Source: Adineta vaga
Lineage: Eukaryota > Animalia > Rotifera
Direction: 5' to 3'
Assembly (NCBI GenBank): GCA_021613535.1
Contig: CP075494.1
Span: 1,922,001-1,986,000, forward strand
DNA: 64,000 bases
The notes below the pieces were generated by a model. That model saw only the letters and a program-made list of their open reading frames with translations. It was not told the DNA's origin and did not search any database. A program made the position numbers and the translations under genes. This document shows positions 1 through 64,000 of this stretch, in pieces. Each line of letters begins with the position of its first letter. Position 1 is the stretch's first letter.

Positions 1-3000
1 ATTAGAAGAATCAGTCACATACATATTTCCATAACTATCAAAACTAAGCGACATTGGATTCGATAATTGGTCAGATGCTGAGCTATTTACTCCACTACAT
101 CCAACTATACATTGAAAACCATTAGGCCCTGATCTAACAATACGATGATTGCCACTATCGACAATGAATAAATAACTGTCGTTATCGAGAATAATATCAC
201 TTGGATATGAAAGTGTAATTGTTATGTTTGAAGATCCAGTTCCAGCAATTGTGATTCCATTTGAGTGTCCAAGATGGAAGAGTTGAATGCGATGATTTCT
301 ACGATCTGCTACATATAAGTCGAAGTTCGTATCAACAAAAATTCCATATGGATTGTCAAGACTCTTAGATGTGTTACCAGCAGTACCTGTACCAGCAACA
401 ATCGTCGTTGTACTAGAGTTATCACCTAACCATCTTTTGACAATACTATTCTGATTACGCATCGAGCAATACAATGTATTACTAATATCAATGAAAAGAC
501 CTGTACAAGTTTGATTAATATACATAACAGCAATACTAGTGTTTGTCGTTGTTGACCATCTAATCACTCGATGGTTTGTTCCTCCATCATCAATAAAAAT
601 GTCACCATTTCTTGTAACGAAAATAGCATATGAATTGTTTAAATTGCTAGAAATTGTTCGCGTTGAATTAATACTTTCATTGAACCATATCTGAATTCGA
701 TTACTTGATACATCACTAGCATAGATTGTGTTCTTAGTTGTGATAAAGAGACCGTACGGATTTGCTCCAATTGTATTGTTATCAGCAAAAGTGATTGCAT
801 TTGAATTCCATGATGCATTTGCACATAATTTTTGTTGATTGTATGATGGAACTAAATTGAAGAACATAGAATAGTATATTTATACAAAAATTACTTACCA
901 CTGACATTGTTTAATAAAAAGAATTTCTGAATTCGATTATTAAAGTAATCGGTGACAAATATATTTCCGTAGGTATCAAAGTGAAGAGAAGTTGGATCAT
1001 TCAATTGATTTGATGCTGAACCTTCAGATCCACTACATCCAACTATACAACGAAAACCATTAGGTCCTGATCCGACAATACGGTCATTTAGAGTATCCGC
1101 AATAAAAAGATACTTGTCCGCATCGAAAGTAATACCCACTGGACCATTGAGTGCGATTGTAACATTTATGGAAGTGTTGCCTGCAGCTGTAATTGCATCA
1201 AGGTGTCCGGATCGAAAAAGTTGAATGCGATGATTCCAGCGATCTGCTACATATAAATCAAGATTGATATCAACATAGACTGCCCACGGTTCATTAAGCA
1301 TATTTGATGAATGTCCACTACATCCAGTACCTGCAACGACTACCGTCGTATTTGAATTGCTATTCAATGATTTTGCAATAACTTGATGTTGATTCTGCAT
1401 TGCACAATAAATAGTATTATTAATGTCCACAAACAAATCAATACAAAAGCCGTTAACAAACATAACAGGAACGCTAGTATTTGTTGATAATGACCATTTA
1501 GTTACTCGAGCATTTGGCATTCCATTATTAATAAAAATATCACCATTTGCTGTAACGAAAATCGTGTGTAAGTTGGTGAAACCACCGAAAATTGTTTGTG
1601 TTGGATTAACACTATTATTCAGCCATATCTGAATTTGACCGTTTGATCGATTAGGAACATAGATTGTGTTGTCAGTTGCGATAAACATGCCGAGAGGATT
1701 TGTTCCAATTGTAGTACTAGTAGCAAATGTAATTGCATTAGCGCTCCATGTCGCATATGCATTCAATTTCGGTTGACTGTACGAAACCGCTAGACAAAGA
1801 AAATAAGTTATTTGAAAAAAACAGCCACTTCATATAGTTTAGAAAATAGCTAGATTTACCTGTCTGTGATGGAGGTATTGTGACGGCATTTGATTGAGTA
1901 GTTATTGTAGTTGATGTTAAAGTTGTATCTATGAAAAATTCAAAAAATGTGATTCTTTCCATCAGAAAACTTATTCTTCTAGTGTACACTTACCACATGA
2001 ATTTGTTAGTAAAAGAAATTTTTGAATGCGATGATTAGCAGTATCGGCAACATATATATTTCCATAGCTATCGAAACTTAATGACCGTGGATAGCTTAGT
2101 TGATTAGATGAATTTCCTCCACCACCACATCCAAATAAACATCGAAAACCATTAGGTCCTGATCCGACAATACGATTATTAAGATAATCCGCTATAAAGA
2201 GATAATTATCAGCATCAAGTGCTAATCCAACGGGCCGGTAAAGAGTAATTGTAATATTGATTGATGTACTTCCCGCAGCTGTACTAGCATTGGATTGTCC
2301 TGGTGAAAAAAGTTGAATACGATTATTGTTATGATCTGCCACGTATAGATTAAAGTTAGTATCAACAAAGATTCCATGTGGAGAATCTAGTCTATCCGAT
2401 GTGGTACCCGATATACCACCAATTCCAGCAACAATCATACCAGCACTGGAATTATCACTTAACCACTTTTTGAAAACACTGTGATGATTATGTCTTGAAC
2501 AGTATAATGAATTATTCATATCAACGAACAAACCAATACAGCGTCCGTTAACAGACATAACAGGAACGCTAATATTTGTTATCAATGACCATTTAAGCAC
2601 TTTACCACTTGTGATTCCATTATCAATAAAAATATCATCATTTATCGTCACAAAAATCATGCATGAATCACTAAAACCACCTGAAATTGTTTGTGTTGAA
2701 TTAACATTATTATTATACCATATTTGAATTCGATTGTTTGGCCGATCAAGAACATATATTGTATTATTAGTTGTGACTAAAATTGCATACGGCTCTGATC
2801 CAACTATGCTGCTATTGGCAACATTAATACCATTTTGGTCCCATGATACATTGGCACAAAATCTTGGTCGATTATACGTTATCCCTGAAATAAAAACAAT
2901 TAGTTCATACAAGGAAGAATGTTTATGGAATATAGAAATTCCAATAATTTCCCAGTTACTTACTAGCATTCTTTAATAAAGTAAATTTTTGTATTCGACT

Positions 3001-5212
3001 ATTACCCCAGTCAGAAACATAGATATTACCGTAACTATCAAAACTAAACCAACGAGGTAACGATAATTGATCAGATCCTGAACCTTGCCCATTAGTGCAT
3101 CCGACGATACATCGAAAACCATTGGATCCTGATCCAACAATACGATGATTGAAACAATCTGTGATAAATAAATAACTTTCACTATCTAGAATAATAGCAG
3201 TCGGATTTGATAGTGTAATTGTAACATTTGTTGATTTGAGTCCTGCAACGGTGGTACCATACGAGTCTCCAAAGTGAAAGAGTTGAATGCGATGATTGAG
3301 ACGGTCTGCGACATACAGATCATAGTTGATATCAACAAAGATTCCATGTGGATTTCTAAGACTGTTGGATGAGTTACTAGCAATACCTGTGCCGACTGCA
3401 ATCGTCACAGTACTAGAATTATCACCTAACCATCTTTTGACAACACGATGATAAGCACTCATCGAGCAGTACAGTGTGTCACTAAGATCAACGAATAAAC
3501 CATGACAAGTTCCATTAATATTCATAACAGGTATACTTTTGTTTGTTATTGGTGATGATCTAATCACTTGATGATTTGTTGTTCCGTCATCAATAAAAAT
3601 ATTACCATTTGCTGTAACGAAAATCGTGAATGGATCAATAAAACCAGTGGAAACTGTCTGTGTGAGATTAATACTTCCATGAAACCATACTTGAACTCGG
3701 TCATTTGATCGATCAGGAACATAGATTGTGTTGTTAGTTGTAATAAATAGACCATAAGGTTCGATTCCAATTGTATTACTATTAGCAAAAGTGATTCCAT
3801 CTGGATTCCATGTAGCATCTATATTCAATTTTGGTTGATTATATGATAAGACTGAAAAAGAAAAGTAATTAATTTAAGGAAAACAAAATGTTTGAAAAAC
3901 ACAGGGGTGGCAGCGGCCTATAGTTCAAAATCAGGATACAATGCATATACATACACCATAGGCGACAGTTTAAAGAGATTCTGAAAATAGATTTTCTTGA
4001 AATAGATGCTGTGAATTCGAATGGAACTTGTCCAGGACGATTCTTTCAACTTAGTTTCTTTCATAAAACCGAAAAATAGAATCGACAAATCTCACAAAAG
4101 ACAGACTAGAATCAACAGTAAATATATAAAAGTAAGGAATAAAATCAGGAAAGTAAACGCACTGCGAGACCTAAAAATATGTATATCTCAATAAGTTTTC
4201 AACTACGTACCAGTATTATTTAATGTAGCAAACTTCTGAATTCGATTATTATTACTATCGACTATATATATATTTCCATAGCTATCAAAACTAAGCGATG
4301 TAGGAGCTGATAATTGATTGGATTCGGGACCATTTGTACCAGTACATGCAATTATACATCGAAAACCATTTGGACTTGATCCAACAATACGATGATTGCC
4401 TTGATCTACAATGAAGAGATAACCATCATTATCAAGAACTATTGCAGTTGGAGATGACAATGAAATTGTAACGACTGAAGATTCATTTCCTGCAACTGTA
4501 ATTCCATTTGTTTGTGTAGGATGGAAGAGTTGAATTCGATTGTTGCTAGTATCTGCTATATATAAATCAAAATTGACATTAACAAACATTCCCGAAGGAT
4601 TATTCAGCATATATAAAGTATTTCCAGAAGATCCGGTGCCAGCGACAATGGTATATGTATTGGACATACTACTTAATGCTTTTCTGATCACTTGATGTTT
4701 AGTACTCATCGAACAGTAAAGATTATCATTTGTATCAATAAAAATATCATAACATTTTGCACATGTGTAAAGAACAGGAATACCATTCGTAGCATTCACT
4801 GTCCATTTACTAATCCTACCCATTAAATTATCACTATCCACATAGATTTCACCTTTTGTTGTAACGAAGAGACTATATGGAAAGGATATATTATTCGATA
4901 TATTTTTGATCGGTATTGTATTTCCTTCAGCCCATATAACAACACGATTATTAGCATAATTAGCTACGTAAATTGTGTTGTTTGTATTGATAAAAATATC
5001 GTATGGTTGCAATCCAACCGTAGTAATATTGGCAAATGTTGTAGCATATTGATGCCACGCAGCCTTAGAATGAAACTTTGGCCGATTATATGAAAGTGCT
5101 ATGAGAAACAGACAAGTATTCACTTAATAAACAATGAATGAGATGGCTTACTTCGTATTTGTTTGATGATTGTCACAATAATCCATAGTTTTAACCAATC
5201 AATGGATATCAT
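1..5212 (-). CDS. Secreted/surface multi-NHL beta-propeller protein (at least 5 propeller exons), 3' end outside window; paralog of the NHL-polycystin gene at 25748
   Basis: Signal-peptide exon 5212-5152 (MISIDWLKLWIIVTIIKQIR), NHL exons 5098-4211, 3851-2964, 2884-1994, Thr-rich linker exon 1928-1860, NHL exons 1789-899 and 851-<1; all phase-1 GT-AG junctions; NHL motifs such as P.GIFVD..LYVAD..NHRIQ and FDSYGNIYV.D..N.RIQKF. Confidence 0.9.
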
Positions 5213-5712
5213 TGTGAATATAATAAAAATAGTTCGATCAACGTTAATTTTTTCAAAATTAATTGATTTTATTCTATAGAAACAAGAAAATCAACTGTAA
5301 AAGTACTAATAATTTTTTTCACTTTATATTTATCTTCATTGTTCATCTTCTTACATTCTCGATCGATTGATCGATCGATTATTGACCCAGTTTTAAACTA
5401 AATAAGAATAGACGATGATGTTAGAAGCAAATATCGATGTTCAAACAAGAGTTTAATTTTTAATATCCCTGTAAAAATATTATTGCCGATAATATGATCG
5501 ATCTATTTGTTTTTCTTCGTTTCTTTTATTTAAAAAGAATTTCTTTTTTCTTTCTAAAACCTATATGGAGGTGTCAATAGGTTCAAAATATCACTTAAAA
5601 GTGCATCAGCTCAAGAAGTTTTTTATCATTCGAGTTTTGTATTGAAATATCAACACATTTCTTTGCATAGAAACATGAATCTTTCATTGTTTATGACTTT
5701 ATTTTTATTGAT

Positions 5713-5752
5713 TTGAGGGTGTGGGTGTGAAGAGAAGAGAAATACGCACATC
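5713..5752. repeat. Telomere-repeat-armed hairpin element (right arm degenerate)
   Basis: TTGAGGGTGTGGGTGTG ... ACGCACATC. Confidence 0.6.
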
Positions 5753-5982
5753 TGTTACTTTTCATATCTCTCTCTGTGTATAAGCATATATCTTTTACTG
5801 TGAAATATTTACATTTTGGACCGTGAAAAGCGATGGATAGGTTACAATTCCTGTTAAATTATGTAAATTTAAAAAACACGATAATAAAAGTCAAGCAAGA
5901 TTATTTTTATACATTTATTAATATATATATATAAACACCTTTTCTGCAATAAGTAATAGAAGAAGAAGAAGAAGATATCAAT

Positions 5983-6958
5983 TTAGACACGATTCATGTG
6001 TGGAAATATTTGATTAAACGTTCGTCTGCATTTCAATATTTTCTTGAATTCTTCTCGATAGATTTTACCTGTAAGAATATAAAGAAAAAATGAAACGAAA
6101 AAGGCGCCTTGTTGCCAAGCGATTGTTATATTTCGAATTGTTAAATAATAAGGTGTACCCATAGATGATATAAATGTACTTAAAATATAAATTATACTAG
6201 TTGGTGCGAAGAAAATAAAATATGCGACTACTTGAACAATTAACATTCGAGCTAATTGACCTTCTGTACGACGATGAGAACCTATTTGAATTTACTGTTC
6301 CTGCACGATACAGATGACTTCGAATATTATAAATTGTTAATGCACCGAAGATACTTAACATCATTGGAATTAAAAGAAATTGAAGAATAACTCGACTCAT
6401 CAGATAAATTGTTGTCAATGTTGTTGAATCATACAAAGTGCAACTTCTGTTATCAATATAACGTGAATCATAATCATAAATAACTAGAAATGGACTCATA
6501 TAGATTGAAGATAAAATCCATACGAAAATAATAATTCTTTTCGCAACAGACACTTGATTTAAATGGCGTAAACGAATTGATAGTGAACTTGAAAAAAATC
6601 GATCGATCGAAGCACATACTAACATTAATCCATACCATAATGGTGTTGAAAAAGCCAGAAATACAAAGACTTTACATGTAATCTGTGTATTATTCATATA
6701 AAAATCAAAACTATATTGAAGTATCCCATTCAGAGGTGAAACAATCGTAGATACTAAAACGGGTGGAATAGAAGCAAGAAAATAATAAGTACATGATGAT
6801 GATCGAAGAGGACGACGACTAAGTATACTAAGATTTAATAGATTTGTGATTATTACTAATGTTGTTGTAATGGAAAAACTGTAAACAAGAGTCTTCTTGA
6901 CTCTCTGAATAAAATTATACTCTGCAGACAGATTTAGTAATGATGTTGTATTATTCAT
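5983..6958 (-). pseudogene. Intronless class A (rhodopsin-like) orphan GPCR with a single frameshift near 6280 (pseudogene or sequence error)
   Basis: ORF 6197-6958 gives TM1-5 (CASIDRF motif); ORF 5983-6246 gives TM6-7 (FFLYILTGKIYREE); the frames join as ...SHRRTEGQLARMLIVQV after a 1-nt shift. Confidence 0.8.
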
Positions 6959-7429
6959 TGTATTACTTTGTCTAAAAAATAGTTCTCATGGTTTTCTAAT
7001 ATATTACAATGCACTAAATATCGTTGTATATAAAAAAAGCATAATTTTTACACGAACAAGTAAAATAAAGAAAAAGAATTTTTTGGAGTAGAAATAAATG
7101 GAATTATTTTTACAAAGACAAACCATTTTCTTTGAATAAGTTCTATTTAGATGATATTTTTTATCAGGAAATTAGCGAAAAACTGAAGAGAGAAAGAGAG
7201 AATAGAAGTGGATCACTTTAATTAATTGAGTTTTTTCAGTAACAGTTTTCATAAGTTTAGATTTATCAATGCATCAATCATTTCTTTTTCATTCATTCTT
7301 ATTTATTTATCCATTACATAAGGGAGAAAACAATTGAGCTTCATTTTAGATTCAAATTTTCATTTATTTATAGCATTCAGATAATACAAATCTCAAAAAT
7401 GCTTCCTATATAGTTGTATACGGAAAAAT

Positions 7430-8510
7430 TCATTTTTTCTCGTCATCATCATCAGGAATCGTACCAACAATAAGTACCCATTGATAGGCAGTGAACTTGT
7501 CCAAAGATAGTTTTTGCTCATTGAGAGGATTTGCCACTGCTACAAAAAAAAACAACACTTCTGAATTGGAATGAAATCTTTATAGAATCTTACCTTCTAA
7601 AATAAGTTCTGTACACCAGTGTGTCAATGTACGATTATTTTTCACCATTTCTTCACGTTGCAAGCGAAATTCGTCAAGTGTGTATTGTTGGGACACGAGA
7701 CTAGATGGACTCATACTAACGTAAGCGACGATACGAAGAAGATCTACTTTCCCATAATTTTTCTTTGGAACAGTCGCTGGCGAATTACAATGGATGAGAC
7801 GACTATCCCATACGACGAGATCACCACCATTGACATGGATCTGTTTTCCTATAGTACGACCTCCATCGAAAATTGGATGATCTGAAGGAATAAAAACAAA
7901 ATCACGTGATCAGTTTCCGAGTCCTCGAAGTTCAGACAATCGTAAATGGGATTTCGGATAAACAATCAATCCACCCGTCGACTCATTCTGATTTGTGAGA
8001 GAAACAAATCCTTGAACACAACATCTATGTGGCTTTGAATTTGGATTTTGATCGACATGATTCCAGCCATCATCTGTTTTCCAACTTTCATCGTATGACC
8101 AATCTCGAAAGATGGCACAACCCTCAAATGAAACATGATTGATCCATACCATAGGTATTTATTACAACGTGGGAACGTATATCTGGCCTAGAAGTAAACA
8201 TCGTAGACATCATCAAAATATTGCAGATCGCAAACTATTCGTCGTGCAATTGATTTAAGATAAACTTACCAGCGATTCCATGTAGAAGGTTGATTTCGAC
8301 ATATATGATGATAAGGTTCTGGCATAGATTCAAAAATTGCCAGAGCTAATTCTTATTCTCTTCGATTTTGTCCATTTCTACGACATCACTGAATACTGCA
8401 TATCCATATTGACTGAGATGAGCGATTCTTTCGTCGAGTGTTGTTCGATTGTGCATAGAGAAGCGTGCTGATGGGTTGGTATCATCGATACTGAGACCGT
8501 TCTTGTTGCT
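7430..8510 (-). pseudogene. Phytanoyl-CoA dioxygenase (PhyH)-like 2OG-Fe(II) oxygenase, disrupted
   Basis: HVDQNP...CVQGFVSLTNQNESTGGLIVYPKSH and, in another frame, GGDLVVWDSRLIHCN...RIVAYVSM...THW; N-terminal QYGYAVFSDV; stops and frameshifts between blocks; contains introns. Confidence 0.75.
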
Positions 8511-8594
8511 TGATTTCGTTGTAAATAATATTACTGGTGTAATGCTCCTTTTATAGACAAACAGATAATGATGATAACATACTTGGATTGCAGA

Positions 8595-8657
8595 ATCTTG
8601 AGGGTGTGGGTGTGGGTGTGGGTGAGTATATATTACTCATATCCACACTCACACCCT
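8595..8657. repeat. Telomere-repeat-armed hairpin element
   Basis: ATCTTGAGGG(TGTGGG)3TGAGT-ATATATT-ACTCATATCCACACTCACACCCT. Confidence 0.85.
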
Positions 8658-9145
8658 ATTACATTCCCTGAGTTCCGTCGATTCTAGTTGGTCTATAGGC
8701 TCATAAATCTTCAAGAGTTCAGAACTCACGGAACTTGGACACATCTATTTTTTCCAATGATTTAAATGTAAAACCTACCCAAACAAAATTATTGAAATCA
8801 AATTATTTGAAAACATTTTAATAGTTTATAAATTTCGAATCATATTGTGTGTGCGACGGAACGTTCTTGTCGCGAAATAATCCGTTTAGATTTGTTTTAT
8901 ACAATAGCAACATTTGTTACTTTTTTCCTTTTTTCCGACTACACATTTTATTGCGAAAGAATTTGTAAATATTGAGAAAAAAAAGCCATTCAAAGTCCAC
9001 AATACACAAGAAATGTTATTGGAAAGAAAGAGAAAAAGAATTCATATGGGTTTAAGTGCTGTACAATTAAATGTTGTTGACACAAAACCGTATTCTCCTT
9101 AGTGGAAGATAAATATGTTTTCGAAAGAAAAGAAAATCCGATGAA

Positions 9146-9227
9146 ATCTTGAGGTTGTCGGTAGGTGGAGGGTGGGTGTGGGTGTGGATATTTTTTATCA
9201 TTATTGACAGCCACACCACACCCACCC
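9146..9227. repeat. Telomere-repeat-armed hairpin element
   Basis: ATCTTGAGG...GGGTGTGGGTGTGG-spacer-CCACACCACACCCACCC. Confidence 0.75.
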
Positions 9228-9854
9228 GTAGCACTTTTTCGTTTCAATTTCTGTATCGTAATTCTATGAAGACAAGTTCATTGCACTTTCCAGAGAGAAT
9301 GAGATGAAATCATTTGTTAGGTTTCGAAAAAGATTAAAAAATGTACATAACACATGGCAGGTGTACAAAGTAAATTTTCGTGAAAAGAAAGAAAAGAATA
9401 TGATGGTTATTGAGAAACACACATTTTGAGAATTGATCAATGATTGGAATTCATGAAAAAAAGTCCTAATTGAGTTAATCGATAGACTTACATCCTCTCG
9501 ACAGAGAGTTAGTCGAAATTGGATCAAATTACTTTTTATAACTATCACGAGACTGAGAATGGGTTTTCACTGCGCACCAAAAATGAATCGTAACACAAAA
9601 GTTTGCAGGAAAACTATCAGTTTTCGTTTTAGAAATACTATTTTGAATATTCTTAGGAGTATTATAGTTCTTTCAGAAAAGAGTCAGTGATTTCAAAGGA
9701 TAAGCGTTACTTGTTTTTTATAATATTATTGAAAAATTCAAAGTAATTTCCAATTAAAATATATTAAAAATGAATACGAAACTTTGCATAAATCTTTTTC
9801 TGTAGTCTGTTTATTATTCGATATTTTTCCAATCTTTTGAGATTCTTTTTTTTT

Positions 9855-12298
9855 CTACAAAAATAGTTGTTTGATAAGAATAACCAAATCACGATTAAAA
9901 ATGAATGCATAAGATATAATTGAAAAACAAAATATTGGTATAAAAGAAAGAATAAACAAGCGAATTGAAGAAGGTAATAGATAACATAACCAAGCAAGAA
10001 TTATTTTCCATGGTTGAATGAAAATTGATGTTAAAAGACATAAAATCATAGACCATAATATCAGACATAAACCAATATTAAAATATTGATTTAAAAATGT
10101 CATAATATGAAGATGTGACATTGAAATATAAATTGTATATATCGCAAAAAAGACTGCTGTTGAATATAATCCATATCGATTCCAAATTGAATTTTCTATT
10201 TGAGAAATATAATAATTTGTATAAAGATGAAAATATTGGAATTTTAATGGCCATTTTATATTTGAATACCATTGAAGAGGCTATATAAGATAGAAATTAT
10301 TTAATCATATGTATGAAAAAATATTTTACCTTTTGTTCAATCCACCAATGAGAATTCTCTAAGAGTGGTTCAAGTCGATATGTGAATTGATTTTGTTTCA
10401 ATCGTTTCGAATTTTCAATAATAGAATTGTGATCAAAATGATGAGGTAAGAAATAAAATGAAATATTTGATGTATTTATAAATATATCAATAGCATCAAC
10501 GATTGGTTGCATAGAAATGAAAAATAAATTATGTATTTGAAGATGTTTGACATAAGGAAAAGAATGAAATAAACTTTTTAATATAATATATGAATTTTCA
10601 TAATCAATATATACATTTAATATTTGAATTTGATTAATACATATATTATTCATTTGTATCATATCCTCAAATTTAATTTCCGTTTTAATAATTAATTCAA
10701 ATAATTTAGGAAATATAATTTTATATGGTTGAAATTTTAATAAGTCAATTATTGATAATAATGATATACATTCAATATGTTCAAATGTTAGAAATAAAGA
10801 AATTTCTTGAAAAGAAAATGAACAATTAAGATATAACTTTTTTATATGTGTAAAATAAGAATCTATTCGTTTTGATATTTTATCAATAGTCATTGAATTT
10901 ATATATTTAATGATCATTTTATCAACAAATTCATACGATTCTTCATCAATAATAATATTAATAGGATATAGATAAGATATTGTAAATACACAATCATCTT
11001 GATAATCTACATACCATTGTTTATTTTCTAACCAAAATGATGTTTGAAAAGAATCAATTAATACAGGATGATCTAAATTAAATTTAAAATTAAATGTAAG
11101 AAGTGAATTTGTTAAGGTTTGCCATCGGTATCCATCAATAAGATCATCATTTCCACTAAGAATCAATGTAAGATGTTTTAAGTAAGAGAAATTTGAAAGA
11201 AATTCTTCTATTTGATTCATTGATATTTCATAGTCTAAATTTGAATCTTCTGTATAAATCAGAAATGTCCATCGCGACAGTATTTTTTCCAAGAAAAGAA
11301 AATTACATAAATTTCGTAGAATTTCATTTGAAACAAGATGAACCTGCTCGATTATTGCCAATGTTCCTAACTGATTATAGTTATAAGAGTGAAATTCGAA
11401 AAAAAAGTTTTCATTATTATGACTATAATCAGTTAGGAACATTGGCAATAATCGAGCAGATTCATCTTGTTTCAAATGAAATTCTACGAAATTTATGTAA
11501 TTTTCACTTTTCTTGGAAAAAATACTGTCGCGATGGACATCTCTGGATAGAAATAAACTTACACGTTTTTGTAAGACAAAGTCGTGTTAATTTAGATGGA
11601 CCAAAATGAAAGTTCATATTATTTTCATTTTCTACTATTAAACATATATCAAGCGATTGGAGATATGGTGAATTATTCAGAATATTTTTCAATTCATTAA
11701 TAGAATATAATGTAATTTTTAAATAACGAAGTCTTGTCAATGAGAAATTTTCTGGTATGATAATATCGTCTACACATAAACGATGCAAATGTGGCAAAAT
11801 TTGTGCATAAGAATTGAAGATAATTGATTTCAATCGTTTTCTTTCATGAGAATAATGATTATATTCTATAGCAGAATATTTATGTGTACTATTTAATGAA
11901 AATGAATTTAATTGTGTTAATTCATGTAAATTAGTAAAAATATTTTCTAATGAATCGACTTCAATATTGATCAATGTCAAAGATTGTAAATGAAGAAATT
12001 GTTCAATTTGAAATCGAGTAAAGAATAATTCCGATTGACCTGGTGTATTTTCATCATCAGAAATTATTAATGAAATAACTTTTTCTGGTTGAATTTCATG
12101 ACAAATGAAATCAAAATCATTTCGTGATATTGATTTGAAATTCAATTTCCATAATGAATAAGAATTTAAAACATTATTAAGACGATCACTTACATTACGA
12201 AAAGTAAAGAGAATTTCTTGTGTGGAAAAATATTCAAATAGAATATGCAAGATTTCAATAGGTAAAAAATCCAACATACATCGATGTGACATAGTCAT
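9855..12298 (-). CDS. F-box/LRR-like protein with hydrophobic C-terminal segment
   Basis: N-terminal F-box LDFLPIEILHILFEYF; LxxLxL repeats; exons approx 12298-11563, 11246-10330, 10280-9855 (last exon in frame with hydrophobic ORF 9855-10121). Confidence 0.75.
11265..11540. mobile_element. Foldback/MITE-like palindrome in intron 1 of the F-box gene
   Basis: ~120-bp near-perfect inverted arms (ATGTCCATCGCGACAG...CTGATTATAG / CTATAATCAG...CTGTCGCGATGGACAT) around a ~40-bp spacer. Confidence 0.85.
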
Positions 12299-12990
12299 TG
12301 AATGATTGTTTTTTCATTTTCAAAAGTAAAAAATCAATAAAAAAAAACATTGACAGAACAAACAGACTTTTTTTCTGTTAATAATCAAATTTCGCAATTA
12401 AAATAAACAATCACATGTTCTACTACAATAATACACAAACTAGAATGCAAATTTTTCTTCTCTCTGGTGTGATTTTTTATCTTATTGAGTTCAATAATAA
12501 ACATTTTATTAAACAAGCCGTTGACATTATGCTGTCATGAACATCTCTGTCTATTCCCAGATGAAACAAAATTGTTAGCGGAATTGTTGTTGACAATGAT
12601 GATTTAGACGATAATTATTGAAAATGAAAACTTGTATTATTTCTTGCTTTTAAATCTATGTCATTGATTGAGAAGTTCTGCGGATCAATTAACGTGTACT
12701 ATATTATATTTGATACAGTTTCAACCAACAAGAGAAGCTTCTAAATCAGTACAATTCGATGAGAAATTCTTCTAATTACATCCATGTCTTTATTTATTCA
12801 CGATTAGAAAAATTAAGTTATAAAGAAAAGAATATATGCAGAAACAAAATTGACAATGAAGAATTGTAAAGTATTTATTTATAAAAGAGAGTAAATGATA
12901 TTTAATTCTTCAAGATTAAAAAATAGAGATCATTTTATTCCATCTGGTTTAACTAACGTGCGAGACGATGAAGATTAGTATCTTCTTCTA

Positions 12991-13221
12991 TCTTCTATGT
13001 ATATAAAGAAGAAAGTTTGTCTATCTGTCTGTCTGTTCGCTATGCATTTGAAGACTGTACAAGCAAATGCAATGAAACTTTGCAGAAATGGTCTCTACAT
13101 CCAGCGGAAGGCCGACATCTACTTTGTTTAAAAAAAAAGGAATCCTACGCTTCCTGGAAGCAATCGGTGAAACTGACCAACAGGATTGCAACATTTCAAA
13201 AAGTTAAAAATAATTAATAGC
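12991..13221 (+). mobile_element. Non-autonomous Helitron-like 5' fragment
   Basis: A|TCTTCTATGTATATAAAGAAGAAAGTTTGTCT..CTGTTCGCTATGCAT start shared with copies at 20180 and 20793 (minus); internal block also shared with the 20793 copy. Confidence 0.7.
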
Positions 13222-13264
13222 GGGTGTGGGCATTAGTCTTCTGGAATTTTACTCATCCACATCC
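13222..13264. repeat. Telomere-repeat-armed hairpin (short), abutting the Helitron truncation point
   Basis: GGGTGTGGG-spacer-ACTCATCCACATCC. Confidence 0.55.
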
Positions 13265-13309
13265 AAATGTGACGTTCAAGTGTACATTCTAATAGTTTTG
13301 TTAATTAGG

Positions 13310-13378
13310 TAGGGTCCGGCGGGATTGTAACTGGGTTCGGGAAAAAAATAGGAATCGGGACAGTCCCGGCGGACCCTA
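13310..13378. mobile_element. Tiny MITE with hAT-like TIRs
   Basis: TAGGGTCCGGCGGGA ... TCCCGGCGGACCCTA; no clear TSD. Confidence 0.5.
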
Positions 13379-13552
13379 ATTCCTATCATCCGAACAGAAA
13401 TTAATTGAAAAGAACTAACTAAATTTAACAGAGAAAAACTGACTTTTCCTATTAACAAGGTTTTTATTCAGAAAAACTTTAATAAATGCAAAATTTTAAC
13501 GAAATGAATTTTTAAGTGAAGAAAGACAAAATTGTGATTTTCATGTATTTTC

Positions 13553-13583
13553 GACGTTTCGTCATCTACGATGACATCGTCAG
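13553..13583 (-). ncRNA. Minimal hammerhead ribozyme motif
   Basis: Minus strand CUGACGA-U-GUCAUC-GUA-GAUGAC-GAAA-CGUC. Confidence 0.7.
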
Positions 13584-13713
13584 GACACCACCAACTATAC
13601 CATCTTATTTATTTCGTTAAAATTTTGCATTTATTAAAGTTTTTCTGTTTAAATTCTATTCATAGTAAAGTCAAAATGCTCTCAATAAATAAGATGGTAT
13701 AGTTGGTGGTGTC

Positions 13714-13744
13714 CTGAGGATGTCATCGTAGATGACGAAACGTC
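13714..13744 (+). ncRNA. Minimal hammerhead ribozyme motif
   Basis: CUGAGGA-U-GUCAUC-GUA-GAUGAC-GAAA-CGUC; perfect 6-bp stem II, palindromic ACGU stem III, GUC cleavage triplet. Confidence 0.7.
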
Positions 13745-13910
13745 GAAAATACATGAAAATCACAATTTCGTCTTTCTTCACTTAAAAATTCATTTATTTC
13801 GTTAAGGTTTTTATTGTTTGAGTTTAGTCTGGTTTTGTATTTTCCGATTGTTTGAAAAAAGACAAGCTATAAACATGAAGAAATATGTCAGGGATGATAT
13901 TCATTTCGAC

Positions 13911-13966
13911 GGGTGAAGGTGTGAGTGAGGATGAAGATTGGTAACACTGCCACAGTCACATCTACA
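13911..13966. repeat. Degenerate telomere-repeat-armed hairpin
   Basis: GGGTGAAGGTGTGAGTGAGG ... CCACAGTCACATCTACA. Confidence 0.45.
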
Positions 13967-14309
13967 GGATGTGAGCTTGCAATTAGTACAGCATTTATAT
14001 TCTGTTTCTTTCTCAATTTACTCTCATCTTTCAAGGTTGCCTTTTTTTATTGCTTTTAAATAATAAAATGAAAATAAAACTATGATCGAATATCAGAAGA
14101 GCACTAAAGCATCAAACAATTGCTTATAAAGAGAAATTTGATATCATTTTACATGGGTTACGAGAAAAAAATGCAGCTTGTGCATCAGTATCATAGTTAA
14201 ATATTTGACTTTGTGACAAGAACTAACACTGAAGTTTATCTATCAACAAGAGAATGAAAACGTTGGTTGCATACGTATATATATACCCTGATTTTTTAGT
14301 GAGTTTATC

Positions 14310-14399
14310 GTACAGCTTTGAGTATGGATTTATTCGTTTAGTGATCGTTAAGTTTTATAAATGATCATAAAATGACTAAATCCATAGTCGAAGCTATAC
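14310..14399. repeat. Imperfect ~40-bp-stem hairpin
   Basis: GTACAGCTTTGAGTATGGATTTATTCGTTTAGTGATCGTT pairs with AATGATCATAAAATGACTAAATCCATAGTCGAAGCTATAC. Confidence 0.6.
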
Positions 14400-14681
14400 C
14401 ACAAATCTTAAACTATACTAGATTCAGACAAACAGTGTGCGAATTTTGACTTCAACAAACTATCCTCTATATCCTGTACAATTGAGGAGGATACCGATAC
14501 TTGTGAATCTAAATTTGAGTAAATGTAAAGAATTACCAAGAAGCATAACAATTTTATTCGCTACTAATATCATTATTATTATAACGATGAATAATAAAAA
14601 ATGCTGATTGCATCGAAAGTCCTTTGATTTACGGGAAAAATTTAACAATGGAAAAAAATAACGAGTGATCATCATAAGAAA

Positions 14682-15482
14682 TTAACACAAGTCCTGCAAT
14701 TCTAGGTTTTTATCACTAATTGTTTTCCATTTAGCAGTTTCAATATCTAATCGATAATGTGAGCCATTTTTCGAAGAGATCTCGATCACTTTTCGACCTT
14801 CAACTGTTTCTAATGTTGCACGATGGCTTTGCATACATCTAACCGGTCCATTTCCTGTAGTTTTCACCTCCTCTATACTGAAATCTGACAAATGGAGACG
14901 ATAGACATGAGTCTGTCGACGACGAGAAGAATTCATATATCCTAAACCACCAATAATATAGATGAACTCATTTCCATTCTTATCATTTTTCACATAAGTA
15001 GCTGTATGAAAATCTACTGGAGGAAATACATCTTCAGGATATCCATAAATTGTCACATCATTTGGATTTGTTGTTCCTAATATTTCTGGATTTGATCGAA
15101 CATCATTCTGTTCTCTGCCCAATGGAAAATTATTTGGTACAGGCATTGAATACATATCATATGATGGTACCATACGAGGATTTTGTATAACAATAACATC
15201 ATTATAAATTTGAAAGTCTTCATCGTAACAATCTTCATGTTCACCTCCGATACGAATCAATCGTCCATCTGGTAAATAAGTTTGCGTAGCTCCAAATCGA
15301 GTAAAGCACCATACTGGATGATCATTAGCACCATTATGATGACGATAATATTTATTTTCTTTTCGAATATGATATCCAATTAAATGTGGATTACAACACA
15401 TATATTTCGAAAAAGGTTTTTGCATCAATGTAGGATTATTTGTACCAAATTCAAAATGTTTATTTTGTTTAAAATCATCCAT
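14682..15482 (-). CDS. Intronless protein with a microbial-type kelch-like domain (HGT candidate)
   Basis: PVWCFTRFG..T.LPDGR.I.IGGEHED.YD.DF.IYNDV and YGYPEDVFPPVDFHTAT..IYIIGGLGY motifs, which I recognise from bacterial/fungal proteins (often fused to ankyrin repeats); first ATG at 15482 (MDDFKQ). Confidence 0.7.
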   Translation of the reverse strand: MDDFKQNKHFEFGTNNPTLMQKPFSKYMCCNPHLIGYHIRKENKYYRHHNGANDHPVWCFTRFGATQTYLPDGRLIRIGGEHEDCYDEDFQIYNDVIVIQNPRMVPSYDMYSMPVPNNFPLGREQNDVRSNPEILGTTNPNDVTIYGYPEDVFPPVDFHTATYVKNDKNGNEFIYIIGGLGYMNSSRRRQTHVYRLHLSDFSIEEVKTTGNGPVRCMQSHRATLETVEGRKVIEISSKNGSHYRLDIETAKWKTISDKNLELQDLC

Positions 15483-15675
15483 AATTATTTTTGTCCTCAA
15501 GTTGTAAAATGACTTTAATAAATGCAATTTATTATGAATTTATAGTAAAAAAGAGTTATCTCCTTTCCCAGAATGTGATAAAAAATACCTTTTTTTCCGG
15601 TGTTGAAATTATACACATGACACCATATTTTATCGTATGAGATGTAAGTTAAAAGTTTTCGATTCTTTCTCGAGA

Positions 15676-15720
15676 ATCTTGAGGGTGTAGATGTGACTTC
15701 TTCACCTTACCCACACTTGA
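15676..15720. repeat. Telomere-repeat-armed hairpin element
   Basis: ATCTTGAGGGTGTAGATGTGA-CTTCT-TCACCTTACCCACACTTGA. Confidence 0.65.
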
Positions 15721-15808
15721 AATCTATTGGGTTTTTATTTTTTCATTCAAAAGAAACAAGCAAAAATATACACTGAAGCATTGTTTTTTCTGAAAATATC
15801 CAATGTAC

Positions 15809-17443
15809 TTAGCGACTACAACATCGTCGCAATAATCGATAGATCATTTCAATAAATTCCATTACTGAAAGAAAACTAATACCAATCCATAATCCTGTTT
15901 GACCACCGATATTTGATATAACATCAACAAAACTCATTGAAGCTGTTTGTGTATTTATTTCAACAACATTACTCTCAGTTATAATATTTATTGAAAGATA
16001 ATTCTGTTGAATATATTCATTCCATATTGTTGACCAATTCACTGGTAATGGTACTCCTGAATTTTCAACAAATGTCTTAATATCATATATTTGCCAATCA
16101 AAAAGTCCTTTAGAAGATGAAAATTGAGTAGGAAAATCTATCGATGAACAACCTTGTACACAATCGGAACAATATTGAGTTAATAATGATGAATTTTCTA
16201 TCAAAGAAAAGAGGCTTGTCAATGAACATTGGTCACTTATGTTACAAAGAGGTGCGACAATAGTTTTGTACGTTCCCGGTAAAACAATTGTACGAGCATT
16301 CCATAAAAATGGATTAATACAACCACATGTTTCATAACTAAAACAGAAGAAAAACTTTTTTTTCTTCTATCATTTCATTTATTGACTCACACATATGTTT
16401 GTTGACAAAGCGTCATACAAGTCTGTTGCGAATAGACATAATCAGCACCATCATAATTTGCTAACATTGCTTTCAAGGCGAGTGTAAGTTCTTTTGTACA
16501 ATTTGTATAAGGCAAAGATAAAAGATCTGTTCTCTTCTTTTTATAACTTAATTTATATCTTTTTCCTGGAGATAGTTCAATTCCAGAAGTTTCAATCAAT
16601 GGTATTTGTGTATTATCATGTATAAGAATTACTGCACCAACGACTAGGAATAAATATATTGTATAGATAATCAAGTGTTTGTTTAAAAAGTATTATTTTC
16701 TATTATTACTCACCATCCATTGTGTAAGGTACGTATTGATGACTATGAACATAGAGACCCAAACTCAATATACCAGGACCACCATATTGATTACTATGAC
16801 GTACACTACTATCACTAGTAGTATTTTTCATTTTAGCATTAAATGTATGGCATATACCATGGATTGATGATTTAAATGAAATAAAATCAGCTACTGAACA
16901 TGGTCGATAATTGAAATAACATACACGTAGCATTGAAGCCAATGAGAAAGACAATATTTCAACTGATTCATTATTATTGATTCTATCAATTAAGAAATTC
17001 CAAAGAAATCCAGATTGATTTGGTGAAAATGTTGTCGTATCAGTTATATTACTCAAATTATGAGCAACAGTAAAATTTATAAAAAATTCAATAAATTTAT
17101 CGAAACGTAATGGAGCAAGATTGCAAAGACTTATGGCTGGAAAATATTGTGGCCATTCACTTTCAAATCTTAAATCGATATTCGTTGGATAATGAAAATA
17201 GTCTCGAATTGCATTTACAATGAAAAACGTCATAATCCCAAGGAAACAAATGAATGAAATTGTCCAAAAGATTCGATTATGAATGTTTTGAGCACGAACA
17301 ATACCTGGTAAACCATGCATTGATGTATTTAAAGAAAACTCACGAATAACGGATCGACGACGTGGTAAACGTTTTCGAATACTGATCATTGATTTTGAAT
17401 TCACATATAATTCTCTTGTCACAACTTTAGTGTTGTTTGCCAT
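15809..17443 (-). CDS. DEG/ENaC (ASIC-like) sodium channel subunit
   Basis: EFSLNTSMHG (HG gating motif), FPAISLCN, Cys-rich ectodomain, IGGQTGLWIGIS (GxS filter); exons 17443-16714, 16643-16391, 16337-15809. Confidence 0.92.
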
Positions 17444-19494
17444 CAAAATTTGAATTTCTATACTAAAAAGTGTATTTATCTATCAACAGTTTTCTTTTTC
17501 AATTCACTATTAGATATAGAACCACGTAGGAATGAAAAAATGTGAGTTATAAGTAGAACGATATTTATTTTCAAGCAGTATCTTTATGTTCTGTTTGATA
17601 TAGATTTTTAAATATGTAATTAAATACACTTCGAAAATCATCTTCTTTTGTTACATTTAAACGACAATAATATTTATTCAATTTGACCCATATATTTGTC
17701 AAATATTTACATAGATGTATGTATACTGTTTGACAGATTCAAAATCAATGCACATACTTCACATTAATTATTTCAATTGAATTCAAGTCACAAATTTCAT
17801 ACTAATGTTGAAACTTTGGTTTCAGGAAAGTGTTAGCATAAATTTCACAGAAAGTACTTTTGTGTGTTAAACTCTTGTGGGATATGGTCTTTCAGCTCTT
17901 TCCCCAGATCGAATTATGTCAAAGAAATTGTATAATACATATTATATTGTAAATGTCACACCTTTGAGAAAAGTAATACAAATCAAATATTAATAACATT
18001 AGTTTTTGTATCAATAATACATCTATGTCTTTACGGATTTTTTCCAACATATTACATTATATAAAATGGGGGTCATTTATTCATTACAGAATTATTCGGA
18101 AATCGTATTATTGGATCAAATGATAATAATTTTTATTGTTTAGTTGGATGTTCAAGTATTAGTGATACAACATAGAATCAACCTGTTTATCCAGGTGCCG
18201 CTACTTTCGACAGTTATGGAAATATCTTTGCCACTGATAGAATGAAAAATCAAATTGGAAAATTTGTTTTAATGAAAAATCCTACTGGTAAGTGATCAAT
18301 ATCTTAAAAATTCATTTAAAGGAAGAAGAAGAATATTATTATTTTTATTAAATAGACAACTGTTCAGTTATTCAATCAATATATTCACCAGTATTAACTA
18401 CAAATAATTCAAGATTTATAAGTGATATTTGTGCTGATTCAACATATTATTATGAAGCTATACAAATCAATTTAATTAAAACTGGTCGTTATACTATCAG
18501 TAGTAATAGTATATTTCCTATATATAGTCATATCTATAAGAATAATTTTGATATTCTTAATTTAAAAAATAATTTACATTTACAAAAAAATGATTATTTG
18601 AATAAAACATATTTTCAATTCCTTGTTCATCTTCAGACTAATTTTACATATATATTAGTTGTATCAATGAATAGGTCAAATCTAAATGTAAATTTCTCGA
18701 TTATTATATCTGGTCCTGATAATATCAATTTTACTCGTATGAGTGAGTAGTTTTGATAATATTCATTAATTTCAAAAGATAAATATTTCAATATAAAATT
18801 TCAAATATAGATAGTTCATCAATGATTCAGTCAATCTATTTATCATCATTAACTTCAAAGAATCCAGTATATTCACGCACTGGATGTGATGGATTACTCT
18901 ATTATCAAGCAATAAAAATCACACTAATTGAAAGTGGCAATTATATTTTCATCGGCAAAGGTAATCTTAATTTCGATGGTTACATATACAATGATACTTT
19001 TGTTCCATCTGATCCTGAAGTAAATCTTCTCACTAAATATCGTTACAGATATGATCCTTATCAATTCAAATTAGTTATAAATCTTCATATCAATACTAAT
19101 TATATATTAGTTGTCTCTTCAACATATGAAAATGATACAGGAAATATCACAATTATTGTCTCTGGTTCAAATAATGTCACATTCACTCATATTAGTAAGT
19201 AGATAGATTAATTTATTAATATTTATCATAATTTACCATTTATTTCCTTATATAAAATAGATTTTCCATCAATCGTTTCATCATACTATTCATCAGTGTT
19301 AACTTCAGATAGTCAATTATATTCACGTTCGGGATGTTATGGATTTAATTATTATGAAGCATTACAAATCAAAATAATTGAAACAGGTAAATATATTTTC
19401 AGTGGTAGAAATCTTAACAATGCCTATGTTTACACCAATTTATATGGTTATATCTAACTTATAATGAAACATTTATTTCATCTTCATCCAAAGA

Positions 19495-20180
19495 TTAGCG
19501 GAGATACCCACTGCAAACACGACACAATTTACGTTTTTTATATACAGCAGTGCTTTTCTTATCACCCACAGGACCTCTCCGTTCGTATTTATCCGTCGTG
19601 TATCAAAAAATCCTCACACCCTCCTTTTCCGCCCTGACTTAGTTAGTGTAATCTTTCAGCTCGTCACTCAGCGTACGTTACCTGTCTTCCACACGTCTTT
19701 CTCCTCCGTACTGAGATCCTTCCCATATCCCTTTTCGCGTCATGCACCAGGTCTTTTTTTCAGAACTTCGCATCTCTTCATTCGTTCTTTCCTACTGATT
19801 TTGTCTCGCTATGCATAAGATATACAACTCTGTTCCTTTTAAATCCACACCCACTGTCCCGCTGCAAGTCATTCTCTACTTTATACAGATAGAGTAGTCA
19901 TTTCACTCCAGATTCAGTTTTTTTGAGAACCCAACCCACGCTTTGTACTTGTCTATCCCGGATGCAGACACTCACACCCCACCCTCATTCCTATATGCCA
20001 TCTTGAGAGCGAAATTTCACACACGCCGCCTCCCCATCCCTTGATGGCCATTCTAACCCCATGTCGACCTTCCTCTGGATCGAGGGAAGCATTGTGGAAA
20101 GTTTGGTGACGTTAGCTGTTACAGAGAACGTACGCATAACGAACAAACAGACAAACTTTCTTCTTTATATATATAGAAGA
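19495..20180 (-). mobile_element. Non-autonomous Helitron-like element
   Basis: 5' A|TC TTCTATATATATAAAGAAGAAAGTTTGTC; 3' ...GGGTATCTCCGCTAA|T (degenerate CTAG); no TSD. Confidence 0.7.
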
Positions 20181-20209
20181 TTATATAGATAGATAGATAG
20201 ATATAGATT

Positions 20210-20793
20210 AAAGAACCTTTAATTGTCACATTTATTGCAAGAAATAAATAGTATCAAATAAAAAAAACCTCAAAACTGGAGCACATTCTGTAAGTTTCTA
20301 CCAAAATAACGACAACTGAAATTCAATACGACTTGGGTGAAATTTCACCCAGACACCGATTCCCACCCTCAAATCAATATATTTTGATACGGAACGTGTA
20401 AATTATCGTAGATGTGCGCTCAGACGGCCTTCGGCCGCCTTCGCTATCAATTATTTAAAGTTTTTGAAATGCTGCAATCCTATTGGTCAGTTTCATAGAT
20501 TGCCCGTAGGAAGCGTAGAATTCATTTTTTTCGGAACAAAGTAAATGTCGACCTTCCCGTGGACCTAGAGAAGCATTGTGGAAAGTTTGGGAATGTTAGC
20601 TATCATTGAACTGCCTGGGTGAAATTTCACCCACGCTCCCCACCCTCACCCCCTGATGACCATTCTAACCCCATGTCGACCTTTCCTGGGACCTAAGGAA
20701 GCATCGTAGAAAGTTTGGTGATCGTGGCTATTACAGCGACTGAATGCATAGCGAACAGACAGACAGACAAACTTTCTTCTTTATATATATAGA
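20210..20793 (-). mobile_element. Second Helitron-like copy (3' boundary uncertain)
   Basis: 5' A|TCTATATATATAAAGAAGAAAGTTTGTCTGTCTGTCTG; internal repeated CAAACTTT..ATGCTT..GGTCGACAT blocks and palindromes TGGGTGAAATTTCACCCA. Confidence 0.7.
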
Positions 20794-21033
20794 TGACAGG
20801 TTCTTTCTTAATTTCTACATCTGGTGCAAATAATGTGACATTCAAACGTATTAGTAAGTTATCTATAACAAAATAAATCGAGTAATTTAATAAAAGAAAC
20901 ATTTCATATAGATAATTTAACAGTGATTGAATCAATATATTCATCAATATTGAATGAAAATAGTCGAACATATTCTCGAGAATGTGGAAAATCGAATTAT
21001 TATTATGAAACAATTGAAATTTCCGTATCAAAA

Positions 21034-21101
21034 TTGAGGGTATGGGTGGGTGGGTGGGTGTGAGTGGGTATCTCCTCTTTTTTCATACCTACACCCTCAA
21101 G
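21034..21101. repeat. Telomere-repeat-armed hairpin element
   Basis: TTGAGGGTATGGGTGGGTGGGTGGGTGTGAGTGGG ... CATACCTACACCCTCAAG. Confidence 0.8.
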
Positions 21102-21552
21102 TACGACAAAAATCCCTGAAATACTGGAAATACACAATCCGCCGTTTTGTCCTTGTGTATTCTGCTTATTACTCTTCCATCATGTCTACATAGAAGATCT
21201 CCCAGAATGATCACATAATATTTCTTCTCCTAGAAAGCATTTACGTATATAATTTCGATAGGATTTTTCGTATATCATATTTATTATGGTGCATGGCAGA
21301 AAAATAAGAAAAGAATCGCTATCGAACTCAATCCTCTAGTCGAAAGAGAAGAACAGAAAAAAAATCGATGTCGATGTTTTATTTTGACGTAGTTCCATGG
21401 TAAAAAACAAGCGTGTGCGTGTCGAAAAACAAAAAGAACGTCGAGTGCGTAAGCAAAATCCCTCGCATATAACTTTATCAAATCTAACGTGTGAGTATTG
21501 ATAATAGTGTGTGAAATAAATCAATTTCATCCGAAAATATATTGTTGAAACA

Positions 21553-22221
21553 ATGTCGTTAGAAGAATCCGTTTCAAATACAAAAACAAACATTGTTGAT
21601 TCACAGACATATTCAGGAATTATGTTGAAGAAAGTACATGTGGCCGATCTGAGTAAAACGTACGGGCCTAGGCAACGTGGCATCGTCGCAGATGAAAAGA
21701 TCAAGAAGGGTGAACTTATCTTACAAAATGATCCAGTAACTTCTATGTTTTATCCATTCGATGACAAACGTTGTAGTTACACTTTTGAAGAATACTATCA
21801 ACTGCTTAATGAACAGCAAGATCCCGATATTAAAAAATATCTTTCAATGTATTCATTACCGTGCGATGACAAAAATGTCTTCGTACCCCGAAACTATCTG
21901 ACACGTGATACCATGGATCTTACTGCACTTTTAAACCATTCTTGTGAAGCAAATGTTACTTCCAGATTTACCGATCAAGTCATCGCTCTGCAAGATATTG
22001 AGCCAGGAACTGTTCTGACCGTTGACTATGGTATTGGTCTTACAGCAGATATGAAGCTGTTACCATTCGATACATGTCGCTGTGGAACACCATCATGCGC
22101 GGGTGCTAATGTATTTCAACGTTATAAACAACCGGACTGGCAAACAAAGTTTTACGACTATTGTTCCCCATATGTTAAAGAGAAAATTGACGAAATTCGC
22201 AAGCAGCAAGTTAAATCATAA
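21553..22221 (+). CDS. Stand-alone SET + post-SET lysine methyltransferase, intronless
   Basis: RGIVA..I.KGE, NHSCEAN, LTVDYG, post-SET CRCGTPSC. Confidence 0.9.
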   Translation: MSLEESVSNTKTNIVDSQTYSGIMLKKVHVADLSKTYGPRQRGIVADEKIKKGELILQNDPVTSMFYPFDDKRCSYTFEEYYQLLNEQQDPDIKKYLSMYSLPCDDKNVFVPRNYLTRDTMDLTALLNHSCEANVTSRFTDQVIALQDIEPGTVLTVDYGIGLTADMKLLPFDTCRCGTPSCAGANVFQRYKQPDWQTKFYDYCSPYVKEKIDEIRKQQVKS

Positions 22222-22656
22222 AATTATTTGACAACAAAATATTTAACAAGACAGAAAGACTGTTAACTCATGTTCTCTTTTTTCCAATTGAAATAGTGGG
22301 AAAATTACGTTTCGTCCCACCTTTTCATTCCGAACTCTAGTTGCAGAAGTGTGTTACGATATTCCAGCTAAATAAAAAATAAAATATTCGCAATAAAGTT
22401 CGGAATGACAGAATCCAATTAAAAAAGGTAGGATGTTCCTGATGAGTAAGTAATACAGGAAGGTTGTAGCGAAATTAGAGGCAGATTGGAATGAAAACAA
22501 CAGGATGTTGGTGAATAAGTTTAAGTTTACTCATGTCGAGGGAATGGTAAGTGATATGCTAGTCTTCAAGTCATTCTTTCGCATACAATAATCGATAAAA
22601 TAATCATTTTGATCGTAACGGTCTTCAGACACATTCTTTCCGACAACATCCAATGC

Positions 22657-22722
22657 TGTGGGTTTGGGTGTGTCTACTCGCCCCATCTACACCCTCACAC
22701 CCACCCACGCACACCCTAAAAT
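22657..22722. repeat. Telomere-repeat-armed hairpin element
   Basis: TGTGGGTTTGGGTGTG ... CACCCTCACACCCACCCACGCACACCCT. Confidence 0.7.
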
Positions 22723-22947
22723 CTTGCAATTACATAGACTTTATCATATTATGTATTTATTTTTAAATAGCTCATCCGATCTTTCTCCATTGCCATTGCT
22801 GAACTATGACTTTACTATCAGTAGTGCACATTAAAAGACTGATTTGAAGCATATTCCGTAGACATTTTGAATGTTTGCAACATAACTAAAATGGAATCTT
22901 TGTAAGCAATAATTCAGTATTGACGATTTTATACGAAACCTTCTCAC

Positions 22948-23080
22948 TAGGGATGGCACATTTACTTTACTCTGGAGTTACATAACTACAAAAAAGTAAC
23001 TACTTCAGTTACTAGTAATTGGTAACTAATTTAGTTACTCAGTTACTACTGATTAGTAAATAACTGATAGTAACTCCATG
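22948..23080 (+). mobile_element. hAT-like MITE terminus fragment
   Basis: TAGGGATGGCA start followed by a dense cluster of GTAAC/GTTAC subterminal motifs; partner end not seen. Confidence 0.5.
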
Positions 23081-24356
23081 ATTAATGCAATTATATATAA
23101 TGATTTTAATCTCTGAAAAAAGTATAAATAATAATGCATAAAATGTGTACCAGTTAGCATTTAACAAATCCATTGTTACCCAGATTTCACAAACTTATTA
23201 ACGTTGTATTTGTAAGACGTTGTAACCATAAAACTACAATCTTCTAAGAATATTTTAGGAAAGCTTGTGTGATTACTCAAATGGCAACCACTATTGAGAA
23301 CTAAATTAGGCAATTTATCGATGTAATTTATTTAAACTAGCAACATTTGATTACTGTTTCTGATAGAAAATATCGCACTTATATCACAACGAATTCATTA
23401 ACGTGTTCATTGAAATGAAATATATGTAGAACGTGGAGAAGGAACTTTTCATCGCTATATAACAAAGACTTGTTAATATACAAGATAATGTTCAATCTTC
23501 TTTTTTTGAATAATATGATGCTCTACCAGAAATCATAGAAATCTAGCGAAAGAAGAAGAATAAATTACTAACAAACGATGAGCAGTATGACGAAGAAAAA
23601 AGAAGGACAGTACATTGTTGTATTTATATATATTCAACGAACGGATGACATTCGTTTGCGTACAATCCTTTCTTAAACCAGGTCAGTCCTTTCTCGAAAA
23701 ATATTGCATATAATCTTTGAATGAATCGTTATCTGATGAAGAAATCTGATTATATCATCTATGAGTGTTTCCCATAGTGCTTCCAGAAAGAAAAACTCGT
23801 TCGTGATAAGAAAAACAATAAAAGACAAAATGTACACTCAAATTTGTTGTTCTTAACATTTATTATCTTTAATTATGTTCTCTCCATAATCTCTCCTATT
23901 CCTCATTGCATTACTTTTCAATGAGATGTGTGAGCTTCAACATACAAAGTTACAAAGGATAATCTTCTAGTTGATTCCTCCGTAGAACAGTAAAGTCGAA
24001 TTTAAATTATTTTGCTTTATTTGTCACGGATAAGAGTAAATTATTTAAAAGATTATTCATAATATATGATATAACTGTCGAAAAATCTCTGAAGGTACGT
24101 GTGATCATTTAGCTTCTATTTGCTAATTTCTTGACTTGAAGTCAACTATTGCATACTATCAGAACGAATGATCATTCTATCTTGAGATATATTGGATTTC
24201 TACTTGAATAAGTTTAACCTGTCCAAGTGATTCCCAGAAATATGCTGATAGAAAGATAAACTTTGATTTTATAGCAATCTGGTTAATTGAATTAAATAAG
24301 GACAAACAGTTGTGTGAATAATGATATTTCGTTAAAAGTTTATAGTATTTGAACTA

Positions 24357-25033
24357 CCCACGAGAAAAAAAAGGCAAAAAACCGCCGCTATTCGGCGGTT
24401 ATCGACGGTTTTTCCTCACCGCGGAAGTCAAACCGTTAATGAAGGTACTGAAAACCGCCTCAAACCGCAGTTCACGACAACCGCGGTTTGAGGCGGTATT
24501 TGACATCTTCATTAACGGTCTGACTACCGCTGCTCAAGAAAACCGCCAAAAACCGCATTTTTAGATACCGCATAAAAACACCACTTTTCATAAACAACCG
24601 AATCCACATAAAATCCGGCTGTGGCGACCTAGTCACCCTCCACCAAGAGGAGTTGCCCTTCGAGGGGCGATGTGAGAACTTTACAAGTCCCATTAGACTC
24701 CTTTCATTTCTCAATGATAGAGCCACGCAAAAAAATTTGTGCAAAAAGTTCCAAAAAAGCAAGGCACTACATCCTCTAAGTCACTACTACACATTGAGTT
24801 TTTGATCGATATACCGCGTTCGTTAATTAGTAAATCGCATTCTAATCAAAACGCGGTTATAGACATCCACACCGCGATTTTTAAAAACCGCTAAAATCCG
24901 TAGTACGATGAAATCGCGGTTTAAAAAAAGCAATAATAACCGCAGTACAAGAAAACCGCGGTTATTAACTTCTACACTGCGGTATCTAAAACCGCTGATA
25001 TCAGCGGTTTTACTAAAAAAATTTTCTCGTGGG
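24357..25033. mobile_element. MITE flanked by TA, with many ACCGC/GCGGT subterminal repeats
   Basis: TA|CCCACGAGAAAA ... TTTTCTCGTGGG|TA; GC-richer than flanks. Confidence 0.85.
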
Positions 25034-25747
25034 TACTCTATACAATAATACAGTAACACCTACCAGGTCTTTATTTAATATGTTTTCAAGATTGAGGAAG
25101 TTCAAAAAATCATAAATATTCACTAATAAAACAAAAAAATCTATCCGATTATAATGTCAATATTTAGTTTTTGTCGTTATAATATAAATTATGTGTTTGT
25201 TTAGTTTTGACGATGCTATTATTTACCTTTTATGATTTTAACAAAATCATTGAATATTATTCAAATATATGATTTTATCAACTTCAAATAAATTAAATTA
25301 TTTTTCGTCTTGTAAATAATAGTGTAAAATAATTAATGAACTTTTGTAAGAAACTTTCTTATTATAGAACAAACAAAGAACTCATTATCCTATATTGTGA
25401 TGTTGAATACTGTAGAATCGATTTCACACCACAATATTGAAGATTCTTCATGGAAACATCTCGTTACCCATATTTTCAAGATGTGAACAAGCTTTTCCAG
25501 ACATTGATCTGTGTTCCTGGAAAACATCGCGACTATTATGATTTTGTTAAAAATGGACAAGTAATCAAACGATCAAATATGTAAAGAGACGAGAAGAGGG
25601 AAGAAGAAGAAATATAAAGGGGAAACAATTATGACTTTCATTGCAGTGGATTTTCTTGTTTTTAGAAAACAAATAAATTATTTTCTTATTATTCGAAGTT
25701 ATTACTGAACAAAGCAGATATAACAAAATATCTTCATTGTATTCACA

Positions 25748-28700
25748 ATGATATTCATTGATAGGTGGAAACTATTAATCATTATTGCAATGATTATAGG
25801 ACAAGCGTCGAGTAAGTAATTAATAAAACTGAGAATGCGGAAGTGAGTGTGTATCTACTGTTCAAAGATAAAATAGTCACACCCTCTACGATATTTACCT
25901 TTTTCATTTAGCTATTTCATATAATCGACCGAAGTTCCATTCCAATTCAGTATGGAATCCTTCTGCAATTACTTTTGCAGATAGTAAAACCGTTGGAACC
26001 TATCCGTACGATATTTTTATCAGTACGAATAACACAGTCTATGCTGCAAATCAAGCAAATAGTCGTGTTGTTATATGGACCGAAGGAAACGCAATACCGA
26101 TACGAAATATCTCGAGTAACATATCATCTCCATATAGTCTCTTTGCCACACCAGCAGGTGATATTTATGTGGATAATGACAATTCAATGGGAAGAATTGA
26201 TAAAGTAACATCCCTTTCATTCAATAGAACCTCCGTATTATATTTATGTTCTAAATGCTTTGATCTTTTCGTTGATATTAATGAAAATATTTACTGCTCA
26301 TTGTCTAATCGGCATCAAGTAGTTGCAAAGTCATTAAAAACCATTTCAAATGCGTTTGCCGTAATTGCTGGTACAGGTTCTGCTGGCAATGGTTCATCTA
26401 TGCTTTATTCACCATGGGGAATCTTTGTGGATATCGATTTCGACTTATATGTAGCAGATTCTTACAACAATCGAATTCAACTCTTTCGATTAGGACAACT
26501 CAATGGAATTACAGTAGCCGGAAGTTCATCCTCAAATGTTACAATTTCACTTGCACGTCCAACTGGAGTTGTGCTTGATGTTGATGGATATCTCTTCATC
26601 GTCGAAAAAAACAATCATCGTATCATTGGATCAGGACCAAACGGATTTCGTTGTATCGTTGGATGCATTGGTGGGGGAAGTTTATCGAATCAGTTATTGT
26701 ATCCAACGACACTTAGTTTTGATAGTAATGGAAATATATTTGTTACGGATACCAATAATCATCGTATTCAGAAATTTACTCTATTAAAAAGTAGCCTCAG
26801 TAAGTAATTCAAACTTTAATTATAAGTTAAGTGAATTATCTTTCTTTTGTTCTGTAAACGTTTTATTTTGTCGTACAGAAAAAACAGTCCGTACAATACA
26901 ACTATAAATAGTCACCCATTGCAATTATTTCTGTTCTTGCTCTAGCACCATCATATAATCAACCGAAATTTTGCCCAGATGCAACATGGAATCCAAATGC
27001 AACTACTTTCGCTAACAGAACTAACAATACTATCGGAACAAGCCCTTATGGCATATTTGTTTCAACCAATAACACAATTTATGTTGCGGATCGATCCAAC
27101 TATCGAATTCGAATATGGTCGAATGGAAGTATTACTCCAGCACAATCAATCTATGGAACCAATATGTATCCATACTCACTTTATGTCACAACAAATGGAG
27201 ATATTTACATTGATAATGTATTGCGTAGTGCAAGAGTAGATAAACGATCAATGTTGACAAATACCAGTGTTCCTGTCATGTATATTAATTCGATGTGTTA
27301 TGGTCTTTTTGTCGATCTTACTGATACTCTCTATTGTTCGATGTATAGTTCTCATCAAGTTGTGAAAAGATGGATATACGACATGTCATCCACTGTGACG
27401 ATTGTTGCTGGTACAGGTTCGGCGGGCAATGGTTCATCTATGCTTTTTTATCCATGGGGAATCTTTGTTGATGTTAATTTCAACTTATATGTAGCAGATT
27501 CTTACAACAATCGAATTCAACTCTTTCGATTGGGACAAATCAATGGAATTACAGTAGCCGGAAGGTTATCTCCAAAGGTTACAATTTCACTCGCACGTCC
27601 AACTGGAGTTGCGCTTGATGCTGATGGATATCTTTTCATCGTCGAACAAAACAATCATCGTATCATTGGATCAGGACCAAACGGATTTCGTTGTATCGCT
27701 GGATGCATTGGTGGGGGAAGTTTATCGAATCAGTTATATTATCCAACGACACTTAGTTTTGATAGTAATGGAAATATATTTGTTACGGATACCAACAATC
27801 ATCGTGTTCAGAAATTTGATTTATCAATAAATTCATGCTGTAAGTCCGCCAAAATGAAAATAATGATGCAGCTTTTTCTAAAAATTTTCCATTTCGTTTA
27901 GATACAACTGCCACATCAAGTATGACTAACGATAAGAAAAGTTTTGTTTCGTTTATTTATTTAAAAAAATACTTTTTTAGTGACCACATTGTCAAACACA
28001 TTTCCTTCTAATCCTTCAGTTACAATGACTACTCAACCAACTGTCGTTGTAGTACCTCGATTCCAAACAGGTAATTATGATCACTACTTCAGATATAACA
28101 TAAAACGTAGTATCAAATGAACTAAATCCACAATATGATTTATAGTGATTATGTCGTCATATTTTTAACTGTATTTAGGGGCTTCATATAATCAACCCAA
28201 ACTTGATCCATATGCAACATGGAGTGCTAATGCAATCAATTTTGCTAACAGAAATATCAGTACAGTCGGATCAAATCCTTATGGCATATTTGTTTCAACC
28301 AATAACACAATTTATGTTGCGGATCGATCCAACTATCGAATTCAAATATGGTCAAATGGAAGCACTATTCCAGCAGAATCAATCTATGGAACCAATATGA
28401 ATGCATCCTCACTTTTTGTCACAACAAATGGAGATATTTACATTGATAATGTATGGAATAATGCAAGAGTAGATAAACGATCAATATTGACAAATGCCAG
28501 TGTTTCTGTCATGTATATTAATTCGATATGTTATGGTCTTTTTGTCGATCTTACTGATACTCTCTACTGTTCGATGTATAGTTCTCATCAAGTTGTTACA
28601 AAGCGATTACATAGCAGTTCGAACATAACTACAACAATTGCTGGCACAGGATGTGCCGGATCCAGTTCATCTATGCTTTATAATCCTTGGGGAATCTTTG

Positions 28701-31700
28701 TTGATGTTAATTTCGACTTATATGTAGCAGATTCTTACAACAATCGAATTCAACTCTTTCGATTAGGAAAAATGAATGGAATTACAGTAGCGGGCATTTC
28801 ATCTTCAAATGTTACAATTTCACTCGCACGTCCAACTGGAGTTGTCCTGGATGCTGATGGATATCTTTTCATCGTCGAAAAAAACAATCATCGTATCATT
28901 GGATCAGGACCAAATGGATTTCGATGTATCGTTGGATGCATTGGTGGGGGAAGTTTATCGAATCAGTTATTGTATCCAACGACACTTAGTTTTGATAGTG
29001 GTGGAAATATATTTGTTACGGATACCAACAATCATCGTATTCAGAAATTTATTCTGTTGAATAATAGTCGCGGTAAGTAATTCAAGCTTTAATTATAATT
29101 GACTTTGCCCGTTCTAGTTCATTATATTAATACGGAAATAATTTATTATTTCTGAGTTATTTGTGACCATTTATTTAGAAGCGAGACCATAGTATTTATT
29201 TGAAATTTATAATTTTCTTTCTAGTTCCTTCATATAATCAACCGAAATTTTGCCCAGATGCAACATGGAATCCAAATGCAACTACTTTCGCTAACAGAAC
29301 TAACAATACTATCGGAACAAGCCCTTATGGCATATTTGTTTCAACCAATAACACAATTTATGTTGCGGATCGATCCAACTATCGAATTCGAATATGGTCG
29401 AATGGAAGTATTACTCCAGCACAATCAATCTATGGAACCAATATGTATGCATTCTCACTTTATGTCACAACAAATGGAGATATTTACATTGATAATGTAT
29501 TGCGTAATGCAAGAGTAGATAAACGATCAATGTTGACAAATACCAGTGTTCCTGTCATGTATATTAATACGATGTGTTATGGTCTTTTTGTCGATCTTAC
29601 TGATACTCTCTATTGTTCGATGTATAGTTCTCATCAAGTTGTGAAAAGATGGATATACGACATGTCATCCACTGTGACGATTGTTGCTGGTACAGGTTCG
29701 GCGGGCAGTGGTTCATCTATGCTTTATAATCCTTGGGGAATCTTTGTTGGTGTTAATTTCGACTTATATGTAGCAGATTCTTACAACAATCGAATTCAAC
29801 TCTTTCGATTGGGACAAATCAATGGAATTACAGTAGCCGGAAGGTTATCTCCAAAGGTTACAATTTCACTCGCACGTCCAACTGGAGTTGCGCTTGATGC
29901 TGATGGATATCTTTTCATCGTCGAACAAAACAATCATCGTATCATTGGATCAGGTCCAAATGGATTTCGATGTATCGTTGGATGCACTGGTCGGGGAAGT
30001 TTATCGAATCAGTTATATTATCCAACGACACTTAGTTTTGATAGTAATGGAAACATATTTGTTACGGATACCAGCAATAATCGCATTCAGAAATTTGATT
30101 TATCAATAAATTCATGTAGTAAGTAAATCTTCGATATTATATTCATTGACAATCCAATGACACTGCTTAGAATTGACTAATCTTTCTATTTCAAAACTTC
30201 TCACTAAAATATTTAATTCATTTCAGATCAAAGTGTACCAACTGCAATTCAAACGACAACAACTACTACTATAAAAACACTGGTATTTGTAAAAGGTTTG
30301 TTGGCAATGCATATTTGATAGAGAAAATCATTTATAGAGATCGTAGCAATGACAGTATTAGAAAAAAAAGCTTTTTTTTAGAGAATTTTTCTTGTTTAGA
30401 AGAAGTTTCGATTTCGAAAAAACAAATTTCGGTTTCACAAAGGTTTTATTTTAAACATTCAAAATTTATAAATAAAAGACTAAAAGTACATATTCTATAG
30501 TATGTCTTCCACCTTCAATAACATTGATTCCAAATACTGATACAATATCATCACCAACTCAATTTCGTCGTAGTGAAGATTTCACAATAGTTTCACATAT
30601 TGAATTAAATTGTAATAGTACATCATCAACAATCACTCGATGGATAATCAAAAAATGTAATCCATCCTGTTTACAAGTAATTCCATTTGATTCAAATATA
30701 ATGACAACATTTAGTGAATTATATATTCCATCACGAATATTATCTTATGGTCTATATGAAATGAAATTAACTGTCACTATGATGAATACAACAAATGTCT
30801 CTTCATCTTCAGCCATTTATGTTCAAATCACTCCATCAGATATAACAGCAAATTTAGTTCGATATGGTACATCAATAATTACACGTGGTAATCAACAAGA
30901 TCTTCAATTAGATCCAGGAAGTTATTCCACTGATGGTGATGGAAATATATTTAATGCTTCCGTAAATTTTCTATTAAAGATTTAAGTTTTTCAATTATCT
31001 TCTTTGTTTTATAGAATTGGAAATATAAATATTATTGTCGAATTTATGGTTTATCAACATTTCCAAATTTATATGGTTCATTATTGACAATTGATGATAT
31101 GAGAAATGATTTAACAAATCCATCTTGTTTATCATTAAATCGAACGGGTTGGAGATTTGATAATTCTTTTCATTCATCATTTACAATACTTTCTGGTTCT
31201 CTTCAATACAATCGAACATATCAATTTATGGTACAAATGGAGAGTCGCCAGAATTCTTCTCTTCAAGCTACAGGTTATGTTCTTGTTGAAGTTGAAAATA
31301 CTCGTCCAAATATGATCTTGATCGGGTATTTTCTTATTTCTTTTGCTTTTTTAAATTTTAAATTCGTGATTTTAGTTGTGTTATATGGACATTATGTCAA
31401 CCAAAGATGGAATTTCAACGTGTTAATCCAACAACTCAAGTAGCTTTATTTTCAGTTTGTGATGGAAGTTGTGTCAATATTCAAAATATCAAATGGAAAG
31501 TTTATTTTAGTGCATTCAATTCATCTTCAAATTTAACTCAATGGATATTATTTAATCAAACAATTATTTATCAAAATATATGGTTTTTTGGTAAATAAAT
31601 TGTATTTATTTTATTAGAAGAGATGATTTTATTAAATATTATAGGAATGAGTACGACTAATTTCACTGCTACAAATCAATTATTTTTATCGAATCCTGAG

Positions 31701-34700
31701 ATTGAATTATGGCGATTTGAAGTTATTTATACTTTTTCAAATCAAACAAGTATTAGTTCATTAAATTTTCGTATTAATCAACCACCTTCGGATGGTTCGT
31801 GTTTTATTGATCCTTTAAATGGAACTGCAAGTAGTTTATTTACAGTTTCATGCATAAATTATTTTGATACAGATGGAATTAAAGATTATACTGTCTATGG
31901 TATATTGAAAACTTTTCAAATAACCAAGATAAATCATTTTCTTTTCTTTTTATTAGGTTGGACGCATGATACAACTAAAAGAATGATTATTTCTTTTTCA
32001 AATCTACCAACATTCCAAATGTATTTACCAATTGGTGATAATCAAACATCATTACTCTATTTAACTGTTCATATTCGTGATCAATTAGATTGTGTTACGG
32101 AATTTAATCTTTCATCAGTTACTGTACTTCCAGATTTAACAATAATTAATGATCTAATACATTATACTCAACATCCATCTGAGAATATTGGTACAAATCC
32201 AATTATACAATTACTTGCAAGTAAAAATCAAAATTTAGTTGGACAAGTTATGACTTTAGTGGCACAACAGTTCAATGAAATGAGTAATGAAAATATTGAT
32301 AAAGCCATTTCAAGTAAATCTTTAAAATAAATTATTTAGAATTGATTCATTTTATTCTTTTTGTTATATTATAGATGGTATTTCAGTTACAAGTATTTCA
32401 GTATCATCATTATTAACTGAAAGTACACAACAGGTAATTCTATATTTAATATCAAATATTTTTAGTCTAGTTTTCTAATATTATAGTCATCATTACCATT
32501 GAATCAATCAGTATTAGATGAATTTAATAAAGAATTAAATTCTCGTGCTTCAACTCGAGATTATCTTATTACATTTATTACAGAACTTCCTATAACAACA
32601 TCAAATAGTATTAAACTACAAGCATCATCATTAGCTCAATTTACAAAAGCAACAAATGAATTAACACGAAATACTTTAGTATAATTCAATTCTGTTTAAT
32701 TTAATCTTTTGTAAATTTATTTTCTTTTCTTTTAGACAATTGCTTCTAATCGTTGTTATCAATTAGCTTTAGCTTTAAATTCAATGAAAACTAAAATTTC
32801 ATTTGAAGATGTTCAACTTGCATCAACTGATCTTCTTCAATGTGCTGCTAATGTATTAAATGTAAGTTATCTCTTTCATAAATCTATATTAAAAATATCT
32901 TCATTGAATCCTATAGGCTGTCAATGGACCATTACAAGAAAGAACAACTATTCTTGATTTAGATTCAATTCGAACTACAGAATTTCCAAAAGATTATGAT
33001 ACTGATCTCGAAACACAATGGGCTAATCCACGTATAATAACATTTCATTTTTCTAATCATTTAATATGTTATAATATTTAGATTTATTTTCTGATGATGA
33101 TGATTCTTCATTGAAAACAATAGAAAAGAATCGAATAATTTATTATCAAAAAGAATTAGCAAATCAAATCAAATCTGAAATGAATAAATTAATTTCATTA
33201 TTAACTTCAACATTGAATATTCATTTAAATATTGGACAAGATTTTCATATTGAAACATCACAAGTATTGATGACATTAGAAACAAAATCTATTCAGTCAC
33301 TTTCAAATCAATTTACAAAAACAATTGGAAATGCACAAGTTCAACTTCCTTCTCATTTCAATTCTTATCTTTCTACGTATGATAAAATATCTATTCGAGT
33401 GAGTTAATCAATAGATTCTTTGTAATGAATTTTTTTTGAGAAATGATCTTTTAATATATATAGTCAATGATGGAACCATTAGCACCATTTGGAAATTCGA
33501 AAACAACACCGAATACAAATTTATCAAGATCAATCTCATTTTCCATTTTAGATGACAATCAAACTGAAATATCGATTCGAACAATAACGAATCAGTCTAT
33601 TGAAATCATTATTCCTCGTGATCCTAATCGGATCATTCCAACAATGGTATTACGAAATGTTACAATAACAATAAGCAATTCAACTCCTCATCGTCTTATC
33701 TTTGATTTACATTATTTAAATTTAACAAAATTACTTCCTATTTCAATTCATTGGGAAATTCAACCATTAAATACAAGTTTAGCTTATTTATTTATCTATC
33801 GATTTGATCAAATACCACAATTGAATAGTTCAATCAAACAGATCGATGGATGGACCCTCTTTTGTCCCGATAATTTAACAAATGAAGGTATTTATACCTA
33901 TTATATTGATAATCAACGAACAATTGGTCATCAATCAGTCATTTATGGTTTACGAGAATTGAATGCAACTGAAATCGATCAACTTTGTTCAAATTTCTCA
34001 TCGATTACTAATCCTCCAATTAGCAATGAACCAATTAATTTCACATCCAACTATTTCTTGAGAATCTATACTTCTGGTTGTTATTATCTCAATGAAAATC
34101 AACAATGGAAATCTGATGGATTATTAGTTGGTCCATTGACTAATCATAATCAAACACAATGTTATTCTACACATTTGACAACATTTGCAGGTGGTTTTGC
34201 TATTTTACCTGAATCAATCGATTGGAATTATGTATTTGCAAATGCTGATTTTATGAAGAATAAAACGATCTATTTGACAGTTATTTGTGTATCAATTATC
34301 TATATTATTCTGATACTGTATTCTCGTTATTATGATAAGAAAGATGTGGAAAAATTAGGTGTGACAATTTTACCTGATAATCATAAAGAAGATGATTATT
34401 TCTATCAAATTATTGTATTTACAGGTCAAAGAACAAACGCAGGAACAAAATCTAATGTAAGATATTTTTTAAAAAAAGGACATTATTTCGAATATATCTA
34501 TTATCTTCTAGGTTCATTTTGTAATACATGGTGATAAGAATGATACACAGATTCGAACGTTTCTGGATCCTCATCGACAAATTCTTCAACAAGGTGGTGT
34601 TGATGCATTTCTTATGAGTGTTCCAAAATCATTGGGATTATTGAATTGTATTCGTATTTGGCATGATAATAGTGGAAAAGGTTCATCATCATCATGGTTT

Positions 34701-37678
34701 TTGAAATATTTAATCATTCGTGATTTACAAACAATGGAAAAATATTATTTTACTTGTCAACGATGGTTTGCCGTAGAAAAAGATGATGGAAAAATTGAAC
34801 GTATTTTACCTGTTGCAGGCGAATTAGAGAAACGTCAATTTTCATTTGTATTAACTAAACGAACTTATCATAGTATTTCAGATGGTCATCTTTGGTTTTC
34901 AATCTTTTCTCGACCACCATCACAACAATTTACACGTGTTCAACGATGTACATGTTGTTTTGTTCTTTTATTTGTTTCAATGTTTTTGAACATCATGTAT
35001 TATGATTTATCAAATGAAACAAAATCAAACAATTCAGCCAATTTATCCTTTGGTTCACTTTACATTTCTCCTCAACAAGTATGTAAAACTGATTTGTTTT
35101 TTCCTATTGTTTTTTATTTCTATTCCAAGATAATTATTGGTATTATTGTGGAATTATTTGCACTAATTCCAAGTTTGTTACTTATTCAATTATTTCGTCG
35201 TCTTCGTCCTCATCGAAAACATCAATCACCTATTCGACAAGCTCTCTGTAAAGTCAAACCAAATATAGAAAATCATGTCGATCAACAGAAATCATCATTA
35301 ACTTTTCCGTGGTGGTGTATTTTTATTGCATATGGATTATGTTTTGTCTTTGTTGCTCTTTCAATTCTATTTATTATTGCTCGTGGTATTGAATTTGGTG
35401 ATGCAAAAACTCAAAAATGGTTAGCATCTATCTTGAGTAGCTTCTTTTCTTCGATTCTTCTTACTCAACCATTAAAAGTAATGTTCTAAGATTTTCAAAT
35501 CTAAAGACACTTATGTACATATCTCTATTTCAAGATTGTGTCATTGGCAATAATATTTGCATGTTTTTGTCGAGAATCAAATGATGATAAAGAAGCCAAT
35601 GAACTGTTGGATGATAATGATATTGGTTTAGAAGTTGATGAAGAATATCTTCATACAATTAAGGTTTATTTCTTAGATGTTTTATAATTTCATAGAGAAT
35701 AAATATTTTCTAGAATGAATCTTTAATTCCTTATCGATCTCCAAATCGTGCTAATCGTTTAAATGCAACTGAAGTGATTCATCTTCGTCAACAACGTTTG
35801 AAACAAATTCAAATGTGGTCAATTATTCACGAAATATTACTTTATTTCTGTTTTCTCTCATTTCTTTATGTAATCATTTATTCAAATCGTGATTCCAATG
35901 CTTTTTTCAAAGTTAATCATCTTAGAAAATATTTTCTTAATTCAAAACAAATTGATTTTGATTATACAAAAGTTTGTTTCTGTTTAAAAAGCGAATTCTT
36001 TAAACTAAATAAATATTATTTAGATTTCAACAATTAATCAATATTGGAATTGGTTAGAGAATCATTTTATCTTCAATCTTCGTGCACAACAATGGTATAA
36101 TGGTGAATCACCTCGAAATCTAAGCGGTTTTATGGATGATAAAACTAATCGATTGATTGGTTGGGCAACAATGAGACAATTACGAGTTCGAACTAGTTTA
36201 TGTCATCAACAAACTTTCATTTCTTCTACATGTCAACATGATTATAGTTATTCAAATGAAGATAAAAATTCTTATGAACCCGGATGGATAAATACAACAT
36301 CAACTAATTATAATATATTTATTCAAAATGCATTTAAATATCAATCTAATAATACAAATTATAGAAGTGGTGGTTATATTTATGAATTTCGTGGTCGTCT
36401 TTCTGATCTTCGAAGTAATCTTTCACAACTTCATTCATTAAGTTGGATTGATAATCAAACTCGAGCTATTATTGTTCAATTAACTCTATATAATCCAAAT
36501 GTTCAATTATTTACTGCAGTTACTTTTCTTGCTGAATTTCTTTCATCAAGTGGAGTTTTTACTTCTGCTCGTTTCGAACCCATTAGTTTCTATGGTAATT
36601 TTCATATGAAAAAAAAACTTCTTATTCTTTCTTTTGTTTTTTAGCATTTACATCAATTTATCAATTAGTTTGTACGATTATTTATATGTTAATGATCTTC
36701 TATTTCATGTGGATTGAATTACGATCATTATTTGAATTAAAATGGAAATATTTTATTCAATTTTGGTCGTTTATTCAACTTGGTATTATTATTTGTTCAT
36801 GGACAAGTCTTGGAATTTATATTTGGCGTTATCAAGAATATCAACGAATTGGAAAATTATTCTCTGAAACGAATGGATATGTTTATATTGATTTACAATT
36901 AATTTCCTATATTAATGATCTATTAACTTATTTATTGAGTTTTTGTTGTTTTTTTGGTACAATTCAATTAATTAAATTATGTCGTTTTAATCAACGTTTT
37001 TGTTTATTTATTTATACACTTCAATTATCAGCAAAAGAATTATTATCATTTTCATTTATGTTCTCTATTGTATTTATGTCATTTATATGTCTTTTCTATT
37101 TCTTATTTATTTCCAAATTACCTGAATGTTCAAGTTTATTTGGAACAGCACAAATGTTATTTGAAATGACCTTAATGAAATTTGATGCACATCAATTAAG
37201 TAATTCAGCAGCATTTCTTGGTCCATTTTGTTTTAGTTTATTTATTCTATTTGTTGTATTTATTTGTATGAGTATGTTTTTATCAATTATTGGGGATAAT
37301 TTTCGTCGTTCAAGAGACAATTTCAATGATAAAAGGAATGAAATATTTTCATTTATGTTTCAAACATTTCAACAATGGACAGGTAATAAATATAGAGAAG
37401 AATTGAATTTAATATTAAAATAACAAATGTTTAGGTTGGAAAATAGTAACAGAAGAGAAAATTCAAGTTGAAAGAGATGAGCAAACGCATGAAGAATATT
37501 ATGATTGGATTGAACAATTTCCAGAGAAAATGGATCAATTATTAAATGCATTGGATCAGGTATACTTAGTTTTCTAATATTTGATTATAGATTTGCTTTG
37601 TCTTTTTTTTTGTATTATAAATAGATCTATATGGATCAAAAGACGGAAAAATCAATTGTGCAAGAAACGAAATTTTAA
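25748..37678 (+). CDS. Polycystin-1-like (PKD1L/REJ family) receptor-channel with four N-terminal NHL beta-propellers
   Basis: Signal exon 25748-25811; NHL exons 25912-26799, 26946-27839, 28179-29072, 29225-30118; Thr-rich linkers; REJ region from 30501; GPS motif C..W.SDG..C..HL|T (34172-34180); PLAT (YQIIVFTG..AGT.S, IRIWHDNSG..SW.L); further TM segments and polycystin channel domain; stop at 37678. Confidence 0.9.
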
Positions 37679-37839
37679 TCATTATTTATCCTTAAATATA
37701 TTTATTCAAATTATAGTTTTGTGATTGTGTGTTGTTTGTCAAAGTGTGTTTCTCATTAGTTATTTCCAAAATATAAAATAAGCAAAACTATTATAACTAA
37801 ATTGCATAAAATTCTGTTAGAGTGTGGATGGACATCAGG

Positions 37840-40800
37840 CTATACTCTAAAAACGCACCGATACCCTCGTTGTATATTTCGTCGATATTGAATAATTGTT
37901 TTATGAAATGCTTTTTTATAAAACTTCGATGGTATTACAAATATAAGAAAAGTAAGCATTGCTGGAATAAATGAAATAAAATATCCGCAAAGAAATAACC
38001 ATGAATCATTAATTGATTCCATACATTTTGATATATAAGAAATAATTAAACGTGGTAATGCAAGTATAACTAAAAGAACAGGTGCAAGAAATAAATGTTT
38101 ATGTTCTTGATAATTTTCACGTAAAATTCCTTTAAAACTTCGTTTTATTTGAATATTTGATTGTTGTCGAGATTTTTTTGTTACAAGAATAAGAGCTGAA
38201 ACGAAATTAATAATAAATGGAGCAAAAAAATGAAATGTATGTATAAATGAATTATATGTTTGTAAATTAGATGATGAATAAGTTACAGTACACCAAATTC
38301 GTTTTTCATTTTCATCTTCATCAATTTCATCAATTAAATGTCGATGAATTGGTTCATGAATAAATGTTAAAATATTAAAAAATAAAATAAAACTAATAAT
38401 TATTTTCGCTATTTTTCTACTTTTTCTTTTACTAAAACGAACACTTTTAATAATCGTTATTGCTCGTTCACAAGCAACACATGCATTTAACCATTGATCC
38501 ATATGAAGAAAAACACGAAGAAAATAATCCAATGTAATACATTGAATTTGTAAAAATAATCGATTTGATATTTGAGATATTTGAACAAAAATTAAAATCC
38601 AAAATTTTAATGCAAATAATATAACAATAATTAATATTGTTATTGATGAACTTAATAAATATAAACCACAACCAACTTGACGTAAAGATTTATTTTTAAA
38701 TGTAATTAAAGTTAATAGACCATTAATTAAACCTATTAAAGTAAAAATAATATTTAATATAATACTTATTTGTATAATATTTGATTGTTTTATTAAATTA
38801 ATTGTTGGTTGAATATGATAACCTAAAATATTATCAAGTGATAAACTAAATCCACTTGTACTAAATTGACAACGTCGACCATAGAAACATGAATGACAAA
38901 GACATGTTGATTTTGTTAAACATTCTGATCCAAGTTGAAAACATTGACCGCCATTTGTACATTCATTTTCATCTGAACAATTCACTTTTGTTGTATGATT
39001 AAATAAAAAACAATTTGTTAAATATTGACCATTGTTATGTTTATAACATAAACATAAATAAACATTATCATAGAAACATAATAATGTCGAATTTTGACAT
39101 GGTAATTGATAATATTTAATACGATGAAGAAAATGATATTGAACAATTGTTGGATTAAATAATTCATTTAAATGTAAACAACGATCGGTTAATTTAACTT
39201 GTTTATTTAATTTAACTTTATCAAATGAAAGTTTTTGTGAAATTATAAAATAATAATTTTTTTTAAAATCTTCAATTAAAATAAGATTAATTGAAATAGA
39301 CCAATGAATATTTATTAAATCTTTCATTGAAGATATTGTTTTAAATGTTGTTATTCGATTTGATATAAACGTTTTTTCCGTTTTAATAAAATGAATAAAT
39401 ATTGTTTGTAAGAAATGAAATTTTTTCTCAAACGATAAATTAATTTCATTATTTTCATATTGACAATGATCACCATTATAACCTTTTGAACAAATACATG
39501 TATATGATAATTGTCGATTTAAATCAGTTGGAATACATTCACCATGATTATTACATATTTCAGTATTATTTGATTGACATTGAATATCTTTAAGAAAACA
39601 TCGACGACCAAATTTATATAAAGGACACATACATATTGATCGATTTTGAGCATCAATACCAAGAGATTTGGAATCGGATGAACATTTATAATTGAATGAA
39701 TATGAAATTGAACAATACTGTCCAGACCATTGAGGATAACATTGACAAAATGTTTTATCATTATTGGAATATTTTATACATTTTCCATGAATACATTGAT
39801 TTTTTGAACATTTTTTACCATTAAAATCAATTGGTGGAATCTGAATTGTTAAATTTAAACGATGAACAGGTAAAAAATTATTTAATATTGGAAAATATAA
39901 ACTTCCACGATAATTTGAAGATTTCTTTTCATAAATATCAATATGAATTGAATAAATTTTGTTTTGATCTTTTAATCGTGTTGAATAAAGTAAATAATAA
40001 TAGAATTTTATTTTACAATCTCTTACAAATAAATAAGTAAATTTTACATAGGAATGAATAATTCTTTCATTTGTATTATCAATAAGTTGAATAAGAATTT
40101 CAAATGGTGTTTGTCGTGAATCTGAATATGAATGAATTTGAAAAGATAAACTTACTCGTTCATTTTGATATTCACATGTTTTACCATAATAACTATCTGG
40201 ACAAAAACATATGTACGTGGATTCATCATGATTCAACCAAATATGTATAGGATAACCACGATGACATTCAATTTTATTTTCAAATCTTTTTCCAATCATC
40301 TTTGTATTCAATTTCTCCTAGAATATATATATATAAACTCAGATCGGTGTGTGTGACGTTAGTTCTTCCTATATCTTAACTCACACTCTTTTGATCGAAT
40401 AAAGAAGGATTATTACCTGTTTACATAAATGTGTTTGAATACTTTGTTGAACTGAAGTAGATATAATATTATTTGAAAGAAAATTTAATTCCGGACGAAT
40501 ATTTTTCATAGAAGAATTATTCCAATTTTCACATAAATTTGTAATATTAATACAATGATTTTCTTTACATACTATTGGTTCATCGCTACCATCGAGACAA
40601 TCAATTTGACGATCATTTATTTTCTTAATCGATAAACATATCATTTGTTTGGTATGAATTGAAATACATGTATATTCATCATAAGAACAAGAATTTAATA
40701 ATAATGATTTTGTACAACCAAGTTCATCATCACCATTAAAACAATTCCAAAATCCATTACAATATGTATGTATATTATTACATGACCAAGAATCACATTC

Positions 40801-42225
40801 AGTTTCATCCGTTTCATTTTGTCCATTAATTAATCTTGGTAATAAATTAATATTTCTATCACAGATCATTTCAAATGGAATACGATGTTTTTTTGCTTGA
40901 CTATCATTATTACATAAATAATACATAAATTCACCATCATGTAGAAATCGATTATTCATATTTAATATTTGATTATCATTAGAACAATGAATTATAGGAT
41001 AATCATTATGAGATATGTAATTAATAGATTTCATATAAGATTTAAATTTATTATATATCAATTGTAAATAATCCAAATCAAAGAAACGAATTGAAGTCGA
41101 AGGAAATTTTGAAATAAAAATACGATAACATTTTCTATGATTAAAAAATACCATTTGATTATCAATAAAATATTTATCATAAAGTGAATTATTATAACAA
41201 ATATAAGGATCTTGAAAATTTGTAGAATTGAAATTAATTGAATCACTTTTTTCATAAGCAAAATAAATATTACCAAATAGAATTGGAATAATTGGTATAT
41301 TGAACATTGGTGGACATTCATCATTAATAATTTCAAGACATTCAGATCTTTCACAAAAATGATTACAAATTGAACGAAATTTATCGGGTATTGGAAGAAT
41401 ACATTTAAATGCTGACCAACAATCATCCGATACATATTCATCATTAATAGAAAATAGTTCTTCAAATAATTTCTCTTGACGTCCTAAAATACAAGAACTT
41501 GTTAAAGGTAAATCACGACATTTTGCATCTTCAATTAAAACACTTGGTAAAATTGATTTAACAGTATCATATTCTGACATAAGTTCATAGATTGGATCAT
41601 TGATTTCAATTTGTGAACAATATTCTTCATCAAATGAACCATCAAGACAATCAATTTTTCCATCACAAATTTCACTCCAATCTAAACAAGATGAACCACG
41701 ATAACATTGTAATGAAATATAACATGTTAAACTATGTAAAAAAGGTTTTGTATTTTGATAAAATGATTTCATAGAATTTATAATATCAATCATAGATTCT
41801 ATATCTTTCATTTCATATTGACACATTGAACCAAATCTTTCCTTTGTACAATTATAAAAGATTTCTTTTCCTTCTGATGATGGCAATAATTCATCTAGAT
41901 ATGATTGATAACGTTCAATAATATCAATGGGTGCAAACCAAGAATATAAATCATCACTTGTTATATTTCTTTTTGAAAGTTCAATAAAACTATAATTTGA
42001 ATTATAACCATTTGGTTGAATATGGAATTCGAATGATTGTTCATTAAGACAATAGGAAATTAATTCAAATGTTGAGATAGATGATATTTCTTCAACTATA
42101 GGAAGATTAAAACAATGATATTGTAATGTATTTATTTCATTTGTATTATATAAATATAAATCAGATAAAGCATTGATTGAATGCAAAAGAATCACATAAA
42201 ATAAATATGTTGAACAATAAAACAT
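37840..42225 (-). CDS. LDLa- and EGF-repeat-containing rhodopsin-like GPCR
   Basis: Signal peptide, LDLa motifs (CDGKIDCLDGSFDE, CFNGDDE, DCLDGSDE), EGF repeats, 7TM with VACERA; one phase-0 intron 40416-40318. Confidence 0.88.
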
Positions 42226-42628
42226 TCTGTTTTCAATAATAAAAATGAATAAAAATCATTATTTTAACATCAAGTTTAGATGAAAAATAGAAAATGCATA
42301 TTATTATTTGTTCCTATTTAAACGTTAGTAATGCATTTTCTAGATAAAAAATATCATACGCAATAAATTAACATATGTTCGAATGACGTTATGATAAAGC
42401 TATTCCGAGGTTCAGTGAGAAAAGAATATTTGAGTAACATTTGTTTTTTGTATATTGTGAAGAAAAAGAGAAAGAGATGAAAAACATTTGAACATATGTA
42501 GATTTAAATGAAACCATGTTTTTAATACCTACTTCCTTTTCTCCTTTCACTCAAATATATTCAGTTAATAGTTTAGTTTTCAAAACTCTTTGAAAAAGAA
42601 GAATCTAATAAAATTAATTTTAGAAATA

Positions 42629-45600
42629 ATGATTTTAATTGAGAACATCAAATTATATTTCATTTTATCAATTATTGGTCAATTATCAGGTCTTTCATTC
42701 AATCAACCAAAATTTTGCTCTGAAGCAATTTGGAATCAGAATGGTACTACTTTTATTGGAAAAAATATACTTAATTCATCAGCATCTTATGTATTTATTA
42801 CAGCCTATAATTCAATTTATGTTCTAAGTCAAGAACCATCTTTCATTTTTATCTGGTTAAACCATTCTATTTATCCAACTATGACGATATCAGACAACTT
42901 GAAAAGGCCACAATCAATTTTTGTTCAGAATGAGAATGAAATCTATATTGATAAAGGTGATTTCAATCGTAAAATCGAAAAATGGATATTAAATACAAAT
43001 ATTAGTATTCCTGTTATGGATGTTCCATCATCATGTTTTGGTTTGTTTATTGATATTAATAACAATCTATACTGTTCATTGAATGCTCATAATCAAATAG
43101 TCAAAACTTGGCTAGGTGATAATTTGTTAACGCCAGTTGTCGTAGCTGGAAATGGATCTCGTGGTTCGACATCGGATACTTTCAATGGTCCATGTGGAAT
43201 TTATGTTGATAGTAATTTTAATCTATATGTAGCTGATTCTGATAATGCTCGTATTCAATTATTTCGACGAGGACAATTATATGGAATTACAGTTGCAGGA
43301 AGTAAATCAATAAATATTACTGTTACTCTTAAACAGCCGACTGGAATCATTCTTGATCACGACGGTTATTTATATATTGTTGATCGTAGTGGTAGGCGCA
43401 TTATTCGAGGAGGAGCAAATGGTTATCGATGTATACTTGGATGTCTTGTTGCTAATACAGATTTAAACGGAATACTGTCAACAGATTATTTAGCTTTTGA
43501 TAGTTATGGAAATATTTATGTTAGTGATACAATTAATGGTCGAATTCAAAAATTTGCTTATCTCAAAAAATCATGTGGTAAGTGTCAAAGCATGAGAAAT
43601 GATCATTTACCAATATTTTGTATTTTTAGATCGAATTACTGCAAATATTTCTTCAAACACAACATTACGAAGTATGTAAAGTTTGTGTAGAACCATCTTG
43701 AGGGTGTGGGTGTGGGCGAAGAAGATATACCCATATCAACACCCTCAAGATCATGGTGTATATCTTGTGCTCATCGTTTGCACCAACTCAATTTTATTTC
43801 TTTTAGATCTTTCATTCAATCAACCAAAATTTTGTCCAACGGCAGCATGGACCTCATTTGGAGTTACTTTTTCAGAAATAAATCAATCACCATCTTATAT
43901 ATTTATTACAGCTAATAATTCAGTTTACCTTCTGAGTGAAGCATCATCGCTCCTTTACATTTGGTTGAATCAGTCTGCTAAACCAACAATAAGAATATCA
44001 GACAACTTGAGAAGCCCACAATCAATTTTTGTTCAGAATGAGAATGAAATCTATATTGATAAAGGTGATTTTAATCGTAAAATCGAAAAATGGATATTAA
44101 ATACAAATATTAGTATTCCTGTTATGGATGTTCCATCCTCATGTTATGGTCTTTTCATTGATATTAATAACAATTTATATTGTTCATTGAATGCTCATAA
44201 TCAAATAGTCAAAACTTGGCTAGGTGATAATTTGTTAACGCCAGTTGTCGTAGCTGGAAGTGGATCTCGTGGTTCGACATCGGATACTTTCAATGGTCCA
44301 TGTGGAATTTATGTTGATAGTAATTTTAATCTATATGTAGCTGATTCTGTTAATGCTCGTATTCAATTATTTCGACGAGGACAATTATATGGAATTACAG
44401 TTGCTGGAAGTAAATCAATAAATTTTACAACTATTCTCGAACATCCAATGGGTATTATTCTCGATCAGGATGGCTATTTATATATTTCTGATCAAGGTGA
44501 TTATCATACTCGTATTGTTCGAGGAGGACCAAATGGTTATCGATGTATAATTGGATGTCTCGATATTGGTCCAGATTCTAACAAATTAGGTGGACCAGGT
44601 CTAATGGCTTTTGATAGTTATGGAAACATTTACGTTACTGATACGAGTTATGTGAGGATTCAAAAATTTATTTTTTCAAAAGCTTCATGTGATCGTAAGT
44701 GTTAAATCATGAGAAATGAACAATATACTAATACATTGTATTTTAAGATCAAATTACTACAAATATTTCTTCAGTTACAATATCACGAAGTATGTATAGT
44801 TTTTATATAATTATCTTCCAAAATATTTTACGGATGAACGAACAGGTTCGATGACTAGGTAGTGACCGTTTATATTCTCGATTTGCTCGTATTCATTACA
44901 CATCGATAAGATAGATATGTGTATGCAACAACCTTGAGAAACGTTTTTTTAGATCTTTCATACAATCAACCAAAATTCTGTCCAGCCGCAACTTGGAATT
45001 CCTATGGAATTACTTTTGCCGACAAAAATATTCTTAATGGAACTCCATATTTTATGTTTATAACAACCAATAATTCCATCTATGTTGTTAATCCATCAGT
45101 ATCTCGAATTTACATTTGGTTAAACGATTCTATAACACCAACTACAACAATATCAGACAACTTATCATCTCCCAGATCAGTTTTTGTACAAAATGAGAAT
45201 GAAATCTATATTGATAAAGGTAACCGTAATTATCTAGTGGTAAAATGGATATTAAATAAAAATATTAGTGTTCCTATTATGAATACTTATGGATCATGTT
45301 ATGGTCTTTTCATTGATATTAATAAAAATTTATACTGCTCAATATACAAACATCATATGGTTGTGAAAAATTGGTTAGATGATGATGATACAAGATTGAT
45401 TACTGTAGCTGGAAATGGATCTCAAGGTTCGACTTTGGACGCATTGAATTCTCCATGTGGAATTTTTGTTGATATTAATTTGAATTTATATGTAGCTGAT
45501 TCTTTAAACCATCGTATTCAAATGTTTTCACGAGGACATTTGCATGGCATAACAATTGCTGGAAGTACATCAGTTAATACTACTATAGGTCTTAATCATC

Positions 45601-46032
45601 CAAGTGGAATTGCTTTCGACGGCGATGATTATTTATATATCGTTGATAGTTATAATAATCGTATTGTTCGAGGAAAATCAAATAACTTTCGTTGTATACT
45701 TGGATGTGTTTCTCCTGGTTCAGAATTGCACAAATTCAAGAGACCAAGTCATATGACTTTTGATAGTTATGGAAATATTTATGTTGTTGATACAGACAAT
45801 TATCGAATACAAAAATTTACTTATTTAAAAAAATCATGTGGTATGTAGGGTAGAACTGTAAAAGTAGAAAAAATTTACATGATAATCTTTAAAATAAGAG
45901 TTTGTATTTAGTTTTTATTCTCTTTAAGAATCCTTCATCATGACAACAACTACACCTGTATTATCACGTTCAACGAAGATTCTAGTTGGATATTCAACGC
46001 TGTGTTTAATGCTTTTCATACTTTATATGTAA
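42629..46032 (+). CDS. Triple-NHL beta-propeller surface protein, probably GPI-anchored
   Basis: Signal peptide MILIENIKLYFILSIIGQLSG; exons 42629-43577, 43630-43671, 43807-44694, 44748-44789, 44953-45840, 45929-46032; ends ...SRSTKILVGYSTLCLMLFILYM* (hydrophobic tail, no cytoplasmic domain). Confidence 0.85.
43695..43751. repeat. Telomere-repeat-armed hairpin element (intronic)
   Basis: ATCTTGAGGGTGTGGGTGTGGG-CGAAGAAGATATA-CCCATATCAACACCCTCAAGAT. Confidence 0.85.
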
Positions 46033-46115
46033 AAATCTTGATCAAAATAACATTAATTTCGTTTTTTTACATATGCTTTTCTGATGCTTTCTATTTATTG
46101 AACTTCTTTTAGAAG

Positions 46116-46180
46116 ATCTTGAGGGTGTGGGTATGGATGGATGCAAGTCAGTATCACTATCCACCTACATCCACACCCTT
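46116..46180. repeat. Telomere-repeat-armed hairpin element
   Basis: ATCTTGAGGGTGTGGGTATGGATGG ... CCACCTACATCCACACCCTT. Confidence 0.8.
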
Positions 46181-46310
46181 ATAATAAAATTATCTTGTTA
46201 CTAATTCAACAGTAATAATAATAATATTAAAATATCAAAAGGAAAAAAAGATCGATAATTCTGAATATAAATTGGATTTTATAATAATAATAAAAATAGT
46301 TCAAAACATT

Positions 46311-46649
46311 TACATTCCTCTGATTCGATCTTATAAGATCAAATATCACAGATCTATCATAGTTTAATTTCTAATGTAATGCAAAGTTATCTTCAAAAAC
46401 AACAATCGGTTAGAAAAGAAAAGAAATGAAAAAAAACTTGAAAGAACGTCGCTGATGATTATTCATTCTTCTCTTATCCGTACGTGCAGATATGTATGCA
46501 TCGTTTTCTTCTGTCTCTGCGTTTCCTTCATTATTAGTCATACGTACATAACTACACTCGCTATGATGCAATTTTTTACGAGCTTAAATTTAGTATAAAT
46601 AACTTCGCGAAATCATTTGATCTTATAAGATCGAATCAAAGAAAATACA
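46311..46649. mobile_element. MITE with ~30-bp TIRs containing the palindrome GATCTTATAAGATC
   Basis: TGATTCGATCTTATAAGATCAAAT ... ATTTGATCTTATAAGATCGAATCA. Confidence 0.7.
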
Positions 46650-46825
46650 AAGTTTTTACATCATCCTATAGAAAAAATGTATCTATATTTTTATTTGATT
46701 ACAATTGTGGATTTTTTTCAATACAGGTATTACAAAGCAATTTCTTTTCTGGTATCGTTATAGATGTTTCTATTCAGTTCATTTAACACTTGAGCAACAT
46801 ATCAATACAATACAAACTTGAATCA

Positions 46826-47080
46826 ATGTCAGCCGATAACACAATATTTACTTTTTTTTCGTTTGCTTTAATAATTGGTTTGAGCATATGTTGTTATTGT
46901 TATCGTTACTATCGACGAACGCAAGCAGAAGAACGATTTCTTCGTCGGGTTGAGATGGCTGCAGCTCAAGGTCAACCACGTATCATCTATCATGTACAAC
47001 CAATTTCTGTACCACTTTTACAAGAGTCAGCACCTCCAACTTACGAACAAATAGTTTTTGCTCAACAAAATACAGTATAA
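46826..47080 (+). CDS. Small single-TM protein with juxtamembrane Cys cluster and PPxY motif (WBP1/VOPP1-like architecture)
   Basis: MSADNTIFTFFSFALIIGLSICCYCYRYYRR...APPTYEQ. Confidence 0.7.
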   Translation: MSADNTIFTFFSFALIIGLSICCYCYRYYRRTQAEERFLRRVEMAAAQGQPRIIYHVQPISVPLLQESAPPTYEQIVFAQQNTV

Positions 47081-47418
47081 AATAAATTACTGGTTCTTTG
47101 TTATATAATAACAAATAACGATGATGTATTTCAATAAAAGCTGAAGATGAACAACTTTTATTCTATAATCTGTTTAACTTAAAAGTGTAGATTATATATT
47201 AATATTTACTGTCATGCTCATCTTACTCTTAATAAAAAAAAATGGCTAGGAAATTGTAGTTGAACTACGTGATTAAACTACGTATAGTTTTTTTTCGGAA
47301 ATGTGATTACGAGATTTTGAAGTGTATAGACAGTGACGATGTTAGTACTAAAATAATCCTTCATTACATAGATAGGTGAAGGTGATTTTCACATCAATTA
47401 AGTGAATTTTTTAGGAAA

Positions 47419-47474
47419 GGTGTGGGTGGGTGTGGGTATTATCTGGTAATCTGTACCCACACCCACACCCTCAA
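47419..47474. repeat. Telomere-repeat-armed hairpin overlapping the end of ORF 47439-48128
   Basis: GGTGTGGGTGGGTGTGGGTA ... TACCCACACCCACACCCTCAA. Confidence 0.85.
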
Positions 47475-48700
47475 TTTCTGACCGGTATACATTGTTCGAC
47501 AATTAGAAGGTAATAATCTAGAATTGATCAATCTGTTTAAATATTCGAAGAACATATCACTTGTAGGTGTTAAACTTATTAAGATTAGATCATCAGTATT
47601 TTTATCCAGAACAGATCGCAATATTGATTCCATATCTTCCATTTCGATATTCATAACAAGATGTTGTAAATGAGGAAATAGCATGAGAAATATTTCGAGT
47701 TTTTCAAATGTACATTTCTCTCGAAAAGCGACAGTTGTAATGGAGTTTATTTTCAGTATTGACTGAAATTTTTTGTTTTGTTCCATGAATGCTTTAGTCT
47801 CTTTAAAAAGTGGCATTGTTTGAAATGTTAATGTATGAAGATTAGATATAAAAAATAATAATTCGATCATTTTCAAAAAAGGAAAATGATGACTTTCTAT
47901 TACTAGAACTTTTAATTGTTGTAAAGGTAAAATACGACTAAGATCACTTGCAATTGATCTATATGTCTGAATTGAAAAACCATCTAATAGTGTAAGTTGA
48001 TTGACATTTGGAAAATAATGCACACATTGATCTATTGCCTCTTCATTCGATTGTTCGTGTAGTTCATAATCTTCTTTCCTAACAAAAAGTAGAATAGATT
48101 TTTGTAATCCTTGTAAAAATATCATCAATAAAATATCTACCTATATGGATTTATAGTAAACAAAATTCTTCGCTCTAGCAATCGTCTTTTTTTTACCAAA
48201 TCGAGAATGAAAAAACCATTGTCGTTGAATCCAAAAGGAAGATTGAAATAATTTAACTTGTTCTTTATATGCTGCTTTTTCAGTATCATTAAATAGATCG
48301 ATTTCAAACAAAACATCAAATATACGCAATTTCAGTAAAAACGTTGATATGAGTTCTTTCCATTCATTCGCAACTATAGGTCTTATCTGTCCAGATATAT
48401 GTAAAAGTTCAACGAAAGGAAAATGATTGATAAGGATAACTCTCAATGTTGTGAATGTCACACCATAATTACAATTTGATAGAAAGATGTGTTAAATTAT
48501 TCAAAACATAGTTATAGGCACATCTGTTATTGTATTTTAATAATCTTGTGATAAATGTAAAGAGAAATAGCGTAGTTGAGGAACATATGAAAGGAAATTA
48601 TTTAATTTGCTATGTTTTATTTTACTATCAACAATAAGATGTTCGATAGAACTTTGTTCATTCAAAGGACATGGTGATATGTTTGAATATTAAAATTTAT
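47439..48700 (-). pseudogene. F-box/LRR-family gene remnant (C-terminal LRR part), disrupted upstream
   Basis: WKELISTFLLKLRIF, FQSSFWIQRQWFF, YFPNVNQLTL, LxxL repeats; frame breaks upstream; no F-box seen. Confidence 0.6.
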
Positions 48701-49034
48701 TTGGAGTTTAACTACAACAACATCTCAGAACAGTAAAATTGATTGTATATGGTAGCATAAAAGAATGACGGAATCAAAGTAATTTAAATAAACGATATAT
48801 AGAGAATGTTTTTAAAGACAACAATTTAGGATGCTTAAATAAAGGTTTTGATGAAAGCGGATAGGAAAAGAGGATTTTCTTGAATGAATGATGAAGAGAT
48901 TTAATGAGATGAAATTTAAAACGACACGAAAACTCAATCAAATACTGTCGAGAATGTCCTTGATTTTTGGTCCTTGAAAAAAAGTCTCATATAAAATGTA
49001 CTCTAAACGAAATGTCATTTGGAGAAAGTTCTTC

Positions 49035-49088
49035 GAGTGAGAGTGTGGGTGTAAAAAATAAAATTTAACACCACACTCAAATCCTCAA
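49035..49088. repeat. Degenerate telomere-repeat-armed hairpin
   Basis: GAGTGAGAGTGTGGGTGT ... ACACCACACTCAAATCCTCAA. Confidence 0.6.
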
Positions 49089-49197
49089 CGTTGATATAAA
49101 ACTGTATAAATACATTGACAATAAATAGAAAAATGTTGTTTAGTTTTGTTCTTCTACACAAGTGCTTTTTATTGTACTTGAGGTTTGCCAAGACGAA

Positions 49198-50150
49198 TCA
49201 TTCTTGGTTGCATTTCCAAACTAGCATAGGTACTGTTCGACAATATAGCATTTTCTTCATTTTCAAGCCCAATTCTGATATGGAAAACAAACACACGTAA
49301 GGAAATATTAACGGAACAAAATATATGAAAAAGCCAAGCCGTTGCAATAACATGAATATGAGAGGTGTCCTAGCTACTAAAATCCATATATAAGCAATTG
49401 CAAATGGTAGATTAAGTAAAAGATAGAGACATGCAATAGAAACAAGTTGAAAGATCATTAGTCGATATTTTCGCCAATTTAATGATTGTCGAAGACGAGA
49501 TTTTGATCGATAAACCCGAAATAAAAGTGAACCATTGGATAGCAATATACATATCGTTGGAAATACGACATGAATACTTGTTTGCCACATACCCAGTAAT
49601 GGATCAGTTGACTGACAACCATAATAAAATATATTATGAGCAAAATCCACTTGATTTTCACATGGATAGATAAAACTGCTATAAATATAAAATATGAAAA
49701 TATAAATGGTGATAAGAACCGGTGGTATATAATGAAAAAAAAATTTTTTCCATTTTATATTGTATAGATGAAAATGAAAAATGAGAAGATGTCGTTCAAA
49801 TGATGCCTATATGCAACTAAAAGATTCATCACACAAAAAGACATAGTCTCAAAAAACGACCTAATTTTACAAAGTACTAGAGACCAATGAGTAATTGGTT
49901 TTGGCCTATGCGAATCCAATACTATTGGAATCAAAATAGAGGTGATGATAAAAAAGGAATAAAATAATGTAAATAAAATAACATAATTATTTGATGCCGA
50001 ACGAAGATTTTTATTGAAAAGAATAAGAATAAAAATGATTAGATGTATGACAATAGATGGAATAACAAAGGTTATTAATAGTATAAATGATAGATTCTTG
50101 GAAATAAATGTAAACGGACCATGCGTTTCATCTTCTTCAGCCACATTCAT
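49198..50150 (-). pseudogene. Orphan class A GPCR, frameshifted
   Basis: TM1-3 in ORF 49755-50150, TM5-7 in ORF 49198-49650, connecting region out of frame. Confidence 0.7.
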
Positions 50151-50439
50151 TTTTCAAATTTCGCTTTCAAGGTAGGAAAATGATAAACGCAGAAGGATAA
50201 CGGAATGACAATAGTTTTTAGCTAAATGACATGTAGAGAAAATTTTTGAAAATATTAATTAAGGATTAGTTGATGTTTCAAATCATAACGTATGAATAAA
50301 TTTGTGATGAAAGCGTAGGTGAAAATAGTATTTCCATAAATGAACGAAGGACATCCTAGCAACAAAAAGATGTCTAAAAAAGCATGAAAACAAATTCTTT
50401 GATCTCGATTATGTTTGTTAACCTTGTGAGATAAATGGA

Positions 50440-50483
50440 TGAGGGTGTGAGGTAAGTGTTCATATCTTTCTTTCATCCACACG
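50440..50483. repeat. Degenerate telomere-repeat-armed hairpin
   Basis: TGAGGGTGTGAGG ... CATCCACACG. Confidence 0.45.
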
Positions 50484-51440
50484 CTTATTCCGAAAAGGAA
50501 TAGTTTTGAATAATCATAGTAAGATATTCCTCTCATATCTTTTACCTTGCAGAACATTTTTCTTCTGAATTTTATCCTTGTCATTTGTTGGATTTTTCTC
50601 AGCAAATATCTTACGACATCCTACGTATATATACATCACATTCTAATGTGTCATCAGAAATATAATTTCTAAAATAATATATTATAGAATAATTCTTCTT
50701 ATCTCTACTATGATTCACATTCAATTTCAAATTTGAATCGATTTTGATAATTATATTGTACATGATCATGTTCAATTAGATACTGTTCGTTTCAATCAAA
50801 ACCAATAATGAAATACCTCATAATCTTGATGAAAAACGTGTTCTTGATGCTTATCAATTAAATATAGAAAAAAATCATATATAAAACAACATTCCTTCCA
50901 TTTAAAATTAGTACCAAATCTAATTCATCAATTATCGATATTAAACAAATTCTAAAGGACATGATTTCTATTTCTATTTTGATTTTTAATACAACATCAT
51001 CTAATCAATCAAAAGCATTACAATAAACCTTCAATGAATGCGACTGTTCATAGATTTTCTGTTCGAACTTTTTTCTCAAGATGTCCCGTTACAATCAAGA
51101 ATCATTCGAATAAAAAGACAAACTGACTGAATTCGTTCCTAAACAACAATAACTGTCGACTAATTTCATTAATTAACAGTTTTTTTTTTAAATTATAATT
51201 TCTCGCATTTTTTACTGATGAATAAAATATATAAAAACAGATGCTAGTTAGTTTTTGCTGCCAACACCTATGGAATCTTCTTCTTCTTCTTCTTTGCTTT
51301 TTGAATGCATTATTTGTTCCATATGTTTCAATATATATAAATCATATAGATATAAAAGTGATAGATAATAATGGTAAATGCATTAATGCAATTCTCAAGA
51401 TTAAGTTATATGAAATGTTTTAGTAATGATTAATTTTCAG

Positions 51441-54400
51441 AAAATTCGAAATTTACCAAGTCATTTAATCGAACTAATAAAAAATTATAATCTTTTTCAA
51501 TCAAATCCACCATCAACAGATGAACATGATCTTCGAAATCAACGAATTTCAACAAGATTATTTCTCATCCTTTTAACTTTTTCATTGATTATTCTTCTTA
51601 TCTACAATGCATTGATTACTATTACAAAAACCGATATTAAAAGAAATCCAACATATACTGAATATCGACGTTTACATTCATTGTATTCAAATACATTAAC
51701 ATGTCCATGTAAACATATTTCCATCGATTATAAAGAAATTCTTCAAGTTAATTACACATTACATGAAATATGTTCATCAGATTTTGTAACACAAAAATGG
51801 TTTCAATATCTTATTGAATCTTATGATAAAAATAATATACATTTATATGATTTTCGATGGACAGGTTCATTCACATTTCAAGCATTAAATGCATTGTGTG
51901 AATTAATAAATGAAATAATCATGGATAGTTTTTTACAACTTCAGTCAAAACGGTATATTAGTACAGCAATTATATCATTGGATACATTTGAAAAAGAATT
52001 ACAACTGTTTACTAATCTATTTCGATCGACAATAACAACGAATTTCCTTGATTTATTTAAGATGATTCGAAGTATAATTTCAATAAATGCATTTTATTCG
52101 GAAAGAGATACAAATTATCAAATTGAAATAGATTTTTTTGCGCTAACTGTAACGCTTAGCGAAACCGTTTATGGTAAATGCAATTGTAAACTTTCATCGA
52201 AATGTTTATATCCAACTTCGTTCTATAAATATCCTGCTACTAGACCATTATTTACAATCAAAGGTCTTTATCAAGGCTGTTATATCGTTGAGGCACTTAT
52301 GGAATCGACTCTCGAATGTTTTTATAATCAAACTTGTCTTAGTAAAGTTCAATCATACATAAACTCTTCATTAACAATGAATTTAACAGTTCTTCAAATA
52401 TCAAATCAAAGCCATTACCAAGTTAATTCAACTATCAAACAACTTCTCAATAATCTTTTGATTAACAAATGGGAATCATCTTATAAACATCAGAATTATT
52501 ATAATCAGTGTCAACCTATTGAATGTATTTATAGTTATAAAACCAGAAATAACAAAATTTATATTATCACTGCAACAGCTGGACTCATTGGTGGTTTATT
52601 AACTGTATTGAAAATTGTTGTACTAATTTTAGTTAAATTTATACGAAGAAAAAAACAGCTAAAAAAGTCCACGAATGGTGAGAAAAATCAAGATAAAAAC
52701 GACTTTTCTAACTATACCTTTTTATTCAGATATACAAGAGAAGCGATCATGTTCTCATTTGATAAGAAAACTAATCGAACTAATAAAAAATTATAATCTT
52801 TTTCAATCAAATCCACCATCAACAGATGAACATGATCTTCGAAATCAACGAATTTCAACAAGATTATTTCTCATCCTTTTAACTTTTTCATTGATTATTC
52901 TTCTTATCTACAATGCATTGATTACTATTACAAAAACCGATATTAAAAGAAATCCAACATATACTGAATATCGACGTTTACATTCATTGTATTCAAATAC
53001 ATTAACATGTCCATGTAAACATATTTCCATCGATTATAAAGAAATTCTTCAAGTTAATTACACATTACATGAAATATGTTCATCAGATTTTATAACACAA
53101 AAATGGTTTCAATATCTTATTGATTCTTATTATTTACAAAAAACGGATCGCGATTTTTTAAAAGTTGTTTTATCACCATTCAAAACAATGCATTCTCTAT
53201 GTGAGTTAATAAATGAAACAATTCTAAATAATTATGCTCAGTTTCAATCAATTCAATACATTAGCACATTAGTAACATCAAGAGACACATTTGAAACACA
53301 ATTACAAATCTTTATAAATGAATTTCGATCGGCAACGACAACTAATTTTAATCGTTCATTAAATCTTATGAAAAGTATAACTGATATAAATGTTTTATAT
53401 TCTATACAAAGTGAGGCATACTATTTGACGAAGTCATTTGCCGATGATAAAATCAGTTCGGGACCAATGGTTTTTTACCCTTCTTATTCGTGTGCTAAAT
53501 CATCAAAATATGTCAAACCAATAAGTTTTAGACATGATGGATTAATTCCCATTCCTGGTTTATATCAAGGATGCGATGTAATCGAAGCATTATTGAAATC
53601 TACTCTTGAATGTTTGTATAATCAAACATGTTCTCATCAATTTTTCTTTCGACATGGAAATAAAAATTCATTAAAAATAAGAATTCTTAATTCAACGAAT
53701 ACAAAATATCGAATTAATTCAACAATGAAAGAACTTATCGATGAATTAATGATTCAAACATGGACATCAACTATAAAACATGAAAATTATTATAATTATT
53801 GTCAACCGATCGAATGCATTTATAGTTATCAAAGTAAAAATGAGAAACTTTATGTTGTTACAGCATCATTTGGACTTATCGGTGGTTTAATAACTGTATT
53901 TAAATTTGTTATACCAATTGTAGTTCGATTTCTTCGAAAAAAACTACGAAAACAAATTGAAACTACTGGTAAGAAGAAAATTATATATTATATTTTACTT
54001 ATTTATATTTCAGAAACCAATATAATTCAATTGAAATCTTCATTATTACAAAGATTATTTCATTTTCTCATAACTTTCAATTTATTTCCATCAATTCCAC
54101 CATCTACCAATCAAATTCATCTTGAAGATCAACGAACTTCAACAAGATTATTTCTTGCATTATTAATTTTCTCTTTAGTTATTCTTTCTATATACAATGT
54201 TTTAATCATAACTGCTCAACCGGTTTCAATCAAAACACCAACATATACTGAATATCAACGTTTATATTCATTGTATTCAAATACATTAACATGTCCATGT
54301 AAACATATTTCAATTGATTACAAAGAAATCCTTCAAATTGATTATACATTACATCAACTATGTTCATCACATTTTATTAAACAATATTGGATTGATCATC

Positions 54401-55293
54401 TTTCTCATACAGCTTTATTGATATCAATAGATATACGAGATTTTCGCATGTCAGCTAACAATTTTTTTCATGCCTTAAGTATAATATGTGAATCAATAAA
54501 TAAAACAATTGCTGATAATTATTCACAATTTTTATTAAATCAATATCTAAGTATATCAATAACATCAGAAGAAGTTATTCATCAACAGATTCACAATTTT
54601 ATTCAACATTTTCGAACAAAGATAACAAATAATTTTGTTTACATCATTCAAATGGTTGAATATACAATACATACAAATGCTTTATATTCAAGATTAAATA
54701 CAAACTATGAATTATATTTATTGAAATCAAAATATAAAATTTATTCAAATGTCACATATTATGATAATTGTCGATGTGATTTATCATTGAAATGTCATAT
54801 GAAATATCCACTTTATGATACTTTTCGCAAAACTATTTCAACAAGTTTTGTACCGGGTTTATATTATGGTTGTTATTTAATTGAAGGACTTCTTCTATCA
54901 AATCTTCATTGTTTTTTTAATCAAACATGTTTGAATCACATAGATTTATCAATTATTTCTGAATCATTACCCTTTATTAAATTGCTGAACCCATTCCTTC
55001 AAAGTAATTATGATATTAATTCAACTATAAAAGAATTAATCAATAAATTAATGATTGAAAAATGGAAACCAAGTATCAAATATAAAAATTATTATAATCG
55101 ATGTCAACCTATTCAATGTACCTATATTTATCAGACGAAATATAAACTTATTTATATTGTAACAGTATTAATTGGACTTCTAGGTGGTTTAACAACTGTA
55201 TTGAAAATAATTATACCTAAATTAATATTAATTATTAGATGGATTATTACAAAATGGAAAAATAGAATACTTTATCCGGAAATTTCAAATTAA
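51441..55293 (+). CDS. Membrane protein of three tandem TM-(Cys-rich ectodomain)-TM units, unknown function; true start not identified
   Basis: Each unit STRLF..(TM)..LTCPC..CSS.F...GLY.GC...L.C..NQTC...YYN.CQP..C.Y...GL.GGL.TV(TM); units separated by phase-1 introns 52678-52729 and 53969-54013. Confidence 0.8.
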
Positions 55294-55613
55294 CAAGTCA
55301 ATTTTTATGAATATAATAAGACTATAGCGAGAATACAAACTTTACATATGTTGAAAAACGATGTAATATTGACATTATTATCATCAACATCAATATTTTC
55401 GTAGTATCGACTTTGATTAGAAACTCTGCGGTTCTTAAAATCTCATCCTCACCCTTAATCTCGAATAAATGTATGATTTTGAGAAAAAAAGATGTCAATA
55501 AATATCGTAGAATGACAAAGCTCTTTTTTATTACTTCTATCCTTCTGTTGATATTTTTTCTATATAATTGTATTTTAACTAGATTTATTCACATAGGATT
55601 AATCATATCCACC

Positions 55614-57133
55614 ATGAATAATAACAGAATTAACGTTTCTAATGTAATTTTTATTAAAAAATAATTCTAAGAAATCAAGTATTTATTTATTGTATTTTAT
55701 TTTAGTCCCAATCAATCGATACAAATATAACACGAACAAGTACATTGTAAGTAGAATTTTTACATATCATCAAGAAATTGATGAAAAAAATCTTGTCATT
55801 TTGTTAGATGTACATATTTTCAACGAAGAAAAAGACTCTTTTTCATATTAATGGGCATTTTTATCATTATTTTAATCATCATTCTTCTTGTGATGATTTT
55901 GCTTCAAAGAAAAAAAACTGTTGTAAATCATACATTACCAACAGCAATGGAAACATCAGAAAAATCAACAGCAAAAATTCATACAACAGAAGCCATGCTA
56001 ACAGAATTGACAACACAAGAAAATCAGATTATAACAACAGAAGGTAGAGTTAACATTAAATGGATATATCATGTATTTATTTTTCCCTATTCGTAACAGA
56101 TTGTAGCAGTTTATTTTTGAATTCTGATGCTTATGAAACTTCAGAAATCATGGCTATAGCTATTAAAGATATAAATGATGACGACAGACCAGATATTGTT
56201 GTTGTCGTACCTATAGAATACCAAATGAAACTTCTGTTAAACAACGGTGATGGTACATTTATGTCGCCGATTCCTTACAGGACTTCTTTCTTTCCTGTAG
56301 CAGTAGAAATAGATGACATGAATAATGACAATAAACCTGATATAGTTGTTGCTCATCTTGGTTCACATACGTTAACTATTTTTTATAATAATGGCAATGG
56401 CACATTTGTGGATCAAGTACTTTATCCTGTTGGATTATCAGCAACGTATTTGGTGATAGCAGATATAAATAATGATAAAAAACTCGATATTATCGTTGGT
56501 TTTCTCCGTTCAAATAAAATCACGATTTTATACAATATGGGCAATAAAACATTTCGAAATGAAAATATTCACAGCTCAATCCCTATTTTCGAACAATTAG
56601 TTGTAGTTGATATAAACAATGATGAAAGATTTGATATCATTTTTTGTCATTACGTTTCTCGAACAATCAATATACTATTCGGCGATGTTAATAACACATT
56701 TAATACTCGAAAAAGGTATGTATTCAATAAAAATGTAACAGCAATAACAATAGCTGATGTGAATAATGATATATTGAAAGATTTAATTATTGCATATAGT
56801 GATGATGATTATTGCATTACTGTTTATATTAACATGGGTAATGAAGAATTTGTTGAAGAAGATCAATATTCAATAGGTCTATATATAGACATACTACTAG
56901 TAATTGATTTAAATAAAGATAATAGAACCGATATTGGTTTTTTCAATTCTGAGTCAACTAATATCTTTATTCTTTTTAATAATGGCTTTAACAAATTTAC
57001 AAACCAAATTATATGTGAATATTTTTATGTTGCATCGTCGCTAGATGTCATTGATCTCAATTACGATAATAAACTCGATATGGTAATAAAAAACAAAGAT
57101 GAACGTTTTATCAATATTTTCTTACAACATTAA
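55614..57133 (+). CDS. Type II membrane protein with FG-GAP/VCBS beta-propeller ectodomain
   Basis: Exons 55614-55643, 55706-55746, 55808-56043 (TM + Thr-rich stalk), 56100-57133 (seven D[IM]NND.K.D repeats). Confidence 0.85.
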
Positions 57134-57693
57134 CAATGACTTTCAATGTAGATAAAAAATCCTTGTCTCAGTATTGTTGTCTTGCTTTTATTCAAAAATA
57201 AATACATTAATAGAAATATAGTATGAAAGAAAACATATTGGACATCTGTAATATACGATGTAATTCAATACGTATTTCGTATGATAAAAAAATATATGTC
57301 ATTCGAAAATAAGTTTAACAATATAAGTATTTATGTAGTATTATTATGAAATAATATATCTTCTTCTATCTTTCTTCAAAATTTCATTAATAAAGTCTTT
57401 GAGGACTGTAAGACATGCATACATTGTCCTACCTGTTTTTTTTAATGACAAGTTTTTAATTTACATTAAACTTATACCTATCATACTGTGTTATGTAGTT
57501 TTCCTTCAAATATTCTTTGTTCTTTCTGTCAGTATATAGTGACGTCATGATTTTTTCAGTCGATGACGATCCGTGTGCTACATATACGAGTGATGCTAGC
57601 AGAGAGAGTGATCTCTATTACGGATGAAAGTTACGTTGCAAATTATGGTCATATACCTCAATCTCTCTCAAAGAACGAACTCTAGTTTTAGTT

Positions 57694-57884
57694 TTTAGAT
57701 ACTTTTTTACCGAAGAAGTTTTAAACTTGATTACTAATCAAACAAAGATCTATGGTAGAGGAAAGAAATCAAATAACAATCAGAAAAAAAGCACTAATTG
57801 AAAGGATGTCAGCAAAAAAGGAAACTAAGTCATTTCTCGGTTTGATTATTCTATAGAGTATCAATCACTTGCCACGTATGAAAA
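57694..57884 (+). mobile_element. piggyBac-like transposase remnant
   Basis: Translates FRYFFTEEVLNLITNQTKIY...*KDVS..ETKSFLGLIIL*SINHLPRMK, matching the piggyBac N-terminal core; stops and a frameshift. Confidence 0.65.
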
Positions 57885-58368
57885 TTGTTAGAAAATCGTT
57901 TTCTGCAAATATTTTATATAATACCTCTAGCGAATAGCTCATCAGCATCAGAACGAGCATCTAAAAGTTCCATAAAACTTCTACAATTGGTCGCTATAGT
58001 ATAAATAGACGAAAACATGATAAAAAAAAGTTATTGTTTTTTATTTTATAATTTAGGCAACGTTTGCCACAATTACTTTAGCATCGAAAACATTTCGAAA
58101 GGGTCATTTTGTTACGATTCCGCATGTTTCGAGAATAATTTCAAAGCAGTTTAATCAATAAATATCTATTGAAAAACGTATAGTGTGTATGTCTGAACTA
58201 TATTCCTTCATCTAAAAATTCAGTTTTATTCACTTGTGTATAGATTTATTATATGAACATACTTCAAAACATCTGCTTAGATATTTATCTTTGAAAGAAG
58301 AACCAAGCTTATAATTTGTTATGTAAAAGAAAAAGAAATTTTTTTCATTTTCTTTTATTTTTATAATT

Positions 58369-60862
58369 ATGGTCGATAATAGAATCCGAGTATCTGATGT
58401 AATTTATCTTTGATCATTGTCTATCTTCTAGTTATTTGATTATTTATTTTAGTCTCAAATTGATCAATTAGTTTCATCATATACAACAGATATTCAATCA
58501 CAGTCGATGTAACATGTGAATTTCTTTGAGATATATTTTCTTTTTCTTTTATATATGTAGATATGAATATTGTGCAAGAAAATGGAAGAAGCTTTTATTC
58601 ATTTTTCTTCTATCATTAAGCATAATTATAATAGGTGTTATATCAGCAGTAATAGTAGCAAAACAAAACTCGGTTATCTTAACAACTATGATAGCAACAA
58701 CGAAAACTACTCTGACACCGCTATCGATTAATACAACAACTTATACAGAAGGTAATATTTGCGGACTTTTGTCCTTGTCTCATTGCATTAACAGATATAG
58801 AACAATTGAGATTGAGAACGCGTTTTCTACAAAAAAAAGTATCAAACAAGCTTCGAAGACAAGTATTATATATAGGGTGTTTCCATCGTACTTGTGACAC
58901 GTTTACACCGAACCTCACCAAATCGTTTGAAACTTTCAGGGGTTGTGTAATAATCATTTCTGAGACTTTTTCACTCTTGGACGAAAGTCATGCCACCTCT
59001 TGCTGAGGAACTGCAGCCCAAATACCATGTACTCTCCGGGACGATTTTTTCAAGCAATTTATCCGTATAAACGACGTAGTTTTGCACCACTCTATGCTAT
59101 AGAAATTCTGATGATAGATTCGGATCCCTCGTCACCAAGTCTATCAAAATCACTATTTTTAAAAAAATTTTCGAAGGGGGGGTTGCTAGAAATCCTATTA
59201 TACAGGTGGGATTTCCAGACACAAAAACTCGATTAATAGAGAACTCTGGACATAGTGAAGTGTCACGTTTGATAGAGGAACAAAAGTTCTATCGAAACAT
59301 ATATTTGCCGCCGGGGGGGAGTGAGTTTTTCCCGAAGTAGGATTTTTGACGGAAACAAATTTATGATGTCAGAAAAAACTATGTCAAGGTCGTTGAAAAT
59401 CCTACTTCGGGAAAAACTCACTCCCCCCCGGCGGCAAATATATGTTTCGATAGAACTTTTGTTCCTCTATCAAACGTGACACTTCACTATGTCCAGAGTT
59501 CTCTATTAATCGAGTTTTTGTGTCTGGAAATCCCACCTGTATAATAGGATTTCTAGCAACCCCCCCTTCGAAAATTTTTTTAAAAATAGTGATTTTGATA
59601 GACTTGGTGACGAGGGATCCGAATCTATCATCAGAATTTCTATAGCATAGAGTGGTGCAAAACTACGTCGTTTATACGGATAAATTGCTTGAAAAAATCG
59701 TCCCGGAGAGTACATGGTATTTGGGCTGCAGTTCCTCAGCAAGAGGTGGCATGACTTTCGTCCAAGAGTGAAAAAGTCTTAGAAATGGTTATTACACAAG
59801 TCCTGAAAGTTTCAAACGATTTGAGGAATGTTGTGTATATCGTGTCACAAGTACCATGGAAACACCCATAGTTATTGTCAGTTAAAAAATATATTCTAGT
59901 TTATTTTGTATTTAGAATGGATACAAATAGAAACATTAAAGATAAAGACTAATTTTCATACCGCAACTATCTTAAATAATGGAAAAGTCTTAATTACTGA
60001 TGTAAAAGAACACAGTGCAGACATCAGATGTTTATTATATGATTCATTAACTGATCAATGGACACGGACTGGACGGTTGACTTTTCTAGGGTTGCATCAT
60101 ACTGCATCGTTATTAAATAATGGTTTAGTATTGATCACAGGTGGAGTTTCGTCGGGAAGGCATTATTCTTATGTTGAATTATATAATGCATCGACAAATA
60201 AATGGACAGGTGTAAGAAATATGGTGTCTACACGATCTAAACATATAGCAACCGTATTAAAAGATGGAAAGGTTTTGGTAACAGGTGGAATTGATTTCTT
60301 TCTTACTTCTACTCGCACTGCTGAATTGTATGATCCACTGACAGATATATGGAAATCCACACAAGATATGACTTACCCTCGTTATTCTCACAGAGCATCT
60401 TTGTTACAAAATGGAAAAATCTTACTTACTGGCGGAAATGACTTAAAAACTGCTAATGAATTGTATGATCCAACACAAGATAAATGGATCAAAGCAGGTG
60501 AAATGAAGGTTCCACGTCGATATCACACAGCTACTGTTCTAACTAATGGAAAAGTCTTAGTTATTGGTGGTCGTGATGAAGCTAATTATGTGTGGAACGA
60601 TGGTGAATTGTATGATCCGTCAACCAATGAATGGACTGCAATAAGTAACATGTCTTGTCCACGATATGGTCATACATCGACTCTATTAAGTAATGGATCA
60701 GTCTTGGTCATTGGTGGATGTCCCGATAAAGCTTCAAATAGTGCTGAACTTTATGATCCATTAACAAATGCTTGGTTATACGCTAGTAATACGCAGATAG
60801 ATCATTGTCGGCATACAGTATCTCTTTTACAAAATAGAAAAATCTTGATTATTAGTGGATAA
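58369..60862 (+). CDS. Type II membrane protein with Kelch beta-propeller ectodomain
   Basis: Exons 58369-58398, 58453-58508, 58561-58751 (TM + Thr-rich stalk), 59916-60862 (HTAT.L.NGKVL..GG...ELYDP...W repeats). Confidence 0.85.
58873..59868. mobile_element. ~1-kb palindromic MITE (Tc1/mariner-like ends) in the Kelch gene intron
   Basis: TA|TAGGGTGTTTCCAT...ATGGAAACACCCA|TA; ~470-bp inverted arms, ~49-bp spacer 59347-59395; identical 78-aa ORFs on both strands. Confidence 0.9.
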
Positions 60863-61088
60863 GTACATTTGGCAATGATTTTTATGGAAAAATTAAAACT
60901 TTATTTAAAAAAAAAAGAATTTGATCTAAGCATGACGCATATGATAGTCATGTTTGTATTACATTAAAATGCAAATTATTAGTAATCACCATAATTCATA
61001 TTTGCATTTATCAAAAACATATCATTCGTTAAAAACGTAGAGTACCTTAGACTAGGATTTGAGTTTTTTTATAAATGGGTTTGCCTAA

Positions 61089-61712
61089 AGGTTAGACCAA
61101 GTTAGATCAACTTCAGACAAAGATGCAGCTCGACGAGCTCTATCAAATGGTGTATTTTTACTTTTCCTAAAAGACCTTTCCCCAAGGGGGAAAAAGCAGA
61201 CTTCTGTACTTCTCCGTACTTCCTTGTACTTCATAACACTTATACTGGCATATATTAAAATTTTCATCCCAAAAAACAGAACAAAACTGACCTGTCACTG
61301 GAACTATTAAAACTTTTATTCCCAATAACAGAACACTTTTCTTCTGTGTTTGGGATCAAATGACGAAGATAAAATGTACTTCTTTTGTACTTCCTTGTAC
61401 TTCTGTACTTCTGAAGTATGAAGTCCTGCTTTTTCCCCCTTGCCTTTCCTACTAGTAAAAAACCTCGAAAAACTTCAGTGAAACCTGTAGGGATTCGTCT
61501 ATAGGTTAGACCAAGCGAAGAAACTTTCAGGGGAGATAGGACTCGTCGAGCTCTATCGATTGAATACCTTGGATGCTATCTTTGAACGTACCGTAGTGGC
61601 AAAAATCACTGAATAGTAACTCATTACTTATGAATTTACTATATCCAAAAACTATTGAGTTAGAGGTTAGACCAAAATAGAACTCAATGAGATCTATCGA
61701 TTGAATACCTTA
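61089..61712. repeat. Degenerate DNA-transposon internal repeats hosting a nested MITE
   Basis: AGGTTAGACCAA x3 (~61089, 61503, 61664), each followed by a CTCG.CGAGCTCTATC-like motif. Confidence 0.55.
61183..61442. mobile_element. MITE with 17-bp TIR and 8-bp TSD (P-element/hAT-type)
   Basis: CAAGGGGGAAAAAGCAG...CTGCTTTTTCCCCCTTG; flanks CCTTTCCC / CCTTTCCT; GTACTT subterminal repeats. Confidence 0.85.
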
Positions 61713-62271
61713 GTTGTTATATTCCAGTAACTAAAGATAGTAAAATGTACTAATTACTGAATTTTCCACTAGTACAGTTTTAAAATGACTTTTTTAATGT
61801 ACGGAAAGATGAGACTTAAGTGGACGAAGATTAGAACATGATACAATGCGATAAGTTCTTTTGAGAGAATGTCTTTTCGGTTTCATCCGTATATATAGTG
61901 TACTGAAAATGAGTCACAGCTCTTATGCTGAAGGAATGCTGTGTATGATTAATGAAAAAGCATTCTTTACAATAATTTTCTGTACGTTGAAAGCGATTCT
62001 TTTTGTCTCATAATGCTTTATCATTCTAATGTATTGACTTCAATCCGATTGCCCTTCGGTATCGATTTGATTTGAGGAAGTAGATATAAATTTGTTTGAT
62101 AAATAAAATAAAGCAGCTTTTAGTACAAATGATGTTACACAGTTATGATGTATATTTTTGGACATAAAGGCATGTTATTCGATAGTATCGGAAGATTCTT
62201 TATCAATAGACCCTTCAGATGTATTAAATGTATCAACAGAGAAGTGATGATAAAGATGAACATCTTGCTTA

Positions 62272-62413
62272 TGAGTGATACGGGTGTGGATGTGAGTGTT
62301 GAAACATATTAATACTTACACAGATACTCACCCAAGAGGGAAAAAGCAACTTGTGATTTATGTGGTTTAAACGATTTAAATCAGCTTTTCCCCCTTGTAC
62401 TCACCCACACCCT
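62272..62413. repeat. Telomere-repeat-armed hairpin interrupted by a MITE
   Basis: GGGTGTGGATGTGAGTGT...TACTCACC[MITE]TACTCACCCACACCCT. Confidence 0.7.
62333..62397. mobile_element. 65-bp MITE of the same CAAG-TIR family, perfect 8-bp TSD
   Basis: TACTCACC|CAAGAGGGAAAAAGC...GCTTTTCCCCCTTG|TACTCACC. Confidence 0.85.
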
Positions 62414-62803
62414 TTTTCAGGTCAATATGCACCAGACGATAGAACAGAAACTTCGCTGATACTGCAATTGATGTCTAAGCGTTTCTTTTAAATTTAAATA
62501 AAGAAAATCTACTAACTATTACATCTTTTGTTTCCCTGGATTTTTTTCCTATTGTTTTTGTATTAGAAATCAACTTTTCCGGTAAGTTTTCCGATTCATT
62601 TAGTGTTTTCTTTTCTTTTTCTTTCGTCGTCCGTGATGCGCGTGTATGCATGTTGACAACGCAAAAAAAGAAATAACCATTTCACAATCCGTAGTGAGAC
62701 GACGATAGCATTTTTTTTCAATATAAGTAGAGAGCACTATACTAAATCGTTACTTCTTCTTTCTTCATCATTCTTCGAGAAATTATTTCTCGTGCACATT
62801 ACT

Positions 62804-63421
62804 ATGCCGACATACAAACTCTATTATTTCAATGGTCGTGGTCGTGCTGAAATAGCTCGTTTGATATTTGCTGCTGCTGGAGAGACATTTGAAGATATTC
62901 GATATGAACGTGAAGAATGGCCATCACATAAATCCGAAATGCCATTAGGTCAAATGCCAGTTCTCGAAGTCGATGGTGTGAAATTACCTCAATCAATAGC
63001 AATTGCTCGTTTTCTTTCTAAACAATTTCAACTTGCTGGTAAAGACAATCTTGAACAAGCCAAAGTTGATGCCGTTGTTGACACAAGTATTGATTTAGCT
63101 ATGAAATATATACCAATTCATTCTCAACAAGACGAAAGCAAGAAAAAAGAAGAAACAACAAAATTTCTTGCTGATGAACTACCGAAACATATGAAAAACT
63201 TTGAAACTCTCGGAAAGTTATATGGCGAAGGTGGTCAATTTTTTGTTGGAAATCATTTGACTTTTGCTGACATAGAAGTCTATGATATGTTAGGATATGT
63301 TATTAAGATCGATGACAAGATTCTTCAACCTTATCCTTGGTTAGAACGTAATCGTCAAGAAGTTGAAAAAAATCCGAGAATTGCCAAATATCTTATGAAT
63401 CGAAAAGAAACACCATTTTGA
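62804..63421 (+). CDS. Glutathione S-transferase, sigma class-like, intronless
   Basis: [42 protein letters not shown]. Confidence 0.93.
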
Positions 63422-63500
63422 AACAAATCGTTCAATAAAACTTAATAACTTTTTTTCTCTAGTTTGTAGACTTGACTTTTATATAGTTTCCTCGGCTGTA

Positions 63501-63578
63501 GGGACGATGTGGGTGTATATTTTATACTCTTATGAACACTACACGCCCACACCCATCCTTACACACACCCACCCTCAA
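63501..63578. repeat. Telomere-repeat-armed hairpin element
   Basis: TGTGGGTGT ... ACACGCCCACACCC...ACACACACCCACCCTCAA. Confidence 0.7.
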
Positions 63579-63905
63579 CTTGTATAAAGTAAAATTGCAT
63601 TCAACTAGAATGAAAATCTTTTAAAAGAATGTGTTATTAACTAAAACAATAGATAAAATATTTTTGTATCATATCTTTATCATCAAAACTATCCAACGAA
63701 CTGGAATACATAAGAAATAACTTTATGATATAACAAATAATTGAATGGATTATATTATTAGGGTAATGCATGGTATCTCAACCACTTTATTCGCGAACAT
63801 TTTCAAAGCGATAAATTCATTTTTAAATAAATGATTGAAAATGAAAAGAAAACAGAAAAAAATCTTTATCTTATAAGTTTTCCTTTGATCAAGTCCGGTC
63901 TGGAT

Positions 63906-64000
63906 CTACTCGGCGGGCTCAACCACATCCTTATCTTGAAGCTGTCTTAGATAATCGATAGTATCTTGAGTGTCTTTCCAGCGTGAATTATCTTCAGGGC
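63906..64000 (-). CDS. Possible 3' end of a gene extending beyond the window
   Basis: GC-richer open frame PEDNSRWKDTQDTIDYLRQLQDKDVVEPAE*. Confidence 0.35.
   Translation of the reverse strand, partial: PEDNSRWKDTQDTIDYLRQLQDKDVVEPAE

Follow-up and report, generated by a model that had tools for sequence, protein, structure and literature searches.

The question raised by this locus of Adineta vaga is whether the NHL beta-propeller exons recurring along 46 kb are one movable module, joined to different partners to give a repertoire of surface receptors, as the first-pass annotation proposed. The window, meaning the whole stretch of 64,000 nucleotides that was analysed (contig CP075494.1, positions 1,922,001 to 1,986,000), was searched by tblastn with one unit as query; all searches were run with single exons as queries. 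Twelve full-length NHL units and one fragment were found in the window:

5093-4230, 3846-2983, 2879-2016, 1784-921 and 846-1, minus strand: NHL matches of gene a, the last clipped by the window edge
18044-18265, plus strand: NHL fragment of locus b
25917-26777, 26951-27817, 28184-29050 and 29230-30096, plus strand: NHL matches of gene c
42695-43555, 43812-44669 and 44958-45818, plus strand: NHL matches of gene d

All 12 complete units matched Pfam NHL (PF01436), with E of about 1e-7 to 1e-28. At least 13 units had been counted before in these 46 kb; 12 are complete, and the thirteenth is a 75-codon remnant.

Boundaries and fold of the propeller exon

In every unit, the acceptor AG lay exactly 5 nt upstream of the S/T codon of S[YF]N[QR]P[KR], and the donor GT lay 19-25 nt downstream of the F codon of QKF. 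The exons were 888, 891 or 894 nt long only, with both acceptor and donor in phase 1. Base-level examination of 35 units in A. vaga showed phase-1 boundaries at 35/35 acceptors and 34/34 donors, which bears out the earlier statement that a complete internal propeller is one exon of 888-894 nt with phase 1 on both sides. The start motif given there held broadly, but TYNRPR, SYSQPK and SYNQQK were also found, and the propeller was flanked by introns on both sides except in gene d, where unit 1 follows the signal peptide without an intron. Units of Adineta steineri and Rotaria sp. had boundaries identical to those of A. vaga; the boundaries have not moved between two bdelloid families. This uniformity reflects descent from one ancestral exon and not 70 independent events.

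The neighbouring ectodomain junctions that were checked, those of the signal-peptide, ~130-aa module, first REJ and tail exons, were all phase 1, and paralogues carry 1-5 units, in agreement with the symmetric phase-1 module described before. The common phase of all junctions allows units to be added, removed or relocated with the frame kept. Class 1-1 mobile modules of Patthy-type exon shuffling include the EGF, Ig, FN3 and kringle exons of animal extracellular proteins. The NHL unit resembles them in that domain and exon coincide, between two phase-1 introns, and in its occurrence behind a signal peptide, in tandem copies and in unrelated contexts. It differs in being a complete six-bladed propeller of ~296 residues, several-fold larger than the classic modules, and in an expansion (135 confirmed exons, 952 candidates) so far seen in bdelloid rotifers only. 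The YWTD propellers of LDL-receptor relatives are spread across several exons.

An AlphaFold model of the NHL unit (pLDDT 92.7, pTM 0.92) contained 24 strands in six groups of four. Foldseek with this model gave TM 0.7-0.9 to the NHL domains of Pizza6, TRIM2, Thin and PknD, and a PDB profile search with the unit gave TRIM71 (E 5e-53). The six-bladed fold is thus like that of the NHL domains of TRIM71, TRIM2/3, Brat, Thin and M. tuberculosis PknD, with E of 1e-26 to 1e-53 and TM of 0.7-0.85. TRIM-NHL proteins act in the cytoplasm, as RNA-binding proteins or E3 ligases, and have a RING/B-box/coiled-coil front. The rotifer propellers, by contrast, are tandem units behind a signal peptide, with many sequons and a cysteine pair at the termini. 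There were ~8 N-x-S/T sequons per unit, and the N-terminal and C-terminal cysteines were either both there or both missing (p 1e-6). Together with the signal-like first exons, these features hint at an extracellular location. Extracellular NHL propellers have precedents in the teneurins and in the NHL sensor of PknD.

Genes and remnants in the window

Gene c, with four propellers, was resolved as follows:

25748-25811, plus strand: exon 1, ATG and signal-like peptide, phase-1 end
25912-26799, plus strand: NHL unit 1, 888-nt phase 1-1 exon
26946-27839, plus strand: NHL unit 2, 894-nt phase 1-1 exon
28179-29072, plus strand: NHL unit 3, 894-nt phase 1-1 exon
29225-30118, plus strand: NHL unit 4, 894-nt phase 1-1 exon
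30227-30295, plus strand: possible Thr-rich stalk exon, 69 nt, phase 1-1, by inference
30501-37423, plus strand: body with REJ exons, GPS-containing exon, PLAT, polycystin domain and PKD channel

The first REJ acceptor lies at 30501, in phase 1. In open exons, gene c has REJ followed by GPS, and then PLAT, the polycystin domain and channel helices, as in Polycystin-1-like and PKDREJ proteins. The matches were strong for REJ (E 5e-14 and 3e-10), PLAT (7e-14), Polycystin_dom (1e-32) and PKD_channel (3e-31), and marginal for GPS (22.7 bits vs a cut-off of 22.5). Gene c looks intact. The order of its domains is the canonical one of Polycystin-1, PKDREJ and the sea-urchin REJ receptor, in which, as presumably here, the ectodomain ahead of REJ is the variable, ligand-facing part. 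Known ectodomain modules of the polycystin-1 family include leucine-rich repeats, C-type lectin, PKD repeats and CUB, whereas the ectodomain of gene c and its like consists of 1-5 NHL propellers. Literature searches returned no paper describing an NHL-polycystin fusion. By position, unit 1 of gene c corresponds to the first units of gene a, C5:808k and C3:658k. Units 4 and 2 showed 95% protein identity. The stalk region was 95-97% identical to the C5:806k paralogue, and unit 4 could alternatively splice in phase straight to the REJ exon.

Gene d carries three propellers and a short tail:

42629-43577, plus strand: exon 1, signal-like peptide and NHL unit 1 with no intron between them, phase-1 donor
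43807-44694, plus strand: NHL unit 2, 888-nt phase 1-1 exon
44953-45840, plus strand: NHL unit 3, 888-nt phase 1-1 exon
45929-46032, plus strand: last exon, phase-1 acceptor, 34-residue tail, stop at 46030-46032

The tail has a short Thr run and then a 17-residue hydrophobic C-terminus, with small residues ahead of the hydrophobic stretch and no cytoplasmic residues behind it. With the N-terminal signal-like peptide, this gives a GPI-like pattern on inspection of the sequence, and gene d, too, looks intact.

Gene a contains five propellers:

5152-5212, minus strand: exon 1, ATG and a 20-codon hydrophobic signal-like peptide, phase-1 end before GTAAGC
4211-5098, minus strand: NHL unit 1, 888-nt phase 1-1 exon
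2964-3851, minus strand: NHL unit 2, 888-nt phase 1-1 exon
1994-2884, minus strand: NHL unit 3, 891-nt phase 1-1 exon, start TYNRPR
899-1789, minus strand: NHL unit 4, 891-nt phase 1-1 exon, start SYSQPK
1-851, minus strand: NHL unit 5, clipped by the window edge; 891 nt and phase 1-1 in locus L014

Its units were mutually 35-67% identical. It had been read as an architecture of its own; this was dropped when REJ and GPS exons were recognised immediately to the left of the window. An in-frame deletion removes about 136 residues of PLAT, and translation would stop 23 residues into the polycystin domain with no channel exons after it, so that gene a lacks the PLAT, polycystin domain and channel set of a Polycystin-1-like receptor-channel. 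Gene a is a second polycystin-1-like gene, a truncated paralogue of gene c, and telomere-like remnants lie near its broken end. A GPCR ORF at 6200-6985 was considered as a piece of gene a and rejected: it ends at a stop ~780 nt upstream of the gene a ATG and so belongs to a gene of its own.

Locus b, at 18-21 kb, consists of the following pieces:

18044-18287, plus strand: NHL remnant, the last ~1.5 blades, with its phase-1 GTAAGT donor kept
18356-19194, plus strand: two complete module exons of ~130 aa with Cys (18356-18742 and 18811-19194), each phase 1-1
19261-20853, plus strand: third module exon, interrupted at about 19496-20790 by a dispersed repeat of ~1.3 kb
20912-21070, plus strand: fourth module exon, broken off at 21036 by a telomere-like GGGT/GGGTGT patch

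An in-frame TAG is present at 18173-18175 within the NHL remnant. The ~1.3-kb repeat had 85 matching pieces, 73-97% identical, among 40 scored of 179 genome candidates. Because of the in-frame stop, the transposon and the truncation, an intact NHL-plus-module gene was ruled out; locus b is a pseudogene, the wreck of a propeller-plus-module gene. The ~130-aa module matched no Pfam family, and an Atlas search gave a PPC or galactose-binding-like match, which is a lead only.

The four architectures claimed for the window were thus not upheld: the gene with five propellers is a polycystin-type paralogue, now truncated, of the one with four, and the locus at 18-21 kb is a wreck. The NHL family is represented in the window by two members that look intact, a truncated copy and a wreck. 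Since gene a and locus b, half of these four loci, are damaged, part of the family is decaying.

Partners, copy number and the variable face

Whole-genome searches gave 952 candidate NHL exons in the 101-Mb genome, of which the best 135 form the census. The census favours the polycystin-type subfamily because these 135 exons are those most like one polycystin-type unit. Among the best 135 of 952 exons there were 85 arrays: 31/85 were followed by REJ exons, with 1-5 units each, 18/85 by the ~130-aa module, itself a phase 1-1 exon, and 36/85 had other or unknown partners. EGF partners were confirmed at two loci. In this small, biased sample the partner types were REJ, the ~130-aa module, EGF and a short tail, and the earlier claim that the exon is joined to several unrelated partners stands at the genome-wide level. 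UbiA, GMC oxidoreductase, arrestin and TauD ORFs upstream of NHL arrays elsewhere are neighbouring genes and were not accepted as partners. There were ~50 REJ loci in the genome, and the architecture of gene c is kept at ~30 other loci and in A. steineri, where an NHL+REJ protein is present.

Gene c was collinear at 92.6% with the two-unit paralogue C5:805-810k, save for two extra units in gene c. A two-exon block repeat, 89% identical, ended within exons, and blades 4-6 were homogenised within gene c. Changes in copy number are mostly tandem duplication by unequal recombination with breakpoints inside exons. In the tree, one clade grouped the first units of four polycystin-type genes, and a second clade grouped units 2-4 of gene c. 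The 35-unit tree had 4 partner-label changes vs ~7.8 in shuffles, and EGF-type units did not form one clade (AU p 0.002, in a small, biased sample with the partner groups named after a first tree was seen). The phylogeny of the module and its partners thus disagree, as in class 1-1 modules, and partner switches are rare, about four on the 35-unit tree. The module is mobile on an evolutionary scale only, and propellers mostly keep their partner type, which narrows the mobility first proposed.

These results could also reflect an ordinary lineage-specific tandem expansion of one phase 1-1 exon, with partner changes as by-products, a variable face due to relaxed constraint in redundant copies, and no organised recognition repertoire. 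The duplications needed no particular intron phases because their breakpoints lie inside exons, and the strongly clustered partner labels, the decay of gene a and locus b and the many expanded repeat families of bdelloids (PMC3846280) are in line with such an expansion; however, at least four unrelated partner types recur, and the exon boundaries are the same in two bdelloid families.

Propeller faces were assigned by strand order in the predicted secondary structure. Hypervariable columns were located in the A-B and C-D loops (19/24) vs 2 in the B-C and D-A loops (p 0.0015). The dN/dS was 0.4-1.4 in the variable-face loops and 0.12-0.43 in the strands (0.15-0.43 in those of gene c and gene d units); strand positions are under purifying selection. 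Between units c2 and c4, the variable-face loops had 11 non-synonymous and 0 synonymous changes. An immune-type receptor repertoire would be expected to show excess non-synonymous variation on its binding surface; variation here is concentrated on one face, but dN/dS there is not clearly above 1. We take the variable face to be the putative ligand-binding face; this A-B/C-D side may or may not correspond to the 'top' with which TRIM-NHL domains bind RNA. Taken as a class, the loops of the variable face had dN/dS close to 1, which is also expected under relaxed constraint.

A mere tandem expansion would accommodate this ratio, but not as readily the sharp polarisation of variation to one face, the purifying selection at strands or the open reading frames of all 12 complete window units and nearly all 135 scored genome-wide units. 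We consider it rather unlikely.

Combinatorial use at the RNA level, with exon skipping or mutually exclusive propeller exons giving several receptor isoforms per gene, would be permitted by the 1-1 exons, any subset of which could be skipped in frame, and by the in-phase splice from the last unit of gene c to the REJ exon. Reads for gene c at 25700-31500 (5,801 letters), however, gave only DNA contigs spanning the introns, and the runs guessed to be RNA were without gene c. The donors of all NHL units were strong and alike (GTAAGT) and the acceptors pyrimidine-rich, with no hint of regulated choice. Many units that share a gene are old and have diverged, those of gene a among them, in line with constitutive multi-propeller ectodomains. 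This use is very unlikely. Least credible of all is that most loci in the window are relics without function, in a region rich in repeats and prone to breaks, with genes c and d as young, not-yet-decayed duplicates: telomere-like patches and a transposon do mark the broken ends of locus b, telomere-like remnants lie by the end of gene a, and introns of gene c and its paralogue are conserved at least as well as exons (94-97% vs 92-93%), but gene c retains all polycystin-1-like channel domains in open exons, its strands and those of gene d are constrained, and the same architecture recurs across the genome and in A. steineri.

A putative repertoire of surface binding heads

Taken as a whole, the best explanation, which we regard as fairly probable, is a family of phase-1 NHL exons built into strings of phase-1 parts that would serve as a germline surface-binding repertoire. 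In bdelloids, a six-bladed NHL propeller, very probably extracellular, is encoded in a single exon between phase-1 introns. A signal-peptide exon is followed by 1-5 propeller exons, sometimes by ~130-aa beta-sandwich-like modules or a Thr-rich stalk, and by an anchoring or signalling part, which in the window is the polycystin-1-like REJ-GPS-PLAT-channel body (gene c, truncated gene a) or the GPI-like tail (gene d). Copy number changes chiefly through unequal in-register recombination and through gene conversion between adjacent units, and transfer to a new partner is rare. The face of A-B/C-D loops, carrying nearly all hypervariable positions, would bind ligands, and the family would form a germline-encoded repertoire of surface binding heads. 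The data show directly the anatomy of the exon and its persistence across bdelloid families, the counts of partners, the recent duplications and the polarisation of variation to one face; we infer the extracellular location, the ligand binding and the signalling via the polycystin-like body. The family probably comprises surface sensors; an immune role is speculation.

Germline-diversified recognition families of invertebrates include snail FREPs, sea-urchin 185/333 and amphioxus VCBPs. The NHL family is like them in being large and lineage-specific, with a conserved scaffold, loop variation on one surface, gene conversion and unequal recombination. It differs in its NHL scaffold and in its signalling partners. 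PMC3846280 names NHL among the expanded families of A. vaga. Literature searches on NHL with bdelloid, rotifer, Adineta or polycystin gave this one passing mention and no description; the NHL cassette family is large and almost undescribed.

If the explanation is true, the family is a clean, large-scale case in which exons were shuffled and duplicated in tandem, the module, a whole propeller per exon, being unusually large. It would also be a candidate surface recognition family for bdelloids, which are asexual and face fungal pathogens and repeated drying. Tentatively, it is possible that the bdelloid germline encodes a large repertoire of NHL heads with hypervariable positions, linked by one phase-1 joint to varied signalling bodies (~30 polycystin-type), as a new pattern-recognition or environmental-sensing system whose specificity would be set by propeller number and loop variation. 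The polycystin-1 body carries a swappable putative ligand-binding head in ~30 paralogues, and the old question of the ligands of polycystin-1-type ectodomains could become testable in a small animal.

Exon anatomy and genome-wide distribution of the NHL unit

The window covers positions 1,922,001-1,986,000 of contig 5, a chromosome-scale member of the 100.8-Mb, six-contig assembly; G+C is about 30%, and the best outside protein matches were from A. steineri, A. ricciae and Rotaria. Stop-free frames and tblastn with one unit identified 12 full-length NHL units in the first 46 kb of the window, and every complete unit in the window matched Pfam NHL. The first-pass annotation had counted at least 13, of which the thirteenth is only a fragment.

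In the NHL exons, the acceptor AG was located exactly 5 nt 5' of the S/T codon that begins the motif, leaving two bases of an interrupted codon at the exon start. The GT donor was located 19, 22 or 25 nt 3' of the F codon of QKF, leaving a single base of an interrupted codon at the exon end, and the introns on both sides are therefore phase 1. The exons measured 888, 891 or 894 nt. Across all units in 30 loci from a whole-genome search, every acceptor (35 of 35) and every donor (34 of 34) obeyed the same boundary rule, which bears out the claim that each complete internal propeller is a single exon of 888-894 nt between phase-1 introns. AG at -5 and phase-1 donors were likewise present in A. 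steineri and Rotaria sp. Silwood2 (one contig each), indicating that these boundaries predate the split of the Adineta and Rotaria lineages. The first-pass observation was confirmed, and its interpretation was partly supported.

With one propeller unit as the query, 952 candidate places were found in the genome. The best 135 of the 952 were scored, all with E <1e-69 (weakest 3.5e-70), and almost all were open frames. The first REJ exon found about 50 loci, and a second exon family, encoding a module of about 130 aa, at least 202 candidates. Cross-matching of coordinates grouped the 135 NHL units into 85 arrays, a sample biased to units resembling the polycystin-type query and with array sizes that are lower bounds.

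Table. NHL arrays grouped by same-strand 3' partner, with the number of arrays, of units and of units per array (minimum sizes).
REJ exon: 31 arrays; 62 units; 1-5 per array
About 130-aa module: 18 arrays; 30 units; 1-3 per array
Neither REJ nor module: 36 arrays; 43 units; 1-3 per array

The last class included gene d of the window and two loci with a Thr-rich stalk plus EGF repeats. NHL and REJ were also combined in one A. steineri protein. Two NHL-plus-module arrays lying 45 kb apart, C5:497999-504056 and C5:543011-549044, matched unit by unit in their E-values, with no difference at all for the modules and the last unit, and on this ground they are probably a recent segmental duplication.

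The four loci of the window

Gene a: ATG at 5212, last NHL exon crossing the window edge, minus strand; signal-like exon and five NHL exons
Locus b: 18044-21070, plus strand; NHL remnant and module exons
Gene c: 25748-37423, plus strand; four NHL exons and a polycystin-1-like body
Gene d: 42629-46032, plus strand; three NHL units and a short tail

Exon 1 of gene c (64 nt) was signal-like and ended in phase 1. It was followed by the four NHL exons and by a REJ exon with a phase-1 acceptor; a 69-nt Thr-rich 1-1 stalk exon (30227-30295) perhaps lies between NHL and REJ. The domain order 3' of REJ was GPS, PLAT, polycystin domain and PKD channel. The fourfold NHL array on a polycystin channel was upheld, and gene c looks like an intact polycystin-1-like receptor-channel. 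The public sequencing runs containing gene c were DNA only, because their contigs span the introns, and gene c was absent from the public runs guessed to be RNA.

The fivefold array of gene a had been described as an architecture of its own. Its first exon was signal-like (61 nt), and REJ and GPS exons, 61-77% identical to their gene c counterparts, were found to the left of the window. Gene a is a second polycystin-type gene in inverted orientation and no separate architecture. It carried an in-frame deletion of about 136 residues of PLAT and a cytoplasmic loop; its frame covered just 23 residues of the polycystin domain before a stop, exons for the channel were absent 3' of this stop, and telomere-like G-rich remnants were located just past the broken end. 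Gene a is damaged.

Locus b, also listed as an architecture, is a wrecked gene. What survived of its NHL exon was the final stretch of 75 codons, with an in-frame TAG and a retained phase-1 donor. Two complete module exons followed (18356-19194), the third was interrupted at about 19496-20790 by a 1.3-kb dispersed repeat, and the fourth was truncated at a telomere-like patch at 21036. The repeat was non-coding, contained internal direct repeats of about 60 nt, and had 85 matching pieces genome-wide (40 of 179 candidates scored) that were 73-97% identical, several of them full length. The module itself contained Cys, occupied its own phase 1-1 exon of about 384-387 nt, and often stood in tandem directly 3' of NHL exons as a second large exon family. 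No Pfam family was found for it; an Atlas search pointed faintly to a beta-sandwich of PPC-like or galactose-binding-like type, which serves just as a lead.

In gene d, no intron separated the signal-like peptide from the first propeller, and two further NHL exons of 888 nt followed. The last exon, joined in phase 1, encoded a tail of 34 residues in which a short run of Thr precedes a 17-residue hydrophobic C-terminus. The three units on a tail proposed in the first pass were recovered. In its pattern the tail resembles a GPI signal. On contigs 1 and 3, a single open frame of about 500 codons contained both the final NHL unit and the opening REJ exon (C1:15255287-15256735 and C3:16442642-16444054), which suggests that the intron between them was lost; gene d has in the same way lost the one separating its signal peptide from propeller 1.

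Short telomere-like G-rich patches (GGGTGT / GGGTATGG) were observed at 21036-21070, 46118-46175, 8603-8625 and 9175-9191 of the window, and at about 6690-6775 of genome locus L031; there were 5 matches against 0.02 expected. The patches at 21036 and 46118 were each followed by their own reverse complement, forming small palindromes. The patches were located where locus b breaks off, about 90 nt past the gene d stop, and just past the break in gene a. Expanded receptor-type genes also crowded the neighbourhood (37843-42255, 6200-6985, 15812-17479, 14685-15539 and 11507-12313, all minus strand). The neighbours were an 825-codon ORF with EGF plus class-A 7TM and, adjoining it, an ORF weakly matching LDLa. 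They were joined by a further class-A GPCR, a gene for an amiloride-sensitive sodium channel (ASC), and ORFs of Kelch and F-box/LRR type.

Copy-number change and partner switching

Gene c was collinear at 92.6% with a two-unit paralogue (C5:805-810k) over two stretches, one spanning the promoter and unit 1, the other unit 4 and the REJ exons; units 2 and 3 account for the difference. Within gene c, 26239-27845 repeated as 28514-30124 at 89%, a two-exon block with ends inside exons, and the 3' halves were homogenised across all four units. In a tree of 35 NHL units, one clade united the first units of four genes (gene a, gene c, C5:808k and a four-unit gene on contig 3); units 2-4 of gene c and unit 2 of the paralogue formed another, and the three units of gene d were mutual closest relatives. 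Collinearity, block repeat, homogenisation and tree together indicate that in-register unequal recombination and gene conversion account for most copy-number change, a process that is independent of the intron phases. In the comparison of gene c with its closest paralogue (window 25586-31587 against C5:805278-810371), introns were 94-97% identical, at least matching the NHL and REJ exons (92-93%).

The 35-unit tree required four changes of partner label, compared with about 7.8 in shuffles. A single clade was rejected for the three EGF-type units (AU p 0.002) and for the REJ-type units (p 0.011), p-values that are indicative since the partner groups were named once a first tree was to hand. 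Partner switching was rarer than copy-number change. The notion of a mobile module holds in that several partner types exist, but the switches among them were few.

Propeller fold and variation on one face

The AlphaFold model built from the 35-unit alignment had a mean pLDDT of 92.7, and its 24 strands fell into six sets of four. Its Foldseek neighbours were Pizza6, TRIM2, Thin and the extracellular PknD sensor (TM 0.7-0.9), and a PDB-sequence profile search returned TRIM71 (E 5e-53). The unit is a canonical six-bladed NHL propeller. About 8 N-x-S/T sequons were present per unit. Cysteines at alignment reference positions 9 and 297 (9 residues in and at the very end) were both present in 20 units, both absent in 12 and mixed in 3 (p 1e-6); in first units of polycystin-type genes both were usually absent. 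This co-occurrence suggests a ring-closing disulphide between the unit ends, and such a putative N-to-C bond fits an extracellular domain.

Loops of a four-stranded meander alternate between two faces, A-B and C-D on one and B-C and D-A on the other. With strands A-D and loops assigned from the strand order of the model, 19 of the 24 columns with entropy >=2.8 bits were located in A-B/C-D loops and 2 at the start of strand B, while the B-C/D-A loops held only 2 (Fisher p 0.0015). Among close pairs, dN/dS (Nei-Gojobori) was 0.4-1.4 in A-B/C-D loops and 0.12-0.43 in strands. Between units 2 and 4 of gene c, these loops carried 11 non-synonymous and 0 synonymous changes, compared with 4 and 8 elsewhere (p 0.0013). 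The expected excess of variation at one surface was thus observed, although the loops as a class were near a dN/dS of 1, a value that relaxed constraint would produce as well.

Symmetric 1-1 modules in extracellular proteins are a classical principle. NHL is among the expanded repeat families of A. vaga, for which defence or signalling roles have been guessed (PMC3846280). A literature search for a single-exon NHL cassette or NHL-polycystin genes found no description of either; the size of the NHL module, the scale of its expansion and its partnership with polycystin are new.

Follow-up and report, generated by a model that had tools for sequence, protein, structure and literature searches.

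Two neighbouring genes of Adineta vaga join unrelated propeller domains to a related, predicted membrane anchor

The window analysed here is a 64,000-nucleotide stretch of the bdelloid Adineta vaga (C5:1,922,001-1,986,000 in a 100.8 Mb, six-contig genome) and lies in a distal chromosome region. Such regions are reported to contain many foreign genes and transposons and to be much rearranged (PMC8494291). Two adjacent genes, here called A and B, each consist of three exons that encode a predicted membrane anchor and a last exon that encodes a propeller (the head). Their features are given below in coordinates of the window.

55614-55643, plus strand: gene A exon 1, 30 nt (10 codons), phase 0; opens the predicted cytoplasmic tail
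55706-55746, plus strand: gene A exon 2, 41 nt, ending in phase 2
55808-56043, plus strand: gene A exon 3, 236 nt; basic patch, transmembrane segment (TM), Ser/Thr-rich stalk and phase-1 donor
about 55836-55904, plus strand: predicted TM of gene A, 23 residues (residues 34-56), mean hydropathy 3.6
56100-57133, plus strand: gene A exon 4, 1034 nt; seven-bladed FG-GAP/VCBS propeller
57197-57202, plus strand: AATAAA, candidate poly(A) signal of gene A (consensus match only)
58369-58398, plus strand: gene B exon 1, 30 nt (10 codons), phase 0
58453-58508, plus strand: gene B exon 2, 56 nt, ending in phase 2; a second in-frame donor, after 58502, would also fit
58561-58751, plus strand: gene B exon 3, 191 nt; basic patch, TM, Thr-rich stalk and phase-1 donor
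about 58592-58660, plus strand: predicted TM of gene B, 23 residues from residue 40, mean hydropathy 3.0
58873-59869, no strand assigned: palindromic, non-autonomous terminal inverted repeat (TIR) element within the third intron of gene B, 1 kb, with 433-nt arms that are 99% complementary
59916-60862, plus strand: gene B exon 4, 947 nt; bacterial-type Kelch propeller with six full blades and a partial seventh

When joined, the exons of gene A give a single open frame of 446 amino acids with GT..AG junctions and intron phases of 0, 2 and 1. Pfam assigns the last exon to FG-GAP_3 (PF13517; E 5e-42, 142.7 bits against a cut-off of 26.9), and its sequence motifs include seven DxNxD-type calcium-binding loops and five N-glycosylation sequons. 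AlphaFold predicts that this head folds as a propeller by itself (pLDDT 92.7, pTM 0.91), and structure comparison matches the model to seven-bladed propellers, including CRTAC1 and the fungal lectin PVL. With repeated DxNxDG-type loops and a closed seven-bladed propeller in the model, the head is an FG-GAP/VCBS propeller. It shares the seven blades and cation-binding DxDxDG-type loops with PVL, CRTAC1 and integrin alpha, but identity to these is only 11-19%. Integrin alpha is, in addition, a type I protein with leg domains. Gene A was rejected as an integrin alpha: its protein ends right after the propeller, has its TM at the N terminus and lacks both thigh and calf domains and a C-terminal TM with GFFKR.

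The exons of gene B likewise form a single open frame, of 407 amino acids, with the same type of junctions and the same phases (0/2/1). Its last exon matches Kelch_1 (PF01344; E 2e-40, 136.4 bits) and is modelled as a propeller by itself (pLDDT 93.1); with GG...Y...W repeats in a modelled propeller, it is a Kelch propeller. Animal BTB-Kelch proteins (KLHL3, KEAP1) also carry Kelch repeats, but those of gene B are of bacterial style, are predicted to be extracellular and score far higher to bacterial proteins. Assignment to the BTB-Kelch (KLHL) class was rejected: there is no BTB or BACK domain and the N terminus is a 90-residue anchor module. Gene B is probably slightly truncated, since an in-frame stop about 10 codons ahead of the motif that matches the last strand of its relatives cuts the last propeller strand. 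With this early stop, a degenerate first blade and a long branch (1.21), it has a partly decayed look. The ends of the TIR element in its third intron are, we assume, mariner-like, and the arms have 24 matches in the genome (about 12 elements) that are 72-98% identical. Neither the stop nor the element appeared in the initial annotation of this stretch.

Chromosome 3 holds a 73% identical copy of this neighbourhood, in which the FG-GAP gene is intact, the Kelch gene is broken (a pseudogene), the TIR element is missing and the gene order differs from that of the window. A homoeologous origin of the copy was rejected: the homoeologous pairs are 1-4, 2-5 and 3-6 (PMC8494291). Chromosomes 3 and 5 are thus not homoeologues, and the copy is a segmental duplicate.

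The initial annotation had described the two genes as sharing a three-exon anchor beneath unrelated propellers, and the open exon models, their GT..AG junctions and the separate Pfam assignments bear this out. As it had read them, exon 1 is 30 nt long and in phase 0 in both genes, with the peptides that it gave; exon 2 starts with SQ and ends in phase 2 in both; and exon 3 ends in both with ACA GAA G followed by the donor gt, in phase 1. Compared with shuffled sequences, the direct similarity of A and B is modest overall. It is significant in exon 1 (protein z 4.8, DNA z 4.5) and the TM gives z 3.3; exon 2 (z 0.0) and the residues preceding the TM (z -0.3) show no significant similarity at the protein level. 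The exon-1 pattern has three matches in the 100.8 Mb genome, and its reversed control none. Homology of the two anchors is concluded from exon 1, the common phases and family members that bridge them. Splicing and expression of both genes are predicted. Among sequencing runs recorded as RNA, none contains this stretch. Contigs of four RNA runs compared with 55500-58870 showed no splice joint; apart from one unspliced, DNA-like contig that spans gene A's first introns, they gave only short matches to paralogues.

Related anchors were found by genome searches with exon 3 followed by inspection of the loci, using exon-by-exon or database-protein queries; joined exons served for frame checks, and concatenated per-exon alignments for the tree. 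About 33 A. vaga loci were identified, with Kelch (16), NHL (12), FG-GAP (2) and discoidin-like (1) heads or with none in view (2). These counts are lower bounds, with three weaker candidates and about 15 weaker profile matches outside them. At 21 loci the anchor could be modelled as three exons, with phases of 0 and 2, and seven more models begin in exon 2; 56 nt, as in gene B, is a frequent exon-2 length. Atlas features class the discoidin-like head as F5/8 type C (0.96); it has no Pfam match. Heads had been described as intronless; this holds for A and B, where the head is a single last exon, and not for four Kelch members in which it appears to be split by an intron. In the stretch examined, three anchors (L056, L069 and L074) have no head. 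Many copies are broken (L027, L029, L030, L065 and L069). For most of the loci the nearest chromosome end is no more than about 5 Mb away, and most members are dispersed single genes.

The exon-3 profile also retrieves proteins of A. steineri and A. ricciae. Public models with 0/2/1 phases (A. vaga UJR17662.1, A. steineri P0257 and P0272, A. ricciae P0262) carry NHL or discoidin-like heads. The 30-nt, phase-0 first exon of gene A recurs in L008, L009 and the A. ricciae model P0254; the last has 30- and 41-nt exons as in gene A, ends in TTEG and is followed by an NHL exon 2.7 kb downstream. Outside Adineta no members were seen, in searches that are weak for distant genomes. Several public gene models contain the anchor only, and the family may have gone unremarked so far because annotation often overlooks the micro-exons or splits them.

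Type II anchors generally combine a basic patch, a hydrophobic stretch and a Thr-rich stalk, and phase 1 is usual for extracellular modules. It could thus be argued that these anchors merely look alike by convergence, the more so as A and B show no significant similarity in exon 2 and ahead of the TM, as the exon-3 profile also picks up unrelated type II proteins of fungal appearance, and as the anchors of two FG-GAP proteins, P0030 and P0044, have other exon layouts. Against this, exons 1 and 2 match in sequence and length across head types although they lay outside the search query. For example, the NHL gene L009 was found through exon 3 alone, yet its exons 1 and 2 also match those of gene A (DNA z 6.7 and 6.4; protein z 3.3 for exon 2). 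The motif CEYFR, moreover, falls exactly at the phase-2 acceptor in all four head types and in three species. For the core group convergence is thus largely refuted by the sequence comparisons, and as a general account it is very improbable. It may explain peripheral members such as L019, L021 and L062. Six other candidates, L015 (an aminopeptidase N), L017, L020, L024, L025 and L033, were rejected from the family as generic TM matches.

Reuse of a homologous anchor with unrelated heads, first proposed from genes A and B, now extends to four head types and three species. The initial annotation had also placed the NHL cassettes of the window in the same modular system. Eight NHL exons, chosen by motif, have starts that were read as phase-1 acceptors, but searches of the 64-kb window with the exon-1 pattern and exon 3 found no third anchor. 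The acceptor phase is therefore common to the cassettes and the anchor is not: the NHL exons of the window share a shuffling-friendly phase, not the anchor module.

The history of anchors and heads was read from a tree of 31 anchors, built from a short (198 nt) and low-complexity alignment. The FG-GAP pair groups with the NHL gene L009 (support 97/86), and a single clade of NHL anchors is rejected (p-AU 0.0015). L009 is the nearest anchor after L008 with exons 1-2 alone and with exon 3 alone, each partition taken separately giving a p-AU of only about 0.07. The anchor of gene B falls in an all-Kelch clade (96/98), and sisterhood of the A and B anchors, as expected from tandem duplication of one anchor, is rejected (p-AU 0.033). 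The tree of Kelch heads reproduces the two main clades of Kelch anchors (100/99 and 100/100), and a single origin of all Kelch-bearing anchors is compatible with the data (p-AU 0.32). Heads require six changes on the anchor tree, compared with 14 when shuffled; the minimum, including the unknown class, is four. The four head types need at least three replacements, to which the unconstrained tree would add a few. A change from NHL to FG-GAP would be the parsimonious direction on this unrooted tree. Agreement between the anchor and Kelch trees indicates that swaps were few and old.

This pattern bears on the proposal of the initial annotation that the locus is an active exon-swap system with interchangeable heads. 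Anchors and heads would then be mixed by alternative, cross- or trans-splicing (for example, from 56043 to 59916) or by frequent programmed exchange of DNA. Since all donors and acceptors are in phase 1, every combination of anchor and head would stay in frame, and headless anchors do exist. However, heads cluster strongly on the anchor tree, Kelch heads and anchors co-diverge, and genes A and B belong to different sub-lineages of anchors. Both genes start with an ATG exon of their own, and gene A is followed by a candidate poly(A) signal. No recombination signals or repeats are found at the A and B junctions, and neither the altered order in the chromosome 3 copy nor the dispersal of most members as single genes fits such a system. 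At the level of the genome, separate genes whose anchors and heads co-diverge also count against an alternative-cassette locus of the Dscam, protocadherin or VLR type. We consider live mixing very improbable. As read from the trees, the mechanism would be ordinary phase-1 exon shuffling, rare and old, followed by co-inheritance, with no sign of live swapping.

The heads had been described as bacterial in style, and the named non-rotifer matches among the best 120 for each head are bacterial. The Kelch head gives 342 bits to a protein of Acidobacteria and 142 to human KLHL3, and the FG-GAP head 187 bits to a protein on a prokaryote-type contig of 67% GC and 24 to CRTAC1; the animal side of this comparison consists of solved structures only, and the Kelch tree has no animal outgroup. 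Some unnamed best matches are probably rotifer DNA in metagenomes (for example, on a contig of 35% GC). A word-based search, uninformative at 40% identity, gave no bacterial locus for the Kelch exon. A bacterial, horizontal origin of the heads is likely.

Hydropathy, charge, stalk composition, sequons and calcium loops point to a type II topology with the head outside the cell, in agreement with the type II anchor originally proposed. In both genes a single hydrophobic N-terminal segment is long enough for an uncleaved anchor. Across the family the TM is 21-27 residues long and starts at residue 23-51, stalks are Ser/Thr-rich, and the N-terminal side of the TM is at least as positive as the C-terminal side in 30 of 31 anchors. 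The margins are small, with +4 against +3 in gene A and +3 against +2 in gene B.

The loops that precede the His and follow the Gly-Gly of each Kelch repeat form the top face of the propeller, and in proteins of the KLHL3/KEAP1 type the top-face loops are the binding site. In four close Kelch pairs of the family, pN in these loops is 0.277, 0.203, 0.243 and 0.289, compared with a whole-head pS of 0.087, 0.072, 0.119 and 0.112. The loops thus change at about 2-3 times the synonymous rate, and the rest of the head (pN 0.04-0.07) below it. The excess is significant by Fisher tests (p 6e-8 to 4e-4), in which the loop classes derive from propeller anatomy, were fixed after the pairwise alignments had been seen, and are applied to four pairs that are not all independent. 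With loop-only pS as the reference, two of the tests lose strength (p 0.07 and 0.10). In the FG-GAP pair the loop excess is mild (pN 0.36, pS 0.25-0.28). Excess amino-acid change on the putative binding face is therefore seen among Kelch paralogues and is weaker in the FG-GAP pair.

The same history could also have produced proteins with another job, such as adhesion or structural proteins of the secretory pathway or gut surface, or simply decaying duplicates whose loop variation reflects relaxed constraint. Whole-head dN/dS is near 1 in close pairs (0.84-1.31), many copies are broken, the RNA-run contigs over 55500-58870 lack a splice joint, and no signalling motif could be recognised in the short tail, so that a role in signalling is no more likely than one in capture or adhesion. 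Against relaxation, the changes fall mostly in the top-face loops, the core changes at less than the synonymous rate, and frames of 330 codons are still open; we regard this alternative as unlikely. The best reading of the sequences is that the family consists of diversifying, predicted surface binding proteins, for which microbial glycans or proteins would be the likeliest ligands. F5/8 type C domains often bind carbohydrate. VCBS-like propellers are typically tied to carbohydrate recognition (PMC9218822).

Kelch, NHL and FG-GAP repeat genes are known to have expanded in A. vaga, and roles in defence, signalling and cell communication have been suggested for them (PMC3846280). These are the same repeat families, and the passage on them mentions no shared anchor, head replacement or loop diversification. 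Our search of a largely open-access literature found no description of the shared anchor.

Two known systems offer comparisons. Animals shuffle extracellular modules as exons at phase-1 introns. Here too a phase-1 intron links a domain-sized exon with a membrane module and the new architectures then duplicate, but whole bacterial-type propellers occupy a terminal exon in place of symmetrical 1-1 modules and the constant part is the N-terminal anchor. Type II C-type-lectin-like receptors (Dectin-1, NKG2, Ly49, DC-SIGN) are clustered, fast-evolving paralogues in which separate exons encode a short cytoplasmic tail, a signal anchor, a stalk and a binding head at the C terminus, an arrangement that the Adineta genes resemble. 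Unlike them, the Adineta family has no C-type lectin domain, places four unrelated head folds on one anchor and shows neither ITAM/ITIM motifs nor a charged TM residue. By analogy, it would work like these receptor clusters without being a member of them.

We therefore favour, with a probability of roughly two in three, the reading that genes A and B belong to a bdelloid family, spanning at least Adineta, of single-pass type II membrane proteins in which an old anchor module received a few head swaps and then duplicated to give diversifying, predicted receptors. The module would comprise a cytoplasmic tail of about 35 residues, a signal anchor that stays uncleaved and a stalk that could be O-glycosylated, encoded by three exons and ending at a phase-1 intron. 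In a few events, recombination inside this intron or insertion of a head exon may have put a new phase-1 domain exon (NHL, Kelch, FG-GAP or discoidin-like, probably of bacterial origin) behind the anchor. Each fusion would then have been multiplied by duplication in distal chromosome regions, anchor and head being inherited together. The stalk would hold the propeller outside the cell, where the top-face loops would diversify, most likely to bind varied glycans or proteins on microbial or food surfaces. A more specific version, in which bacterial propellers were repeatedly domesticated onto one landing-pad anchor as a bdelloid innate recognition repertoire with loops under ligand-driven selection, is offered tentatively.

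These observations bear on the recognition of microbes by bdelloids and on the way in which horizontally acquired DNA turns into a functioning animal gene. A foreign domain that lands behind a phase-1 donor already in place would gain a promoter, a start, membrane targeting and display, which would be a concrete route to its domestication. The mechanism, exon shuffling plus duplication, is an ordinary one; the interest of the family lies in this route and in a candidate receptor repertoire that can be tested.

Type II anchors with FG-GAP heads were also found in A. ricciae and A. steineri (loci L077 and L078). Their exon layouts differ (phases 0/1 and 2/1/1), which suggests either intron loss or that FG-GAP was anchored independently a second time. 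Three anchors (L056, L069 and L074) lack a head exon within the examined sequence. For two of them, L056 and L069, exon 3, which encodes the membrane segment and stalk, is followed by other sequence, apparently mobile elements. One locus (L065, C1:15,281,847) is a broken copy: its TM exon continues directly into an NHL head at a point midway through that head, a fusion that apparently arose by deletion.

The window contains the following additional features:

891-5123, - strand: four tandem NHL exons
25900-37423, + strand: four NHL propeller exons, with ORFs resembling REJ, GPS, PLAT and polycystin channel segments immediately 3'
42590-45848, + strand: three tandem NHL exons
51426-55293, + strand: Cys-rich two-TM unit in three tandem copies
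58873-59869, intronic (intron 3 of the Kelch-headed gene): near-perfectly palindromic TIR element of about 1 kb
61077-61723, 3' of the Kelch-headed gene: short direct and inverted repeats

Young copies of the TIR element (92-98% identity) occur on contigs C1, C4 and C5, and it also has longer relatives with an arm spacing of 700 nt or 2.6 kb. The short repeats are probably leftovers of a further small element. The Cys-rich unit gave no Pfam match; it has relatives on C3 near 1,494,000-1,498,000.

Among the exons checked in the two tandem NHL runs, all start at apparent phase-1 acceptors. The other four NHL exons, together with the REJ-, GPS-, PLAT- and channel-like ORFs, possibly constitute a single polycystin-1-like gene with an NHL ectodomain.
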